64,000 bases of DNA from Marsupella aquatica. Taxonomy: Eukaryota; Plantae; Marchantiophyta. Within the stretch, counting starts at the first letter, position 1; each line of letters starts with the position of its first letter. Both the position numbers and the translations under genes were made by a program. Below the pieces are notes generated by a model. The model had not been told where the DNA came from. It made no database searches and saw only the letters and a program-made list of their open reading frames with translations. Shown here piece by piece: positions 1-64,000 of the stretch. Location of the stretch: positions 11,658,238-11,722,237 of the forward strand of contig OZ316892.1 of the NCBI GenBank assembly GCA_973895155.1, read 5' to 3'.

Positions 1-1407
1 GTGAGGGGGTGTAAGGCTCAGGGGGTAATTAGCCCATTACAAAGAAGGTGGCAAGCCATGATATCAGACCCCAAAAAAGGAGACAATTGATAAATCCCCA
101 TTTCACAAAACTGCAGAACTAGATGACACGGAGTAGCGAATTCCCTACCGTAGCGTAGCGTATATACGTACTATACGCGGTGTGCCATTTACAATACGAT
201 ACGTTACCCCTTCGAGGAGTTCGAGCCCTCCACGCAGTCACAACACACTGCGAAGGTACCGTACCTTACCGTGCCCCTTCGAGCCCTGGAGGCTGGAGGC
301 TGGAGCCTTCGACGCAGTCCCGCAGTGCCAGTTCCTGTCCTGGTTACCATAGTCTGGAGTCGACTGCGTCCTTGCGGGGGGACGACAGAGAGACAGGCAG
401 AGAGGAGACAGCAGGGTTACGGTATTCCTCTCCTCCGACGTCCGAACGCATTTTTGCTGACGAAGAGGAGTAAGTAAGAGGAGGAGGAAGAGGAGGAAGA
501 GGAGGAAGAAGAGCAGTGCTGCTCCTGTGTCGATGCGTGGGTTGCTTTGTTCGTCGTCTGTGGTCGGAGAGAGAGAGGTGTGTGGGTGTCGGGGTGGAGA
601 ATTGGGGATGTGCGCAACGAGAGCGCAGTTTAGGGTCGCCTGCGATTCGAGATAGGTTGGTGGGTGGGTGATGAGTGGCACCTCTGGGTCTCTGGCGATG
701 CGACGGTGTTCGCTCCGGACGACGAGGGGCGAGGTTGTGATCGATGAAAGCTCCGAGGTCGAGGAATGAAGCGGAGCACGAGAACGAGAGGAACGAGAGC
801 CAGACGAGGGATGTAAGAGAGAAGCGAGGGAGAAGAGGAGGAGGAGGAGGAGGAGGAGGAGAGAAAGGATTGCGGGTGGATGGAGAGGCGGTCAGTGAGG
901 TCGATAACGAGGCAGTGGACTGACGAGGGAGCATTTCGTGCCTGAACGGGAAGGAGGAGATCAAAGGAGCCATTTCAGCTGTTGCGATGTTTCTCACCAA
1001 CGATGCCGAGGGCAGCAGCGACTACCGGAATGGAGGAGACCTCTGAATGACTGAACCCAGAGAATTGCACGAGATTCGAGGTTTTGATTCGGGACACGGA
1101 GGAACGGGGATTTCACGGCAGGGCTGCTAATCTGGCTAGAGGATTCAGATAGAGGAGACAGAGGAGGGTGTGGGGGTGGGGGAGTGGACTCATGGCGTGG
1201 TGTCTGTCTGTTGTCTTGCACGCCAAGAGTAAAAGAGCCGTCTGCTTTGTAAACTTGCTACTTGTGTAGACTTCCCTCCTAGAAGTTGGAATTATTAGTG
1301 AGATAGCTAAGGGGTAGGATCTACGGGTTTGTCCGTATTGAATTTTTGGGCCCTTCTGAAGTGGCGTGGGCGCGGATCGTTGAGAATTCAGGGAGTGAGT
1401 GAGATAG

Positions 1408-1740
1408 ATGGAACTGGAGCTTAACTCGAAGCCGAGGTCTTTGATAAGATGCAGGCTCGAGAAGATTTGGGTATGGGACGAAATGGAAGTAGATGTGAGA
1501 TCGGGCGAAGCTGGCAGGGAGCTTCAGCAGCGTGGGGTCTACAAGGAGACGGTGGATATGGATGAGCAGATGTGGGGCAATCTACCTGGCCATCTGCTGG
1601 AAAGCCATATTCTGGTCCGGCTGCCGTTGGAGAGTTTGTTTCGATTTCGTTCCGTCTGTACGTCTTGGAATCTTCTCATCTTTTCAGATGAATTCCTAGA
1701 GCGCTACTATGAGTTGGTGTCAATACGTGAGTCCAGATAG
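1408..1740 (+). CDS. F-box domain-containing ORF (first exon or truncated F-box-only gene)
   Basis: MDEQMWGNLPGHLLESHILVRLPLESLFRFRSVCTSWNLLI is a typical plant F-box (LP..L...IL.RLP..SL.RFR.VC..W). Possible GTGAGT donor at 1728. No C-terminal substrate-binding exon was recognised downstream. Confidence 0.65.
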   Translation: MELELNSKPRSLIRCRLEKIWVWDEMEVDVRSGEAGRELQQRGVYKETVDMDEQMWGNLPGHLLESHILVRLPLESLFRFRSVCTSWNLLIFSDEFLERYYELVSIRESR

Positions 1741-3462
1741 CATATGCTGGGGAAGGATACGATTTATTCTTTGTGTTTCGAGACGACATTGTGTAAGCAC
1801 ACTCCTCCTTGAACGGATTTCCGATGGACATTACGTATTGTGTCAGCAATAATATGTTCAGTAAGTTTCCACCGTGGACATCCGTTTTGCTCTGGACGCA
1901 TAGGTGAAGTAGTTTCTTAGCAGCCGCGCTATGAAGTCTTTTGCTTTGAGATAATCCAGTCTGACTATGTTCTGGATTTATTACTAAAGTAGGAGTACAA
2001 ACTACAATAAGGAATTGTTGCATTTAGCCGATGGGCTGTGACTTTGTTTCGAGGTGAGCGGAGCACCCTCTTTTTCCTTGGGGTGTGCGCCCGAATGAAG
2101 AAGTGCATTATATTGTGCCCTGTCCTCTTTTCTCTTCATATTGCTTTCACTTGTGTTTAGAGTATCTGTGCTCAACCTTCTTGAAACCATGTCATCTCTT
2201 GTGTGAACCGTTCAGAGTATGGCTAAGTTTTTCTACAATTAGACCAGTCTATTTTCCAGCTTTTTCACAGTTCTCTTGCAGAATTCCCTCGAACCTTTTT
2301 TTGCTGACCTTCAAGGTTTGAATGCACGCCAGAGTGTGTTTCGATGACTGAATCTCGTCTTTCGAACAAATAGCAGTAGTATTGAGCAGCCGGCCGATCT
2401 GTTTCTTGAACAAGCTCAGTGTTTCAATACCTGAATCTCGTCGTTTTTACAGCGAAACGTAGTTCTGAGCAGCCAGCCGGTCTGTTCTGTTATTCAATAA
2501 GACCACTGTTCTGGGCGCCAAATTAGTTTCACTGAATAAGTTTTGTATTATTTGTGAATTCAGGATTGTTACTGTATATTGGATTTATTGTACGAGGACA
2601 CCTCGATGAGGCAGGAAGAAGGAATAAGGAGATGGGAGGATCTCCTGGGCTGAGGGAATCAGGCCGTCTTAAACAATGAAGTGTGTTTCCGAGTATTCTA
2701 GTATAGCGAGCGCAATATTCGTGTAGACACTTTCTGGCGGATCAAGGTTGTTCTCAAATTATATGTTTGATACCTGAGAGCCTGAAGTTCCGGCAGGGAC
2801 AATTTACCTCCGGCTTCCTTCCACGTCATGGATTGGTGCTTGGGCCCATGTAGAAGATTTTCATGTAGAAAGACACCAAATGTTGTCTGAACTCTTATGC
2901 GTAGATTCTTACTATCTACGCTTTTGAACCGTCACTAGTGCAAATACCTTGCTCATACTGCTAGAAGCGTTAAAGTAGTTTTTGGAACAGTCTCAGGACA
3001 ATATTAGGTTTGATCTAGCTGCTATCCTGAATTAGTTAGCTCACCTCTCGTTCATGTAAATCTTGTCATATCACATTGTAACGCCGTCTATAGGCTATAG
3101 GCCAGCGGAAAAGTATTTTCTTGTTTCAAACTGATTCTCTGAGAGTGTAGGTCAGGAGCTGTAGAACCCTGTGAGTGAATCTGAGGAAAGTCAGGACAGG
3201 TAGTCCACTGTGGGGCACCTCCGACTTTATTGTTTTTACCTAGGAGTACATGCCCAAATGATTTTTCTTGTAAGCGAAACTCTCTCGATGAGTTTGTTTC
3301 TCAGGAAACGAACTTCGTTACACTAGTTTCATTCTCTACATACGAAGAACTCTCTAAATGGAATTTGGTTCCCACGTACCACATTTAATTAGGTGAGTAC
3401 AAGTGTATCCAAGCTAGGAACAAAAGCCCGGGTCTACAGCTCCAGTATGCCGAACGTGTGTT

Positions 3463-3570
3463 CATTTCAGATCTTTTGGTAGAGCAGTTACGAGAAGGAT
3501 TCAGCGAGGAGATGGCATTTCAGATCTTTTTGTAGAGCAGTTACGAGAAGGATTCAGCGAGGAGATGGCA
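3463..3570. repeat. 53-bp tandem duplication (x2)
   Basis: catttcagatctttt(g/t)gtagagcagttacgagaaggattcagcgaggagatgg starts at 3463 and 3516. Confidence 0.9.
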
Positions 3571-3756
3571 GTATTTAGTGCCAAACAAGACAACATTCTG
3601 TTCTTTGCCATCCATTGGCTTCACTCAATGCTATTTAGTTCGCCTTTAGCACCTTTCGCGTTGAGATTAGAGTGTTGGAAAGCATATTAGTATAGCGTAT
3701 CATACTTTCGATCATTGTCGCAAAGAGGCACGTCTTGGGATAACAGAGTTCATACA

Positions 3757-3900
3757 TTTTCCTGTTTGCTCTCTGCTTTCACAACCACCCATCAGGGCAG
3801 CAAAGCTTGGTTAGATTTCCTTGGAAGGATTTTCCTGTGTGCTCTCTGCCTTCACAACCACCCATCAGAGCAGCATAACTTAGTTAGATTTACTTGAAGG
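3757..3900. repeat. ~73-bp imperfect tandem duplication (x2)
   Basis: ttttcctgt.tgctctctgc.ttcacaaccacccatcag.gcagca...ctt.gttagattt occurs twice. Confidence 0.8.
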
Positions 3901-4028
3901 CAAACACTTTCCTTGCAGAGTTGGCATGAAGTAGTTGACCCCCATGAGGAATCCCTTGCACCTAATTGTGCCTATCATGTTAACGACCACAAACACATAT
4001 CATCTATTTTGTGAAGTAAAATAATCAT

Positions 4029-4401
4029 AGGGATTTGCTTGAAGGGACCCCAAAATGAAATGTGTATTTGATAGGACCCTTGAATGATCCAGACCCTGTT
4101 TTACATTGAATCAAGGTACCCAAATTTTCAGGGGTCCTACGAGAATGATCCAGACCCTGTTTTACATTGAATCAAGGTACCCAAATTTTCAGGGGTCCTA
4201 CGACTATGAAGTAACACAATTTCCATTTGGGGTCCCATCAAGCAAATAATTTTCAGGGTCCTATGACTATGAAATAACACATGACTATGAAGTAACACAT
4301 TTCCATTTGGGGTCCCATCAAGCAAATCCCTCAAAGACCCTGTTTTACATTGAATCAAGGTACCCAAATTTTCCATTTGGGGTCCCATCAAGCAAATCCC
4401 T
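4029..4401. mobile_element. MITE-like element with terminal inverted repeats and internal duplications
   Basis: Left end AGGGATTTGCTTGAAGGGACCCCAAA matches the reverse complement of the right end, AGGGATTTGCTTGATGGGACCCCAAA. Internal blocks gaccctgttttacattgaatcaaggtacccaaatttt and ccatttggggtcccatcaagcaaat each occur three times. No clean TSD seen. Confidence 0.7.
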
Positions 4402-5275
4402 CAAAATAATAGTCTCATTTGTGTGAGTGACAATTGCTCACAAATTTGAAGTAAATTCTGGGATGTCACTATCATAGAAATAAAATGTATACATAGAAAA
4501 TACAAAGTGCAAGACAGGTAAAATTTATCACATGTAACCTTTTCAGTTATATTTCAATTTTTAACAAAAGGAAATAATTCAATTCAAAAATGTGATTTGA
4601 TTACATATTAAATTGAGTAAACTGATATATCAGTGTTTAACAATGAAAAGGGTGATTCATCTCATAATATTGTCATGTAATTACCAAATTTGACAATCAT
4701 GTAACTGCCCAGAAGGTATCTTGAACACTGGAGATCTCAAACACAAATAGTGTTTTCTGCTGCTGGCATTTATGCACTGGCTGGAGACTCAGGTTGTCCC
4801 ATTCCGAAGGAGAGATTCTGGTAGGCTGTAAGTTCAAGTGCTTTTAATACTCGCTCACCTTCCATCTTTCAAAGTGCACATTGTTCTCTTTCTTTCGTTT
4901 TGGTCTAATTTGGTCACATTAGATAGTAGCCCGACTTCTGTTTTTGTGTTGAAGCTCCTTTTGGGTTTTTCGTTTCCGATGGTTTATACTGATATTATCA
5001 GGTATTGCAGCAGACCTTGTGTCCAAGAAAGCCAACAGCATAAATGTGAGTCATGGGAGCTGGATCTCCTAGAAAGCAACTTTTTTTTTCGAGAAGTAGG
5101 ACTATATGTTCCTTGTTTAATTTTTTTTCAAGACTATAATGTTCCCTCTATTCAAATATTAACCTCCACTTTGAGTTTCGGTCCGAAATGTTTGCGCCAC
5201 TCCTCTTTTGAGCGGAAAACTGATCAGATTCTTTCCATGAGAAGATGTATGATATTTAAGTACCAAATCCTTTAG

Positions 5276-5451
5276 ATGTTTGTAGTGCCAACCTTCATCC
5301 GTCGAGCAATCGAATCCTCTCAAGATCCAGTCAATTTGCTAGTTGGACTCCTGTACTTGCAATTGTTTGTCGTGCCAGCCTTCATCCGTAAAGCAATCGA
5401 ATCCTCTCAGATTCAGTCAATTTGCCAGTTGGGGTCCTGTACTTGCAATTG
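5276..5451. repeat. ~87-bp imperfect tandem duplication
   Basis: tgtttgt.gtgcca.ccttcatccgt..agcaatcgaatcctctca...gtacttgcaattg occurs twice. Confidence 0.8.
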
Positions 5452-5683
5452 CAAATGGAGCATTCCCGTGTGCCTAGATTTCGGAATCAAACTCGAGTTC
5501 TCCGTATTGCCAATTTTCAGATCACTGTGCTGCAGAAGTGTTTCTTGCTGGCAATGTGAAATGGATCGTCGTTGGGCGCCAAACCTCACAGTTCTACGTA
5601 TTCCAAAGTAGAAGCAAGTACAAATCGACCAAGAGATGAGAATTGGATGAATGAATGACTCAGAGAACTGCTTTTGTTTGTTC

Positions 5684-6866
5684 TCATAAAACTCGTTGAA
5701 TCTGGCCCCTACGCTCCCTCCAAATCAACCTAGACTTATGTGCAAGGCGTCTACTCATGCTAACAATCCTTTCTGTCGCGGCCAGATCCTCCACTGGCCT
5801 AAATGCTGCTTGAACCTGTGCTATGCTGGTTCCTTTTTCCAAAGCGCATTTGGCAGGGACTACATGTCCCCACCAAAACTCTGACATTATCCGAAACATA
5901 AGACCCCAATACTCAGCATTATGCTCAATTCTAAAGGCGGAACTACCATTCAGCGTCCATACGTAAAAATACATATATTTCCTATCAAATGTTTTTAGAA
6001 GACCCTGAGCTTGGGCATGTAATAATGGGGAACGCAATCCCATGGAGTCCCAAGCTCCGGTTTCCCTTTGTTATGTGGGGATTCACCTCGAGAATCCCCA
6101 ATTCCTTATCAGTATCTTGCACTCCCTCAACAATATTATACGTGATCAGGCCATCAGGAGATCCTCCCAACTATGACAGATAATCATCTCCAGCGTGGTT
6201 GATAGACTTTGAAAGCAGCGTGATCCACGCCATTGCCAGTGATCTCCTTATACTTCCCAATGGCATTTGCCTCTGCACTCGACCCCCAAATCGTTGCCGC
6301 ATTGCCGGTAAACGGCTCTCTGATGCCAATCTTGTCCTTCCACAGCTCAACTCGGCGGGTTCCCCAGAAACCTAGAGAAGTCCCAAACGAACTCGCAGTG
6401 ATGCGATTCTTCCTGAGAGCCAACCACTCCTGTGAGCCCTGCAGTAAGTCAGGCCGAATCACCTCCAAGTCACGAGGATCAATGGGGGTGCAGTACTTGT
6501 CACTTGCAAGGACAACGTTCCCTGCCTTCGTTTCTGCACAAATTCCACATAGCTTTGGACAGAACCTCCACCTTGACTACTAGGGAATTCGGAGGGACTC
6601 ATCTGCTCAGAACCCACTTCAGCCCAACTAATTTTTGCAGCACACCGAGAGACCTCAACCTGCTTGGAATAGAAATTCATGAATGCGTGCTGCCAAACTC
6701 TTAACCCTTTCCGGCTCCTGGACTGCGTTACGGTCAGAATTCCTCCACTTTGCATGCCTGAGAGTGACATCCTCCGCTCGAATACTCTTCTACCGATTGT
6801 TAAGATAGATGACATTGAGCATGAGCATGAGCAGAGCAGGCCTCGCTGTGCACTGCTCGAGAACAT
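5684..6866 (-). pseudogene. YqaJ-like (lambda-exonuclease/PD-(D/E)XK restriction-endonuclease fold) nuclease pseudogene
   Basis: Motifs QGSQEWLALRKNRITASSF, WG..AE..AI.KY, LGGSPDGLI, GILEV, PHYYMP/QAQG, FYVWT.NGS, YW...FWW.HVVPA are spread over several reading frames. In-frame TAG at about 6171 (S*LGGSPDG) and at least 3 frameshifts. Confidence 0.8.
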
Positions 6867-7240
6867 CTATTCCATATCAGGCACCTCAATCTTTGAATTC
6901 CTCTACCAGGCACCGTCCGTTCTAGCTTACGTACGAGGAAAAGGACCCGGATCGGTTTGGGTAGCTTGATGATATATATGACAATGCTCTGCGCTAATCC
7001 AAATTAATGTTTAATTATTTGGGCACTCTAGTACACATCTCATCGAACGGAGAACCAAGCAAAAGAAAGACTTGGCAAGACCACAGCAACGGACACCAAT
7101 GATAACAACCAGGCAAATCAGAGGGATGCAGAGAAGGTCTTACTCGAGAAGCAGAGTCACATTCAGAATTGAGCAAATACTCGTCAAATTCTGCTCTGAC
7201 ATAGCTCATAGCTATGCATGGTGCGATGCATGGTGCGTGG

Positions 7241-8302
7241 TTGCTAAGATTACTCAAGTCTCAACCCTAAGAAGGCAGTGCAGGGGAATTCCAAATTCAT
7301 GGACCCAGATGCACCGGATAAAGCAACAGATTGGCGTCTGGCGATCGCCTTGCACAAAAGACACGACAACTCCCCTTGCCTGGTGCAACTCATAAAAGCT
7401 TCTAGAGTTCATAAATGGTGAGCTTACTCAAGGCTTCAAGTTTGCCCACAGTAGCCCTCATGAATGTTGTCTCTTACTTGACAGAACAATTGCAATCTCA
7501 ACCAAAATCACTTGCAACATACTCCTAACAAAGGTTTGTACGCAGAATAGAATGGTGTGCGTGACTAAATTGTTTAACAAATGAACTAGATCATTGCTAA
7601 GATTACTCAAGTCTCCACCTAAGAAGGCAATGTAGGGGAATTCCAAATTTGTGGACCCAGATGCCTACTAAAAACTGGGATAAAGCAGCAGATTGGCGTT
7701 TGGCGGTCGCCTTGCACAAACGACACAACTCCCCCTGCCTGGTGCAACTCATAAAAACTTCTAGAGTTCATAAATGGTGAGCTTACTCAAGGCTTCAAGT
7801 TTGCCCACAATAGCCCTCATGAATGCTCTCTTACTTGACAGAACAACTGCAATCTCAACCAACATCACTTGCAACGTACTCCTAATGAAGGTTTGTATGC
7901 AGAATAGAATGGTGCGCGTGACTAAATTATTTAACAAATAAACTAGATCATTGCTAAGATTACTCAAGTCTCAACCCTAAGAAGGCAGTGCAGGGGAATT
8001 CCAAATTTGTGGACCCGGATGCCTACTGAAAACTGGAATAAACCAGCAAATTGGAGTCTGGCCATCACCTTGCACAAAAGACACAACTCCCTCTGCCTGG
8101 TGCAACTCATAAAAGCTTCTAGAGCTCATAAATGGTGAGCTAACTCAAGGCTTCATGTTTGCCCACAGTAGCCCTCATGAATACTGCCTCTTACTTGACA
8201 GAACAACTGCAATCTCAACCAACATACTCCTAACGAAGGTTTGTATGCAGAATAGAATGGTGCGCGTAACTATATTGTTTAACAAATGAACTAGATCATT
8301 GC
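7241..8302. repeat. ~355-bp tandem repeat x3
   Basis: Unit starting ttgctaagattactcaagtctc(a)acc(c)taagaaggca at about 7241, 7594 and 7951. Confidence 0.9.
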
Positions 8303-8564
8303 CTAGTGCAATTTGACCTTCAATGTTCGATGGGTGCCTGACCACTCTTGCCTATGAAGGCTGGTTGTCAGCTATTACAATTTCTACAACTCTCGCAAAT
8401 TTGATTCATAAAAAGAATTTGAGGCTTCAAGGTGTCGAAAGTGGGCTCCGCAAATTTACAAAGAAACTTGTTATTGGCGTCACCTTGTGACCGCCAAAGG
8501 AATTGTGAGTTGCATATCCTCCAGAGTGATACCAGTTCTGCCAGTGTGGAAGAAAGTCTGTCCA

Positions 8565-9880
8565 CTATTCAAAGCGACTGTCATCAAACACCCAGGGCTC
8601 ATGCGCATATAGCTCTCGCCCAGTCATGCGCACGCGTCCTGCAGTGATATCCTCAGCTCGTTTGCGGGCCTCTTCTGCAGCCCTTGCCGCAGCTTCAGCA
8701 TCCTGCAAAACCAGCCACCAGGCGTATAGACAGGGAAGAGGCATTAAAGGCTACCCATAAGATTCAATAGTTTGGATGGCGCATGGCTTAATATAATCAA
8801 AGGATGGAAAGTTGCTCTGTTCAACTGAGTGTGCCAAACCCTCTTCCACAGGAAAATTCTGAGATGAGTCCTGTAGATTCGCGTTCCTATGAAAAATATC
8901 ATGCCCTAGTAATCGTCAAATAGCCTACAATAAAAAATAAAAACAGACAGTACAAGCACTCCCGCTCTCATTAGTTGCCATAATGACCAAGGAGAATGTC
9001 TTCCATGTAGAGAGAACATAGTTGGTGGCGCAGTGAGAGCATCGAGGTCCAAATATCTCGTGCATGAGTGTATGACCAAAGGACTGACCAAGGAGAGATT
9101 TTACATGTAAAGGGAAAACAGTTGGTGGCAGCGTGAAATCGATAGAGGCAAAAGTATCTCATGCATGAGTGGATGGCCCAAGGACCGGGATCAATAACAG
9201 GGAGGGACAGAGGTAAGAAATTACGAGAGGTTATATCCGATTGGACAAAGAAACGACGCCCTAACAGAATTCCCTTGTCCTCTAATTCACCGTAATTCAC
9301 CGTATCGTTGAACAAATGGACAGACCGCTGAAAGACCGAGACAATCACCCACCCGAAAGGAAGGGAAGGACAGGGAATGATAACTCCAGTCTCTATCGAC
9401 GGCTAATAAAATTCCTCTACTTTCACATGAGCAGAGTTGACGCAATCTTCTTGGTGCCAAAACCTAAAAGCCTAAGCGATGGAATGACTTAATTCAACGA
9501 CGCCATAAAATTGCGGCAGAAAAAGCAGTCGACCTACAGCGATCTTCTTGTTGCCAAAATCTAGAGGTTCTAAATGGTGAAATGACATAATTCAGCGACG
9601 CCACAATATTTCGGCAGAATAGAAGTCCACCTACAGACACTAGAAAGCAAAATCATAGCACTGGACAGGACTGGGGTGGACAGGACAGGGCGGAAAGATC
9701 AATTCGCCAAACTTGAAGCAAACGCAAAGACAGAGAAGAGTGGGCAATGAGAAATTGCACCTTCCGCTGCTTCCAGAGCACAAACTGTGCTGGGGTGATG
9801 GCCGCGGCGGGCGTTGGCTCCGGTGTCTGCTGGTGCTGCTCGGAGTTGCCTTTGCTCTGCTCTGCCGCGATGGCTCCCAT
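8565..9880 (-). CDS. small ZC3H15/TMA46 (DFRP) C-terminal-like protein, 2 exons (9880-9761, 8702-8565), 85 aa
   Basis: GT-AG splicing gives ...ITPAQFVLWKQRK|DAEAAARAAEEARKRAEDITAGRVRMTGRELYAHEPWVFDDSRFE*, matching the TP..F..WK and GRELF..P..F.D signature of the DFRP C-terminal region. Confidence 0.8.
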
Positions 9881-10045
9881 GGCTTCTACTGCTCTGCTCT
9901 CCTCTCCTCTCCTCTGCTCTTCGCTTCGCTCCTCTTCACCCCTTCTTCTCCCCTTCTTCTCCTCTTCGTTATTCTACGAGACGGACAGCTCTCCTCTCTA
10001 CCCTCTACATTGCAGGACAATTGCCAATAAAGAGTTCAACTCATA

Positions 10046-10726
10046 CCGGTTTGGCCTTGACGGGCATATTGGGGTCTCGACCCCGTCATCCCGTCACCCG
10101 GTCGCCCGGTCCCCCACCCACCCGCCCGGCCGCGACCCCGAACCCGAACCGGGGGACTGCTCGCTAGACCGGGGAGTCGGGGGGGGGAGAGTTCGGGAAT
10201 GGTCGAGGAATCAGTGTAAATATGCATCAAATTGTCTATTTTTGGCCAGTCATTTGATGGTTTTATGTGCCGGCATGACTTCAAGTTGCCCGTCATTTGA
10301 CGGTTTTACGTGTCGGCAAGGTGTCAAGTTGCCCATCAGCACCCACCCGGCCCGACCCTGACTAGCCACTTTGGCGGGCAACTTGCCGAGTTGTCTTGCA
10401 CATCAACTAGTCACTTGTCGGGCGAAAATCAGCCCAAATGTCAGATACCCCCTGTTATTCCCCGGGCCGGGGCTGGGCTGGGATAGGCCGGGGCTGGGCT
10501 GGGATAGGCCGGGGTTGGGGCCAGACCGCCTCTCCCCGGCCGGACCCCGAACCCAAAGTTCCCCCCCAGACCGCTCCCAAACCCAAACCCGAACCCGAAC
10601 CCGGACCGCCCCCCCCGGACCCCCCCGAACCCGAACCCACCCCCCCAGACTACTCCCGAGCCCGGGTGCCAGGTTGCCCATTTGCCGGCCGTTTTCGCCC
10701 AGTTTGACGGGCAAGGTCAAACCGGG
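10046..10726. mobile_element. GC-rich TA-flanked non-autonomous TIR element (MITE-like)
   Basis: TA|CCGGTTTGGCCTTG ... CAAGGTCAAACCGGG|TA. Internal CCCGAA(C) arrays and a gggctgggctgggataggccg duplication. Interrupts a unit of the adjacent 81-bp repeat. Confidence 0.65.
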
Positions 10727-11140
10727 TATTAGGGTGTCTCAAATCATTAAACTTAATTACAGCTTTTCACTACAGTACATTGCCACTAAAGAGTTCCACT
10801 CATACCATATTAGGGTGTCTCAAATCATTAAACTTAATTACAGCTTTTCACTACAGTACATTGCCACTAAAGAGTTCCACTCATACCATACTAGTGTATT
10901 TTAAATCACTCGTTTAATTACAACTTTTAACTAGAGTACATTGCCACACTAAAGAGTTCCACTCATACCATATTAGTGTGTCTCAAATAGTTTGTATAAT
11001 TACAGTTTTTTACTATAGTACATTGCCACTAAAGAGTTCCACTCGTACCATATTAGGGTGTCTCAAATCATTCCTTTAATTACAGCTTTTAACTAACATT
11101 GCCACTAAAGTGTTCCAATCATACCATAGTAGAGTGTTTC
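10727..11140. repeat. ~81-bp tandem repeat, about 5 copies
   Basis: tattagggtgtctcaaatcatt...ttaattacagctttt...gtacattgccactaaagagttccactcatacca repeated. A partial unit also lies left of the MITE at about 10005-10045. Confidence 0.9.
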
Positions 11141-13368
11141 AAAGCTTCAAAATTACTGATAATGACATTATGCTATAAAGAAATGGTCCTAAATTTTTCA
11201 CAAGACTATGTAAAGGTTTTTTTTTGTTTTATTGGTTTGCCAACCTCTAGAGTGACTATTGGTAATCGTATAAGACCAATCCTTATGGGAAACAGTTATG
11301 GACTGTGTATGAATTTTGTATTCCGTAACTTTTTTGGGTCCATAACCTGTAACTTGGGAATTAAGGCCCATCAATTGTCAGTTATGGGAAAACGTTATGG
11401 ACGATGTATGAATTTTGTAGTCCATAACTTTTCTGGGTCCATAACCCATAACTTGGGAACTAAGGCCCATCAATTGTCAGTTTTGAGACGCCCTATTATT
11501 GTATTTGTAAACTAGCTTGCTTACTCTGTCCTTGAAAGTTAGAGAGATGAAGGAAACAAATATTTATAAATACAAGAAGTGGCAGTTTTGTCAATTTGAA
11601 TAGCTTTAGTGGCAAAGTAAATGAAGTTGTTCTTAAACTTAGATTTTCTGGCATAGATTACAGTGTGATTTTCTCTAGATTTTCTGGCATGATTTTCTGG
11701 CATTGGTAATGTGATAAACATGAATGATCGTGCTTGTTTCACTGCAAATATAGTCATTTGTGCTTTGTGCCAGGAATGGTTGTGGTGTGCAGCGACGCCA
11801 GGAACTTTGCAAAGGACTTGTCATGGTGTCAGGTATTAGTAGAAATAAACATCTCTTAGTTCTTCAAGTGTTTTTAAGATCCTGGTACCATGGCGCATTA
11901 TGGGCAATAATAGGCCCTCTAATCTCAAGTTGAAGCTCTTGTTTTAAGGGCCATTATAGCATAGTTACAATGTCATGTAAACAAGATTTTAGTATGTACT
12001 TCTTGCCCTTCATGATTTTTGTCTTTGTAATTTCCGGTGCTTTTGTGTAGAAGAATGTATAGTCTAGATTTGGGTCCTTGCATCATGAAACTTGTCCTCT
12101 ACTTTTATTGAATGTCATTATAATCAAACTCAACTCTTTAGTGTTTAGGTTCTAGAGTGAATCCTCTAGATAGTGACAGGTGTTTAAGAAAACTGGCAAC
12201 ACATTACACAAGACACCAGCAAGCACACATTACATCGACACCATAGATACATGGTTACATCTTCATCAAGGCTACGTCCACGGAAGCACAAGACCTTTAC
12301 TAAGCTTTGGCCACCATACCCAAACCAAGCCTCCAAGTACAAGCTCCTATCTTGCTCACCTAGCTCCTACCTTCCTCTCTTACAAATGTGCATTAGTCTC
12401 ACCAAGGAACACTAGAAGAAACCGAGCCTTGTTGAGACCGGAAATTGTGACTATTTTTAGTCCTTGTGACACCAATGTGACTTCCTCAACCGTGACCCTG
12501 GTTGAGACCGCACAAGTTATCTAAATGGTGACTAAAATATGGAAAGTCACTAATACTACTGTACATCGTGACATGGATGATACCCAAACTGTGACTAGGT
12601 GCTGACTAAAATAGAGCATAAAACCACACATCTAATGTGACTACACTGTGACTACCATCAGTCATGCCTCTCTTACTACCATGACCTCCGACGAACTGAG
12701 ATTACTGGTATTTGCGACTAAGTTGTGACTATGTGTAGTCATTTTAGAAGTATCAGTTTTAACATCTCCAAGTTGTCAACACATCCTTTGGATCTGGTGT
12801 TAGTAGTGTTTATAACTAAGATCGTTGAAGGAAACTACATGGCCTAGTAATGAACATGACTTATAAGGCGATTGTTGAGGACTTATGGGTCTTGTGTTAG
12901 TATTTGTGGTATAATTGTGAGATGCACTCTTGTCTATGACTATTTTATTCTAGTCATAGTTTTCAAAGTATCGTGCATTCATGACAATTGCACGAGTATA
13001 ATGAAACATAAGGTGCATTCAACACATTCAAAGGCATGATACGGAATGAGTTGAACACATTTTCAAAATGAAGCATTCATTGCAACAGAATTTATCCAAA
13101 TTATAGTTCACAATGATACAAGACTAATGCAATCAATTCATGATCTTGCAAAATGTCTGTGCATCTGCAATACACCAATACAAGAGCTCTAGACAGACAA
13201 GAGCTCTAGACAGACAGCTGCTTCTAACCTACATACCTAGTCATTTGGGAGAACTCAAACCAAAATATTCATATTAACTAATATCATGTCAAAGGTAAGG
13301 GTTCTTATGTTTTCTACATACAGAAAGCATGAAACTAAAACTACAAACACATGGCTGTATGCATGACT

Positions 13369-16300
13369 TTACTGTTCATCCTCTATAAACTTGCTTGGCC
13401 ACAGTATTGTAGAACCTACTGCATCAAGAAGAACTCTTTGAGGAGGATCATCATTGGTGTTGGGAAAAGGGAGAGCAGCCTTTGGAACCACAAGTAAGTC
13501 TATTAACACTACAGAATAACCAGGTGGAACTTTTCTCCCATGGAAAGTTGTGGAACCTGCTTGCACCTTGCCAAATCCTACACATGTCCCACTATCATCA
13601 ATAGCCAACAACTTAGAATGCCCCTATGCATTTGGTGCCTTCACTGTTTCCACCTTAGATTTCTCCTTCACCACTGACCTTGGAGGTTTGTAGGTTGCCC
13701 TTGTTGTGACTTTGCTTCCAGTAGACTTGCTTCTGGTGCGCATGCTCCCTTTCTTTGAATTCACAATAGTCAAGTCTGTCTCCAGGGGCACTTCACATGG
13801 GATGGCCACAGAAGTAGACTCCTTCCTAGGGATGGCCATAGGAGCAGACATCTCTGTTGGCATGGGCACACTAGCAGACCCACCTGTTGTTGTCAATTCA
13901 GGTAATTTTGGAATGGGACCAAGATCAGGGTCCACATTCCATAAACATTCTTCCATATAGGATGTATCTGGCTCAACATTATCATTGTCAGGGAAAGTAT
14001 ATTGTTCCTCTACCCCAACATTTGAATTCATATCACCTTCAACAATGTCAACCTTGAGCAAAAATGGTTCATCATTGCCCTCTGCCAAATCCCGGTTATC
14101 AACAGGCTGCAACTTGGTTGCCTCTAAGTTGCATCGACTCTTCTTCAAGTGAGCAAATTTGCTTTGCTCAACATCTGCTTCTCTCTCTATGGGACACCAC
14201 AACAATATATGTCACATTAACAATGTCAAATACCAAGTCATCATAACCATTCTAATGAGTCATAACCTAGATTTCTAGCATCATATCCAACAAATATATA
14301 TAAAGTCTTACCTTGAACTGCAGATACCACTGGAATGCCAGAAGAGTGCATAGACTTTGCCACCTCAAGCGGTGATGGTGGAACTCCTCCAGAGCTGCTT
14401 TCAATCTTACTTCTCACCGACACTATGACTTCCATTAATGATGCAAACTTACCATGGAACAACTTAGTCAGCTGACTCAATCGATCATTCACCTCTGGCA
14501 GACATGTCTCCACAAACTTCAAACGCTCATTGATCTGTGTCAATGAAGATCCACCTCCCTACATAATAACAGAAAAACAATGAGTCACTCACAATCCACA
14601 GTTGGGTAAGGATATAATTCCATGTATGTGTGGCCTATACTCTTCCCTTGAAGGTCATTCAACTTGGAACCCTAAAATATGTACTTACAGCCTTTGATGA
14701 CTCAGATGCCTCACACTTGTTATTCAATATCTCAGCCCTCAACTCTTCTTTTGAAGGGCTTTGCCCCAACTGGGCTTTCTGCACATCAAGAACTCTTAAC
14801 ATCAGATCCCTTGCAATTTAGAATTACTTCAACAACAAACTCAATAGTACTTATAATCATCAGTAAATGAATATACTATCATTCCCGGTTCTTACCAAGC
14901 GTTTTGTTGTGGGGGCTATGCCGGTTCTTCCTGTCAGGTTAGGGTTCTGAACACTCAATCGTGCATCAGTCATCTGTGCACTCTTCTTTTTGGAAGCATC
15001 GGTCACAAAATAGTCTACCAACCTTTTCCACACTTTATCATCACAGCTTGCTGGTGGTGGCATATCTGGCTTCTCCCCACCTTCTTTCCATGCCTTGTGC
15101 ATCCTCCATCTCTCCTGTTTAATAATCTTGCTTGCTGTACTTTCCAAGCATGCAATGTCCACTCCATCATCACTGCCCACATAATTCCATCGAGCAGCAA
15201 TATTTTGACAAACCGTCTTCCAATCTTGGGCATGTTGTTTTTTAAAATTAATAATACTCACATCCAACCAACGTAGAACTTCAGCTTTCAAATCAGCATG
15301 CCATCGATTCTTGCGAGGACACTCAGCATCCACCCATTGTCTGTCATTCAATTTTACTGTCCCTTTCTTTGTTACTTCCCCCTGTGCACTGCTCTTTGTA
15401 GTACTGGGGGGTGTAATGAGCACCCCTCGATTCACCCTACTTGGAGTTCTGAAGTCACCTTCACAAAGCCATTCCCATTGCCAAACATTCATGTATCAAA
15501 CAGATGCAATTACAAGCTTGTACCTAGGTGGCAATCATTCATCATAAAACATAGTTACATGCAATCTGCACAAACAAGTTTTAATTCCAGGGGACCACAA
15601 AAGATAAAACATACATATACCTGCACCTCCACCTGTAGGCATCTGTACAGGGACAAAATTCTGATATTGTTGTGACTGTTCGCCACCTGCCCAACCTAGT
15701 ACATGCTTCTTTTCTAGTCATTATGTACCCACTTTATAGCATGGATTGACAACATCAACATTCTTCATGACTTAGTAAATTGGTAAACCTGCTATCCACT
15801 TTCAAATTTACCTGACCCCCTTCCATGCTGCATCTGCATAGGGGCGTTAGTGAATACTTTGATCCTTCACCCGCCCAACCTGCACACACATTTGCCATCA
15901 TTCCTTAAACATGAACCTTGAAAAGCCCATTTGATTGGACTATAAAAAAGTGACTTACCCTCCAATGCAAACAAGTGGAGACTTTACCTATTCCTCTTCC
16001 TGCATTCATAGGGGCTGACATATTCTGATACCCCTGCCAATTACCAACACCACCTTCCCAGCCTTGTTCATTCCAAGTCCCATCAGCATCCTCCCAACCT
16101 GGTTCCACCCAAGTTTGTCCTGGCGGACATTGGTACTCCTCATTAGGAGCATTTGCCCAATCAGGTTGAGCAGAATCTACATGCAATTCAAGCGAGGACA
16201 CAATGTAATCTTCTCTCAATCCAACCGTAACATAAATTGCATTCATTGCAAGACCTCACAGTCCTTCACAAATTTTCCACACTACTAATTAGCAAAGGAT

Positions 16301-17060
16301 TGGCATATAAATTAATTGAAATACTCACATCCCCATGCTTGAGGTGGACAGCCATACCCACGAGACTGTGAGTTTTGACCTGATCTACCTCTGCTGTGGC
16401 CAAAACCTGAACTCTGTCCCCTCCCGTAGTATTGGGCACCAATCTGGGATCTACCTCTATTACCACCTTGCCAACCACGGCCAGGGTTCATCCCACCTTG
16501 GTATGGTGGATGCACAGGTTGAGTAGGCAAAGCAGAAGGTACGGGACGTGGAGGGATAGGTTGAGTAGGCAAAGCAGAAGGCACGGGACGTGGAGGGACA
16601 GGTTGAGTAGGCAAAGTAGAAGGCACCGAACGTGGAGGCATAGGTTGAGTAAGCAAAGCAGAACTCACGAGACCCTGCATGACATACATCACCAAATATA
16701 ATTTGAGAAAACATTATGGTCATAGCTAGTGAACGCATGAGACCTAAGTTGTACTCAGCACTTGAACCCAATACCATCATTAGAAAACTACATACTTGCT
16801 TCTTCTTTGGTGGCTCCGCAATGTATTCATCTTCATATCCACCATCCTTATCCATTTCCTCTGGAAAATACTCATCGTCTGGATTGTTTTGTCTCCCCTC
16901 GTCACCCACTTGTGTAGGATCTATCTCATCTGCACATTCTGCCATTGTAGGTATTACCTTGTTGCTCAACCTTTCACTTCGACGCACAGGTCCAGTGGTA
17001 CTGCTAGTCACCCTCCTTTGACACTCCTTTTGTTGCTTTGAAAGGTCTGTGCATCTGCAA
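13369..17060 (-). pseudogene. CACTA-1 TnpA-like (ORF2), multi-exon, with premature stop
   Basis: Ptta/En/Spm Transposase_24-like segment WKRLVDYF...KKSAQMTDARLSVQNPNLTGRTG, and C-terminal FHGRKVPPGYSVVLID...LPFP...DAVGSTILWP (TNP1-type). In-frame TAG at 13624. The 5' boundary is approximate. Confidence 0.75.
16515..16660. repeat. 42-bp coding tandem repeat (~3.5 copies) inside TnpA-like gene
   Basis: aggttgagtaggcaaagcagaagg.ac.g.acgtggagg repeated; encodes PPRPVPSALPTQP. Confidence 0.9.
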
Positions 17061-17412
17061 CACACCAATACAAGAATCAAATCACAATTTTAGTGCCACA
17101 ATCAAATGTTCAGGTCACACCCAACTTAACATCAAGTTTTGGCAGAAAATTGTTCCCTTACAATTCAGCCACATCCATTTTCAAGGAGGCTTCCAGTCCG
17201 GCTATTCTGGCATTCACGTATGCTCGACGTTCCATGGCTTGCCTTTCATACTCACACATATGTGTGTCACTCTGTTCCATCCTATTGGATCACAAGCACA
17301 TGTCATCTATGGTCACCTTGAAACACAATCCAATTACTTGACCATGCATCTGCTCCTTGACAATTAATTTATTACAAAATCTATTTGTGTCCATGCAAAC
17401 AATGCAGGTTAC

Positions 17413-20400
17413 TCAAGGCACAGGTTCACTATCAGCATCTGGATCATTAAGTTGATCCCCTTCAGCAAATGCCTCTACCCTTGTCACAGGAATGAACTCC
17501 CTGCTATCATTCAGAACAGACACTTGGTGTGCACGTCGACGATCAAAGGCACTATGAGAATGTAAATGGAACTCAAGTTTAGATCCTTCCATCCGACGTT
17601 GCCTAGCCTATTTGTGACAGACTACACGCCAACCTGGGGAGTCTTCCACATCCAGGAAGAAAGCTTGCTCCACCTGACTGGGAAAGACAAATGGCTCAGA
17701 CCATTCAGGCAATTTCCCTCTAAAATTGGCAAGCAAGAATCCATCACTGTCTCTCTTCATGGTAGCCCTATTACTGTCCCAATCCTGTCGAACCCATGAA
17801 CCTTTCATAACAATGACAGGGCTGGACATGGCCCCATAATCTAGAGCCCATATGTCAATTAGTTCACCCACATATCCCATCTCCATCCAGGCCCTATCAT
17901 GGTCATGGCTCTGCTGTTGAAATACAGTAATGAGCCCGCAGTCATTTGTCACCCTGTACGCACTCTCATCATCCTTCACTCGAAAGTGATTCCCATATGC
18001 TCTCATCCGTTTGTAACTCTTCACTCTCAGACTAAGGGCATTGGATAGGAGGTAAAGGTCTGCATCCATGTCTGGATGGGTTGTATGATGCTCCCTAATC
18101 GCTAGCCGGATCCACTCTGCCAAACTTGGAAAGGCTGGACCAACAGTGGGATGGGCAGCCTTCAATGACTCGTACTCCCTGAAGAAACAATCTCACAACA
18201 TTAGCTTGGCAATCCATTGAAATGTTGGGAGTTAATCACATGCAGACAATGATATGTTATGAAGGAGGTTGTTAGTAGGACATGATGGTACTCACTGTAT
18301 CCAAGGTTCCATGAGCACAGTGTTGTGCAATACAAAGACATGTGCCAAGTCTCTCATAGCTATTGTCAAATTCTTTGTTGTTGCAGCCCCTTCCAATACT
18401 TCCCCTATGACCCCTTCCTCCTCATCAGAATTCCAGACCCTGGTATTCACATGCTCATACTGTGCTATGTATTCGGTCAGAAATCCTAGGGTTTCATCCT
18501 TGATGTAACCTTTAGCCATGCTTGCTTCTGGCTTGTAATATGTTCTAACGTGACCTTTCAGTAACTTCATGTACCGCTCCAAAGGGTACAGCCAACGAGC
18601 ACTAACAGGCCCAAACTGGTGTAGCTCTTCCACAACATGGACAAGTAGGTGAGTCATAACATCAAAAAAAGCTGGGGGGAAATAAATCTCCAAGTCACAC
18701 AACACCTGAGCAACATCCTCTGTGAGCTGTGGGAACTGGGCTTCATCCCAAACCTTCACACAAATACGGCGAAACACATCACTCAATCGCATGATGACAT
18801 TACGAACAGGCTTCTGCAAGAGACCCCTCAAGCATAAAGGCAACACCTGTTGCATCAACAGGTGATAATCATGGCTTTTCATACTGCCAAGCTTCCTACT
18901 CATAATGTGCTTCTTGAAAGCACTCCCATAGTTTGAAGGAACTTTCAAAGAACCCAACCTTTAGACAAATAGGTTCCACTCATCATCTGTCAGAACATAA
19001 GGCGCTTGGTACTTTAACAATACATCAGCTTTGGTAGCATGTGGCCTCAACCACAGATGGGGTTTGATACCCCTCCGTTCAAGATCCAATCTTACAGCAC
19101 CAGTGTCTTTCTCTCCACACAAAAATCGCAGAAGACTCTCACAAACATTCTTCTCAATGTGCATCACATCAATGTTATGTTTGCTTGGCTCAAACTTCTG
19201 CACAATTGCAATATATATAAAGTGAGTATGCAAATGCATTTAGTTGAGTCTAGTCAAAATTCATGCACATCATATGAAGCATTCCAAAGCAGCAATCATT
19301 TTCAAGGAGCAGAGAGCCTCAGAGGCTTACCCTCCAATACTCCAGTTCCAAGTCCAATATGCTCTGTCTTTTCACACCATATCATTTTCCTGGATCACCC
19401 ACTGCATCTGGCCTGCCTCCTCGTTTGATGTAGTCATCCTTGAGTGCTCCCCACTACTTGATCTCTTCTTTGGTCACCCGCTCTGGGGGTCCGCGATCCT
19501 CAATGGTGTGGTCAAAGTGTGCAATGAGTGCCCGCATTCGTCTGTAAGGGTGATTTGGCCTCAAAAAACGACGATGGCCCATGTATATCACTTTCCCCAA
19601 AACTCTAGAGTGCTCACTGGTGACATTGGGCCCACAAATAGTACATCCCCGATACCCTTTTGTTACTTGTCTTGATATCATACCATGGGCTGGGTAGTCA
19701 GCTATAGTCAAAATGATGATTGCTCTAAGTATGAACGGGTTCAGCCTCCCAAGCCTCTGCAGCACATCATATGTGAGAACTCCTTCATCCCATAGCTTCT
19801 TCAATTCTTCCACAAGGGGAGCCAGGTACATGTCTATGTTGGCAGACACAGTAGAGTCTGGCCTTGGTAGCAGCAGAACTAGGAGGAACAAAAAATCTCT
19901 TTGTAGTCATCCAAGGAGGAAGGTTGTAATTCAAAATAGTTACAGGCCAGCATGAGAACTTATTGTTCTTGTCTCCAAATGGGTTTACCCCATCCAATGA
20001 CAACCCAAGCCTCACATTCCTTGGCTTTGCTGCAAATTCTGGAAACATCTCATCTATGAGTTTCCACTGTCTTGAATTGGCAGCATGTCGTTGCAGCCCA
20101 TCCGAGCTTTTTTTTGAAGCTACCCAAGTCATCATCTTTGAGATAGCAGGGCTTCTAAACATCCGTTGAAGCCTAGGAATGAGTGGAAAATGACGAAGTA
20201 CCTTTGCTGGAACTAAAGACTTCCCTGCGTTTCGATACCTGTGCTTCCCACACACAGTGCATCTCAAGAGATCCTTATACTGATTTCTGAAGAGAATATG
20301 CCCATCAAGACAAGCATGGATGGAATCATAGTTCAATCCAAGATTAGATATGCATCTTTTAGCCTCATACATGCTTTTTGGCAAAAGATTATCAGGCGGT

Positions 20401-21153
20401 AGCACAGTCAGTCGTAGGAAGGCCAACAACTCAGAAACAAAAATGTTGGGGACATTGTGGTTGCCGCAAATGTTCAGGAACATGATGACAAATGCTAGTT
20501 TGGAACACTTGCTACTGGGATAAAGGGGGTGCCTGCATTCCTGAATTTGCACAGGAGAGCCAAACATCCAATCATGCCCAGGGGTTTCTTGCCCTATCTC
20601 AAACTCATCTAGAGGATTGTCAACTAGGCACACTTGCATCAGCATCAGTGTTGTCTTCATTGTCCAACCCATCATGAAATGCATCCAAGTTCTGAAAGAT
20701 GTCTCGCACCATCTGTTCCACATGAATGTCTTCGTCACGTGGCTCTGCCCGACGAATGTCCTGTTGGTGGTCAGTGATCCCACATAGACCAGCAACAGCA
20801 TTGTCCAAATCACCTGGCAGATCCACCTCCGACCGTCGCACAACATTGGCAGCCTGAAAATCTGCCCTCCACTCCTCATCAGAAGTATCTTCCTCCGCTG
20901 GATCATTCCAAACTCGATGTCGTGGATCTCGCCCATTCACCACAATATGCCGCCAAACCTCACTGAGGACCCTGCTACGAGTCCCTTGGCAGATTGCACA
21001 AGGACATCTCATCCTACTGGCTCCTGCAAGTCTATTTCTTAATGTTTCACGCTGCCAAAGCTTATTGTCATGGCGTGCAACTCTTATGGGATGATGTAAA
21101 GGCAATGGCTGTGCATTGCGTTGGGTCTGGGGAGGGTGGTGACGAGGGTGCAT
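17413..21153 (-). pseudogene. CACTA-1 TnpD transposase (Transposase_21/DUF4218/DUF4216-type architecture), disrupted
   Basis: CPC..C, IHAC..GHILF, LRHFPLIPRLQRMF, NVRLGLSLDGVNPFG, YNLPPW, ADYPA, DVMHIEKN, KSHDYH, FFDVMTHLLVH, WLYPLERY, EPFVFPSQVEQAF. Frameshifts at about 20625 and 19890; in-frame stops at 19454, 19382, 18961 and 17608. Confidence 0.93.
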
Positions 21154-21616
21154 TGTAATAGACTGCAAACTCTGCAATGATGAACAGTGGGTGAAAAGGG
21201 TAACAAAGTAGCCTACTAATGGTCAAAAGAAGAAGAAGTTGTTGTCATGTGAATTGGTCATGTACCTGAGTTGAAGTTGTCAACAATACAAATAGCAAAG
21301 GATGTTTGCCCAGCTCTGTAAACACCCCGTTCAGTACAAACTGTCTCCGTAGGGGCCTTGCAACACTGTATGTAGACATGAGGACAAAGCCACATCCCTG
21401 GTTAAGGAAAAGCCAACACGACACACAACACAGAACAGAATTTGAACAGAATTTGAATAGCATCCAAAGCAAAGAGATGATTTGATTGTGGAATGACATG
21501 ATGAGAGGACAATGAATGTTTTTATTACAGATGGAATTTGAAGGAAACAAGTTCACCACTCAACAAGTATTCATTGTCTAAATGACTGACACTGTCATGG
21601 CTCTTCATCAGATAAA

Positions 21617-22531
21617 CTAATCACTGTATTCGCCAGTGTCAAAAGAGTATTCGTCCTCATCACTCATGGTTTCCCACTCTGTGGTTGTGTCCCTGAGTAC
21701 ATCATTAACTAATGGTTCATCACCTCCATCCCAACTCTTACGTCTTTTGTACTTAGGCTTCTGAGGCCACACCTCATTCAGATCAAAGGTTGCTTCATCA
21801 AGTACAATGCCTCTATCTAGTGACTCTTTCATCCAAGCAGGTGAAACCACTTGCAGGCCCCTACTAACCATCATCCGAACTAAAGTCTTTCCAACCATAT
21901 GACAAAGTCTGGAATAGGATAGGGTGACCACATGAGTGGTAGAATCTATGAGGCATTCATGCACCTCACCCTGCCTGTGCAGAATTTTGTGCTTGAAACG
22001 TCTCAACCTTCCCGGTGGAATCCCAACACCCACAAACATGACCTTAACCCCCCTAAACATGACCCGCACATGGGGGTTTATGACAGGCATAGGATGCTCT
22101 AAGAGCTCTTGCCTAGTTCCCTGTGAAGCATCATCATATTGTGCTTTGAACTGCAAAATGTCTTTGGTGGCCCGTTTGTTCAACCATATATCATACTCTG
22201 TTGGGTCCTGAAGGGTGCTATATTCTAGACAGTCATACATCCAAGAGACATCAACAACCTTAAGACCATAGGACTCTCTGTAAAAGTTGATGGTGCTCCA
22301 AAACCACTTCTGCATCACATCACACCAATCATCAGCGATGACGTGTGTGGTGTCTCTACTGATTTGTTTCAACACTATCCCTCCATTCTCAACCAATTGT
22401 CTTTTCATGAACTCCCATCTATTCGTGTCCTCCCCCCTAGTATGAGTGACAAAAATTGCTCTAACTCCAGCAAACAGTGTAGGAGGAAGGTCTGAGGCAA
22501 GCCTCTTCAGTGTCCTACTGGAGGTAGCCAT
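21617..22531 (-). CDS. transposon-borne tandem BRCT-domain protein (304 aa)
   Basis: Two BRCT repeats: LFAGV...KRQLVENGG.V...TTHVI...VVDVSWMYDCL and MFRGV...KHKILHRQG.V...TTHVV...VVSPAWMKESL. Basic KPKYKRRK stretch and acidic tail. Intact intronless ORF inside the TIRs. Confidence 0.85.
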   Translation of the reverse strand: MATSSRTLKRLASDLPPTLFAGVRAIFVTHTRGEDTNRWEFMKRQLVENGGIVLKQISRDTTHVIADDWCDVMQKWFWSTINFYRESYGLKVVDVSWMYDCLEYSTLQDPTEYDIWLNKRATKDILQFKAQYDDASQGTRQELLEHPMPVINPHVRVMFRGVKVMFVGVGIPPGRLRRFKHKILHRQGEVHECLIDSTTHVVTLSYSRLCHMVGKTLVRMMVSRGLQVVSPAWMKESLDRGIVLDEATFDLNEVWPQKPKYKRRKSWDGGDEPLVNDVLRDTTTEWETMSDEDEYSFDTGEYSD

Positions 22532-22845
22532 GTGCAGTGCAGCCTTTTGACAGTGTGAAGGAAAAAGTGGACACCCCTGATATCACCTGCAGATCCATGA
22601 GAATGCCTAAATATGCAATTCATACAAGGATTGCAACAGCAACAGAACAAACTTGGGTATTGCCACATTCACATTCACCATGACATCCATAAACATGCAT
22701 GATATTCGTGTACACAGTGGGAATAACCATAATACAATAGGCAAGTTTGGAGTCCTGACTAGTTTAAAATGTGCAGGTATCCTGCCTAAGACAAAACTTG
22801 GCTAACCCCTAAAATGAACGCATGGTAAATATAAACTCCACCACA

Positions 22846-23520
22846 TCAAAGCCAGGAGATATGATCATGGGCAGGTGTGCCAAGTACAGGGTCAATGGGA
22901 TGCCTCGGGCAGTAAATCATCCACCGCTGCTGTCCATGCACAGTGTGCAGCCAAGGTTCTCTGTCTGGTGCAAAACCATGACGTTGACTCTCTCTTAAGC
23001 AACCCTCATGCCAGGTGGTGGGACATCTCAAGCATTGAATTGCCTTTGCCATATGAGGGTCTTTGTGATCTTGCTTGCATGCTGTACATGCATGCATGGG
23101 GCAAGACTCCACATCAAGCGGCAAGCACTCATGACAATAAAAATGAACACAATATGGCTGAGGGCACTGTCTGACCGCTGGAGAGACCACGCCACACTTG
23201 AAACACTTGTGTATCTTATTCTTGCAATCTACACAAAACCAGGGTTCACCATCCTTGCCTGGTGCAATAACCACTGCAGGACACTTGCCTACAGTGTCAC
23301 CAATTCTACAGACATAGTGAAAATGACGATGGCAAGACCCATCACACATGGCCAGATCTCCATGAAAATCACATATCACACACAGCTGGGGACTACACTG
23401 ACGCTTCTCAATGTCTGACCAGCGTTCAATCTTCAAGCTATGTGGCTCAATTGCCTCATTATGTTTCCGCTTTTTTGTTTCAGTGGCATTTTTTACGGCT
23501 TTCCTCTTCTCCCTAGCCAT
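22846..23520 (-). CDS. transposon-borne composite PHD-finger protein, EDM2/NSD-type (224 aa from ATG at 23520)
   Basis: N-terminal basic NLS-like stretch, then CVICDFHGDLAMCDGSCHRHFH...WFCVDCKNKIHKCFKC...C...C.HFY...CPMHACTAC...QCLRCPTTWHEGCL...MIYCPRHPIDPVLGTPAHDHI. Intact ORF inside the TIRs. Confidence 0.85.
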   Translation of the reverse strand: MAREKRKAVKNATETKKRKHNEAIEPHSLKIERWSDIEKRQCSPQLCVICDFHGDLAMCDGSCHRHFHYVCRIGDTVGKCPAVVIAPGKDGEPWFCVDCKNKIHKCFKCGVVSPAVRQCPQPYCVHFYCHECLPLDVESCPMHACTACKQDHKDPHMAKAIQCLRCPTTWHEGCLRESQRHGFAPDREPWLHTVHGQQRWMIYCPRHPIDPVLGTPAHDHISWL

Positions 23521-23939
23521 TACCAAGACTGAACATTAAACAGACAAATGTACAAAGTTATTACTATTGCATATAGTGAACGACCCCCTTCAAATGACAA
23601 AACAAACTACACATGGGCAGTTCCCCTGAAGAAGCATCATTTGATAACATTGTCACCCAGACCACAACCAGTTTATTAACTCAATGTCTTGAGCCTCAAT
23701 GTCTTGAGCCTCAATGTCCAATCCTCAGCCTGAATTCTGCCGTGTTTGTTCTGAAAACTTCTGTGATCAAATGCTTTTTCAAGATTGTCAATAGCAAAGA
23801 TATCTGCATCACACAAGAAAATTAGTTAGACAGTGTGAATGCAAATTTCAAAACACTTAACAAAATTCAAACCACCATTTCAATTCAAACCAATTGGCCA
23901 TGCATGTTACTACAACAATAAACAAATAATTAGGCTCAA

Positions 23940-24120
23940 CAGACAGGAGTTCAGAACTTGCCATTTGAGATTGACAATCTGAACTTCAGATTCAGACAGA
24001 ACTTGCCATTTGAGATTGACAATCTGAGCTTCAGATTCAGACAGGACTTCATCCAATTCAGGAGTTCAGACAGGAGTTCATCCAGTTCAGGAGTTCAGAC
24101 AGGAGTTCAGACAATCTGAA
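23940..24120. repeat. short tandem duplications inside CACTA-1
   Basis: cagaacttgccatttgagattgacaatctga.cttcagattcaga x2; caggagttcagacagga repeats. Confidence 0.8.
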
Positions 24121-27100
24121 GAGGACTTTGGACTTCAATGAGGGACAGCCTGGCCAAATAGTTATCCTTGTGGCCTTCAGCTGCATGTCTCAGGCTGAAT
24201 TTCACTTTCCAGATTTGAGAGAGGCCTAGTTTTAGTAACTTTTGTCTGACTCAACTTGGGAGCATTCAACCTATTTGCTAGCTTGTAGTTAGCTTTGACT
24301 CTCTGACTGTCAGCTTCATTGACGACCCTCTTGAGATATAAACAATTAGAACAAACACAAGTTGTCAACACAGATTCCATCGGAGCCATTATTACCTATT
24401 ATGTCAAGGCAATGGCTTCTTCTATTCCTTGTTGTAGCCAATTCAAATGTGTCATTCATTAGCAGACCTCTTTGGGAACCATAATAGTATGCAAAAAAAA
24501 AGTTAGCAACATTGCTGGCCTATCTTCACTCAGGATTCCAGGTTCAGGATACTCACTCAGTTGAGCGCAGTTGGACAGAAGTCACCTACCTCCACAAAAC
24601 CTTGTCTTTGAACCTCCAAGCAGGAGCTCACTTCAATACATGAGCTGAGCTAGATGTAAATTGCGCAGCTTCACGTTGCACCTCAGAGCAGGAGCTCGCT
24701 TCAGTACAGCAAGTCCTAGACGGAACCTCCTGTATCGGCCCCACAACAACAATGTTAATAAGGCTCCAAGTTGGACCTCACTTGGGCTAGCTCATGCAGA
24801 CATCATAGCTAGAAGCCAGGAATTACTCAGACACTGAATACTTCAGAATGGCCCATGGTGGTTGTCATACAATGCAACATTGAAAGTTAGAGGAAATATC
24901 CCATTCCGTATATTCAATTCACATTGGTTAGGGATCATACTGACCTCTTTTGGATGTATCAAACCTTTAGCATACCGAGTCAGCTTAGCGCAGTTGGACA
25001 AAAGTCACTCAGCCCCTTGTCCATAGCACGTTCTGAACCTCCCGCCTCACCAAATCCAGCAAAGAGCAGTGGATGCACAGCCTAGATAGCCAAACAAATT
25101 ATGGATCCAATCCTGACACAGTTAGAGTCTATGCGGATGCAACTGCAGCATGGACAAAGGGTCTCTTCCTTCCACTTAATATAGTCAATTCTTGCAAATT
25201 TTGTGAAAGCCCACTTCTGCCGTGACATGTTGTGAGAGTGAGAGGGGTTACGCTACAATCATATGTGGCACTAGTATAAGCCCCGACTTTATTCTGAAGA
25301 CTTTAGTGAATAGACACATGATTGGAGCAAGAATGTGGGCGCAACACATGATTACCTCATGCATGCATTGACTCAGCTTTGCATGATCGTAGCTCCCTCC
25401 TAGGTTGCAGGACCAGCTCTCGATCCAGTTGTAAAGCAGCAGCTTGTCTTGGCTCCTGGTTGCAAGTCGCAACCCAAGCTCTTGCTAGCAGCGCCCCGTC
25501 GCTGTTCAACGACAGTTCAGCTCAGGTAAGCACGCTTGATCTCTATCGTTGAGATCAGTTCAGCTTAAATAACTTGCAGGAGTCAATAAGCAGGAGTCAG
25601 GGCCACTATCATTTTTAGACATCGCAACTCAAACAGCTCATCAGTGACCGCAACTCAAAGGCCGATGCTTCAGTGACCGATGCCTCAGTGACTTTTGTAA
25701 TTCATAAAAGCTTCTCTTCAATGACCACTTCTACTACGGGAGATATGAACACCGAAAACCCAGCTGAAATGGAAAAAAGGGGGGAACGGCACCAGATAGT
25801 CCTCGACCTCTGTGAGAGCGCTCGCGATGGCCACTTCCTAGGTGGAATCTGTCTGCTTTGAAGTGAGAGGAGCACCGCAAATCGTAGCTGAAACCGCGGC
25901 CATCTTCAACAACAACAAATAGCAGCTGCAACGAAATGAGAACTCAGCAAATGTCGCAAATGCTGCCCTGCTCTGCTCTGCTCCGAATGTTGTTCTTGGC
26001 GACACACCAAAGCCTCGTCGCTTTGCTGATTCTCTTCCTACTGGTGCAGCCTAAACCTCAGCCCAAGCAAGCACATTCGATGGGCAGTTTCTGTCGGAAT
26101 GAGTGCCTCCCGCAGTGCAAACTCTTCACAGTGCCTTCCGTAGTGCCTATCGTCGATGCGTCACATAATTGCTCTTGTCCCCTTCCAATACATTCTGTTT
26201 CGTCGATGCAGCACCCTAAACTCGCTCTTCTCGCGTCCTACTACTCACTTTGCAGTCGGGATTGCAATTTGTCGATGCAGCTTTTGCCTTAGTGACAAAG
26301 TGCCCCCTCTTTTCCCTTGCAAAGAATGCAGCATTGGCTCCTCGTCCGCGAAACCAAAGGAATCCAAGGCAGAATGGCAATGCCGTGAAGGAACACATTA
26401 AACCCTAAAGCTGCTTTAATGTGCGCATATTTGTTTTCAACCGTCAGATCATCCTTTCATTAAGTTTACAACCGTCAGATCCTTGCTTGATTAAGGTAAG
26501 CACTGTCACACGAGCTGTCACAAGTTCTTATGCTCATTCCATCAGCATAGTGTGTGGGGTGCCGTTATTGGGTATGTAACATGCATGGAGGGGAGTATAT
26601 GAAGGTAAATTGTGACTATTCCCGGTTCATGGAACGATGTGTGGAGGGGGGTACATGTTGGTCAATTTGTAGGGCATGGCAATAAGTAAAAATAACCTGC
26701 CCTTGCACATGTAACCACGGTAATACACATTAACGTCCCTTGCATATGTAACCACGGCCAATAGTGAAGCCTTTTTGCGGTTGAATGGGGGCATGATGGC
26801 ATGGTGTCTAAATTAATGGGTGCTTATGAGCAATTTTCTTGGCCTGGAATAATCATGGAAAACTCACTAATGGTTAAAATGCATGACTTAACCATGTTTA
26901 AATAGAGTAATCTAATTATATAGGTATATCTACACTAACAATGTATTGGGTAGGATCCCATAGCTCAGGGTTTAGGTTGGTAGGTTCAAATATTGTGCTA
27001 TAAACCATAATGCTATATTGTAGAGTCACTTGTTGAACTTCAACGTAATTGCCTCAATTGAGTTGTACTTGCAACTTTCCAAATAGTTGAAAACATGACT

Positions 27101-30100
27101 CCCCTAAACTTCACCAAAAATCAGTCAACAAGGTGTGACGAACATGACACCCTAAACCTTGGAGTCACTTATTTCTGAAGGTCTCGCACAAGTCATGTAA
27201 GGGAAGGTCTCAGAATAGCTCGGTTTCTTCTAGTGGAATTATCTCTAGCTCCTATAATGCTAGGAAGTGCTAGGTAAGTCTAACCATGGTTAAGTTCCTA
27301 ACTATGGTTAGACTAACTATGGTTTAACCCAAGAGTAAGCGTTAACCAAAAAAACAGGGGGCGGGTGACAAACAGGGAAATGGAGTGGTTGGCTTGAGGA
27401 GGGCTTAAATGTCCTCACATCTATTTTAGTTTAGAGGGCAGGCACTCAGGCCATCAAGCCATATCAACAGTTCACCTCTCCCTCTTTTCCTCAGAGCAAG
27501 GCTCCATGGGTTGGGGCAGGGAGCACAAAAGTGCCCCAGGAATCTTGGAGCCAAATAGTTTACAAGATTCATTTTAGCCATACATACTTTACAAATTTTA
27601 CCCAAAATAGAAACTTTTCAAATTTTGATTTAGCACGAATTAAATTCACATTCATAACATTTGTAAAGTATGATACTAGTGTACCCTGGGCCCTCAACTT
27701 ATATAAATTGGAGAGGTAGTGCAACATTGAGAGAGTAGTTTAGGTTGATTTTAAATTAATTCTTATAATGATTACCAGCAATGGTGAAGACAATGGAGAA
27801 TGTCTGTTCACAAATAGGTTCCATTTACACGCAATGAAGCCCGAGAGTATCCCCAATTGGATAAGTACATATTTTATCCAAAACCCAAAGTGAGTACTTA
27901 ATTACGAGATCTACTCCACACAAACTACAATTGGAGAGCAAGTATGTGGTTGGAAAGCAAGTGGGCGGTTCATGGCCCCACACCTAGTATATTAATCTTA
28001 CAATTGGAGAAGATTCATTAGAGAAACGTGCAACCGAAAGTTTGGATAGGATTCCAAAATGCTCTTTATATGTGCTGGTATTGGAGGAGACTTTTCTGTT
28101 TGTTTCCCCCGGCCATGGGGTTTGCGTGGCCCATAAAAGTTATAAAAATTCTAAAAACGTTTAAAGGAAAATGCTCTTTATATGAAAGTCCAGCTTTTTG
28201 GCTCAAGATTTATCATCTTAGTTGAAGTGGGATGTTTCTCCAGATCCCATGCAAACTTGGAATCCTACATAAGAAAAAGGTTTAGAAAGGGGATCCCGTC
28301 CAACCGTTTATACCTGGACAACTTGGGCACTGTGTAAAGACTCGTATCCCCTTACTCAATATTCACTTCATCTTACTGAAAGTATATATTTCAATCCTAT
28401 CTGATATAAAGGCATAGAACGAGGATCCCAACAAGCTCCCAGAGAAACTTTTGTAGTGTGTAAAGATTAGTATCATTTCACTCAAGATTCATATCATCTT
28501 AGTTAAACTATATGTGTCCATAGATCCTGTTGGTTGAAATCCTATGTGATGAAATGGTTTAGGAAGAGCATCCCATCCCATCCAAGATAATACCTCCAGA
28601 AACTTGTGCAGTGTGTATAGAAGTAAATCTAATGACGTTGAAGCTTGGATGAACATAAATGAAAAATGAGATGTATTCACTTTAGTTCCACAGATTACAT
28701 GTAAACATGCATTTGACTGGTAATCAAATGTTGCAGCTGTCCATATAGCCATCTCTGTAATCTTATTCATTCAACTGAAGGAGTTGGTTTCCCTTGTTTA
28801 TTATAGTTACCGTGTATATAACCTCTTACATTTCCATATCGCATCAATGTAAGGTTCCAGGAGTACTGTGACATTGTAAGGTTCATACAAGTAGTGACGT
28901 CAACTTTAGTGTCAGAGATTTGTCATTTCAAATTTAATTGTGGGTGAATCTCCCAATTAATTCATGACACTGTAAAGTTCTGGGAGTATTGTGACACCAT
29001 AAAGTTCTTGTGTACTCCGAGAGGGAGTGTCAAACATTTGTGTCCAGAGAGTTTCCACTTTAAATCTAATGGTGGACAAAACTCTCTATTATGTCATTAC
29101 ATTTAAAGGTTCCACAAGTATGGTGACACTGTAAAGTTAGTGTGTCCATCCAAGTAACAATGTCACAAGTTGACATAAATTCAGTCAGGAAAACCAGTGT
29201 CAAAGTAACAAAGTAATCAAAAGCCTAGTAACCCAGCACCAAACCTGAGTTATCCTATACATCCATGAGAGTTAACACTCCAAATTAAATGGTGGGCGAT
29301 AGTGCCTATTAAATTTCATCGTAAATGCCAACGCAACGCACAGAAAGAACAGTACAGGCGTCTAAAAGTATCCTCGTGAGCAAAGGCGTGATCTATTATG
29401 ATGTGGCCGATCTGTCCACACGGCTCCAATTCCTCCAATCTGCTCTGCATCCGCAACGAACGATTCGTCCGTCGCTCTGCTCTCGCAGCTCTCATCGCTT
29501 GCCATCTGTTTCCATCGCTACAGTTGTGATGCGCCGAGACTCCAGATTGGGTGTCGATGTAACGCCCATGGGAACCTCTAGACTCTAGACCGAGCTTTGT
29601 TTCTGAATTGATGGAGAGAAGGTCGCAGGGCGAAGCTGGAGCTAATCGGGAAGAGTTTGCTCTCAGAGTTCCAGGCTTTCAGCGCTCGATTGTGCCTCGA
29701 GCTCCTCTGGCCTCTGCGCTCACGGATTCTTTTCGCATGATGATGGTCGAGCGGTGGAGCAAGAAAGAAGACGCGCGGGTGTGCTTCGAAAGTGCAGGTG
29801 CCGTGGCGTCCAATTTTCACACGCACTTCGTTGCGTGTTCTACGTCGGCTGCGGTTCGCATGGAAGGGAGAAAGAAAGGAAGACACGAATCGCGTCGAGT
29901 TTGTGGTGGAGGTGGAAGGTAAGAGCGGCCGCAGAGAGTGTGAGGGATTATCCTGGCAGGAGAAGTCTGTGGCTGCGTTCGAATTCCGGAGAACTTGGTT
30001 CGTGCTGTGGTACTTGTCTAGTTGATTCTCGTTTGTACAGCGGTACCGATCTAATTCGTCTCGAAGCAGAAGCGGATGCTCTCTGAGGAGCATGTTCGTT

Positions 30101-30873
30101 TCCGGAAACAGAGCTCAGAAGGAGAGGGAATTACAAGTTTTGCAGGTTGAGAGCACAAGGGTGTGACTTTTGATGGCCGGGCAAGGAAAACGCAGCAATT
30201 TGCAGGGCGTGAGTTCACTTGTGGAGTCGATACTTCTGAGATGATGGAGAGGAAGGAGAAAAGTTATGGAGTTTACTGTTGAGCTGTTTAGGACACGGTA
30301 ACCGCCCATGGTGGGAGAAGTGCGTGAGCCGCGACTATCTATTGACCCTTGGATCAAGTTTGTGAGCTGCAATCCTTACAGGTATCAGGGGGAGGCGCGC
30401 AGTCAACAGTACAGAGAAGCATTAGATCGTGAACGCAGCTAAGATTAAGTGGTCGACCTGGACAATGTCTTGGAGGAATGTCTGGGAGGCATTTCACTTC
30501 GAGAGCATGAGATGACCATGTAATGGTTTCGCAAAGTATTAATCTCTCAGAGCAGGTCAATGTAACGGAGTCGACAGCACCCTGTTCTGAAGTTACTGAC
30601 GTTGCGAGGGTCCTGAAAGTGTAGCCAGATTATGCGGGGGAAACATGTACGATGCTCGGAGCCAGGGACTTAACCTCTTCGATTCTCGTTCAGTCCAGAG
30701 AAGAATTGTGAGTGATTACGGAAAAGGAAATTGCTCCTGCAGTTGTCAAGTCTATCACTGTCGAATTTTCATAGCACCTCGTCCATAAAAGAGGGTGTGA
30801 CCATACGGCATATGGATAATAGGTTAAGAAATACTCCAAGCGTTTAGTAGCTCTTCGGAATTCTCTCCCTTAC

Positions 30874-33800
30874 ATGTCGGCGAGGTCGGCAGCAATGGCT
30901 GCCAGACGACTGGCAGATACCGTGTCCAGGGATATTGTGGAGGATATATACCGTTGCAGCTTTAAAAAACAGACAGGTGTGAGCCTCAAGTACATGATGG
31001 ACTTCGGTGCTTTTCCTACGGTCAGAAATTTCCTCGTTTCAGCTCAGTTTCTGCACAAAGAGTTGCCTGTTAGATTGGCACATCGGGTCACCGAGCTCGA
31101 AAATTTACCGCACGGCCTGTCTACGAAGTCTCCAGTGTTGAAGGTATTTTATAGTGGCTCGTGATCCCCCATGTCTAATTCTAAATTCCTCTCCACAAGC
31201 TACGTTCGCTCTTTTCTGCTCGGCATTTTTAATAGAATGAGGACTAGGATCATAGCAGGAGCTATTTCTTAGTGAATATTTAAGGTTGCTATCGACTCGA
31301 CTACCATTTGATTAGTGTCACTGTTGCCATCAAAAGCATGCATTATCAACCATGTATGCTGTCAGCAATGTACAACCCCGGATAAACAACTAACAGCTAA
31401 TTAATTCTTGAGGTTGGTTCCCAGTCTTGACACAGATGCTGATGCTCTTCAGAGACTTGATGAATTGTGTAGGATGTGGCATGAACGCAATGAATATGTA
31501 TTTGCGCATGGCCTTCAAATGCATCATTGTCAATTATCAGTCAACTATCATTGGCAAAATATTGAAGGCTGTGGCGTATATTTATGAAGCTAATCTATCT
31601 ATTTGCCATGGTTTTACTTTCTCACAGGTCCGGGACTGGTATGTCGATTCGTTCAAGGACTTGCGAAGCTTCGCAGATATCCGAGACTTGCATGATGAAC
31701 TTCGCTTCACGAACCTTATCTATCAAATTAAAATGCGACACAACGATGTCATGCCAACCATGGCCATGGGTATCAACGAGTTGAAGGAGGACCTTGGGCG
31801 GAAGGTCGGATTGAACGAGCTTCCCGAGATACACCAGTTCCTCGATCGATTTTACATGTCCCGAATTGGTATCCGTATGCTCATTGGTATGCTTCTCAAG
31901 CCTGACTAATTTGAATGTTACCACATTAGCTATGTAAGATTGGTGCGACTTTTTTCCTATGGACATCGCCGCACGGCAAGGGGACCCCAAAACTTGTAGT
32001 CTGAGGAACAGTTCGTGGCATGCAGGTCAACATGTCGCACTACATGAAAAGCATCCACCCCCTGGCTACATTGGCCTCATTTGCACGCAATTGTCACCGG
32101 TTGAAGTTGCCCAAAATGCAATTGATGATGCACGGTCGTCTTGCATGAGGACATATGGCAGTGCCCCTGAAGTTCATGTATATGGTGATCCCAACTTCAA
32201 GTTTGCGTAAGCAATTCCCCGTCTATCGCTGGTGATATTTTCGAAATGCTATCTTTTTGAAAGAAATATAATAGTGCGAAACCATTGCTGGACCGGGGTA
32301 TTCGAAGTCTGAAGGATAGGTCCTCCTCAAGAATGTCTAGCAGGATGCTCCACCACGAAGTTGTGCCTAATTGCCTTGCTTGCTCTGGAGGATTTCCCTC
32401 TCTTCTTTCGGAAGATGTTATGTGGGATAGATTTCGGGTTAAGATGATTCTTCTTTAATGTGCAGTTATGTACCAACACATTTGCATCAAATGCTTTTTG
32501 AGTTGGTGAAGAATTCGCTGCGTGCCGTGCAAGAAAGGTTTCAGGATGATGACCGCGATTTTCCGCCGATTAGAGTGGTTGTCGCCGATGGACTGGAAGA
32601 TGTTACCATAAAGGTGTGATGTTCGCAGTGAACACGCCAAACTATAGTAGACAGTTTTGCATTCAAAATGTGCTTGGTAGCATTGAGAGTTTACGTAAAT
32701 TGTGGCTCACAAGGTTTGTTGCATTTTAGTCAGATATCCGATGAAGGAGGTGGCATTCCAAGAAGCGGGCTACCAAAAATTTGGACGTACTTGTACAGTA
32801 CAGCAAAGAACCCCGCCGCTATTCAAGAACAACCAAACGTCATGGCTGGCTATGGTTATGGGTTGCCAATCTCTCGGCTCTATGCAAGATACTTCGGCGG
32901 AGATTTGCAGGTTATTTCGATGGAGGGTTATGGTGAGTTGCTTTTAATTCCCGTGGAACCAGTAAGAAAGAAATCCAAGAAATCTTCACTGGAATAGCTT
33001 TGGGTTTAAACAGTCATTATTTCTTTCTTGCGTTGCCTCTGTGCAGTCTGTGGGCCTTGATCTCTTTCTTTCTATTCTTTTCCGTTTCGATCCGAGTTCT
33101 GCATACGCATAGTCAGTGTGCAGAGAGTTGTGTTGGGCTATGAACGTGGCAGTCCCAAGTGTGAAATAGTGGGGCAATTAACATAAAATGCTCATCGAGC
33201 TGAAAGTTATAATTTTGGTTTGGGGGAGGTTAACTGGGGATACAGAGTAGAGCACGTGCAGCTGTAAAACAGTGTCATGATTGAAGAGGCCCAATGCTGG
33301 CTAGCCGATCCTGTTCTTGAGTCTAATTAGCTGACAAATAGTTCAGGCTTGGCCAAGCAATGAGCACGGTGTGGGGAAAAGGACTAAACCAAAAGGACCA
33401 CAATACCAAGAAAAATGGTCGTCCTCGAAACACACTAGTTGCAGTTAGATTAGCGTGCGTGCGTGCGTGCCTAGCTACCAAATTGGGGACAAACTGCAAT
33501 CTTTCCAGAAGAAATGCGCAGCGATGACGGTGCTGTCATCGCTGGGCTCGTTCCAGACTGGGAACTCCTTCGATGTGATGATTGCCACTGGTTCCTATGG
33601 GCTCAAAAGTAGTTGATTTTGAAACTTTATTGCTTCTTACCACGTATAGTGAGGGAGCTCAGAACAAACCCCTAGCTCTTGATATTATATGGGCTTGGAT
33701 TTGAAAACCAATTTGACCGTATCCTTCTGAACCAGAAATTAAATCCCTGCATGTGCTAGATAATCCGCATGTCCGTTTCTGCCCACTAATGTGTTGCGAG

Positions 33801-33930
33801 TATGAGATATCTGTAACGCATCTTTCTTCACACGCTGGATTGCTAAGCCATTTCTCGGTTGGACGTTGCAGGCACGGACGCATACCTACATCTGAACAGA
33901 CTCGGAAATGTTCAAGAGCCACTTCCTTAA
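30874..33930 (+). CDS. PDK: mitochondrial pyruvate dehydrogenase kinase, 6 exons (30874-31143, 31628-31886, 32026-32206, 32466-32613, 32734-32932, 33872-33930), 371 aa
   Basis: KQTGVSLKYMMDFG, ELPVRLAHRV, FLDRFYMSRIGIRMLIGQH, FELVKNSLRA, ISDEGGGIPR, MAGYGYGLPISRLYARYFGGDL, GTDAYLHL...EPLP*. All introns are GT-AG and the frame is preserved. Confidence 0.96.
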
Positions 33931-36900
33931 CGTTTCTGTTCAAATGCGAACCCCATGCCAATGTGGGTTGTATGAAGTGCAGTGTCAGTGGAATTGGGAA
34001 AACACTGTTACTTTCTATTTATATATGAAACTTTATTTGTCGCCTCGAGTTCAACTCTGTCATAGTATCGTACCACATTTTCTCTCCCCTGACAATCAAT
34101 ACATTTGAAGACTGTTTGGAGTTTGGATAATTCAGCGAACGGCATTGGAGCGTGTCTCTGAGACATCAGTTTGTGGTCCCCTTCCCTGCAGCTCGCCCGC
34201 TCTGAAGGTGGTATCTGAATAGCACTATGAATTTAGAAAAGATCCAGATAAGGTCTTCCGGGGCTAAACATCCTCTGTAATAGATTCGGAGGGCTCATTT
34301 CTACAATATGGGCCTTCACCTCACATGACCGCTGGGAACAAGGCCCTGCTTGTCGATCTGTACGCGAAGAACCCTACTGAGAGATAGCGAGAAAGCCTAC
34401 ACTATCGTGAATGCCGATTTGAAGCTGCTAATGAGCTTTGACAGTCCAGATCCAGGAGCTTCCCTTCGACTGAAGCTCCATGAGTGATTCCCATGTAAAT
34501 TTTTAATTCTACACGAGATCAACAGAGATGTCGCATTCCGTGGGAGAGCTAGTCCGTTAGATTATTATATAGGAGGCAACACTGTACAAGTGTATTCCGT
34601 GGAATACGGAATGCAGAGTAGTACCTATTTCAACGCCATGTCCTTGAACAAGGAAGAACAACGTCGAAGTAGTATTGCAATTTCCGAAGATTTCTCCCAC
34701 TACATCTACACTCGCAAGAAGTCGAAGGTTCTGCTCTGGAAGTCACATATTTTTCAAAGCTTTCAGTAGTAAAGTCTCCAGAAGTGCGACGACGGAGTCA
34801 AATGCCGCACACCAAACGCCCAAACCTAACCGTTCCGAAATTGATGGCAACCAAGAAGGAAACGCACCAGACGTCTTTTCTGATGAACGGGAATGATTCC
34901 TTTCACTACTGCGAGAATTTCATTTCAGTTGTGGAGTATTTTCACATGGGTCCCTTCATTTCGTGGAAATGCGAAAGTTCGCTAGGTGGATTCCCGCGAC
35001 CCACGTTGTACGTGATAGTCTTAAACGCGCCGTTCCCGATTTCCCGGTCCTTTGCGTTCGTTTCATTATTATTTGCTCGAAGAATCAACGACAGGAAGCC
35101 GATGTGCCAGAGCCGCGTCCCGGGCCCATTTTAGGTTTCTGACTGTCACGTCTGCAATTCGTTTCGACCTAAGATCGACGGCCTGCGGCGGCCTTGGACA
35201 ACGCTGCCTCGTAGGTCGACGGCGGCCGACTGTCCTCACTGCAGAATCCGAGGTCCGCGAGTATGGACGCAAGTGCTCAGAAAGAAGCCGTCGAGCGGAT
35301 CCGCATGCGTTGTTTCAGTTTTACGTCCCAACGAATGTTTCTTTCTAGGGCGTCTCAAAAGCGTCTCAAAAGCGCCTCAAAGCTCTTCACAGTTATAGAT
35401 ATGGCTTTTGGCCATTTTGGCGACAAAAAAATGGCCATAGCTTTTTTTGCAGGGCGTAAGTTTGGTTTTGTGTTCACGAGTCTCTACAGTGACACTCATG
35501 GCATGCTATCAATTTTTATGGCAAAAAATTATGGATCCAAATTTTTTCTTCTCCGGAACCTTACTAAGTTAAGGTCCATCAAATGTCACGCATGGCATAC
35601 TACCAATTTTATGGCGAAAAATAGTTGCAGACGGAGTATAGAGAAACAATCGAACTTATCAAAACATAGACTCACGTTCTAGCAAATGGCGATAAAGTTG
35701 GTGGACGAGCTCGAGAGGAGTCGAGGCCTTTAATTAAAACTGTATTGCATGCAGTAATACAGCAAAGGCTCCGGGTCCATGGATGATTAATGAAGCACTT
35801 CACACTCGCCAATCTATTACTGGGTTAACGCTTTTTTCTTTCCAACCATCTTTTTTGAATCGAAAAAGCGGCGTAAGTTTATAAAAAGTATGGATCCAAA
35901 AGTTTTCATGTTAGGAACCTCAACTACTAAATTAAGGCGCATGAAATTTTGAGGTTTGAGACCCCTTATTTGAGTTCTAGTGGACCAGCTGTGTTTTTGA
36001 GGGTTGTTAATATCTCATTTTGGGGAAGGTGTGTGACTGACAAATTTTGAGTCTTAGAGCCACCCACCTTGCATGTGAGAGACCTACAACAGATTGAGAT
36101 TTACTGAGTTGGCACTCTTTTTTGTTGAGATACACAGTTCATGGTGAACAATCCAGTTAAAAAAACCCTCTTAAAGAAGTCACCAATTTGGGCAAAAATT
36201 TGTGAGCCTCATTATCCAGATTGTGAGGGTCATCTCCAAATTTATGGAGAGCTAACTTTCAGAAATTAATAGAGGAAAATTTGATAAGGAATATTTTTAG
36301 CATCTTCCTTCCCGCAAGCTGACATTTGCAGCCCTGGCAAAAACAAAACTTCAAACTATCTTGTGTATTAGGCTGTCTCAAATCTTCCATTTCCATCAAC
36401 CATTGCAGGAAATTTTTGTCTACTGAAGCCCAACTTTCATGCAACCTTTACTCAAGGGTTTTTGATTTGAGACCCGTCACAACACCCCTCCGCAGGTGAA
36501 CTCAACATCATCAAATATTTGAATTTGGTTGTGGGCCAATTTTTGGTGTGGATGCCGGTGCACTGACCGCCTGAGTTAATGGCAGTAGCATTTTCCATGG
36601 AACCACAGGTTTCTAACCCAAGGCCTAGCCCGCAGCATTCCGGTGCCGTAAACCTGCACGGAGTAGCTGGTTTGAGACACCCTATTAGTTCTCCATACGG
36701 AAAAGGGGGGAAAACCAAGGATAACCCACTTTCCCTGGTGATGGTTTGGGTGTAATAGTAATCAGTTACTTTATGTCAGGAAGGATGAAAACCTACGGAT
36801 GATGGATCGAATCCCTACAGAGTCAAAGGTGCTCTATAATAACGTTACCTTTGCATTTTACTCTTATCCAGAAGTTATTTATGGGATTTCTGCAGCGATT

Positions 36901-39183
36901 CGGGAAACAGACCATCCTAAAATGGAAATAGCACCAATCCTCTATGACACGTCTGTCATACATGGAATCTTGGCTGCTCTGTGGAAAGGACTTGCGTGGC
37001 TCTTTGTGTGTTATCCTGGCAGTAAAACTATTTATTCGAGTCCAGACTTGCGTGGATATAGAGAATTAGAGATTTACTAGGTTGCCACTTCTTGTGGGTC
37101 AAAATAATATTTTCTCTCTTTTTTCAATTTGATTAGTATTTTGTTGTCTTTCTCCATCTTGGGTTAGGTAAACTAACTCAGGTTAGCTTGGAACAACCTG
37201 AAGATGGTCATGTTGCAACTCTTTTTGAATGAATGGGATGGTTGAGATCCTCTTGACCCTGATTGGTTAGTTTGGCTACCGCCCTCCACCTTGGGGCGAG
37301 TCTCTTACCGTCATGCCATCTGAACCTGTCCCACTCCTGGTCAACTTTAATTTGTAATAGGAAGAGACCCACCCCAAGCTGGAGGGTGCCAAGGTGTGCA
37401 GGTTGGAATTGAGGGGACTTTCAGCTATCAGATGCAAATTCAACCACTGTTGGATGTTTTAACCCGAGTTATTTTGCTTTGCTCTGGTTCAAAAAGATGG
37501 CGAAGTATTAAACTAAACGAGGGGCAAAAAATACTAGTACAGGGTGACTTGTGAGTCGTAACCACATATGAGAGCTCATCTTTAGGTTTTTAAGCTTGCA
37601 ATAAAAACTCCATTCAAGGTCAAAAAGGAAACGACTCAGATGGGTTAGGATGTGCGCTTGCACAGAGTGATTTGTGAGTTGTAACCTCACATGGGAGTAA
37701 CCTCATATGGGATACCCAAACACTCTTTGTACGGAATTCAAAAGTTTTTAAATTCTAAATCCATATCATCCGAGTCATCTCATACCACAAGGTTATAAAT
37801 CCTATGAGAGTAAAAGATTTGGGATGAGTGTCTCATCCCAGCTCATTTTGTGATTCTTCTAGTCTTCTAGATAGGAAAGAATGAAAAGGAGTATGAAAAT
37901 CCCATAGTGCACAAGATTTAGAATGACGAGAAGTTAAAAAAAAACTGCTGAAAACCAATAACAATAAGTGCCCCACCTCTAGTTTATGCATCCATTGCGT
38001 GGGTCCCAGATTATTTTTTAATAGTGTTCTTCTTATTCAGTTTACTGTTGACACAAATGTTTAAGGTATAGTTTTTATAGTTTCTCTATCGTAGTTGAAA
38101 AACTACCCCTATAATCCTGCTTAGAGGGAAGTTGGGTTATGGAAAACGAGCTTATCCTGCAGGGGCACAATATATTCCTGCATCCAAGATAAATGAAGCC
38201 TCCCTGAGATAACATTTCACTAAAAACCATTAATTTTGAATCCCAATTAATTGTGATAGTGGGCTTAGATAATGCCTTTCTTGTCAGGTGGCCAAAGGCA
38301 CACCGAACTTAGGTTTGAATAGGCCCTCCTTTGAAAGTGATAGTGGGGCCTTTGATAAAACCAAAAGAAAAAACTATCTGAAGAATATAAAATAGCTCTT
38401 GAAGGAGTGCCAAAGCAACCGCTTTAACAAACACCTATGACAAGAAAGATACCCTCTTCCATACATCAGCAACAATTCAACAATCTATACTATAAGCTGC
38501 TATGGAAGTCTACTATTCATGACCTACTCCATAAAATGAAGTCATAGGTTCTAATTTCTCTGGTAATAACAAACTTGGATATTTAGACATGCTTCTCAAT
38601 AGGGACTGGCGTGGGAAATTCTAGGTAGTAGGGGCCCTTCATATGCATGCGCACTGGTATTCGAGCTACTACAATACACACACAAGGCGCACCACACCCC
38701 TCCCTTTTCATAGTCTGTTTACAAAATGTCATTCTGGTGGAAGTTTCCCTTACTTTTTTCATCATGGTGACATTTTCTCATAATTATGAAATTGACCTAT
38801 AGGCGTCCCTGCGCACCTTTCCCACGCCCAATCCGTCACTCCCTGCAACTCTCACACTCCTCAAACACCAGTTGCCAGGCCAACTTGCGGACTCTCCATA
38901 ATGTCTGACCACCTGACCATCCACCTATGATAAGCAATTTTACTCAAGATCACTTACTATCTAAAATACCTGCCCCCAGGGCATCAAGCTACTAGGACAT
39001 GGTTGTTTGATGATCAAGCTAGTAGGATATGGTTCTTTGATTGACTGGTGTCGTGTGCTCCTCTACCGTCCCCCCTCCCCCTCCCTGTCTTTCTTTTCTT
39101 TCCTCTGGATGCGCGTTGATTTGAGCCGTCGAGCCTCTCAATCGACGGCACACCCTATTTGTTGCCCCCAATACACAACAAAA

Positions 39184-39332
39184 CGATACAATTGGCAGCC
39201 AAACGATTTTGATCCCCGTTTTTTGAGAAATAAACGAAGGGAAAGGCCTTAATGAGGCCCGATACAATTGGCAGCCGAACGATTTTGATCCCCTTTGAGA
39301 AATAAACGAAGGGAAAGGCCTTAATTGAGGCC
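39184..39332. repeat. ~76-bp tandem duplication upstream of the cold-shock gene
   Basis: cgatacaattggcagcc.aacgattttgatcccc..tttgagaaataaacgaagggaaaggccttaat(t)gaggcc x2. Confidence 0.85.
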
Positions 39333-40242
39333 GCAGAGGAGGGCGACGAAATACCGCTGCATCCAAACCCTCCACTTCCCTCCCCTTCTAGTTTCTACGC
39401 TTCTCTTCTCTTCTCTCCTCTTCTTCGCTTCTCTTTTGTTCTCGTCGCTTCGCTTCAGTTGGTGAGTCGGCCGCCATCACCATAGCCGCCTCCTCCTCTG
39501 CGCTCTGCTCTGCTCTGCTTCGTTGTTCATGAGGTGAGGGTCGGCTCATTGTCGTGTCCATAGGTGGTGGTGTTGCTCATGACGTCGTCGTCCGTTCCTC
39601 TATGCGACGCTTCCGTTCACGGCGGGCTGGTTCATTAATCCGGGGGGAGATGCAAGTAAGTGGATAAAGTCTGTCTGTCTGTCTCTCTCTCCCTTTCTGT
39701 CTTCTCAGTTTTTTGAGAGGAGGAGCGGCGGTGTGGGCTTGTGCTGTGTGGTGGTTACTAGAATTCCCATAGTTCTGCTTCTGCTGCTGCCTGCTGCTAC
39801 TGCGGGGGAGGGTTTACGTAGCTGAAACTGGAGGAGTTGGCCGGTATTTGTGATTTTCTTTCGAGCGGAAGAAGTGGAAAGGAGATTGGGTGGCGTCGCG
39901 GCGCCATTGACTGCTGATCGTGGAGCGGAAGGGAACGTGCGGGAATTGTGAGTGTGTGGCTGTTTGTTGCTTGTGAGCGGGGAGGGTTTCAGACGGCACC
40001 ACTTCGGTTTCTGTGTTTGCGACGAGAAGATCAAAAGACGCGTGCAGCAGGGGTTTGAGCTTCTGTTGAGTCGTTCTCCCCGCTAGAGTTGAGTCCGAGC
40101 GCATCCCCTAATCTTCTCTCACGTTGCGGAAGAAACGTCACTGACTGATATCGGCTGACTGTCAAGGAGAGAGAGAGAGAGAAGAGAGGGAGCGCGCGCG
40201 CGCGCAAGGGTTCGTATCGTATTCGTAGCTTTCTTCAAGTAG

Positions 40243-40842
<600 letters not shown>

Positions 40843-42716
40843 AGCGCAGCCCTACTTCGTTGTTGTTCTGAGCCGAATCCCTTCGGTGGAGACTCGGCAG
40901 TCGTTGGAGGGAGCGCTGTTAGGCTCTTTGTGTTGATTGTAATAGTGGTTTTTGCAAGGCCTAGGTAAGATAGCCTGTGGGGTGGGCTGTAATGTAGTGC
41001 CCTAGAAAGTTCAGCGCATTTTCTGCCTCCGAACGTATTTTGCTGTTGTATCACTGGAGTTGAAAGTCAGCAATACTGAAGCGGTAGTGACTGTAAAGCT
41101 TCGCAGTAGACTCTTTTCGGCTCGAAAACTTCTCAGTAGGTTTTTTTGGTGGGTTTTGAAGTGAATTTCCGGAAAGGTGCAAATCACTTTTTTAAGTTGG
41201 AGGATGCCCATGCTCAATGGGTGTGTTTTACTTACTTGGTGGTTTGCCTGCCAAAACATGCCATCGTCGCGATGTGCCTGTGGATCAGTAAGGATTGGAG
41301 GCTGGTAGGAATCGGAAGGGATGGAGGTGTTTGGGAAGGGTTTCCTATTTGTAATGGAGGTGGTGGGAGTTCTTTACTCAGCGTGAGAACGTGGCGTCCA
41401 AGCGGCTGGTCTCCTACTGTCTCACAGTGCAGTAACCAACCGTGTTTTCATTCTGCGCAGCGGATTTGAAGTCTCATACCTTGTACTTGGAGTTATCGTG
41501 TCTGCATTGCATGCTAGCGATCACCTCCTCAAGACTTTTTGTAGTGTTCCACGGCAATTGCCGGGACTGATGCTAGTACCCTCTCGCGACTCATCTGTCT
41601 CCATGGTTTTGTTCCTCCTTCTGAAGTTTTCTTTTGGCGTAGGCCGGGGGGCTTGGTTGGCTGGCAGACCTCGCTACGACTGTGACTCTTGTCTTGCGTA
41701 CTTGGTTGTCCCTCAACATGAGTGACATGCCCGGGAGACTTGCTTTTTTCGGTTGAGTTAGTTGCCAGTTTAGTTATTCTTGTAACTTTTGTTCTCACAT
41801 CATCAATCTGATTGACATTCGGGACGGCATTGAAGCCTGTTCTGTGAATTGTCCTCAAGAACATCCTCGTTTCATGTTTCCTACCCAGCTTGTCTCTCAC
41901 ATCAGCGGCTGGGCTTTTGACAACTATCTTGCATGGCACACTTGTGGCGTATGTTACTGCACTGCAATCGTTTTGCTAACTCGTCCGATTGAATACCTTG
42001 ATCAGCAATACAAGCACCTGGCTGTCCGTGTGTAAAATGTTGCGGCGGGATTCTGAATTGTCGTTTCTCAGCAATAGTTTGTGACATCCTCGTCGTATTT
42101 GCAACGCATCTTGCGGTAGTTTGGTCGTTGCAGCTCGCGGCGTCCTTCAAACGTTTTACGCGAATCTGTCTGTAGGATTTGAGCCGAGTTGCACTAGTCT
42201 TCTTAAACCCTATTTCACTGTACAGCTTATTTCGACTTAGAACGTGCGTGAAGTTCGTAATGGTGCACATCCGACAGTTTGCCCCCGTTTTTGACCGGAC
42301 TGTCTGTCATCGATAGTGCCGTTCGAGACATTGTGCGCGCAACAGTTTTCTCAGTTGTGACCTCTAGACAGTTGGTGCAGACATCCTCCTCGCCCAGTCG
42401 AATGAGTACATTTGCATGCAACTCTCTGCACAACTGAAGCTGGCCATGCATATATTTTATCTGCTAACGAGAATGAAGGCCTGACGGAATAGTAACGGCT
42501 GAAGATAGGGGACCATAATTATGCGGAAGGTAGTGGACCTATAACCCTTGGAATTACAGCGGCGGGGATGTAAAACAGTGGAGAAAAACAAGGGCCGGGA
42601 CACTTCAAGCACTTCAATGAACTCATGCAATCTCACCAAGTTAGCCAAAGACATCACGCGAAGAATTTATGAGTTTAACTACAAGCAGCTCCCTATCCGT
42701 GTGATCTGAAGCCCAT

Positions 42717-42955
42717 CAACATTTTCCTGAGTCTTGTCACTAAACATCTTTCCCATATCTGCCTAACAGCTTGAATAGCGCAGTTGTGTTAGGAGTAGTG
42801 CTGTGCGCTTTCTTCAATCCCAATTGTCGCCGACCCAACAACATTTTCCTGAGTCTTGTCACTAACATCTTTGCCATATCTCCCTAACAGCTTGAATAGC
42901 GCAGTTGTGTGAGGAGCAGTGCTTTGCGCTTGCTCCAATCTCAATTGTCACCGAC
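42717..42955. repeat. ~123-bp tandem duplication
   Basis: caacattttcctgagtcttgtcactaa...cctaacagcttgaatagcgcagttgtgt.aggag.agtgct...caattgtc.ccgacc x2. Confidence 0.85.
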
Positions 42956-43284
42956 CTCAATCGAGTTGCCAAATCCATTCATTGCGAGAACAATCTCTTG
43001 TCAGCTAGAGAGATTGGCAAAACCATGCCAAATGCTTCATCTGCTATGTAGTATAGGTGCCGAAAATACGAGGAGACAAGCATTAGCACTTAGCAGTGTT
43101 GGAAGGTGCGTGTTTCGAGGTTGTCACCTGTACAGCGGCGTTCCTTTCCTTACGGCGATCACATCTATTATGATTCGCGGTTCTTTTTGTTGGGCGATCA
43201 CTTTCTATCTTGGATCGAATGGGATCGGAGTAACATCCCTATGGCACATCTATTTTGATCCGAAAGTGCTTCAGTAGGGCTGCA

Positions 43285-43925
43285 CATTTTGCTCAACATG
43301 GTTCTGTCAGCCAGTTGCCCAAAATCGCTCCTCATTATCTCAAAAGCTAACTGCTCATTATGACCTCAAAAGAAAAATTGCTCAAACACACATCGGTCAG
43401 CAAATTGCTCACTATGATCGTAAACGCTAAAAGTGCTTACTATGGTAGTAAAAGCTAAATTGCTTAAACTTGGTTCTGTCTGCAATTGCCCAAATTGCTC
43501 ATTATGATCTGAATAGCTAAACTGCTCAAACACAGTTCTGTCAGGAAATTGCTTATTATGATAGTTTAGGAGCTAAATTACTTACTATGTTCGTAATAGC
43601 TAAATCGCTTAAACATGGTTCTGTCAGCAAATGGAACAAATTGCTCCTTATCATCTCGAAAATTAAATTGCTTATTATGATCGTAAATGCTAAATTTCTT
43701 AAACATGGTTGTGTCTGCAATTGCCCAAATTGCTCATTATGATCTGAAAAGCTAAATTGCTCCAACACTGTTCTGTCAGCAAATTGCTTATTATGATATT
43801 AAACGCGAAATTGCTTACTATGGTCGTAAAAGCTAAATTGCTTAAACATGGTTCTGTCAGGACATATCCGCAAACGTGATTCTGTCAGAACAAAAGCACA
43901 TCTGCTCAAATGGGATTCTGTCAGC
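43285..43925. repeat. degenerate satellite-like array of ~28-bp subunits
   Basis: Recurrent aaagctaaattgct(c/t)attatgatc and aaacatggttctgtcagc motifs. Confidence 0.85.
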
Positions 43926-44385
43926 GTTCAGTTTGATGAATATTGTGGGGACATTTTATCATCCTTTGATCATTATCCTGCAGACTCTTCATCTAGCCCG
44001 AAGGGTTAAGATTCATTGTAGAAAAGAGCATTCAGTTTGATGAATACCTTGGGGAGGTTTTATTTATCTTCAATGGGTGTGATCAGCTTTTTTATCATTA
44101 TCTTGCAGACTCTTTATCTAGCTCGAAGGGTCAAGATCCATTGCAGAAAAGAGAACTCTCTATCCAGCTTTAAGGGTTAAGATCCAGTGTAGAAAAGAGC
44201 ATTCAGTTCGATCAATGGGAAGGCTTTATCTATCTTGAATGATTAAGATCAGCTTTTTTTATCATTATCTTGGGGACCTTTATCTAGCTTGAAGGGTTGA
44301 GATCCATTGTAGAAAAGCTCAGCTTGAACATTATCTTGGGGAGGCTTTATCTAACTTGAAGGGTTTAAAATCCAATGTAGAAAGA
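43926..44385. repeat. degenerate tandem repeat
   Basis: Recurrent tttatctagct.gaagggttaagatccattgtagaaaagagcattcagttt unit. Confidence 0.75.
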
Positions 44386-46538
44386 AACAAAAAAGAAGAG
44401 TACAGCATGATTTATAAGTCAGTTTTGGATGACACATAGGAACAGCTATGCCAAAGACACTGGTGATGCATTAGTATTTACTCAAATTGCTCAACATGAT
44501 CTAATATGTTGGTTTTGTACAATTGGGATATACGCACCACCAATACCTGAAAAGTATGGAGATCAAATTTTCCTAGGAAATTGCTCAACATGATTCTGTC
44601 ACAATGCAAATGGCTCAATATGTACAATGGATGCACCAGACCAGAAAAAGATGGACAAGTGTGCACTGTTTTGTTTTAACTGTTTTGAAAAGAACACAAC
44701 AGTGACAAGCACTGAGGGGGTCCGACCAACCAGCCCAAAAAGGGACCTACACCTAGTCAGGCAATGCGATTTAAAAGAGCCACATGATAGTGGCCAGCTC
44801 AAGATCCCAGTACTGAATTCCAACTATTCTTCCCACTGCTAACCTGGGCAAGGGCGCTAACAAAATTTTGCTGTTTCGAGTAGTGTCGTTGGAGCTTGAC
44901 CGCAGTCTCATATGAATCAGGTTTGTTGGTTTCTGGTACTTCTGAGGTTAGTGCAAAGAGACCCAATCACATGGAATCCTTTGCTGCTTACGATAACTCG
45001 ACTAAGTTTGCATTGTTAGTTTTAATGCTCTTGGCACTTTTAGTAGGTGGACTACATGTGCACTTTCTTTTTGGGAGGTCTCCAAAGAGATTTTAGCTGT
45101 TCAGTAAAACACAATTAAGTTTCTGTACAATGCTCATCATACCCTAAATGCTAAATCGTCTAACTTTCTAGACATGGCTGGGTTTATGGATACAGCATTT
45201 CCATATTCAGGAACTATGGGAGCTTCAATTTCTTCCTCTGGTGCCAGTGCCTACTCTTCATTAGCACCAGTAGTTCTCACCTACAAGAGAACGACCTCAT
45301 CTACTTACAAGACCTTCGTACCGAGATATGACCCCACTTTAGCAATGAAATAGGGATAACGATTTCTCATCAATAGAGTATCCGACCCACAGCACAGTGA
45401 TATCCGGTCTGATACGCAGTACACACCGCTCTACATACGGATAGTACTATGATCTAATACCTTCCATAGAGACTTCCTCTTGATGCTTGATTCAACACCA
45501 ATGGAAAGATATAGACAAACAAAATGAAAATCCATCGTGTAATGAAGATAACTTGATAAAATTGGTTCAATCCTGCTTTCAGCGTCTAATGATCTTCGTA
45601 CCAAGATTTTACTGATTTTCAACAAAAGTGGACATCTCATGCTCTGGCTAGCACACACTTAACTGTGAAGTGCTAATGTGACACCTTTCTGGCTCCAGAG
45701 CACACATAGGAGTTGGAGTTGACTGTCAAACTCGGAACAAGTCTGACAGTTCCTAGAGGAGTGCTTGCTACTATAAAAGTCGTCACTGGTGACACAGATG
45801 TGGATCCAATATGCATTAATCAACTATGATGCAAGGTGGTCCATAAAATCTTCAAATTATGGTACATGATAGTACACTAACCGGATATCGTAGTGGATAG
45901 GAAAGGCAGTCGTCATTCTAACAGAAGTCTGGATTACGACACACAACATTTCACTTAACCTTCTCAACTTTCTAATTATCCTTCCCTCGTCCATTACAGC
46001 CTTGTTTCCACCGAAACACTTCAGAGCACGTGCAAATCCCTAGATGACTGAATGGATGACAACCATTATATCTTGAGCACATATCGAGTGTAGGTGTGGA
46101 GTCACATGCTTCGAGTATTTCATTCTAATCGTAAGATTGTAGATTTTCATATCTACATGGGATCCTACATGGATTTCCTATATGGACTCGAGCCAAAGAA
46201 AACAAGCTTGACAGAAAAATTAAATTGCAAGCGTGCACTTCGTCCAAAAATTGCACAAAAAATAAATCACCACTCACCAAAGTGATCAATGGCTGATTTC
46301 CCCATCAAACAATTGATTCTATATTCATAGCTGACACATCAACCTTGCTTCTACTTTCTTCCTTGGTATCAGTTGGGCAACTGTTGCACAACTTTGAGAT
46401 GCGAACAAAGATCTTCAGATGCAGACATGACTCTCCAAGGATTCTGAGGTTGACAATCAGCGCAGACTCACCTAACCTTCTTTTATACACCCTATCCATC
46501 AATTAAACCCAAATTTTGAAATTGAGTTCTAATTATCT

Positions 46539-49500
46539 TTATGTTTTGCGCTTCTTCTTAGCTTTTCGAAGTCGTTCTTCTCTTTCCTCTGCCTCAATCA
46601 TTGCCAACTCCCTCTCATCTTCCAGCCTCGCTTCTCGAGCACTGCAAAGTCAAATACTTACATCAGATTATGGAAACACAACACTTTCAAATTAAACAGA
46701 TAAGAATTCTCCATGTCCAACTTGCAAGGTCTCTTCTTCTTGTTAAACTTGGTTGAACAGTAAGGTATTTCTCTCCAGTTCCCTGCTTGGGTACGATTCC
46801 AGAGACCCTCGGCTGCTGTGATTCTTCTGTGTCTAAGGCACGGTATTCCATTTACTCTTAACACACAAACCGATGGAACATCTGCTAAAAGCTGTCAACT
46901 CACGTACCTCATTTCTCTAAGTGCGAACACACATCATGACACGAATTAGATAAAAATTGACTCTACCCTTTCTGCAGAACAGACACTAAATGATGTACCT
47001 TCTACGTTCTTCTGCTTGGATGGTGCGGAATCCAACTTCCATTGAGCGATCATCGAAGTCGTCGTTTCCCCGATATTTGTTTGGATTGTATCTGCCAAGG
47101 CACTCAGCAAAAGTTGACAGTCTGGTACCATAGACATACCACTAAGACTTCTTGCTCGGTAACTTCTCAGTAAGAAATACGATTTGAGTAAAATCATTAA
47201 AAATGAAAGGAGCTTGACATTATACCATCCTGAAGAGATTTCCGAGTTGAAACCAAAGGAAAACGAAGAAGAGCCATACCCCATAATACTGTGGATCATA
47301 CTTGAGACATTGGTAGGATCATCATCATCATCAATGAAAGAGTCATCATCATCCTCGCTTGGACTTCGACCTCGTGCAGTTAGACGAACTGAGTTAACAG
47401 CTACAACTGGAAGCTTGTTCCTGCGAGTAGGCTGCTCATCCGATTCCTCACTAGAGCTTCGAGCTCTCTTATGCCTCGCCTCGCCTTGCCGTCGATCTTC
47501 TGAGTACCTTGCTCTATTGTAGTCGGAAAGCGCTGCTCGTGAAGCGCCTTTTGGTTGGGGCTTCCGTTCCAATTTCTGATCCAAAAAGATTAGATTCCGC
47601 AACCTTGCCAGCAGAGAAAACTCATGTCTACCATCATTTTGCAGTGAGGAATTAAACTCAAGTGGGCAAATATTTCTAAGTAAAATGCAGGAGACCTCTG
47701 TCCCAACATGACATAACTCAATTAGTCTACTTTTCTCACCTGAGAAGTTGATACATTGGGCTTAGTTTCTCCACGAATAGCTGCTGTTCTATAGGTAGCA
47801 CTTGTTGGAGCTCCCTTCTTCAAACCCTGAGACATGACTGTAGCTTTCTCAGCAGAGTTCGTCCGAACTCGCTCCCTTTCTTTAATTTGGGCGGGCTTCA
47901 TTCCTGTAGACTGGGTCTGGTGCCGATTCGTAGCATGAGCGGGTTGCCTCTCTGCAGGCCGAGAAGGTAGCCGATCGGGTTGCCGGGTAGGCCGCCTATC
48001 TGGTTGCTGAGCGCCAGGCCTGTCTGGTTGCTGGGCGCCAGGCCTGTCTGGTTGCTGAGCGCGAGGCCTATCCCTCACCTGGTTGCGGTCTCTTTCCAAA
48101 ATTTGAGAATTCCTCCTGTCGAGCGCTAGAGAAGGTTGCGGACGTCGGACAGCTGAAATACTTTTATTTACATCAGATGCCCTGGAGGCAGCAACCAGCC
48201 TTTTCGTCATTTCTACCTTTCTCAATTTTGGCTCCCCTTTAGGCTCTGGCCGGCCTGGTCCAGCAGAAGAGACCTTACTTATTAATGGCTTGGCCGACGT
48301 ACCTACAATGGACATATTTTTCATGGCAGATATATTTGAAGGGGAGTCATAGTGGCCCTGCCTTGGCAATGACCTCGAGAGTTGTGAGGATTTAGATTGG
48401 CTTTGAAGTGGTCTTGAAGATGTAGCAGATCCACCGGAGAGTCTTGATTCTGGAGTGCTCTTGGGTCGTTCTGAAGTAAGCTTTCGAGGGGAATGATTGT
48501 TAACAACAACAGATGTTGTATCGTGCTTTCTTACCCCTGAACACCCCACATGAGCGGTAAGAGAAGATCACTCAAATAAAGTCTGGAAACTTGTTACCGT
48601 GGTAACAATTTTAAGGTTATATCCCAACCACAGCTCAAAATGCAGGTAATCATCTCACCAAGCTTTGAAGATGACGGGCCTTCTCTGTCTGCGATCTTAG
48701 GGCCAGGCAATGGTGAATCATCAAATAAAAATGAGTAGTCTCGTGCTTCTTTCAATTTCCGCGTTTTCTCGGTGGTCTGTGTGATACAGAGCACAACATC
48801 AGAGTGAGCTGCAAAGATAAGACTGAGATCAAATCTGCAAACTGGTCGTCAACTTTGCTTGTTCAACTATTTACTCACAAACTTCCAGCTTGTACATGTC
48901 AATATTTAGGTTTAGTAGTTCCACCTTCATGAGGATTATGACATCGAGAGAAGTCTACTGGTCAAACTTCAAGAACCAGGCAATCAATATCAGGAATTTA
49001 TTTTCCAGAATATCTCCCAATAAATATTGCAAGTCAAATAGTGCAAACTATAATTAACAAGCAACTCTGTCCGACAACAACTCTGGACCCATTCAATGAG
49101 AATCATGTAGGTTCCTCACTTTGTCCACAGGCTTGGGAGGCTCAACAAGAGGCCTGCGGTCACGAGAAACCTTTCCAGCTGACAAACTAGCGACTTTCTT
49201 CTTGTGCTCAGCCTGCACAGCGATCAAGGCATACTTCATCATAAATGTTTTTGGGGAACATCAACCAATATCGATTTTAATCACGTTTCAAATGCAAAGT
49301 TAGTGAGACGAATTCCTTAATTAATGACTTTGTTTGCTTTGGATCGTTTCAAGTGCCCTCCCATAAGCTCAACACTTCTTGCATTATTTGCAATTCTCGA
49401 TTCAAGCACATGCGACACAGCAAAATCAGTTTGCTACTGACGAAGCCGACTGTGAAACAGATGGCTAACTCACCTCCACTCTTGCCTTAGTGTCTCTAGC

Positions 49501-50259
49501 TGCCACAATTTCCGCCTCTTCCCGTGCACGAGCTTCTTCAATAATCCGTTTCGCGACAACTGGTTCAGATGGGCCAAAAAATGACCCAAAGCTGTACACA
49601 TCGCCAGGAGCTCAGACAATCATAGACACACAGACGCATGTCCAAAAATGATCACCCAGTAACCACAACGGGGAACAAAAAAGACAACTAGGAAAAGGGG
49701 CAAGAGACCTCACCTACGATCATTAGGCAATTTTTTCTTCTCTTTCGAGAGAGCCAAACCCCCTCCGCTCCTGCTACTCCCGTGTTCCTTGTTCTGCTCG
49801 CCTGCTTTCGGAACCTCATCTCCGCGACCACTAGCGTGTAAGCCATTCTTCCCTTTCGTCAATTTTTGGCGTTCAAGCTCTTTAAGCCTTCGTCGGCGGT
49901 TCAAATATTCCTGCCGCTCTGGACTCACATCATCAGCGTCTGAATCCAATTGTCTATCTTTACTCCTTCCCCTGTTTTGCCTCCGAGGCGTTGGGACTTC
50001 GGCATCGTCACCGTCTAATAAACGGGAATAGTCTCGGTTCCTTCGAAGGTACTCCTGTTTCAGGAAGTGAATGAGGTCAGGGCCGAGCTGTAACTCAACG
50101 ATCCAGGATAAGGATACAGACTCCGAAAGGGGTGCCAAACCACATTGTTCCCGGTCACTTAAATCTGCTATGTGGCAAACTCAAATCAAGCACTCTCATA
50201 CGCCTCCACGGTACACTCTACGAATTCTTTCAACTCACAGTTTTCTCATCTCTCCACAT
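46539..50259 (-). CDS. SPT2: SPT2-like chromatin protein (histone chaperone), about 9 exons
   Basis: Splicing gives the C-terminal SPT2 signature FIDDDD..NVSSMIHSIMGYNPNKY..DD.DDRSMEVGFRTIQAEERRSAREARLEDERE. N-terminal EYL.RRRRLKE, FGSFFGPSEPV and LKEARDYSFL motifs. Start MWRDEKT (50259-50239) is inferred from a GTGAGT donor. Confidence 0.85.
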
Positions 50260-50825
50260 TTTGTGACGATCACAGGGTAAGGACGTCCAATTTATCCTTT
50301 CATCCAAACCTCCTCGGCAACCGACTTCGCCGACACCTCCTTCTCAACGATACTCCAAAGAGAAACATCTTCTTCTGCCTTCTGCAAATCGCATGCTCGT
50401 GCTCGTCCATTACTCACAAACCCTAACTCGAAGCACTTCACATCATTTCCCAGCAAACCTCAAATTTCCATCCGCGAACGCAGTCTATGCAATTAAATTT
50501 CGACTGCTTGTCCACAGCGTCTGAGCTCTGGACTGGCGCTGCAGGGAAGGTTTTAAGCTACAGTGCGTGCTCCATTGATGATTGCGTTGATGCGTGTCCA
50601 GTGACTCTTGAGCTTTACAACAGTAGCGGAATTGAAAGCGCACTCTCTCCTCAGCAGAATTATCGAGAAGCTTTGAACGGACATGGAGTGTGTCGTGCCT
50701 CGTCGTTGCTGTAACTTCGAATGCAATTTCTACAACGGGAACGAGAAACGAATCGGGGAGCAGAGAGCGGCCATTGAAGTCCTCTGGACAACAAGGATCT
50801 CCAACCTGTAACCAGACCGAATCAC

Positions 50826-50847
50826 TATATATATATATATATATATA
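50826..50847. repeat. (TA)n microsatellite flanking the Helitron 3' end
   Basis: tatatatatatatatatatata. Confidence 0.9.
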
Positions 50848-50878
50848 TTAGTCCCATGCCCGTGCGTTGCACGAAAGA

Positions 50879-51160
50879 CTTCGAGTGAGGGCAAGATTTC
50901 GAGTGAGGGCAAGATGTTGAGGCGAGGGCAAGATGTCGAGCTGAGTGCAAGATTTGGAGGTGAGAGCAAGATTTCGAGTGAGGGAAAGATGTCGAGGTGA
51001 GTGCAAGATTTGGAGGTGAGGGCAAGATGTCCAGGTGAGGGCAAGATGTCGAGGTGAGTGCAAGATTTGGAGGTGAGAGCAGGATGTCAAGGTGAGGGCA
51101 AGATCTTGAGATGAGAGCAAGTTAGATGTTGAGGTGAGGGTAAAATTTTGAGGCGAGGCA
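50879..51160. repeat. Helitron 3' subterminal ~19-20-bp minisatellite
   Basis: About 14 variants of gaggtgagggcaagat(gtc/ttc/ttg). Confidence 0.9.
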
Positions 51161-51245
51161 AACATAGTTGTGCATTGCAAACTTATAATTCAGGCAAAAA
51201 GTCAAAGAGATTAATACAAAAGTGATACAATATTTATTCAGGTGT

Positions 51246-54200
51246 TCAATAAAGAACCTTATCATATACAACATTTTTTGTCAACTTTGCTTGACCCTCC
51301 TCGGAATCTGAAAGTAAAACCTTGATAGTTGTAGGTGATGTTGCCCTTGAGAATGCTACATACAACTGTCCATGACTAAATACAGGCTTTGAAAGTTGCA
51401 ACCCTACATGTTCTAAAGTTTGACCTTGAGCCTTGTTTATGGTTATTGCATATGCCACTCGAATTGGAAATTGGACCCTATGTAATAAGAAAGGAAGTGA
51501 CTCGTCAGAGGTCAACGGAATCCGTGGGATAAATGTAAGGGTCCCTGCATATTTTCCTGCAAGAACACGTGCCTCTATGACACGACGATTCATTGCTCTC
51601 ACAATTAACCGAGTACCATTACACAACCCCAAAGAGTGATCTATATTCCTAAGTAAAATGATAGGGCATCCAACCTTTAGTACCAACTTATGAGGTGGCA
51701 GACCACTTGGCGTGAGTGTATTCAAGAACTCCGTAGGGTAGAAATTTTCCCCTTCGAGCTGATCTGGACGATCAACGCTAAAAAACTCACTTGATTCCCC
51801 AGGAAGTACTTCTAAGATAGAGTCGTTAATTTTTAGTGCCTCGTCATTTGTCGGCGCCAGAATAGTTCTTTCACTTAAGAACCTGTCGTCCACATTAGCA
51901 AGAGTCGGGTATATTGCCTGAATCAATGATTCCACACGTCCTCCATCCACCACCATAGACTCAGGGCAAGTAATAAGATTATTTGAAGGCCCTCCTTTTG
52001 GGAGTTTATCATCGCCCAATTGTAGTAGCCACTCCGCAAATGTAACATTACCAAATTCAGGAGATGCGTTAGTTCCTCTTGCCCGCATATTTTTAGTTAG
52101 CTTCAAAGTCCGTATACTACTCCACACATAAGACTTCTTCAAACACGACCCCACAATCTCTGGACGACTTGCCCTTGCCTTCACTGGAAGCACTTGTCGA
52201 AAATCACCTGCAAATACAACTACAACCCCTCCAAAGATTCGGTCATTATCTCGTATGTCGCGTAAAGTTCTATCCAACGCCTCCACTCCATGCAGATGGA
52301 TCATGGGTGCTTCGTCCCACAAAATAAAAGTTGCCCTCCGCAATAATCCAGCAAGGTCAGATTGTTTTTGGATGCCGCATGTTGATGTCGAGATTGGTTT
52401 CAATGGTAGCTTGAATCTTGAGTGTGCGATGCGACCTCCATCTAACAAAAGACTTGCAATACCCGAGGAAGCTACGGCCAATGCGACGTCCCCATCTGCA
52501 CGGACTCTCCGAAGTAGAACATTCTCCACAAATGTTTTGCCTGTCCCCCCTGGTCCATCAAAATATGTCGCTCCATCTCGAGCCCTCACGGCTGCAAGTA
52601 TTGCAGTGTACGTTGCCCTTTGACCCTCGTTCAACAACGGCTCTTGCTCTGCAAGTTGTTGTAGAAGTACATCCATTGGATAACATGTCTCCTTTCTTAT
52701 CAACCGGTTTCTATTTTCTTCCTCTTGGAAAAAATCCATACCTGGTTCCGGAAGACCAAACTCCAACAATGTTTTACCCACACTTTTCAAAGCCTCATCC
52801 ATCAAATGTAGAGCAAAGCTTTGTTGTTGCTGCTCTGTAGAATCTAAGAAGCCCATCAATTGCAAACGATACCTACAATCATCACTCAAATTGGATGCAT
52901 GTTGTGCCCATAGGTCGCACGGTTTGGCAACACCTCCAAACAACAATATTGTAATAAATAGTTGTCATATTTGCGCACCGGTGTGCATGCTTGCCGCTTC
53001 TTGAAGGCATCTATCCCACTCTTCATCGTTCTCATACAAACCCTGAGCAAGAGCTGCTGCTTGAAAGGTGGGGTATATAGTGCCCTCAAAAGTGCGAAGG
53101 TCGATGAATGATGTTGCACCTTTGATGTGAAGAAGAAGTGCCCTCAAATAGTACCGTTCACCCGCGGCTGGTGGCACAAAATACATCCTACCAATGCTAA
53201 ACCCTCTTATTCGTGGGTTCCATGCACAGGAGGACGTATCCCATACAAACTCATGGGGGAAATTGTTGTAGAGAAGTTGTTTTGCCCGTTCATCCAAAGT
53301 ATTAGCTCTGAACCACCCTGTGAGGGTTGTGTCCCTATGAGATTCTCGTTGAACCACATCACTGATGTTAGAATCCTCATTGAACATTATAGATTGTTCC
53401 CCCTCACAATGAACTTGTAGCCGTTGCACCGAAGTAGTACTCTCAGACATTTCAAACTGGTTAATGCGCCATACTCCCTCAGCAGTAGACACATATCTGG
53501 CATCTAAGTGCTCCTTCACTTCATCTCGTTGCTCCACCTCAACCGTTGCCTTATCATGCCCTTTATAACAGTACTTGTATAAATACTTGATTGCTTTAAT
53601 AGAGCAACAAATCTCCACATTAATATGGGCATTGAATCTCATGCTCAAATATGGACTATGAGGAACAACCCACCTATTGTCAAACTTAAACCCACTTCGG
53701 TCTTTTGAGAAATTGCGGCCATCATCCCGACGTCGATACATAGGATACCCATCATCTCCAAAAACTGTTTCGGTTGAGAATGATCGTGGATAGCCCTTGC
53801 TGCACTGCCCGTTGACCATGCAAGGTGAGTTTGGATATCCACGACCGCATGGACCATGGACCATGGACTTCATAATAGTTTGATATAATTGTGGATGTAC
53901 TCGTGCATCCGGTATCTCCGCCGAAACCAATTGATCAACCAACTCTAGAGTGCATAACTTATGTCGTTCCACCAATATTATGATAATGTGGGCGTGCGAC
54001 AGACCCCTCTTCTGAAATTCAATGACATACATAGAGGCAATAGGTCTACCCAATACCCCTGCCCGAATATCCGCCAACAGGGCCTTCAACTTAAGTTTGA
54101 ACACTCTCGCCACAATGTCATCACGGTCGGTCGGGGTCTGGTAGGGGAAGCACTCCACTTTGATTTCAGGCCATTCAGGATTGCACGTAAAAGTTGTGAA

Positions 54201-54455
54201 AAGGTCAGGAGGCCCATATGTTTGAACAACTACCATGGCATCCTGATAGGCCTGCATCATATGTCGTGCACTACCCCCATATGTGGACGGTAAAATGGAG
54301 GTCCTACCCACATTGCTTGCTTGTGCATCCCCATCTTGAACTGCATCTTGCAGCCCTTGATATAACTCGGTCCGAAGCTTTTTCTGATTGTTCCGAATAT
54401 ATGTGAGGCGTGTCTGGTCTATACACGCATATGCATCCACAATAAATTGCTTCAA
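51246..54455 (-). pseudogene. Helitron RepHel (HUH endonuclease + Pif1-type SF1 helicase), 5'-interrupted, one in-frame stop
   Basis: FTTFTCNPEW, EFQKRGLSHAH (HUH), KYLYKYCYKG (Y2), DGPGGTGKTF, WDEAPM, GDFRQVLPV, TINKAQGQTL, HGQLYVAFSR. The two ORFs are in the same frame, separated by a TGA at 52965 (GAQI*QLF). Confidence 0.95.
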
Positions 54456-54757
54456 CCACTAGTAGAAACCGGGGGGTATTTAGACCCCATTAAACGACTA
54501 TTCAGTACCGTATAGGACTTGGAAACGACTGGGAAGGACTCCAGTCCTTTATAGGACTATGAGTCGTATGTTTTGTTACTAAAATCAACTGAGTCCTTTA
54601 TAGAACTGGTTTATAAGTCGTTTTATAGACTGGATTTTCAGTCTATTGTAGTCTTTGTGTGGGTAGGTTTGGTGAGTCTTTTTCAGTCTTTTATGGGCTG
54701 CGATGGTGAGTCGTTGGGAACAACTCAAAAGGTTATGAAGGGTAGTCTTTAAATATA

Positions 54758-54870
54758 CTTTGTGGGTTTATAAAACGACTAAAGTAGACACTTTGTGGGG
54801 GTTTATAAAACGACTAAAGTAGACACTTTGTGGGGGTTTATAAAACGACTAAAGTAGACACTTTGTGGGG
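54758..54870. repeat. 35-bp subterminal tandem repeat x3
   Basis: ctttgtggg(gg)tttataaaacgactaaagtagaca. Confidence 0.9.
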
Positions 54871-55392
54871 TATGTACAAGTCTTTCATGTCAACTGGAAA
54901 TGAGTGATGAAGACCCCACTATACTACTTGGAATGAACTCACTCTTGTGCACAAATAACACATTTCATTCATGTTTTATTGTGTACTTGGAATGAACTCA
55001 CTCTATAAGGTCACCATTCACCATGTTAACATTAAAACCTCACACAAATTTTCAGAAAGCCATCTTCTATACCATGTACACTAATATGAATTCACAGATT
55101 CAAACATCATAGACTACAAAGAAGGTCACAAAGCATTCGTCTATACCATACACACTAATACTGAATTGATACAAAACAGATTCAAGTATCATAGACAATC
55201 ACCATAGAGCCATAGTTTGACATCAATCACTTGTTTCATACATATAGAATTCAGAAATATCAATGTCACACACAACGGCTCCTTCATCCTCTTTACCAAA
55301 TGGAAAAATTGGTACAGATATTTCTTGGATTTTTCCAAGGCAATGTCAAAATGTAACACAATTCACATGATTCTATCTACACTTGTATTCAG

Positions 55393-58300
55393 TCACTGCA
55401 GACTAACACACTCTGATGGCCAGAGCACAAGAGATCCTACTGCATCTGCAATTATTTCTTGAGGTGGATCATCGTCTCTATTCGGAAATGGCAAATTACA
55501 ATCAGATACAATCACTGTAGTCAACAACACTACTACATGGTCATCCGGGACCACTTTGCCATGGAATTTAGCATGATCCGGTCGCAAAATGCCTGTACCC
55601 ACACATACCTGCGAGTCATTCTCCCATGATAGAAGATTATGGACTGGCTCTGCTGTGGCTATCACCTCCACCTTACCCTGGCTGTTTTTCTTGGCTTTCC
55701 TGGGTGGCTTATACATGACATTATTCATACCTTGGTTGCGAGTCATGACTTTGGCACGAGTGTTTTGTGCTGGTGATCGAGAATTGGCTACACTCTTCTT
55801 CAAAGAATCTGCATCCATATTTGACACTTTCGATTGTGTAGCAGGATTTCCCTGCGACATCATCTCAGTATCTGCTAACATTGTACTTGCTTCAATTGAA
55901 GCATCTACAATCTTACTTGCATCCAATGTTGCTCCCAAGTTTCGACGTCGCTTCACCCTGCCCACTTGGTTGAGAGTCTGTCAACTCTGCATCAACTACA
56001 ATTCAATGCATTGTCCAACATAAGTGAATCACTCATCACATGTGCGCCATGTACATGTCACCATCCACAAAGTTGTCACTATCTCCTTACCATTATGAAC
56101 AGCCTTCTTCCCCTTCTTTGCCATTGCCATATCCTCCATGTCTGCTTCTGCTGATCAATAAACAGACCACAAGATTCAGGTTCAATCTATTAACCATTGA
56201 ATTGTTTCTCAACAATGGTAGGAGAGGAATTTAAAGCATCAGCTTACCTGATACCTCCTTGGCTATGGTCACTGAGGCACTGGGCACATCTTTTTCATTG
56301 CTCTTTGAATCACCTGATACATCAATCATGATGTCACTTCAGTTCCCAGTTTATCCAACCAATTCTTACAGAAAAGATTACCTCCAACCGGCTTAAGCTT
56401 CACAAAACTCCATGCACTTTTCAAATGTAATGTACTGGATCATAGCAGGTTACCTGTCTCAGCAACCTTTTTGCCATTCTGCTTACTGATTACAGGGTCC
56501 AGGTTCTCTGCCTCCACTCTTCCTGCATTCAAACCATTCACTCAATTCATGAAAACTTACTTCTAACATTTGAACATAGGACACAATGAACAATGGGCCT
56601 CTCTTGTTTCAAAATCCTCATTGCATACCTGTGTCAGATTTGCCAATTCCCTTTTTCGTTAACAAGGGCACACTTTGTACAATGTTGCCCTCATTGTTTG
56701 GTTGGGAACCACCCAATTTTTCAATCATAAGCTTGAAATTAGATTCCACTGATGCAAGAAGGTTCGCTACAGATGCCTCCACAATATCCAAACGATCAGC
56801 CAATTTACTTTCCACTCGAGGGAGTCCACACTCTAATGACTTCAACCGTTCAGACATCTCTGTGAGAGTTGTAACAGTTCCTTGTCATAACACAGTTTAC
56901 GTATCTCAGATAATTGTCCCCAAGAACTGGTTGCTTACTTCCTACTACAATTTTTTCTGATGCTCAAGGCCAAATAGTCACAGAACATATAGAATTACAA
57001 CATAATCACCTGTTTGGAAGTCACACTTGTCACCTCACTCCTTTGTTTCATGAACTCCTCTCTCACTTCTTGTGCTGATGGTTCTTCACCTGTCAATTTC
57101 TTCTGCAGTCCACATCAACATACATATGAATGAAACCAAGTGTTGATTGTCAATGAAAATGTAATAATGGTAGCAAGATGATAAGTTTGAGGCTTACTAT
57201 CAGGCATGTCACTGCCTTACCAATTGTTCTTTCACTGGAGCATAACTTCCTCTCCCAGCCTGTGAAAGGTGTTTCACTTTGCCTCGAGCATTTGACATCA
57301 GTTCACTCTTGCTCTGTCCAGCCTCCGACATGAACCCTTTGATTAACCGTGTCCATTGATCTAGTTCCAATTGATGGGGGTGGTGGCATTCTCCTGTTAG
57401 AACCATTGTCTATCCACATCCTTTTCAACCTATGCCTCTCTTGTTTCAAAATCCTCATTGCATAATCTGATATGCAATCTTCAACTGGGCCCTTACCATC
57501 ATTACCAACATAGTCCCACCGTTCAAGAATGTCCTTGCAGATAGCAGCCCAATCAGCTTTGTTCTGACTCCTAAACTCTGTAATGCTCAAATCTAACCAA
57601 CGCAATACTTCTCCTCTTAGGTCAGAATGCCAACGGTTCTTACCATCACATGTGGGAGTTATCCAACCTTCAGAATTCACTTCTACTTTACCAAATTTGT
57701 TACTGTCTCCTGCCTTGGTACTCCCTGAAGCGCTACTAGGTGTCCCTCCACGGCCTGGGGTCCCTCCACGGCCTGATCTCCCCCCACGGCCTGGATTGCA
57801 TTGTCCAAACCTCCCTGGAGTCCCTGCACATTTACAGGATCCATTTATAGTCACTTACATTAGGTAAGTATGAATCATAAATCCTGCTGCCAAATATACA
57901 CTGGACTTCAGAGCAATTCTGCAATGACCAAGTTACCTCTCCCTTGGCGCATAGATGGTTCTGGACCACCTGTCCTATTGCTTTGTCTTGATGAATTAGG
58001 GCCGTTTCTCCCGCCTGTGAATGATTGCCGCCTATCTGAACGTGGATGGCCTTTGTTGTTTTCGTGATTGTCCCAATCAGAGTCTGCATACCAACAGGTA
58101 CATGCCACACTCATGGACCTGTAAGATAAACTCTTTGCCCTAGCTACACATCAGATAAATCCATATTGAGCTAAATCTCTACTACCATCACAAAATCACT
58201 AGCACAAGGCACTTACTTGTCCAATCATCCTCCTCACCTGTCCATTGCCCTCTGTACCCGTCTCTACCACGCTCTGGGTGTTCATATTCATCCCATCCAT

Positions 58301-58570
58301 CTTCTGCTCCATCATAGTCATCATCATAATTATCAGGCGTCCCTTGCCAATAACTCTGGCTCCTTCTAGGGTATGGATTATGTGATTTCTCTCTAGCTGC
58401 CCACCTACCTGGGACTTGATGAGGGCCCTGTGCATCCTGCACAGGTGCATTTTTCTGTGAGCCCCCTGCATCTGGGTCTCCATCCATATCCAATCTTTCC
58501 TCTTCACCCCACTCTCCAAGCCCCATGTCTGTCTCCATGTCATCACCCTCTTCCCCCATAGCTTCTGCAC
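55393..58570 (-). pseudogene. CACTA-2 TnpA-like (ORF2), multi-exon
   Basis: KNRWHSDLRGEVLRWLDLSI, ILKQERHRL and FHGKVVPDDHVVV...LPFPNRDDDPPQ...DAVGSLVLWP are homologous to CACTA-1 ORF2. Apparent frameshift at about 57370. The 5' boundary is approximate. Confidence 0.72.
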
Positions 58571-58736
58571 AGCACCCACAACCAAACAGGGAGAATCAGC
58601 ACACTAAATTCAAAGTATCAATCAATTTCATGCATATCCAACTATCCTAAACATCATTCCAGGCAGCAATTCCCGTTCTGTGACTTTGTGCAGGTAGTCA
58701 TCCTCAACCTCATACTTGCCAATCGCCAGCTGTTGC

Positions 58737-61700
58737 CTATTGCAAATCATCAACCTCATCATATTCCATTTGCCCAGGTTCATCATATGTCTCTCTCAAT
58801 GTTAAGGGGATGTAGTCAGTCCCTGCCCGAGTTGGAAGTACAGTCTCATGACTAGGATGCTCGAATGCAGCATGGTCATCCAAACTGAACTCTACTTTAC
58901 TTCCATCCATCCGCCTGTTCCGTGCTTGGCTATGGCATACCACCCTCCAGCCATGTGACTCCTCCACATCTGCAAAGAAAGCCTGTTCAACTTGGCTAGG
59001 GAAAACAAAAGGCTCAGACCATTCTGGTACTCTGGACCTAAAATTGGACCTAAAAGAACCCATCATGATCACGCTTCATGGTGGCCCTTGGTCTCTGCCA
59101 CTCTGATTTCACCCATGATCCCTTCATCAATATCACTGGGACACTTGTGTTACCATAATTCAACACCCAAATGTCGGTCAACTCCCCCACGTAACCCATC
59201 TTCATCCACCCCCTCTGTTCTTCAGAGGTTCTCTGCTCAAACACAGAAATCAAACCACAATCATATGATACACAATGGTCACCCTGCTCATCCCTCACTC
59301 GATAATGATTTCCATAAGCTCTCATCCGTTTGTAGGTCAGAATAGACAATCGTGGTGGCACAAATAGAAGATACAAATCCTTCTCCATATCTGGGTGATG
59401 TCTACTATGCTCTCGAATTGTCACCCGAATCCACTGCTCGAACTGTGGGAAGGGATCCTGCTGCCCAGAGTGTGCAGCTTTTTGCATATCATATTCCCTG
59501 CAATATGAGGTACAGGCATAGTTAGGTCTAAACAACACATGACAACCTAAGATCACCCTTGGAACAGACAAGAAGCATCACAACAAAGGCAAGTCAATTC
59601 AATCACTCACCTCCACCATGGTTGCATAGGCTCTGTGTTTGCCAGCACATATGAATGAGCCTTGTCTCGAATCGCAACAGGCAGCTGAACAGCACGTCCC
59701 ACACCTTCAACAACCTCGCCACTCACTCCATCATCTTCACCAGATTTCCAAACTCTTGTCATAGCTTCACCAGACCCAGCCATGTACTCTGTTAGGAATC
59801 CCAACGTCTCATCCTTAATGTACCCCAATGCCATGGAAGCCTCTGGCCTGTAGTATGTTCTCACATGACCTTTCAACAACTTCATGTATCGCTCCATAGG
59901 GTACATCCATCTGGTACTGACTGGCCCATACTGCCCTAGCTCTTCTACCACATGGATTAGGAGATGAGTCATAACATCAAAGAAAGCAGGGGGGAAGTAT
60001 ATCTCCAAGTCACAGAGGACATAAGCAGCATCCTGCTTCAACTGCTCCAATCCTTGGGGATCCCACACTTTCACACATATACGGCGAAATACATTGCACA
60101 GTCGAAGAATGACATTACGGACTGGTTTCTGCATGAGACCTCTGAGGCATAGGGGCAGAATGTGCTGCATCAACACATGGTAGTCATGTGTTTTCATACT
60201 GCCAAGTTTATTCTTTGTAATATGCTTCTTGAAGGCACCAGCATAGCCAGAGGGCACTTTCAGACAACTCAATCTATACAAGAATGTCTTCCATTCATCC
60301 TGTGTGCACACATAGGGAGCTTGGAACTTGAGAAGTACATTGGGATTGCTTGCATGGGGCTTCAACCAAAGGTGAGGGCGAATCCCCTTCTGTTGCATAT
60401 CAGCTCGAACTGCTCCTGTATCTTTCTCACCCGACAAGAACTTCAGCAAGCTCTCACAAATATTTTTCTCAATGTGCATGACGTCCACATTGTGTTTGCT
60501 GGGCTCGAATTCCTGCACTCCACAAAGCAAAGAATTCAACAACAGAAACACTAATTAACCACATAGGAGGATTGTAACCAACATCAATCCACCATTGCTC
60601 CAATCTAAAATTGCAATCATACAGGGGCTGGAGGCGAAGTACATTACCCTCCAGTACTCCAACTCCAAGTCCATCAAGGTCTATCTTTTCACACCGTGTT
60701 TCACCACTGGATCCTCAGGTTCTCGATCAGTGGCACTTCTCTTGTCCCAATCAGCCTTCCTGGCTGCCCACCTCAGGACTTGCTCTCTGGTGACCCTCTG
60801 TGGTGGGCCACGAAGCTCTGTTTTGTTGTTGAAGTGTGCAATTTGAGACCGTGTGTGCCTGTAAGATGATCAACAGGCAGATACCTTCTATGCCCCTGAA
60901 ATTTCATACTGTGCAGGGCATACGACCACTCACTTGTCACATTTTTCCCACATGGTGTGCACCCCACATAGCCCTTTGTCACTCGTCCAGATATGATGCC
61001 ATGGCCTAGGTAATCTGCTATATCCAGCAAACAAATTGCATGCAGTCTAAAGGGGCTGGGTCGAAGAAGCCCCTTCAGAACATCATGGGTTAACACCCCT
61101 TCTATCCACAAAGTCTTCCACTCTTCCACTGCTGGAGCCAACATGATATCTATGAATTGCTCGGTCACAGAAGCTGGTCCAGGGATTAACAGCACCATCA
61201 TGACAAAAAACCTCTTTGTAGTCATCCATGGGGGAAGGTTGTAATTTAGCAGCGTAACCGGCCAACATGAATAACGGTTGTTTTTGTCTCCAAATGGGTT
61301 TACTCCATCCAGTGATAGACCAAATCTAAAGTTCCGCTTCTCTGCAGCAAACTGTGGCCACCTCTCATCAACAAATTTCCAATGGTTGGAATCTCCAATG
61401 TGACGCTGCAGGCCATCACTGCTCTTGTTATCAGGAGTCCATGTCATCAGCTTGGAAATGGCAGGGCATCTAAACAGACGTTGTAGTCTAGGAATGAGAG
61501 GAAAATGACGAAGAACCTTGGTAGGGTGTGTACATTTCCCTACATTCTTGTACCTGTGCTTACCACAATGAGGGCATGTCAATTTATCTGCATGCTCTTT
61601 GCGAAAGAGAACACACCCATCAGGGCATGCGTCAATAGACACATAGTTCAGCCCAAGGTTAGACATCAATTTCCTAGCCTCGTACATATTTTTTGGAATT

Positions 61701-62437
61701 GAATTACCATCTGGTAACACATTTCGGCGCAGGAAGGTCAACAACTCTGTCACAAATATATTGGGAACATTGTGATTGCCACAGATGTTCAACAACAACA
61801 CGACAAAACCCAGCTTGGAGCAGTTCGACCCCTCGTAGATAGGAATGCAAGCTTCTTTGATGTGTTTTGGGCCCCCAAACACCCACTCCCTCTCTGCTGC
61901 ACCTTCCCCAATGTCAAAGTCAGGTTCAGCTTGGCCGTCGCCAATGTGTGGCTGCGGTTCATTGTCCTCTTCTGATTCCACTGTGTCGTAAAAAGCATCA
62001 AGGTCTTCAAAAATCTCTTGAACCATTCTTGGGACATCCATCCCACCGTCCTCAGTGACTGCCTCTCCATCTCCATCTTGGTCATCCACGTTCTCATGTT
62101 GGACCCCAGGACCATCCTCTGCACAGTCTATGTCCTGCTCTACGTAGTCTCTACGCCTAGCTGTATTAGAATCCACAAAGTCAGCTCTCCACTCTTCATC
62201 AGAGGAGTCTTCTTCTGCTGGTACATTCCAAACCCTCCATCGAGGGTGCCTTTCATGCCGCAGCAGGTGAAGGTGCACAGTGTTCAAACTCAACGACTTG
62301 AATCCTTGGCACTGTGTGCATGGGCATCTCATCCTCCTACTCCTACCTTGGGCGGCCCGGGCTTGTTCACGCATCCACAATTTAGAATCATGATGCCTAA
62401 TCCTAAATGGGTTGTGAAGAGGCAACCTTGGAGCCAT
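58737..62437 (-). pseudogene. CACTA-2 TnpD transposase, disrupted
   Basis: IDACPDGCVLF, LRHFPLIPRLQRLF, LSLDGVNPFG, DVMHIEKN, KTHDYH, FFDVMTHLLIH, WMYPMERY, EPFVFPSQVEQAF. Frameshifts at about 60865 and 59052; stop at 60681. Confidence 0.93.
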
Positions 62438-62763
62438 CACTATACACACGCACTCAGCACCCTGTCATTTTATTATGCAAGTGAAAAATACACTTCCTGT
62501 TAAGGATTTCACCCCCGACTGTACTTGCCAAAATACGTAACGTTCCAAAAAAACAAAAAAACAAAAAATATAGGTGCCTGAGTCATGTACCTATTCTCAA
62601 GTGAATGAGACAAAATTCCTAAATGTTTGAGGGTGTCAACTCCTCCGCTGTCCTCACATGTACTGCCTCTGCACGTACATCCATGACCATATCAGAGTCC
62701 AATCATGTATAGTCATAGACACAGGTGCCAGGTGCGAAACCGGTGTGAGATGTCCTCATCTTA

Positions 62764-63333
62764 CTACCACATCAAATACGGATACCAATCCTGTTGTCGA
62801 TGCCACTCAGCCCTGAGGTACTCAGGCATGTACATTAAGTCATCAAGGTCTAAACCCTGCTCATGCCATGGTGGTCCTCGATCCGTGCCTACAAGCAGTG
62901 GCAGTAGTGCCCTCCATGGTGCACATGTTGCTACCAAGTCCCTCCACTGGGTACTAATTAGTCTATATTTGCAGATATCTTGTGCGCCAGACACCACAAG
63001 AACCCTCGGCCAGACATGTGTAAGAACTATATCATTTGCCAAATCAGGCAACAAGGAACCACCTACAGCATCGTGCTTGTCTAACTCATCTGCTGAAAAG
63101 TAAATGTCCTCTTCCGACTGTGCATCCTCATTCACCACAGCATTCACAACACATCCAAGGTCTGCAGGCATTATCTCGGATGGAGCTACACTCTGTCTGG
63201 TTACCAATCCACACAAGTAAGCCCAAGCAGTAGCCATGCACGATGCAACCCGTAGGAGGACCCTACATAGGGCCTGACGGTCTGGAAGAGGCAGCATACC
63301 CACCAAAGTCTTCAGCCAAACAGAGCCCAGCAA
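62764..63333 (-). CDS. transposon-borne F-box-like protein (first ATG at 63297)
   Basis: LLPDLANDIVLTHVWPRV...CKYRLISTQWRDLV resembles the F-box consensus (L.P.LP.D......R....R.V...W...V). Intronless ORF inside CACTA-2. Confidence 0.55.
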   Translation of the reverse strand: MLGSVWLKTLVGMLPLPDRQALCRVLLRVASCMATAWAYLCGLVTRQSVAPSEIMPADLGCVVNAVVNEDAQSEEDIYFSADELDKHDAVGGSLLPDLANDIVLTHVWPRVLVVSGAQDICKYRLISTQWRDLVATCAPWRALLPLLVGTDRGPPWHEQGLDLDDLMYMPEYLRAEWHRQQDWYPYLMW

Positions 63334-63473
63334 GTAGATTCACAGTCACACCCCACGCAGCAGGAAACAACAATCACTTCAACTGCGACCAACCATGACA
63401 AGATGAGTTAGTTCAAGGATCACATTTATTACAAAATTGTGATTTATACAAAAATATGAGGGACTCCTACTCC

Positions 63474-64000
63474 TCACTCTCTCCCACCTTTGCTAAGCAT
63501 ACATCTCCGCTGAATCTTGGAGGGCCAGGCCTCAAAAATATCAAAGTCCCAAGCATTCTATCGCTTCCCTCTAGCTGCTGATTCCAGAAGCCAATCAGGG
63601 GAAAGCACCCAAAGATTGTTGTTCATGACAAAATCACGCACTATTGTCTTAAAGAATTTTCTGCATATTTTCATGTATGACAGACCTACAACATGAGTGG
63701 AGGTTTCTGTTAGACTCTCCTCCACTGTCCCACCTAGCTCAACAACTATAGACTTGTACAATCTGCACTTAGTCTCCCCAATTCCTTCTTCTGCAAATAC
63801 CACACTGAACCCCTTCATAATGGTATTTCTCTCCTTGCCATGCTCATTCAATATAGCATCTGCACGCATAGGATGGTGTCCTATGTTGACAATAGGTCCA
63901 TATTGGACAGAAGCAAAGTTGGGTTTCTCTGTCGCTGCTTCATAGGCTTCCTTTTCAGCCAAAGCCTCTGCAGTGGCCTCCTCACTCTCCCACAACTCAT
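63474..64000 (-). pseudogene. transposon-borne BRCT-domain gene, homologue of the CACTA-1 BRCT gene; 5' part outside window, probable premature TAG at 63558
   Basis: MKGFSVVF...YKSIVVELGGTV...STHVVGLSY...VLSPDWLLES. Reading through the stop gives NAWDFDIFEAWPSK, matching CACTA-1 EATFDLNEVWPQK. Confidence 0.78.

Follow-up and report, generated by a model that had tools for sequence, protein, structure and literature searches.

A tandem-BRCT accessory gene upstream of TnpD in a clade of CACTA transposons represented in the liverwort Marsupella aquatica

Two CACTA transposons lie within a 64,000-nucleotide stretch of Marsupella aquatica contig OZ316892.1 (the window), and both carry a gene for a protein with tandem BRCT domains upstream of their transposase gene. 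We conclude with high confidence that this is an old, element-borne accessory gene. We lean, by a small measure, towards a fuller account built on sequence comparison, in which the gene was captured once, early in the history of one TnpD clade, has been kept under selection, and likely encodes an adaptor to host DNA repair.

Anatomy of the two elements

CACTA-1 is contained in the window and has the following features.

12410..27235, minus strand: CACTA-1, complete 14.8-kb element with a decayed transposase, defined by its termini and GAA duplication
12410..12439: 3' terminal inverted repeat; the adjoining subterminal DNA is rich in GTCAC/GTGAC
13369..17050 (bounds approximate), minus strand: TnpA-like multi-exon gene, weak PF03004 match, blocks common to CACTA-2
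17413..21153, minus strand: TnpD transposase, three predicted exons; PF02992, PF13963, PF13952
21617..22531, minus strand: BRCT ORF (BRCT-1), intact, 304 aa, intronless, tandem BRCT; PF00533 E 2e-13
22846..23520, minus strand: PHD-cassette ORF, intact, 224 aa, stand-alone, basic N-terminus, EDM2/NSD type
27206..27235: 5' terminal inverted repeat, the terminal match

The ends of CACTA-1 are identical at 17/17 terminal positions, the sole such pair among the 58 x 60 CACTA words of the window; the 30-nt arms are complementary at 26/30 positions (87%), and a 3-bp target site duplication, GAA, occupies 12407-12409 and 27236-27238. GTCAC/GTGAC motifs, which were chosen by eye, number 11 in 600 nt on the 3' side compared with 3 per kb in mid-element and flank; the 3' ends of both elements show the enrichment, the 5' end of CACTA-1 only weakly. 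Features that characterize the CACTA superfamily are present, namely inverted repeats, a 3-bp duplication (in CACTA-1) and TnpD domains (Transposase_21, DUF4218, DUF4216 and Transpos_assoc). A preliminary description of this DNA had read the minus-strand order of CACTA-1 as PHD-BRCT-TnpD-TnpA, and this is borne out by ORF positions and Pfam matches, although the TnpA match is weak (PF03004, E 3e-4, under the cut-off, on 14863-15495). That description had begun the feature at 21617; its layout stands, whereas its extent does not, because CACTA-1 spans 12410-27235 and hence begins well to the left.

CACTA-2 runs off the end of the window.

51246..54456, minus strand: Helitron Rep/PIF1 helicase frame, PF14214 E 1e-51, PF05970 E 1e-67; context, outside the element
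54457..64000, minus strand: CACTA-2, 5' part beyond the window, inserted into the Helitron coding frame
55393..57854, minus strand: TnpA-like exons, homologous to the CACTA-1 TnpA region; more exons probably to ~58570
58737..62437, minus strand: TnpD transposase, PF02992 E 1e-51, PF13960 E 2e-27
62764..63237, minus strand: F-box-like ORF, 157 aa, with an earlier ATG at 63297; weak PF00646 match
63558..64000, minus strand: BRCT, C-terminal half of a tandem-BRCT gene; PF00533 E 6e-9

Its visible terminus, at 54457, is identical to that of CACTA-1 at 15/17 positions, and AAC at 54454-54456 is a candidate target duplication, one end being visible. The Helitron frame extends to the junction, where CACTA-2 interrupts it. 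The TnpA-like exons gave no relevant Pfam match of their own and share blocks of 43-48% identity with the corresponding region of CACTA-1; the TnpD DNA of the two elements is 69% identical over 2149 nt. The initial view of two elements with diverged transposases and related, differing termini was therefore correct. For CACTA-2 it had given the order BRCT-F-box-TnpD-TnpA, which holds as an order, but the F-box call falls below the Pfam cut-off.

The transposases are broken in both elements. Compared with intact relatives, TnpD of CACTA-1 has six lesions (frameshifts at ~20620 and ~19890; stops at 19456, 19384, 18963 and 17610) and that of CACTA-2 has three (frameshifts at ~60865 and ~59055; a stop at 60683). 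That the host domesticated the accessory genes of CACTA-1 after the element died would fit the contrast between six lesions in ~3.5 kb of TnpD and none in PHD plus BRCT (1587 nt). However, this contrast has a p of 0.07-0.11, the termini and target duplication of CACTA-1 are still perfect and the BRCT gene of CACTA-2 has decayed alongside its transposase; we regard domestication as very improbable.

The BRCT gene and its linkage to one TnpD clade

BRCT-1, which ends 464 nt before the start of TnpD, matches PF00533 in two stretches joined by a long helical linker, and has an acidic tail. Its AlphaFold2 model contains two BRCT folds (pLDDT 79), with a pTM of 0.48 that leaves the domain packing unfixed; a single-domain model superimposes on the PARP4 BRCT with Z 12.8 and rmsd 2.0 over 88 aligned residues. 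The Gly, TH and Trp positions of the fold are conserved, and the first half shows homology to the second (22-31% identity). The CACTA-2 gene has a premature stop at 63560, past which similarity continues and relatives read on; it is 56% identical to relative P0005 over 147 aa. Between the two window BRCT ORFs, identity is 33% across 120 aa (E 8e-18), in keeping with the earlier judgement that they are homologous yet too diverged for a recent copy.

The word-index search with BRCT-1 yielded none of 556 candidates, and the family emerged from a full HMMER scan of 1.84 billion proteins: an unnamed tandem-BRCT family of ~14 relatives, most of them 27-39% identical. Its seven full-length members have open frames of 264-321 aa, retain the core motifs of both folds, and are ~30% identical. 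P0016 was excluded as a repeat artefact, and the family profile A3 also excludes P0017, P0018, P0020, P0021 and P0022. Atlas placed BRCT-1 in generic BRCT clusters only, all below 0.9, and exact look-ups of six window proteins in the collection found none (two of the queries being F-box versions without an ATG start). Members appeared only in sources that lack annotation, and repeat masking therefore probably conceals the family from catalogues of plant genes. Members beyond those with DNA context could include host genes.

Linkage to the transposase was assessed in a metagenome DNA scan with a narrow TnpD alignment, from which 80 of 183 matches were kept as loci. The BRCT profile was positive at one of the 80, locus L001 (E 6e-75, and still E 2e-48 when its closest relatives were excluded), the next-best locus scoring E 0.09 or worse. 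L001 is also the only one of the 80 to fall inside the window TnpD clade (support 1.0, FastTree), and its BRCT is an intact 269-aa ORF on the same strand, ~500 nt upstream of TnpD. A quick TnpD tree gave a clade support of 99. BRCT thus lies directly upstream of TnpD in 3/3 same-clade elements having upstream DNA, the distant L001 and the two window elements, and in none of the 79 loci of other TnpD clades, 44 of which (26 clusters at 95%) offer 2 kb or more of upstream sequence. A gain on a single branch counts as one event only, so 3/3 against 0/26 does not amount to 29 independent trials. An indirect fourth case is the BRCT protein P0007 and the TnpD protein P0037, which come from the same source and from contigs of identical size (13,432), and which group with the L001 BRCT and the L001 TnpD respectively. 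Upstream DNA of the outgroup loci may fall outside their elements.

The BRCT tree separates L001 and P0007 from the two window genes (100/98), the same split as in the TnpD tree that the preliminary description had asked to see compared, although with four taxa a matching split is expected by chance one time in three. The pS values are alike (0.65/0.74/0.69 for BRCT, 0.65/0.73/0.78 for TnpD), as is the loss of CpG: the four accessory ORFs have a CpG:GpC count of 36:129, from which TnpD does not differ significantly (128:367, p 0.35) and five host-gene regions do (304:415, p 6e-7). CpG loss and pS like those of TnpD, together with the same deep split, argue for a single, old capture that selection has maintained.

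Independent, recent captures of host gene fragments by each element, of the Pack type, would account for the PHD and F-box-like ORFs, which occur in one element each, and for the 5' regions of the three elements, among which no remnant is shared. The three BRCT genes, on the other hand, belong to one family, sit at one position, and are whole, intronless and CpG-depleted like TnpD; no close host donor appears among the 1.84 billion representatives, and each element has TnpD and TnpA genes of its own. Such captures, a possibility that had been named at the outset as damaging to the proposal, are largely ruled out for BRCT and, as an overall explanation, have very little probability.

The strength of constraint is harder to judge. 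BRCT pN/pS is 0.69-0.78, with bootstrap intervals below 1, and second codon positions are 53-55% identical compared with 34-35% at third positions; these values are not a reliable dN/dS, since synonymous sites are near saturation and pN is lowered by aligning under the guidance of the protein. BRCT also evolves much faster than TnpD (29-33% versus 44-66% identity). Might it then be an old passenger, captured once without benefit, with the apparent constraint coming from its donor or from the alignment? A pN/pS of ~0.7-0.8 is close to 1, one of the three copies with context (that of CACTA-2) is broken, and protein databases list open frames only, which biases the sample towards intact copies. 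Yet the seven members keep their frames open and their core motifs at ~30% identity, with synonymous sites saturated, which is longer than the frame of a neutral passenger would survive; we consider this unlikely. An old capture maintained by selection is the reading we retain.

Origin and proposed function of the BRCT protein

The best structure and profile matches of the BRCT protein are repair, replication or checkpoint factors. There is no close named host donor among the 1.84 billion representatives, and similar scores in this role go to PARP4, XRCC1, TopBP1/Rad4, REV1, ligase IV and polymerase lambda. Polymerase lambda accounts for two of the five non-family matches in that collection, the sole identifiable host proteins among the library matches; it is the second match of the tandem profile and mid-ranked in other profile and structure comparisons, in which no plant polymerase lambda was included. 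Ligase IV, the top match of the two-domain model, was not taken as the donor because the superposition is poor (TM 0.27, rmsd 23 A).

Elements that move by cut-and-paste depend on the host to repair the breaks they make. We suggest that a single BRCT was acquired from a host repair gene, with polymerase lambda as a lead rather than an established source, and was then duplicated inside the gene. Splicing from a 5' leader common to the accessory ORFs would allow their expression, and the BRCT protein would serve as an adaptor to host DNA-break repair at excision and insertion sites. By recruiting or tuning end-joining and gap-filling, it would ensure that both the donor break and the 3-bp gaps at the target are repaired, allowing the cell to survive transposition. 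Granted an old element-borne gene, we consider this part of the account, from donor and duplication through spliced expression to repair adaptor, about evenly balanced. A complex prediction of L001 TnpD exon 1 with L001 BRCT, run without alignments, scored 0.00 and gives no verdict.

The same history could have produced a different job. Instead of recruiting repair, the BRCT protein might bind checkpoint, replication or chromatin factors as a decoy or tether, thereby, for example, dampening damage signalling or steering insertion to replicating or damage-marked chromatin. TopBP1/Rad4, BRCA1, Rtt107 and microcephalin score equal to end-joining factors, and eight of 13 single domains have Lys/Arg at the helix-2 position aligned with the lysine of the Rad4 RKY motif, which has a role in phosphate binding. 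Phosphopeptide-binding tandem BRCTs of the BRCA1/MDC1 type combine a Ser/Thr-Gly and helix-2 Lys pocket with a close-packed pair of domains; in this family, by contrast, there is no conserved Ser/Thr before the loop glycine after strand 1, and the linker is long. Also against this reading, polymerase lambda is the one host protein that could be identified among the library matches. Fast BRCT evolution fits host conflict; PMC13547354 describes faster evolution and a larger number of predicted host contacts for the accessory proteins encoded by Arabidopsis elements. We view a decoy or tether as a real, if lesser, possibility, and proceed with the repair adaptor.

The accessory cassette and known systems

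The PHD ORF of CACTA-1 comprises a C4HC3 unit (C47-C99), a central finger and a terminal C4HC2H (ligands C145, C148, C163, C166, H171, C174, C204 and H207), and stops right after the cassette, as do its relatives P0002 and P0003. Its C-terminal motif is one that we take to resemble that of EDM2. It matches Pfam NSD-type PHD models below the cut-off (E 1.5e-5 to 9e-3) and NSD2/NSD3 in profile comparisons (E 1.5e-6), and has three conserved relatives, 63-81% identical. CACTA-1 is the one case in which the gene is placed in a transposon: PHD profiles matched none of the 80 TnpD loci, and neither viral contigs with TnpD and PHD nor prokaryote genomes with TnpD were found. PMC7529245 and PMC3776765 describe the cassettes of EDM2 and NSD1-3 as linked PHD units, two and a half to three in number, of which the last is C4HC2H, and EDM2 as binding H3K9me2 and affecting transposon silencing. 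The PHD ORF shares the linked units and their C4HC2H ending with Arabidopsis EDM2, which was compared by description, and with mammalian NSD1-3. Unlike EDM2, it is a stand-alone 224-aa protein, in which no ELP methyltransferase-like, acidic, PGR or proline-rich regions were found. By analogy, the protein likely works as an EDM2-like histone reader that favours the element's own transcription.

The F-box identity of the CACTA-2 ORF is weak: PF00646 matches with E 0.08 and 13.3 bits (cut-off 20.5), the Atlas F-box cluster at 0.93 shares only 99 of 256 features, no substrate domain was recognized, and tblastn matched none of the 80 TnpD loci. We interpret the PHD ORF and the F-box-like ORF as cargo at the level of the subfamily, occupying the same 5' position. 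The proposal that all these genes are long-retained thus stands for BRCT, which is clade-specific and co-descended, partly for PHD, with conserved relatives and one copy in context, and not for the single, weak F-box. As a tentative generalization, a land-plant CACTA clade may have a swappable 5' cassette of adaptors taken from the host that combines a fixed, repair-linking tandem BRCT with subfamily-specific anti-silencing EDM2-type readers and F-box adaptors.

If this is true, a cut-and-paste transposon encodes its own handle on the repair that finishes its jumps. A repair-type adaptor kept across a whole transposase clade would make transposon steering of its own break repair directly testable, with BRCT-1 and the L001 BRCT as intact natural genes for expression work. 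An EDM2-type reader that stands alone inside an element would add another, independent anti-silencing route. Accessory genes known from DNA transposons in the literature searched are mostly chromatin enzymes or anti-silencing factors. VANC of VANDAL has an anti-silencing function shown by experiment, and is a model for the PHD ORF as an element-encoded accessory factor thought to serve its element, although it belongs to the Mutator superfamily and has an unrelated domain, whereas functions in the window are inferred. Pack-CACTA elements are non-autonomous, lack transposase and carry cargo near-identical to a host donor gene; the window elements have TnpD and TnpA-like genes.

Canonical En/Spm, as given in PMC13547354, shares with the window elements CACTA termini, a 3-bp target duplication and TnpD then TnpA head to tail; the window elements differ in that TnpD is preceded on its 5' side by one or two additional ORFs without introns. 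The En/Spm families of Chondrus crispus are similar in size (16-20 kb) and ORF number (4-5), and the accessible part of the review names no BRCT, PHD or F-box (PMC6431247). In the outgroup locus L002, of another TnpD clade, a SET ORF adjoins TnpD. No BRCT cargo was found in the literature searched, and 'BRCT' is absent from the main text of bioRxiv 10.1101/2025.02.11.637652, which treats red-algal and fungal Plavaka elements (EnSpm/CACTA). To assume that members of the superfamily encode nothing beyond TnpA/TnpD was too narrow, and to speak of a candidate new system overstates the case, because Plavaka, the Chondrus families and L002 show extra genes in the superfamily. The window TnpDs align with plant TnpD, one grass protein included, in trees that contained no Plavaka sequence. 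As described in that preprint, Plavaka elements resemble those of the window as large CACTA-superfamily elements with long-kept, chromatin-related accessory genes (the PAG1-3 cassette in red algae, TET/JBP in fungi) that turn over among families. Their cargo is enzymatic (SET plus adenine methylase, and a 2OG oxygenase with a ParB-like domain), and no SET/adenine-methylase or 2OG-oxygenase Pfam match occurs in the ORFs of CACTA-1 or visible CACTA-2; by comparison, the cargo of the window elements consists of putative non-catalytic adaptors in a land-plant TnpD/TnpA element.

Architecture of the two elements and their surroundings

The window is plant DNA with introns, and both of the decayed elements within it are members of the CACTA superfamily. 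Their features, and those of the surrounding host genes, are as follows.

Features of the two CACTA elements and neighbouring host genes
12410–27235, minus strand: CACTA-1; termini alike at 17/17 positions, with GAA on either flank
from 54457, continuing off the window, minus strand: CACTA-2; one terminus 15/17 like that of CACTA-1; interrupts a Helitron frame
22846–23520, minus strand: PHD ORF of CACTA-1; open frame
21617–22531, minus strand: tandem BRCT ORF of CACTA-1 (BRCT-1); open frame
to 63558, minus strand: BRCT gene of CACTA-2; premature stop
62764–63237, minus strand: F-box-like ORF of CACTA-2; below the Pfam cut-off
1408–1740: host gene, F-box
6184–6576: host gene, YqaJ-like nuclease
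30823–33000: host gene, pyruvate dehydrogenase kinase-like
40246–40842: host gene, cold-shock/zinc-knuckle protein
46946–50180: host gene, SPT2-like

The ends of CACTA-1 are the sole 17/17 pair among the 58 x 60 CACTA words of the window. Read along the minus strand, CACTA-1 carries PHD, tandem BRCT, TnpD (the transposase) and a TnpA-like gene, while CACTA-2 carries BRCT, F-box-like, TnpD and TnpA-like genes; the layout claimed in the preliminary description, accessory genes followed by TnpD–TnpA on the minus strand, is thus present in both. Among TnpD relatives, the single named seed-plant protein is a far outlier, which suggests that the host lies outside the seed plants and is probably a bryophyte. 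TnpD has six lesions in CACTA-1 and three in CACTA-2. The intact PHD ORF and BRCT-1 beside the decayed TnpD of CACTA-1 are suggestive of continued selection; PHD and BRCT-1 together (21617–23520) have no lesions as against the six in TnpD, a difference that is not significant (p 0.07–0.11).

The 5' non-coding part of CACTA-1 (23940–25008) contains short tandem repeats (45 and 29 nt) and two duplicated 40–43-nt blocks, which may be repeated leader exons. Two copies of a 35-nt segment, 94% identical, lie in CACTA-1 at 13151–13185 and 17041–17075, one of them in its 3' untranslated end and one where the TnpA region starts; a coding repeat of 42 nt is located at 16506–16673. To the left of CACTA-1 is an ~80-nt tandem repeat with a CACTA-like word inside (10784–11120); immediately to its right are two short palindromic elements (27274–27317 and 27583–27672), possibly miniature elements. 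The Helitron Rep/PIF1 frame (51246–54456, minus strand), whose 5' part is cut by CACTA-2, is open over ~1070 codons with one stop.

Linkage of the BRCT gene to one transposase clade

A search of metagenome contigs by TnpD alignment, made without any BRCT information, yielded 183 confirmed stretches, of which we retained the best 80. Among these, a BRCT profile matched a single locus, L001, in which an intact 269-aa BRCT ORF lies on the same strand as an open TnpD and ends ~500 nt before it. L001 was still matched at E 2e-48 by a profile built without its nearest relatives; the next of the best 80 loci reached E 2.2, or 0.09 with a single-domain profile. In a 201-row TnpD tree, both window transposases fall in a 15-row clade (support 1.0), of which L001 is the sole member from the best 80 loci. 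BRCT is therefore present in 3/3 in-clade elements, since CACTA-1, CACTA-2 and L001 all carry it, a count of those with upstream DNA, the remaining clade members being protein sequences only. Outside the clade, BRCT was found in none of the 44 loci (26 clusters), among the 79 others of the best 80, that by rough estimate have at least 2 kb upstream.

A further, indirect case of linkage is provided by the BRCT-family protein P0007 and the TnpD protein P0037, each of which comes from a single 13,432-base ENA contig and groups with the corresponding L001 gene. Comparison of ten BRCT-family records with the list of TnpD proteins (the first 36 by computation, the rest by eye) gave no other shared size. 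The linkage reflects a single gain on a single branch and should not be read as a series of independent trials. We conclude that the tandem-BRCT gene is well supported as a clade-linked accessory gene, in a small sample.

Descent, fold and possible role of the BRCT protein

In the BRCT tree, L001 and P0007 stand apart from both window genes (100/98), and the TnpD tree likewise separates the L001 side from the window elements. The comparison of trees proposed in the preliminary description has thus returned the same deep split, a match that in four taxa has a one-in-three probability of arising by chance. By pair, synonymous differences are 0.65, 0.74 and 0.69 for BRCT, as against 0.65, 0.73 and 0.78 for TnpD; such equality would be expected from co-descent, although these values lie close to saturation, at which they would converge in any case. 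The pN/pS ratios, which protein-guided alignment biases towards values below 1, are 0.69–0.78 for BRCT (intervals under 1) and 0.33–0.50 for TnpD, and provide modest evidence for constraint on BRCT; that BRCT frames stay open at 30% identity is the stronger evidence. In CpG depletion the accessory ORFs resemble TnpD (p 0.35) and differ from five regions of host genes (p 6e-7), a pattern consistent with a long stay in methylated elements.

CpG is strongly depleted in both CACTAs (17413–23520 and 58737–64000; 0.2–0.36) and CHG hardly (0.84–1.13), a hint that methylation of these elements in the host is mainly of the CG type. In the Helitron frame, CpG depletion is milder (0.68) and CHG depletion stronger (0.72) than in the CACTAs.

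A word-index protein search with BRCT-1 gave no match, and a HMMER search of 1.84 billion representative proteins gave 19. Fourteen of these look by alignment like one unnamed BRCT family (13 aligned; P0017 judged by eye); the other five were a repeat artefact, a triple-BRCT protein, an unnamed single BRCT and two polymerase lambda proteins. The five full-length family matches and the cluster member P0025 are 264–321 aa long and about 27–34% identical to BRCT-1. None of the family clusters that were looked up carries an informative name; they derive from assemblies in Logan, JGI and ENA (for one member, in NCBI as well).

An AlphaFold2 model of BRCT-1 places a long helix between two confidently predicted BRCT folds, whose mutual packing is left unfixed by the pTM of 0.48. 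Because the two halves are homologous to each other, internal duplication is suggested as the origin of the tandem. Adaptors of repair, replication and checkpoints give the best profile and fold matches. By sequence, the leading donor candidate is polymerase lambda, which fold searches fail to distinguish from PARP4, XRCC1, TopBP1/Rad4, REV1 or ligase IV.

When a CACTA element excises itself, the resulting double-strand break and the short gaps at the target are left for host repair. We propose that the BRCT protein would be co-produced with TnpD, its transcript probably spliced from a leader common to both, and would engage end-joining or gap-filling factors at the element's breaks. An AG lies within about 60 nt upstream of each ATG checked in CACTA-1 and of the TnpD ATG in CACTA-2, weak evidence for such splicing. 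The main rival is that the BRCT protein acts as a decoy or targeting factor.

PHD and F-box-like ORFs, and cargo of other elements

The preliminary description had joined BRCT with PHD or F-box genes in one accessory module. Its BRCT part stands as clade-linked (3/3 in-clade); PHD and F-box-like ORFs are single copies, found in none of the best 80 of 183 TnpD loci. Nor are they seen in common among the parts covered of the three 5' regions: that of L001 holds 874 nt upstream of BRCT, and that of CACTA-2 lies partly off the window. A three-part module is possible, with PHD and F-box drawn from single copies.

The F-box-like ORF, itself under the Pfam cut-off, has a lead from an F-box cluster of the Atlas. 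The PHD ORF has three relatives, 63–81% identical, on short contigs without surrounding context. The two distant ones keep 21/22 cysteines as against 64–67% of other residues (p 0.003–0.005), an excess absent from the closest relative. One relative, P0001, is probably a sister element, because its N-terminal extension resembles, by eye, DNA upstream of the window ORF. The PHD profile matches NSD2/NSD3, and the last finger is C4HC2H, a feature described for EDM2 and NSD1 in the available text of PMC7529245 and PMC3776765, where EDM2 is reported to bind H3K9me2 and affect transposon silencing. The ORF shares this finger with EDM2 and is likened to it by published description.

In a CACTA outside the BRCT clade (L002), a SET-domain ORF adjoins TnpD (4439–5044, plus strand; PF00856, E 7e-10), the one chromatin domain in a scan of outgroup loci that covered 42 upstream ORFs. 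Loci L034–L036 weakly match the C-terminal TnpA-like domain of CACTA-1 and CACTA-2 (~1650–1840, minus strand), on the other strand and 8 kb from their own TnpD, probably reflecting a second element.

In the literature searched, mostly non-subscription and with Repbase/Dfam outside its scope, we found no CACTA/EnSpm or other DNA transposon with BRCT cargo. Arabidopsis EN/SPM encodes TnpD and TnpA (PMC13547354), Chondrus En/Spm families have 4–5 ORFs (PMC6431247), and Helitron cargo includes OTU, Ulp1 and F-box-associated domains (PMC11417382). Within EnSpm/CACTA, red-algal Plavaka keep a three-gene cassette, and fungal Plavaka carry TET/JBP (both bioRxiv 10.1101/2025.02.11.637652).

Follow-up and report, generated by a model that had tools for sequence, protein, structure and literature searches.

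Cut-and-paste elements rely on host repair to close their breaks, and a few described systems come close to the locus considered here. The canonical CACTA (En/Spm) element consists of a transposase gene, TnpD, and ORF2/TnpA, as laid out in PMC4158355. Enlarged En/Spm elements with four to five ORFs are known from Chondrus crispus (as described in PMC6431247); the description gives the additional ORFs no named domain, and BRCT is not mentioned anywhere in that review. On the side of repair, the BRCT domain of plant DNA polymerase lambda (Pol lambda) binds LIG4 and XRCC4, and a role of this polymerase at transposon excision sites has been described (as cited in PMC4444747). In human Pol lambda, helix alpha1 of the BRCT binds the Ku bridge, and mutations at R57 and L60, L60R being one of those examined, were the most damaging; the catalytically dead enzyme acts as an R57-dependent dominant negative (PMC12056208). 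Phosphopeptide-binding tandem BRCTs, such as those of BRCA1, TOPBP1/Rad4 and MCPH1, have a phosphoserine pocket marked by Ser/Thr-Gly after beta1 and Thr/Ser-x-Lys at alpha2 (PMC10386641). The Sleeping Beauty transposase binds Ku70 (PMC7827188), which provides a precedent for a cut-and-paste element that engages end-joining (NHEJ) factors at its excision site.

We analyzed a window of 64,000 nucleotides (the whole stretch of DNA under study) containing a CACTA element with a double-BRCT gene. The element shares with En/Spm its CACTA...TAGTG termini, the 3-bp duplication, the TnpD domain string and a putative ORF2-like gene downstream (PMC4158355), but differs in having two extra single-exon genes, for PHD fingers and for a double BRCT, upstream of TnpD. 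Like the Chondrus elements, it is large and exceeds the usual one or two ORFs (PMC6431247), although in a different host. The predicted protein resembles the N-terminal BRCT of Pol lambda, which is the best-scoring named class in profile and hhalign comparisons and has the same fold (PMC12056208, PMC12910108, PMC4444747); it differs from Pol lambda in having two repeats, no 8-kDa or polymerase domains and few of the Ku-contact residues, and its family has features of its own, a Trp/Tyr-rich alpha2 region and an acidic tail. With the BRCA1-type proteins it shares two repeats per chain, and in the PDB profile search BRCA1 BRCT1 and Pol lambda score about equally, whereas the Ser/Thr-Gly and Thr/Ser-x-Lys pocket is missing and the linker of about 40 residues includes a long helix. 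Unlike in Sleeping Beauty, where the transposase itself contacts Ku70, the contact here would be made by a separate element-encoded protein.

The CACTA element and its double-BRCT gene

The first-pass annotation had described the BRCT ORF as cargo, and the ORF does lie inside a CACTA element (12410-27235) that has CACTA...TAGTG inverted termini, a GAA/GAA target-site duplication and a TnpD-type transposase. The inverted ends start with CACTAG, are 30 nt long and are 87% complementary. On the minus strand, the gene order is PHD-finger ORF, double-BRCT gene, TnpD and TnpA-like region. The features are as follows.

12410..27235, minus strand: complete CACTA (En/Spm) element of 14,826 bp, with every gene on the minus strand (termini, GAA flanks, TnpD domains)
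12407..12439, no strand: left terminal inverted repeat with the 3-bp target-site duplication GAA (termini and flank comparison)
27206..27238, no strand: right terminal inverted repeat with the 3-bp target-site duplication GAA (termini and flank comparison)
26243..26248, minus strand: candidate 5' splice site GTGAGT of a putative non-coding leader exon (the 5' region has four such consensus matches)
22846..23520, minus strand: NSD-like PHD zinc-finger ORF, 224 aa, intact (PF23004, E 1.5e-5, below the curated cut-off)
22544..22589, minus strand: candidate 3' splice sites, AAG 12 nt and CAG 55 nt before the ATG (inspection for consensus only)
21617..22531, minus strand: double-BRCT gene, single exon, intact (ATG-to-stop ORF, Pfam, AlphaFold2 model)
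22178..22486, minus strand: BRCT repeat 1, residues 16-118, with the Trp-rich alpha2 region of the family (Pfam, alignment)
21770..22069, minus strand: BRCT repeat 2, residues 155-254 (Pfam, alignment, structural superposition)
21620..21769, minus strand: acidic Ser/Thr-rich tail, predicted to be disordered (AlphaFold2 model and alignment)
21521..21526, minus strand: candidate poly(A) signal AATAAA, about 90 nt past the stop codon and at a near-equal distance in locus L002 (sequence inspection)
17470..21153, minus strand: TnpD transposase gene with Transpos_assoc, Transposase_21, DUF4218 and DUF4216 (Pfam; Transposase_21 and DUF4218 exceed the cut-off)
13372..17089, minus strand: TnpA/ORF2-like multi-exon gene region (Transposase_24, E 3.3e-4, 21.3 bits against a cut-off of 28.7; homologous pieces in the second element)

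The frame 22531-21617 on the minus strand encodes 304 aa with no internal stop, and a stop-free frame of at least 304 codons was found in none of 200 shuffles of the CACTA element. A Pfam scan places BRCT in two stretches of this ORF (E 1.6e-13) and reports no catalytic family; when the halves were scanned singly, the first scored 35.1 bits and the second 20.0 bits, slightly below the cut-off of 21.3. We modeled the protein by AlphaFold2 from a 15-row family alignment (a fold predicted from the single sequence had a pLDDT of 33 and was unusable). The model has a mean pLDDT of 78.8 and a pTM of 0.45, with two confident domains, a long helix C-terminal to repeat 1, a low-confidence linker (pLDDT <50) and a disordered tail. 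The modeled repeat 2 has its best match among solved BRCTs in the PARP4 BRCT (Z 15.8, rmsd 1.6 Å over 93 residues), so the repeat that is below the Pfam cut-off on its own belongs to the superfamily by structure, and both repeats have the profile and the alpha/beta fold of BRCTs. Two-domain superpositions gave an rmsd of 9-19 Å, values that go with a mutual orientation of the repeats predicted without confidence. By profile and predicted fold, the product is a non-catalytic protein built of two BRCT domains. This bears out the earlier description of an intact 304-aa ORF with two BRCT repeats and no catalytic domain, and the peptide quoted in it is found in repeat 2.

In maize En/Spm, separate mRNAs are made from one promoter. 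In the window element, the ATGs of the PHD, BRCT and TnpD genes each have an acceptor-like AG at most 20 nt upstream, and candidate donors are present in the 5' region. Both the window gene and its relative in L002 have AAG following a pyrimidine tract 9-12 nt upstream of the ATG, and AATAAA about 90 nt after the stop codon. The splice-site argument is weak, since a comparable acceptor is found within 60 nt at 66 of the 453 ATGs of the element. On these signals, the double-BRCT gene appears rather likely to be made as a separate transcript.

The window copy of TnpD has its frame broken near 20626 and 19885. At both positions, contigs of runs X1, X3 and X4 have an indel relative to the window; X2 contigs agree with the window at 20626 and do not cover 19885. 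In all four runs, the contigs differ from the window most often by A>G and T>C, and the observed/expected ratio of CpG is 0.24 in the BRCT gene and 0.33 in the element, compared to 0.81 in the flank. The excess of A>G and T>C, together with the CpG depletion, would fit a methylated, slightly aged copy. A 1659-bp X2 contig covers the entire BRCT gene with 11 differences and no gaps. The depth of the X2 contig over the BRCT gene is 60, compared to 19 for the flank contig, and the X3 and X4 ratios are about 4 to 10; depth does not give copy number, and these values are at most a hint of a few copies of the BRCT gene. Contig depth over TnpD and over the PHD ORF far exceeds that over the BRCT gene, hinting at many related elements that have no BRCT gene or a more diverged version of it; the much greater depth over the PHD ORF likewise hints that this ORF is a more widespread cargo than the BRCT gene. 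At the right junction, the X2 and X4 contigs reach just 28 and 30 letters into the element, short of the 31-letter rule, and a shared insertion is not claimed.

Several neighboring features were also recorded. Immediately to the left of the CACTA element is an array of ~81-nt repeats (10727-11155), of which a copy in the opposite orientation is found at 12132-12161; these may be the ends of another element. Two host genes lie on the plus strand: a pyruvate/branched-chain dehydrogenase kinase exon at 31412-31909, and, at 40246-40842, a cold-shock protein that is glycine-rich and has two zinc knuckles. The transposase domains and the neighboring genes mark the host as a plant, which may be a moss, judging by the likeness of the cold-shock protein.

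Two-BRCT relatives and their place before TnpD

A HMMER search of 1.84 billion representatives returned 19 proteins, 15 of which are family or family-like: five full two-repeat relatives (27-34% identical to the window protein), nine partial relatives and one family-like single BRCT, P0018. The others are two Pol lambda-type proteins, one multi-BRCT protein and one low-complexity protein, P0013, which was recognized as a low-complexity repeat by inspection and dropped from all alignments. Of the Pol lambda-type proteins, P0019 has HHH_8 and Pol lambda fingers domains, whereas P0017 was judged by eye to resemble the human Pol lambda BRCT. Cluster look-ups and the profile search added P0022, P0024, P0026, P0027 and P0028. 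The source names of the family proteins, where there are any, are "hypothetical protein" or "BRCT domain", and no Pfam family for the Pol X 8-kDa, fingers, palm or thumb domains was found in the window ORF or in six full-length relatives scanned. In total, about a dozen intact two-repeat ORFs are available, at ~30% identity and with invariant Trp columns; one subfamily has a conserved C-terminal end.

Other searches added little. A word-indexed protein search found no relative when the single sequence was the query, and one among 3107 candidates when the query was an alignment. A profile search among longer proteins, in which 7994 candidates were scored, found two further family members together with TOPBP1, REV1, one Pol X and one fungal protein; no BRCT-transposase fusion was seen among these candidates, a blank that is weak evidence. 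A motif-pattern search gave two loci in metagenomes, none in viral contigs and one in prokaryote genomes; the last of these, L003 from Streptomyces, was rejected as an 18-residue chance match to the pattern. ESM Atlas searches returned generic BRCT clusters only, all <0.9.

Two relatives depart from the common layout. P0018 has a single family-like BRCT, and the tail that follows is of another kind, rich in glutamine and lysine; with 61-69 bits against the repeat-2 profile and the joint family profile, this protein may represent a related lineage with one BRCT. In P0026, both repeats group with repeat 1, pointing to a later re-duplication.

The window contains a second, related element.

54457-64000, minus strand: second CACTA element, with its left end CACTAGTAGAAACC at 54457, extending beyond the window (~69% nucleotide identity to the first element over TnpD)
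63477..63998, minus strand: second family member, repeat 2 and linker with one in-frame stop, running past the window end, upstream of TnpD (similarity, tree)

This remnant is 33% identical to the window protein and 66% identical to P0002; the BRCT gene of L002 is 29% identical to the window protein. TnpD lies 3' of the BRCT gene on the same strand in three of the four members with DNA context; the fourth, L001, is uninformative, as its contig ends too early (467 nt past the stop codon, with no TnpD match within that distance). The gap between the BRCT gene and TnpD is ~0.46 kb in the window element, ~1.0 kb in the second window element and ~0.5 kb in L002. The DUF4218/TnpD segments of the three elements are 60-72% identical, and the spacers share no extended match. 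Each of the six pairs of family genes with DNA shows higher conservation at codon position 2 (0.50-0.60) than at position 3 (0.34-0.40), in a test that is partly circular because the alignments were built on proteins. In-frame stops are present in two of the four family genes with DNA, those of the second window element and L001. We read this pattern as an old accessory gene that would be under selection in active elements and would decay in dead copies. The diverged family and the recurring position beside TnpD argue for an old, maintained accessory gene and against a fresh capture; very probably, then, the double-BRCT gene is a maintained transposon gene. The element was also considered as a Pack-CACTA (non-autonomous, with host fragments and no transposase), and this was rejected: the element carries TnpD and a putative ORF2-like region, and its cargo belongs to a family that is both conserved and diverged.

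The surroundings of the second element and of L002 have features of their own. In the second element, the BRCT gene is separated from TnpD by a small ORF (62764-63189, minus strand) that has a weak F-box match, with E 0.081 in one scan and none in another. Helitron Rep and Pif1 helicase frames (51246-54458, minus strand) begin exactly at the left end of the second CACTA, suggesting that the latter inserted into a Helitron; tandem repeats of 19 nt are present in the Helitron neighborhood at about 50884-51157. In L002, a 140-aa frame with no Pfam match (231-650, plus strand) lies upstream of the BRCT gene, in the place that the PHD ORF has in the window element, and tblastn found no match to the PHD protein in the 874 nt upstream of the L002 BRCT gene.

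Among the open-access papers inspected, none described a BRCT gene in a CACTA element or a transposon-encoded BRCT; a BRCT review makes no mention of transposons or transposition, and a review of large transposons none of BRCT. Repbase reports could already annotate such ORFs. The two-BRCT family is thus apparently undescribed, within a known kind of transposon.

Ancestry of the BRCT repeats

The two repeats are closest to each other. In hhalign comparisons, repeat 1 versus repeat 2 scores 126, whereas the family repeats score 84 and 87 against Pol lambda, 62 and 68 against REV1, and 48 and 54 against TOPBP1. A repeat tree of 31 rows, from which four partial or near-duplicate rows were left out, places the repeat 1 copies on one side of a branch (support 91/77) and 10 of the 11 repeat 2 copies in a single marked (starred) clade. 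This mutual closeness and the grouping by repeat are consistent with a single internal duplication.

The first-pass annotation had likened repeat 2 to the BRCT of plant Pol lambda. A likeness is measurable for non-plant Pol lambda, by profiles and by hhalign; however, it is not unique to that class. A repeat-2 profile built without the window protein scored three Pol lambda BRCTs at 52.9, 44.7 and 29.1 bits, compared to at most 21.3 bits for REV1, TOPBP1 and the multi-BRCT protein, with the Pol lambda scores inflated because two of the three references were chosen by similarity to the window protein. The PDB is an unselected comparison set. With repeat 2, human Pol lambda ties with BRCA1 (34.8 versus 35.0 bits; 36.2 versus 37.0 in a second search). 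With repeat 1, Pol lambda scores 21.2 bits, behind PARP4, REV1, TOPBP1 and Rad4, and with the joint profile it is below REV1. Fission yeast Fcp1 scores 14-19 bits in these searches, compared to 21-36 for the Pol lambda BRCT.

In the profile and structure comparison that had been proposed with the annotation, hhalign favors Pol lambda, whereas Foldseek ranks the ligase IV and Rad4 pairs first; the VIA structural ranking has PARP4 and XRCC1 first (Z 14-16), with Pol lambda at Z 12.0 and rmsd 2.1 Å over 94 residues. In the BRCT-family phylogeny, the best tree (42 rows) has the three Pol lambda BRCTs as sister to the family, with support of 19/84, but AU tests rejected none of four sisters (Pol lambda, REV1, the multi-BRCT protein and TOPBP1 BRCT3; p 0.39-0.56). 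Given the lead in profiles and hhalign, the PDB tie with BRCA1 and the AU results, Pol lambda is the leading but unproven donor, and the balance of these comparisons leans slightly toward a Pol lambda-type origin of the BRCTs.

Candidate binding surfaces and possible roles

Few of the known repair-binding residues are conserved in the family. In human numbering, a map that may differ in plants, R57 occurs in 6 of the 30 family repeats and is combined with a hydrophobic residue at position 60 in 2 of the 30, whereas all three Pol lambda references have Arg and Ile at these positions. Repeat 1 of the window protein is one of the two that keep both; in repeat 2, position 60 is an Arg. R55 has no diagnostic value, being present in 4 of 29 family repeats and in none of the three Pol lambda references. 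The family lacks the phosphopeptide pocket: in the register of the joint-profile PDB search, Ser/Thr-Gly is found in 1 of 15 repeat-1 and 1 of 13 repeat-2 copies, Ser/Thr-x-Lys in none of 31, and neither is present in the window protein; the pocket Lys alone occurs in 8 of 14 repeat-2 copies. The alpha2 region is kept in the family: all 17 repeat-1 copies share two Trp columns, and conserved Tyr, Cys and Gly positions are retained by 11-13 of the 14 repeat-2 copies. A short acidic motif of aromatic plus Ser/Thr residues is found in the tail of six of the seven long-tailed members, with a pattern that was chosen after viewing the alignment. For the BRCT protein of L002 paired with exon 1 of the neighboring TnpD gene, a complex prediction run without alignments was uninformative (score 0.00).

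Our preferred, though tentative, explanation is that the protein is a conserved CACTA accessory protein acting as an adaptor that would bring host break-repair factors to excision or insertion sites. One BRCT, probably of the Pol lambda type, would have been captured once and then duplicated internally. The protein would probably be translated from its own mRNA, which would start at the element promoter, use an alternative splice acceptor and end at a poly(A) site of its own. Partner contact would probably be through the family-conserved aromatic alpha2 region and the acidic tail, and probably not through a Ku-binding helix or a phosphopeptide pocket; host DNA-break-repair factors would in this way be recruited to the sites where the element excises or inserts. 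Behind the adaptor reading stand the repair-centered biology of BRCTs, a probable descent from Pol lambda, the role reported for plant Pol lambda at excision sites and its BRCT-dependent binding to LIG4 and XRCC4 (as cited in PMC4444747), and the contact of the Sleeping Beauty transposase with Ku70 (PMC7827188). Counting against it, the donor class is not settled by trees, the known repair-binding residues are not conserved, and the PHD-finger neighbor would suit a chromatin role equally well. Of the adaptor-or-decoy proposal in the first-pass annotation, a catalysis-free, transposon-borne two-BRCT gene kept beside TnpD stands, whereas the residue counts speak against the specific Ku decoy (2 of 30 repeats; Arg at 60 in repeat 2 of the window protein). 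In a bolder and still more tentative form, a transposon lineage would have domesticated and doubled a Pol lambda BRCT to steer or pre-empt host end joining, as a transposon-encoded repair adaptor.

The strongest competitor, which we nevertheless regard as doubtful, is a chromatin or anti-silencing module, in which the BRCT protein and the PHD-finger protein form a scaffold that targets or shields the element and has no direct role in break repair. The NSD-like PHD ORF immediately upstream of the BRCT gene, the CpG depletion of the element relative to its flank, as expected under methylation, and the poor retention of repair-specific residues are all in line with such a module. On the other side, tblastn found no PHD match in the 874 nt upstream of the L002 gene, and the second window element has an unrelated small ORF beside its BRCT gene. 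The pocket of histone-reading BRCT pairs is absent, as well.

A mimic or decoy of Pol lambda, whose BRCTs would take the place of Pol X on Ku70/80 (or XRCC4-LIG4) and hinder or redirect gap filling at the transposon breaks, is improbable. Pol lambda BRCTs are the top-scoring among the named classes, window repeat 1 retains R57 and a hydrophobic residue at 60, and catalytically dead human Pol lambda has a dominant-negative effect that depends on R57 (PMC12056208); conversely, the family-wide counts of these residues given above, on a human-derived map, are far from those of the Pol lambda references, and repeat 2 of the window protein has Arg at the sensitive position. The rarity of the R57 pair and the absence of the phosphopeptide pocket make a simple Pol lambda-style Ku decoy unlikely.

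We consider quite improbable an element-internal regulator, in which the protein would bind TnpD, TnpA or itself (BRCT-BRCT, as in XRCC1-LIG3) and tune the assembly or activity of the transposition complex. The fixed place before TnpD at all three informative loci would agree with this, as would the different conserved aromatic residues in repeats 1 and 2 and the presence of the XRCC1 BRCT that pairs with ligase III among the top structural neighbors, although structural rank among BRCTs tells little about partners. Since the canonical layout has only a transposase and ORF2 (PMC4158355), the BRCT gene is no general requirement of CACTA elements. It is very improbable that the gene is a passenger of the Pack-CACTA type, a fragment picked up from the host that does nothing for the element: stops in two of the four family genes with DNA would be expected of one, but the dozen or so intact, ~30% identical two-repeat ORFs with invariant Trp columns and, in one subfamily, a conserved C-terminal end, and a position beside TnpD that stayed fixed while the spacers diverged past alignment, would not.

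Being small and confined to a single exon, the double-BRCT gene lends itself to tests in moss, for which gene targeting is routine and repair mutants are in common use. The repair contact known for Sleeping Beauty is made by the transposase itself (PMC7827188); if the adaptor reading is true, a BRCT protein that is distinct from the transposase and has long been conserved would be a case of transposons evolving a means of their own to influence which repair pathway is used. Whatever its partner, the protein adds an apparently undescribed BRCT family, and another accessory gene in bryophyte-type CACTA elements.

Follow-up and report, generated by a model that had tools for sequence, protein, structure and literature searches.

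A stand-alone EDM2-type PHD gene in a liverwort CACTA transposon, a candidate chromatin-binding helper

Introduction

What use would a DNA transposon have for a histone-reader fold that it carries as a gene of its own? The question is raised by a locus of the liverwort Marsupella aquatica, where a short gene encoding PHD fingers (the PHD ORF) lies inside a CACTA (EnSpm) element. We analysed it within a stretch of 64,000 nucleotides, which is referred to as the window. The closest named relative put forward for the gene was EDM2, which is reported to bind H3K9me2 through its PHD module (PMC9910501) and to act within the AAE complex (PMC9910501, PMC7529245, PMC9292364). The original prediction, made from the DNA alone, held that the element had captured only the reader module of EDM2, either to promote the processing of its own silenced transcript or to compete with the host complex. 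Here we address what the gene encodes, where it may have come from and what it could do for the element.

Results

The CACTA element and its genes

The element that bears the PHD ORF displays all the hallmarks of CACTA/EnSpm transposons, namely CACTA TIRs, a 3-bp target duplication and a Tnp2 transposase (Table 1). The two TIRs are 30 nt long each and 87% complementary, and a GAA target duplication flanks the element at 12407-12409 and 27236-27238, in agreement with the placement of the ORF between a pair of CACTA TIRs from which the original prediction started. The BRCT ORF, the Tnp2 transposase and the TnpA-like exons all follow downstream of the PHD ORF on the same strand. The sole kilobase of the element to have retained its CpG dinucleotides lies upstream of the PHD ORF; it represents a putative promoter or first exon, of which a promoter is the likely one.

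Table 1. Positions of the PHD ORF, its parts and the host element in the window.
Feature	Position	Strand	Basis
CACTA (EnSpm) element, 14,826 bp, four genes all on the minus strand	12410..27235	-	TIRs, target duplication, Pfam Transposase_21, DUF4218, Transposase_24
Left TIR, begins CACTA	12410..12439		inverted-repeat pair
TnpA-type gene exons, extent approximate	13384..15492	-	Pfam Transposase_24 E 3e-4, under curated cut-off; tblastn with second element
TnpD-type transposase gene, frameshifted at ~20.6 kb and ~19.9 kb	17608..21153	-	Pfam; comparison with second element
Tandem-BRCT ORF, intact, 304 aa, second accessory gene	21617..22531	-	Pfam BRCT E 1.6e-13, 2 stretches
Stand-alone ORF, predicted EDM2-type triple PHD	22846..23520	-	translation, profile search, BLASTP, AlphaFold model, ligand alignment
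Finger 3 (C145-H207), then EDM2-type tail motif to ~22852	22900..23088	-	motif check, BLASTP, ligand alignment
Finger 2 (C106-H143), H-to-C ligand C129, 7-residue linker	23092..23205	-	ligand alignment
Finger 1 (C47-C99), C4HC3, long H-x11-C spacing of EDM2	23224..23382	-	motif check, ligand alignment
Basic NLS-like N-terminus, aa 2-20	23461..23517	-	translation; homologues P0002 and P0003 likewise begin basic
CpG-retaining stretch at the array's 5' end, candidate promoter or first exon	25410..26409	-	CpG o/e 0.74-0.80 versus 0.04-0.51 in other 500-bp bins
Right TIR, ends TAGTG	27206..27235		inverted-repeat pair

In a second CACTA element of the window, the transposase is one single ORF. Compared with it, the transposase gene of the first element shifts frame at two places, and related contigs of high depth show an indel difference at the first of these. 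Because of the two frame changes, this copy of the element is probably non-autonomous, both of its accessory ORFs being intact. A contig from run X3 joins the flanks of 12410 to 27279 without the element, corresponding either to an empty site or to another copy of the repeat that was hit by the insertion. Just 5' of the PHD ORF, at 23584-23700, contig depth rises far above that of the surroundings (~950 versus 55 in run X1), and this stretch is possibly a shared regulatory motif or a small exon.

The second CACTA element occupies 54457-64000 on the minus strand, with a related TIR at 54457 and a transposase ~69% identical to that of the first. It contains a BRCT ORF at 63558-63998, cut by the end of the window, and an ORF of 191 aa at 62764-63339 for which there was no Pfam match. 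Helitron Rep and PIF1 helicase ORFs lie at 51246-54458 (minus strand), and since the Rep ORF stops where the TIR of the second CACTA begins, the latter appears to have inserted into the Helitron. Elsewhere in the window we observed an exon with a YqaJ-like viral recombinase domain at 6184-6576 (minus strand; Pfam E 7e-9), probably part of a host gene, and, near the PHD-bearing element, host genes for a pyruvate-dehydrogenase-kinase-like protein and for a cold-shock domain protein with zinc knuckles (30874-33000 and 40243-40842). Tandem repeat arrays were found at 10727-11155, 43286-43873 and 50884-51129, with units of ~81, 145 and 19 nt.

An EDM2-type triple PHD cassette

The PHD ORF runs uninterrupted on the minus strand for 224 codons and its product ends in MIYCPRHPIDPVLGTPAHDHISWL, exactly as had been claimed. 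The gene had also been described as intronless. The open frame agrees with this, but an acceptor-like, pyrimidine-rich AG located 8 nt 5' of the ATG leaves room for an exon, and a 5' exon preceding the ATG may therefore exist. The translation begins with a basic, NLS-like stretch, which could mediate nuclear import of the product. It is followed by three cross-braced fingers, whose zinc ligands are C or H at all 24 positions. Compared with Arabidopsis EDM2, 23 of the 24 ligands are identical, the exception being an H-to-C exchange in finger 2 (C129). An AlphaFold model based on a 35-row alignment reached a mean pLDDT of 85.6; an earlier run with a 4-sequence alignment (pLDDT 38.7) was set aside. 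Foldseek searches with the model returned generic PHD and PZP folds only. The ORF has an extra cysteine, C71, which is not conserved in the homologues P0001-3.

The PHD ORF was combined with three close homologues (82, 70 and 63% identical) into a search profile, which was run with HMMER against 1.84 billion proteins and yielded 265 matches at E<=1e-3. Among the best 150 of these 265, the EDM2 tail motif was present in 110, motifs of the ELP domain in 72 and either of the two in 119, while a SET motif occurred in none. The top seven matches are short proteins of 109-245 aa, and the four that were looked up are unnamed or 'hypothetical'. The named members of the clusters looked up comprise Arabidopsis EDM2, Neltuma EDM2 and proteins from Marchantia, Riccia, Calypogeia and Ceratodon. 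By BLASTP, the ORF aligns with residues 224-432 of EDM2_ARATH (P0158) at 29% identity (E 4e-24), and it carries the tail motif YC..H..I...TP..DH. Its finger 1 has the spacing H-x11-C, compared with x10 in the Arabidopsis-cluster protein P0066. The likeness to the PHD region of EDM2, proposed when the gene was first described, is thus borne out, and the ORF is almost certainly an EDM2-type triple PHD cassette.

NSD1/2/3-type proteins share the same finger superfamily, and with the PHD ORF the Atlas returned, at 0.93, an NSD-like PHD cluster of streptophytes. The PDB matches to human NSD2/3 are weaker, cover aa 44-173 only (45-173 at E 7e-9) and end before the EDM2 tail motif, and they do not have the long H-C spacing. 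Pfam matches to PHD-NSD are weak, and Pfam finds neither a SET nor a PWWP domain in the ORF. An origin from NSD/ASHR3 proteins was ruled out on motifs and domains; the comparison between the two families, which the original prediction had called for, led to EDM2-type matches and to no unrelated PHD family. Searches of the PDB did not find a solved structure of the EDM2 cassette.

Several parts of EDM2 are missing from the transposon gene. Neither the RFD domain, which the host proteins possess, nor the ELP methyltransferase-like domain was matched anywhere in the 64-kb window, confirming that both are absent here. Ahead of finger 1, where 16 full-length EDM2 proteins have an acidic tract with 6-11 D/E in 20 residues, the product has 3, and its finger 2 linker has 7 residues, compared with 26 in Arabidopsis EDM2 and 14-36 in plant hosts, which amounts to the loss of a 19-residue insert. 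Judged by its domain content, the product is not an EDM2 orthologue.

Origin of the gene

Among 19 host proteins, the five top BLAST scores against the PHD ORF (104-113 bits) belong to four liverwort paralogues, namely MPTK1_1g03210 (Marchantia), KAL3685775 (Riccia), CAM6087769 and CAM6107985 (both Calypogeia), and to the unnamed protein P0030. In all five, the ELP domain is missing and little sequence follows the fingers. In the same comparison, Marchantia MPTK1_4g03050 scored 98 bits, full-length EDM2 proteins 86-99 and NSD-like protist-type proteins 84-89. To say that the element captured only the reader from a full-length EDM2 was therefore an overstatement, since the top host matches already come without the methyltransferase-like domain. 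All the named ELP-less liverwort paralogues except 4g03050 keep an RFD-like N-terminal region, which indicates descent from EDM2, as opposed to the transposon. EDM2 paralogues without the methyltransferase-like domain were seen in liverworts and a moss (P0013, P0012, P0015, P0031, P0044 and P0045), and one of them, a Marchantia gene of 280 aa (P0044), comes close to a bare PHD cassette. For the liverwort paralogues of this kind, we found no paper or published function in the open-access literature.

Phylogenies were calculated from a selection of 54 rows out of about 175 proteins (tree 1), in a careful run with distant outgroups after dropping 21 long, partial or redundant rows of tree 1 (tree 2), and from 24 rows without an outgroup (tree 3), the last set also serving for AU tests. 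The short proteins form one clade in each of them, with support of 96, 100/98 and 100/100, respectively. This clade groups with the ELP-less liverwort paralogues in tree 1 (SH 91) and tree 3 (82/99), making these the nearest group in two of the three trees, and falls outside all plant hosts in tree 2, on a long branch and with weak support (82/78). The AU tests gave p values of 0.045 for a seed-plant-type group, 0.30 for full-length liverwort EDM2 and 0.30 for the moss paralogues. A seed-plant-type donor would thereby be barely rejected, and liverwort full-length EDM2 and moss paralogues stay admissible. The best host gene found is only ~30% identical to the PHD ORF. The gene was likely taken long ago from a host gene of the EDM2 family, and we infer that the likeliest route was capture from a liverwort-type paralogue that was already without its methyltransferase-like domain.

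Copies, variation and selection

Members of the short clade are 25-82% identical to the PHD ORF. The finger 2 His-to-Cys exchange and the 7-residue linker are common to nine short sequences, including the PHD ORF, and the short proteins likewise do not have the acidic tract before finger 1. Some of them are damaged: P0001 and P0005 have ligand substitutions, and the C-terminal halves of P0007, P0064 and P0070 fall out of register. Such damage in several homologues is expected of a multi-copy mobile gene, and the short homologues may well reside in transposons too. Scans of metagenomes for their genomic context found none; a 23-residue match within a 2925-aa helicase-like ORF was discarded as unrelated.

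Diverged PHD-like copies were present among the public contigs of all four sequencing runs. In run X4, the diverged contigs had depths of 1326-2485, compared with 167-188 for near-identical ones, a 7- to 15-fold difference in contig depth, which is not the same as copy number. Furthermore, two of these deep diverged contigs also match the non-coding flanks of the PHD ORF. Depth and flank matches both support a repeat-borne family. In run X1, transposase contigs were ~1500-1900 deep, compared with ~130 for PHD-like contigs of at least 80% likeness. Abundant relatives of the element in this run may have no PHD gene, or one that has diverged further, and the mismatch counts against a universal role of the gene.

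The best-supported 40 of 163 contig differences include 36 within the PHD ORF, 19 of which are synonymous and 17 not, with 22 at third positions and no nonsense change. The synonymous share (19/36) compares with an expected 0.26 (p 6e-4) in a rough test that pools subfamilies over these 40 rows and is not a dN/dS. The ligand codons show silent changes only among these differences, and the sole uncompensated indel listed in the PHD ORF occurs in one X1 contig, at a depth of 15 of 248. Degeneracy in most copies, a prospect raised when the gene was first described, is thus not what the public contigs show. Finally, the CpG o/e of the PHD ORF (0.29) is about that of the transposase (0.27-0.28), and this equal depletion fits a long stay in a methylated element. 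Altogether, the PHD ORF is likely an old transposon accessory gene kept under selection, as opposed to a fresh fragment.

Discussion

What, then, could the gene do for its element? The predicted fold and a basic N-terminus, with nothing else, would allow for binding at most, and any effect would have to be exerted via partners. That the product reads histone tails seems probable. Our preferred reading, to which we give a probability of roughly 0.4, is that it acts as a chromatin-binding helper that gives access to the silenced copies of the element itself. The protein would grip histone H3 tails on these copies, and this grip would open them to the element's own proteins for access, expression or mobilisation. 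Sequence specificity would come from TnpA or TnpD, as neither a DNA-binding nor a catalytic domain is recognised in the cassette; in Spm elements, TnpA and TnpD are reported to provide it (bioRxiv 10.64898/2026.08.24.746577). The adjoining BRCT gene likewise suggests a helper module acting on chromatin or in repair. Against this reading, a histone reader by itself cannot distinguish copies of its own element from other heterochromatin.

The mark that is bound may not be the one originally proposed. The protein had been assumed to read the same mark as EDM2, but it has lost the acidic tract and the 19-residue insert, and liverwort TEs are described as frequently carrying H3K27me3 and not H3K9 methylation alone (10.1101/2022.10.24.513474). 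Because of these losses and the frequent H3K27me3 on liverwort TEs, the mark may be other than H3K9me2, and the histone-mark specificity has probably changed relative to EDM2.

We favour the chromatin-binding helper ahead of four other explanations, taken here in descending order. In the first, the PHD and BRCT proteins would form a module for transposition and repair with no part in anti-silencing. The reader would anchor the transposase complex to selected chromatin where the element is to insert, and the BRCT protein would recruit break-repair factors at excision and insertion sites. The BRCT ORF is next to the PHD ORF, and a BRCT ORF precedes the transposase in both CACTA elements of the window, the two being 33% identical (E 8e-18). 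PHD fingers are also described as fused to other transposases in Rehavkus (PMC6446971). The best PDB matches of the BRCT profile are repair proteins (TOPBP1, ligase IV, TdT and polymerase lambda; E 1e-6 to 3e-4), yet these matches are generic and point to no particular donor. The Atlas gave no match of at least 0.9 for the BRCT ORF, and an origin of the BRCT pair from polymerase lambda was weighed and found unsupported. The second element, which is cut by the end of the window at 64000, may or may not pair its BRCT ORF with a PHD gene. We consider this explanation rather unlikely.

Two explanations go back to the original prediction. As a decoy, the bare cassette would occupy marked nucleosomes or partners and out-compete the EDM2-like readers of the host, thereby weakening silencing or processing genome-wide. 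It does retain all ligands while having none of the effector domains, and EDM2 is reported to affect more than 2,000 TEs in Arabidopsis (PMC7529245). However, a protein ~30% identical to the host cassettes, without the acidic tract and the insert, would be a poor mimic; the same report has EDM2 raising silencing marks at some TEs and lowering them at others, so that blocking it brings no clear benefit, and Marchantia itself encodes the near stand-alone cassette P0044. Such a decoy is improbable. As a helper in RNA processing, the protein would recruit AIPP1/ASI1-like proteins so that the methylated, intron-containing transcript of the element is read to a distal poly(A) site. The AAE complex is reported to do this for heterochromatic introns (PMC9910501, PMC9292364), and the element is a long array of co-oriented genes with introns, but the protein has neither an RFD nor an ELP domain, and we hold this role to be improbable as well. 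Least probable is a passenger, a host fragment captured in the style of Pack-CACTA elements with no role for the transposon or kept for the benefit of the host, because, common as gene capture by CACTA elements is reported to be (PMC13317346) and although damaged homologues exist, open frames and conserved ligands over long branches, the synonymous excess among the listed contig differences, the derived changes common to nine short sequences and the low identity to the best host match all speak against it.

A wider version of the chromatin-binding helper, which we regard as doubtful, is that an old CACTA lineage in seed-free plants has combined a re-engineered reader from the heterochromatin machinery of the host with a BRCT protein into a toolkit for recognising its silenced copies and for re-activating or mobilising these. 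If true, the re-engineering would consist of the new ligand, the lost insert and the lost acidic tract.

Comparison with known systems

Transposon-borne fused PHD fingers, anti-silencing proteins and epigenetic cargo on EnSpm elements are already known. No EDM2-type reader encoded by itself on a CACTA element was found in the open-access literature, which was covered without Repbase. Such a cargo may be listed in a survey of 962 Spm proteins (2026 preprint). In term look-ups, PHD was not mentioned in a 2026 gene-capture review, the main text of a 2026 atlas covering Arabidopsis TE products contained none of PHD, EDM2 and BRCT, and EDM2 was not mentioned in PMC11982613.

The triple atypical PHD cassette and its tail motif are shared with Arabidopsis EDM2, the AAE component. 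Unlike EDM2, the PHD ORF is encoded by a transposon and has no RFD, acidic tract, ELP domain or C-terminal region, in addition to its exchanged finger 2 ligand and shortened linker. The ELP-less liverwort paralogues come closer in that they also end shortly after the tail motif and are mostly without the acidic tract, but all of them keep the finger 2 His and the insert. The finding draws attention to these methyltransferase-less paralogues in liverworts. Moreover, the PHD ORF offers a small natural version of the EDM2 cassette that is predicted to fold well, which eases testing of how EDM2 recognises its mark.

Among transposon proteins, VANC of VANDAL Mutators and TnpA of Spm/CACTA are described as separate accessory genes whose products target cognate copies at the level of chromatin or expression (PMC10398659; bioRxiv 10.64898/2026.08.24.746577). 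According to the same sources, both bind DNA sequence-specifically and TnpA stems from a transposase, whereas the PHD ORF is predicted to encode a host-derived histone-reader fold without a recognised DNA-binding domain. TET/JBP dioxygenases carried by fungal DNA transposons, including EnSpm, are likewise reported as stand-alone ORFs of chromatin systems in complete elements, with a proposed role in escape from silencing (PMC12730594); they are, however, eraser enzymes in fungi, compared with a reader in plants. The plant counter-silencing proteins of transposons that we found in print bind DNA. If our preferred reading is true, a heterochromatin reader of host origin that a transposon keeps as a gene of its own would represent a different strategy in the conflict between hosts and transposons. 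In the wider version with the BRCT protein, it would be part of a reader-based counter-silencing distinct from the DNA-binding strategy of VANC and TnpA and from the eraser strategy of TET/JBP.

Follow-up and report, generated by a model that had tools for sequence, protein, structure and literature searches.

A tandem-BRCT gene in two CACTA transposons of Marsupella aquatica: apparent past purifying selection and a possible link to host break repair

Why would a CACTA transposon carry a BRCT gene, and has the gene served the element or merely travelled with it? The question arises from an open reading frame at the end of the window analysed here (the whole 64,000-nucleotide stretch of Marsupella aquatica DNA), which is part of a BRCT gene inside one CACTA element (CACTA-2) and has a counterpart in a second element (CACTA-1). 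Cut-and-paste elements multiply only if the break that they leave is repaired suitably, and in this they are thought to be passively dependent on the host.

CACTA-1 is a complete element of 14.8 kb (12410..27235, minus strand), bounded by 18-bp perfect terminal inverted repeats (26/30 overall) and by the 3-bp target-site duplication GAA on either side. For CACTA-2, the left terminal repeat (54457..54471, plus strand) is 14/15 identical to both ends of CACTA-1 and has no other match within the window at two mismatches, while the right end lies outside the window. The terminal repeats start with CACTA, as in the superfamily, at both ends of CACTA-1 and at the left end of CACTA-2. On the minus strand, the order in CACTA-1 is a PHD-cluster ORF, the tandem-BRCT ORF, the TnpD transposase gene (17431..21153; two frameshifts and four stops in the aligned parts) and ORF2/TnpA-like exons (13177..17089; Transposase_24, E 3e-4 and 21.3 bits, below the cut-off of 28.7). 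That in CACTA-2 is the BRCT gene, an F-box-like ORF, the TnpD gene (58749..62434; Transpos_assoc, Transposase_21 and DUF4218; two frame changes and one stop) and ORF2/TnpA-like exons (55237..57854; 44% and 29% identical to pieces of CACTA-1 ORF2). Transposase_21 and DUF4218 exceeded the Pfam cut-off in both elements, and Transpos_assoc (both) and DUF4216 (CACTA-1 only) fell below it; the two TnpD counterparts are 53% identical, with aligned segments at 46-72%. Thus the BRCT gene lies on the same strand and 5′ of TnpD in both elements, a linkage to CACTA transposase for which two copies in a single genome are the evidence. In CACTA-1, the stretch 5′ of the PHD ORF (23676-26292) contains exon-like pieces (for example, 23676-23825, minus strand) and short direct repeats; two ORFs scanned there had no Pfam match, and the part may hold a further spliced gene.

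The CACTA-1 gene (21617..22531, minus strand) is intact and intronless, and encodes 304 aa with two BRCT repeats (two Pfam BRCT stretches), a linker helix and an acidic tail. The CACTA-2 gene is represented by its C-terminal part (63474..64000, minus strand), which comprises the end of repeat 1, the linker helix, repeat 2 and the tail. Its frame is open from the window edge (63998-63561), meets a TAG at 63558-63560 within the end of repeat 2, and continues to a TGA at 63474-63476; repeat 2 occupies aa 58-140 of the open frame (Pfam BRCT, E 6e-9). The two genes had been proposed to be homologous on the strength of short peptide pairs (THVVTLSY/THVVGLSY, VVSPAWMKES/VLSPDWLLES and FDLNEVWPQK/FDIFEAWPSK), all of which were found in place, and the frames are identical at 45 of 144 positions (31%; BLASTP E 2e-20). 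Conservation resides mainly at the protein level, as had also been noted: the cargo regions of the two elements have no significant nucleotide alignment (best blastn match 21 nt, E 0.094). An identity of only 31% with no nucleotide alignment might be generic BRCT likeness or chance, a reading whose probability is negligible. The 146-aa CACTA-2 piece scored 66.4 bits on CACTA-1 but 11.6-18.4 bits on four BRCT proteins from outside the family (phmmer), and among 177,635 PDB sequences it matched no BRCT at E<=10, with only two unrelated chains at 11.8 bits. By both searches, therefore, the likeness is well beyond that between arbitrary BRCT domains. Furthermore, when the CACTA-1 protein was shuffled 2,000 times, the score of the first part of the CACTA-2 linker (aa 1-25) was reached by none of the shuffles, that of the whole linker (aa 1-58) by 5, that of the BRCT core by none and that of the tail by 8. 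Generic or chance similarity is thus refuted.

The original prediction that similarity extends outside the BRCT core stands in part. Linker and tail each beat the shuffles, yet alignments placed the first ‘linker' residues at the C-terminal end of repeat 1, and the FDI/FDL of the ‘tail' at that of repeat 2, both being normal ends of BRCT repeats; less therefore lies outside the BRCT fold than had been thought. The long linker helix and an E-x-W-P-x-K motif are features of a wider family of two-BRCT proteins.

A relative in that family, P0002, is 57% identical to the CACTA-2 frame (95 of 168) and extends 108 residues further in the N-terminal direction, with BRCT repeat 1 within them. The first repeat of the CACTA-2 gene, which had been expected from the frame's being open to the window edge, is thus very likely present beyond 64000. 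The TAG column holds a sense residue in CACTA-1 and, in answer to a check proposed earlier for other copies, in relatives (Arg in P0002 and P0021, Ile in P0016). Since P0002 supplies repeat 1 and reads through the column with Arg, the TAG is best read as a lesion, and the CACTA-2 frame is evidently the C-terminal half of a gene with two BRCT repeats that has become a pseudogene. An acidic tail follows directly after the E-x-W-P-x-K motif in CACTA-1 and in five of nine relatives examined; CACTA-2 has none in frame, and its tail region, in every frame, gave no convincing match to the acidic tails of relatives.

A phmmer search against 1.84 billion protein representatives returned 19 matches at E<=0.001 (10 at 1e-10). 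Fourteen of them (P0001-P0012, P0014 and P0016) conform to the family pattern and are 27-39% identical to CACTA-1; in eight clusters there are full-length members, 264-321 aa long, that have both repeats and, in Pfam, BRCT-clan domains only. These evidently constitute an unnamed family of stand-alone two-BRCT proteins with at least 14 divergent clusters, drawn mostly from metagenome and Logan contigs and named ‘hypothetical protein' or ‘BRCT domain'. Five matches fall outside the count: P0013 was rejected as a repeat artefact, P0015 is a generic multi-BRCT protein, P0017 is Pol lambda (E 4e-31 to human Pol lambda) and P0019 is a Pol X protein. The fifth, P0018, has a single BRCT, a coiled-coil-like C-terminus and no clear PDB relative; at 44-58 bits on the profiles of both repeats, it could represent the ancestor of the family or a relative that has one repeat only. 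Word-index searches, an insensitive method of little weight, gave no match among 556 candidates for the CACTA-1 protein and one among 3,172 for the family alignment; the ESM Atlas yielded only generic BRCT clusters with scores under 0.9, and scans of viral contigs and prokaryote genomes found no locus, as expected for plant DNA.

The only outside locus found, L001 (1,404 bp; metagenome), carries a family member at 2-937 and is 98% identical to the intact P0022, with its own in-frame TAG where P0022 has Gln. Its CpG observed/expected ratio is 0.32, as in the CACTA elements, and it is evidently a second decayed copy of the family, transposon-like in this respect; its 467 bp downstream contain no transposase match. 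A likeness of the ORF downstream of L001 to the F-box-like ORF of CACTA-2 was considered and rejected, as 1,329 of 2,000 shuffles reached the score.

The original prediction of an ancient acquisition followed by purifying selection was then set against a codon alignment of the two BRCT genes. Under a maximum-likelihood codon model (144 codons), omega was 0.29, with a 95% upper bound <0.6 and dS of 2.3, and neutrality was rejected (likelihood-ratio statistic 15.1, P 1e-4). Because alignment at the protein level biases omega downwards, 60 neutral pairs were simulated and realigned likewise; among the 58 usable pairs the median omega was 0.86, and none reached omega<=0.29 or the observed likelihood-ratio statistic. 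CACTA-1 against L001 likewise gave 0.29 (272 codons), and the fit of CACTA-2 against L001 was saturated and unusable. A counting method returned 0.53 for the BRCT pair (CI 0.28-0.84), a value that is biased by saturation, so that the maximum-likelihood estimate is preferred. These tests support the conclusion that purifying selection acted on the tandem-BRCT gene, as far as codon comparison can tell. For two TnpD segments, dS was 1.65 and 2.5 and omega 0.14 and 0.07. Thus the BRCT cargo has accumulated silent changes to roughly the same extent as the transposase and was less constrained, although with dS near saturation this match is a loose one. The matching dS and the shared position fit one old capture in a common ancestor, before the two CACTA lineages split; past selection is supported, and the single acquisition is consistent with these data. 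Selection on the CACTA-2 gene is historical, given its premature stop, the absence of an in-frame acidic tail and the broken state of both transposases.

Could this selection instead have been earned in the host? The two-BRCT proteins might belong to the host, as a gene family of this lineage of plants, from which the elements took paralogues separately as passengers, much as Pack-CACTA elements do. CACTA elements often capture gene pieces, according to the available portions of PMC8978399 and PMC13317346; CACTA-2 is far closer to P0002, which comes from another source (57%), than to CACTA-1 (31%); and genomic context was seen for just one of the 14 outside clusters and is uninformative there. 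Yet the gene sits in the same place and on the same strand in both elements, and as whole intronless ORFs rather than fragments; its dS resembles that of the transposase; family members are no more than 27-39% identical to CACTA-1; L001 is decayed and CpG-poor like a transposon; and no named or UniRef-sourced family member occurs among the cluster members listed. A host origin of the selection is accordingly quite improbable. Pack-CACTA elements, as described in the accessible text of PMC13317346, resemble CACTA-1 and CACTA-2 in having host-derived sequence inside CACTA ends, whereas the latter carry a full-length, now broken, TnpD and so fall outside the non-autonomous definition; unlike the recent fragments in Pack-CACTA, the whole BRCT ORF was kept under selection across about two synonymous changes per site. 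We therefore regard the tandem-BRCT gene, with high confidence, as a long-kept accessory gene of the transposon.

What the protein might do was approached through its structure and its nearest relatives. An AlphaFold model of the CACTA-1 protein (pLDDT 79.6, pTM 0.52) contains two confident BRCT folds, with a helix of 25 residues and a flexible segment between them. Single domains of the model matched PARP4, XRCC1, ECT2 and Pol lambda (Z 12-15). Compared two domains at a time, the model came closest to Rad4 BRCT3,4 and TOPBP1 BRCT4/5 (Z 14, r.m.s.d. 3.7-4.3 over 180 residues), and r.m.s.d. to the MDC1, BRCA1, MCPH1 and 53BP1 pairs was 11-13; at a pTM of 0.52, the packing of the two domains is uncertain. 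The profile of repeat 2 scored 34-71 bits on repeat 1 of family members (19-23 in the divergent P0026), and that of repeat 1 scored 37-63 bits on repeat 2, with the best single PDB domains at 33 and 22 bits on the repeat profiles. As the repeats score each other above the best single PDB domains, the comparison points to internal duplication as their probable origin.

As donor of the BRCT, Pol lambda appears to hold a modest lead, with TOPBP1 as the rival. Among PDB sequences, Pol lambda ranked first both for repeat 2 (E 2e-7), where BRCA1 trailed it by about 4 bits per domain, and with the profile of the whole family, and two of the four non-family BRCT matches in the library are Pol lambda or Pol X (P0017 and P0019), although these were picked by the same query and their scores are thereby inflated. 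A fold match to the Pol lambda BRCT was also obtained (PMC12056208, in the part available; Z 12, r.m.s.d. 2.1 over 94 residues), and the Gly and the aromatic residue of the alpha-1 motif are mostly kept. In contrast to Pol lambda, the family has two repeats, repeat 1 has an invariant Trp cluster of its own, and an attached polymerase domain is absent, CACTA-1 and all eight full-length relatives having BRCT-clan Pfam matches only. Repeat 1 prefers TOPBP1, Rad4, PARP4 and REV1 over Pol lambda. In a 30-row BRCT tree, whose rows include no plant Pol lambda, the Pol lambda rows were unplaced and 13 of 27 branches were open. LIG4 was rejected as donor: it had the top Foldseek E-value (2e-11), but a TM score of 0.27 and r.m.s.d. 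over 20.

Two residues of human Pol lambda, R57 and L60, are reported in the available part of PMC12056208 as crucial to Ku binding; there, Arg at L60 impairs the enzyme, and catalytically dead Pol lambda is dominant negative via R57. In repeat 2 of the family, the R57 position holds Arg or Lys in 6 of 10 rows, the L60 position a hydrophobic residue in 4 of 11 and the F61 position Phe or Tyr in 10 of 11. The R57 and L60 equivalents are both kept in two of ten rows, CACTA-2 and P0002, which thus retain basic, hydrophobic and aromatic residues at the R57, L60 and F61 places (Lys, Leu and Tyr in CACTA-2); CACTA-1 has Arg at the L60 place.

The two-domain matches raise another possibility, namely that the protein is an accessory factor that mimics a checkpoint scaffold of the TOPBP1/Rad4 type and damps or redirects damage signalling, rather than acting on end joining. 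Repeat 1 best matches these very proteins, and the predicted packing resembles that of TOPBP1 BRCT4/5 and Rad4 BRCT3,4; two BRCTs joined by a long linker are likewise found in TOPBP1, Rad4 and DNA ligase IV. Moreover, TOPBP1 BRCT4/5 has its phosphopeptide pocket in the second repeat only, according to the accessible text of PMC10386641, and 7 of 11 repeat-2 rows carry a Lys at the pocket position of alpha-2. However, none of these Lys has Thr or Ser two residues before it, the start of alpha-2 in repeat 1 is Trp instead of Lys in 14 of 14 rows, and the Ser/Thr-Gly half of the pocket in the beta1-alpha1 loop (a motif as given in the same source) occurs once among 10 repeat-2 rows and in none of 13 repeat-1 rows. 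By these residues, the canonical phosphopeptide pocket is evidently absent or incomplete in the family. Identity to the TOPBP1, Rad4 and LIG4 tandem pairs is 14-20%. In addition, each repeat is more like the other than like any domain in the PDB, the low pTM leaves the modelled packing uncertain and no TOPBP1-sized protein is among the 19 library matches. A checkpoint mimic is thus an unlikely explanation.

The explanation that we prefer overall, if tentatively and at somewhat short of an even chance, is that the two-BRCT gene carried by both elements encodes a non-catalytic decoy or adaptor for host end joining, which would operate at the breaks made by transposition. Without a catalytic domain, the protein could act only by binding. 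The captured sequence would have been a single host BRCT, with DNA polymerase lambda as its likeliest source, taken up once by the common ancestor of CACTA-1 and CACTA-2 and duplicated in tandem. The gene would be expressed by splicing from the promoter of the element; in each ORF examined by eye, a pyrimidine-rich stretch followed by an AG lies a short way upstream of the ATG, which suits splicing from one promoter. Like Pol lambda, repeat 2 would bind Ku or XRCC4-LIG4; as it carries no polymerase, it would compete with that enzyme, and with such a competitor gaps at the empty donor site would be filled more slowly. Repair of the donor site would then shift from end joining to copying from the sister chromatid, by which the element would be restored and its copy number raised; alternatively, repair of the new insertion might be accelerated. 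In general, sister-chromatid repair of the empty donor site restores a cut-and-paste element and thus leads to a gain. An end-joining decoy is favoured because the BRCT of Arabidopsis Pol lambda binds LIG4 and XRCC4 and the enzyme is cited for a role where transposons have been excised (PMC4444747, in the portion available), and because the dominant-negative effect of dead human Pol lambda runs through its Ku contact. As to the parts of this explanation, the prospect that the protein acts on break repair at all is about evenly balanced, and a route through Ku and Pol lambda, as decoy or adaptor, is conceivable but carries more doubt than belief. A BRCT-only gene kept under selection in CACTA elements would point to an element-encoded handle on break repair. 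Annotation would mistake the two-BRCT family for host repair genes, and a small end-joining modulator active in plants would be useful in gene targeting.

The other cargo ORFs of the two elements bear on what else might be affected. In CACTA-1, an intact PHD-cluster ORF of 224 aa without catalytic domain lies 315 bp upstream of the BRCT ORF on the same strand (22846..23520, minus). It matched PHD-1st_NSD, PHD_NSD and PHDvar_NSD in Pfam, all below the cut-off, and NSD3 at E 7e-9, and in the Atlas it falls closest to a PHD_NSD cluster of streptophytes (score 0.93); a word-index protein search, which is insensitive and of little weight, gave no match among 64 longer proteins. The ORF is likely a captured histone reader and possibly an anti-silencing factor. 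NSD-type PHD fingers are also found in the plant protein EDM2 (PMC3776765), which affects the silencing of transposons (PMC3632883), as stated in the available text of these sources; on both grounds EDM2 is the likely donor. In CACTA-2, the place next to TnpD is taken by an uninterrupted 191-codon ORF with a weak F-box-like motif (62764..63339, minus strand; Pfam F-box E 0.081, 13.3 bits against a cut-off of 20.5); read from its first ATG it had no Pfam match at E<=0.01 and no PDB match, and tblastn found no counterpart in CACTA-1. Since the cargo sets already differ in this way, the earlier suggestion that a PHD gene possibly also lies beyond the window edge in CACTA-2 is weakened.

The CpG observed/expected ratio is 0.33 in both CACTA elements, as against 0.65-0.74 in the four other window regions measured, and CHG is not depleted in either; the CpG depletion indicates that both elements were silenced. 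The BRCT protein, the NSD/EDM2-type PHD reader and the F-box-like ORF might together act on chromatin or against silencing, much as VANC or Spm TnpA do, and thereby keep the element transcribed in heterochromatin. The intact PHD ORF beside the BRCT gene, the properties of EDM2 and the past silencing of both elements agree with this, as does the count of lesions in the CACTA-1 cargo ORFs (none, against 2.8 expected from its TnpD; P 0.06, not significant). Nothing, however, links the BRCT protein itself to chromatin, and it is without the phospho-pocket for canonical reading of gamma-H2A.X; the PHD ORF is seen in one element only, and EDM2 is a putative donor. We consider this reading improbable. 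VANC proteins are the anti-silencing proteins of VANDAL Mu-like elements. The gene described here is like VANC in being a transposon-encoded accessory protein selected to act on host machinery, but it belongs to another superfamily, the Pfam scans gave no domain of VANC type, and anti-silencing is conjecture in this case. A version that combines both ideas, in which a plant CACTA clade would carry a host-manipulation kit of a duplicated Pol lambda-derived BRCT decoy that occupies Ku and directs excision breaks to templated restoration, an EDM2-type histone reader and an F-box protein, is doubtful; if true, it would be a case of a cut-and-paste transposon that itself encodes a factor to modulate break repair in its host.

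CACTA elements with extra domains are already known. The Chenopodium CACTA/En-Spm elements with added domains (Peptidase_C48 and Transposase_24; PMC8978399) and the 16-20-kb En/Spm elements of Chondrus crispus with 4-5 ORFs (cited in PMC6431247) are the closest such systems. Shared with the elements reported here are the CACTA ends, the 3-bp duplication, the order of TnpD domains, a putative ORF2, the large size and the extra coding sequence, the comparison of ORFs with Chondrus being one of number. Unlike in both of these, the extras in CACTA-1 and CACTA-2 are separate ORFs 5′ of TnpD. The term BRCT did not occur in the searchable portions of PMC8978399, PMC6431247 and PMC13317346, and the literature search (Repbase and most subscription journals being outside its scope) found, among the records listed, no publication linking BRCT with CACTA/EnSpm or describing a transposon-encoded BRCT. 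Within the scope searched, a whole, selected tandem-BRCT accessory gene was thus not found in print.

Several other features were observed in the window. A Helitron Rep-helicase (Helitron_like_N and PIF1; 51246-54456, minus strand) is cut at its 5′ end by CACTA-2; it has one in-frame stop at 52965, and its observed/expected ratios of 0.68 for CpG and 0.72 for CHG are the opposite of the CACTA pattern. Just downstream of it, on the same strand, exons of an SPT2-like chromatin protein (46946-50180, minus; weak Pfam E 0.005) represent either a host gene or Helitron cargo. A YqaJ-like recombinase domain (6184-6576, minus strand; E 7e-9) lies near 354-bp tandem repeats (7241-8302) and possibly belongs to another mobile element. 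Likely host genes, all on the plus strand, encode an F-box protein (1408-1740), a pyruvate-dehydrogenase-kinase-type protein (30823-32997) and a cold-shock-domain protein with zinc knuckles (40243-40842).
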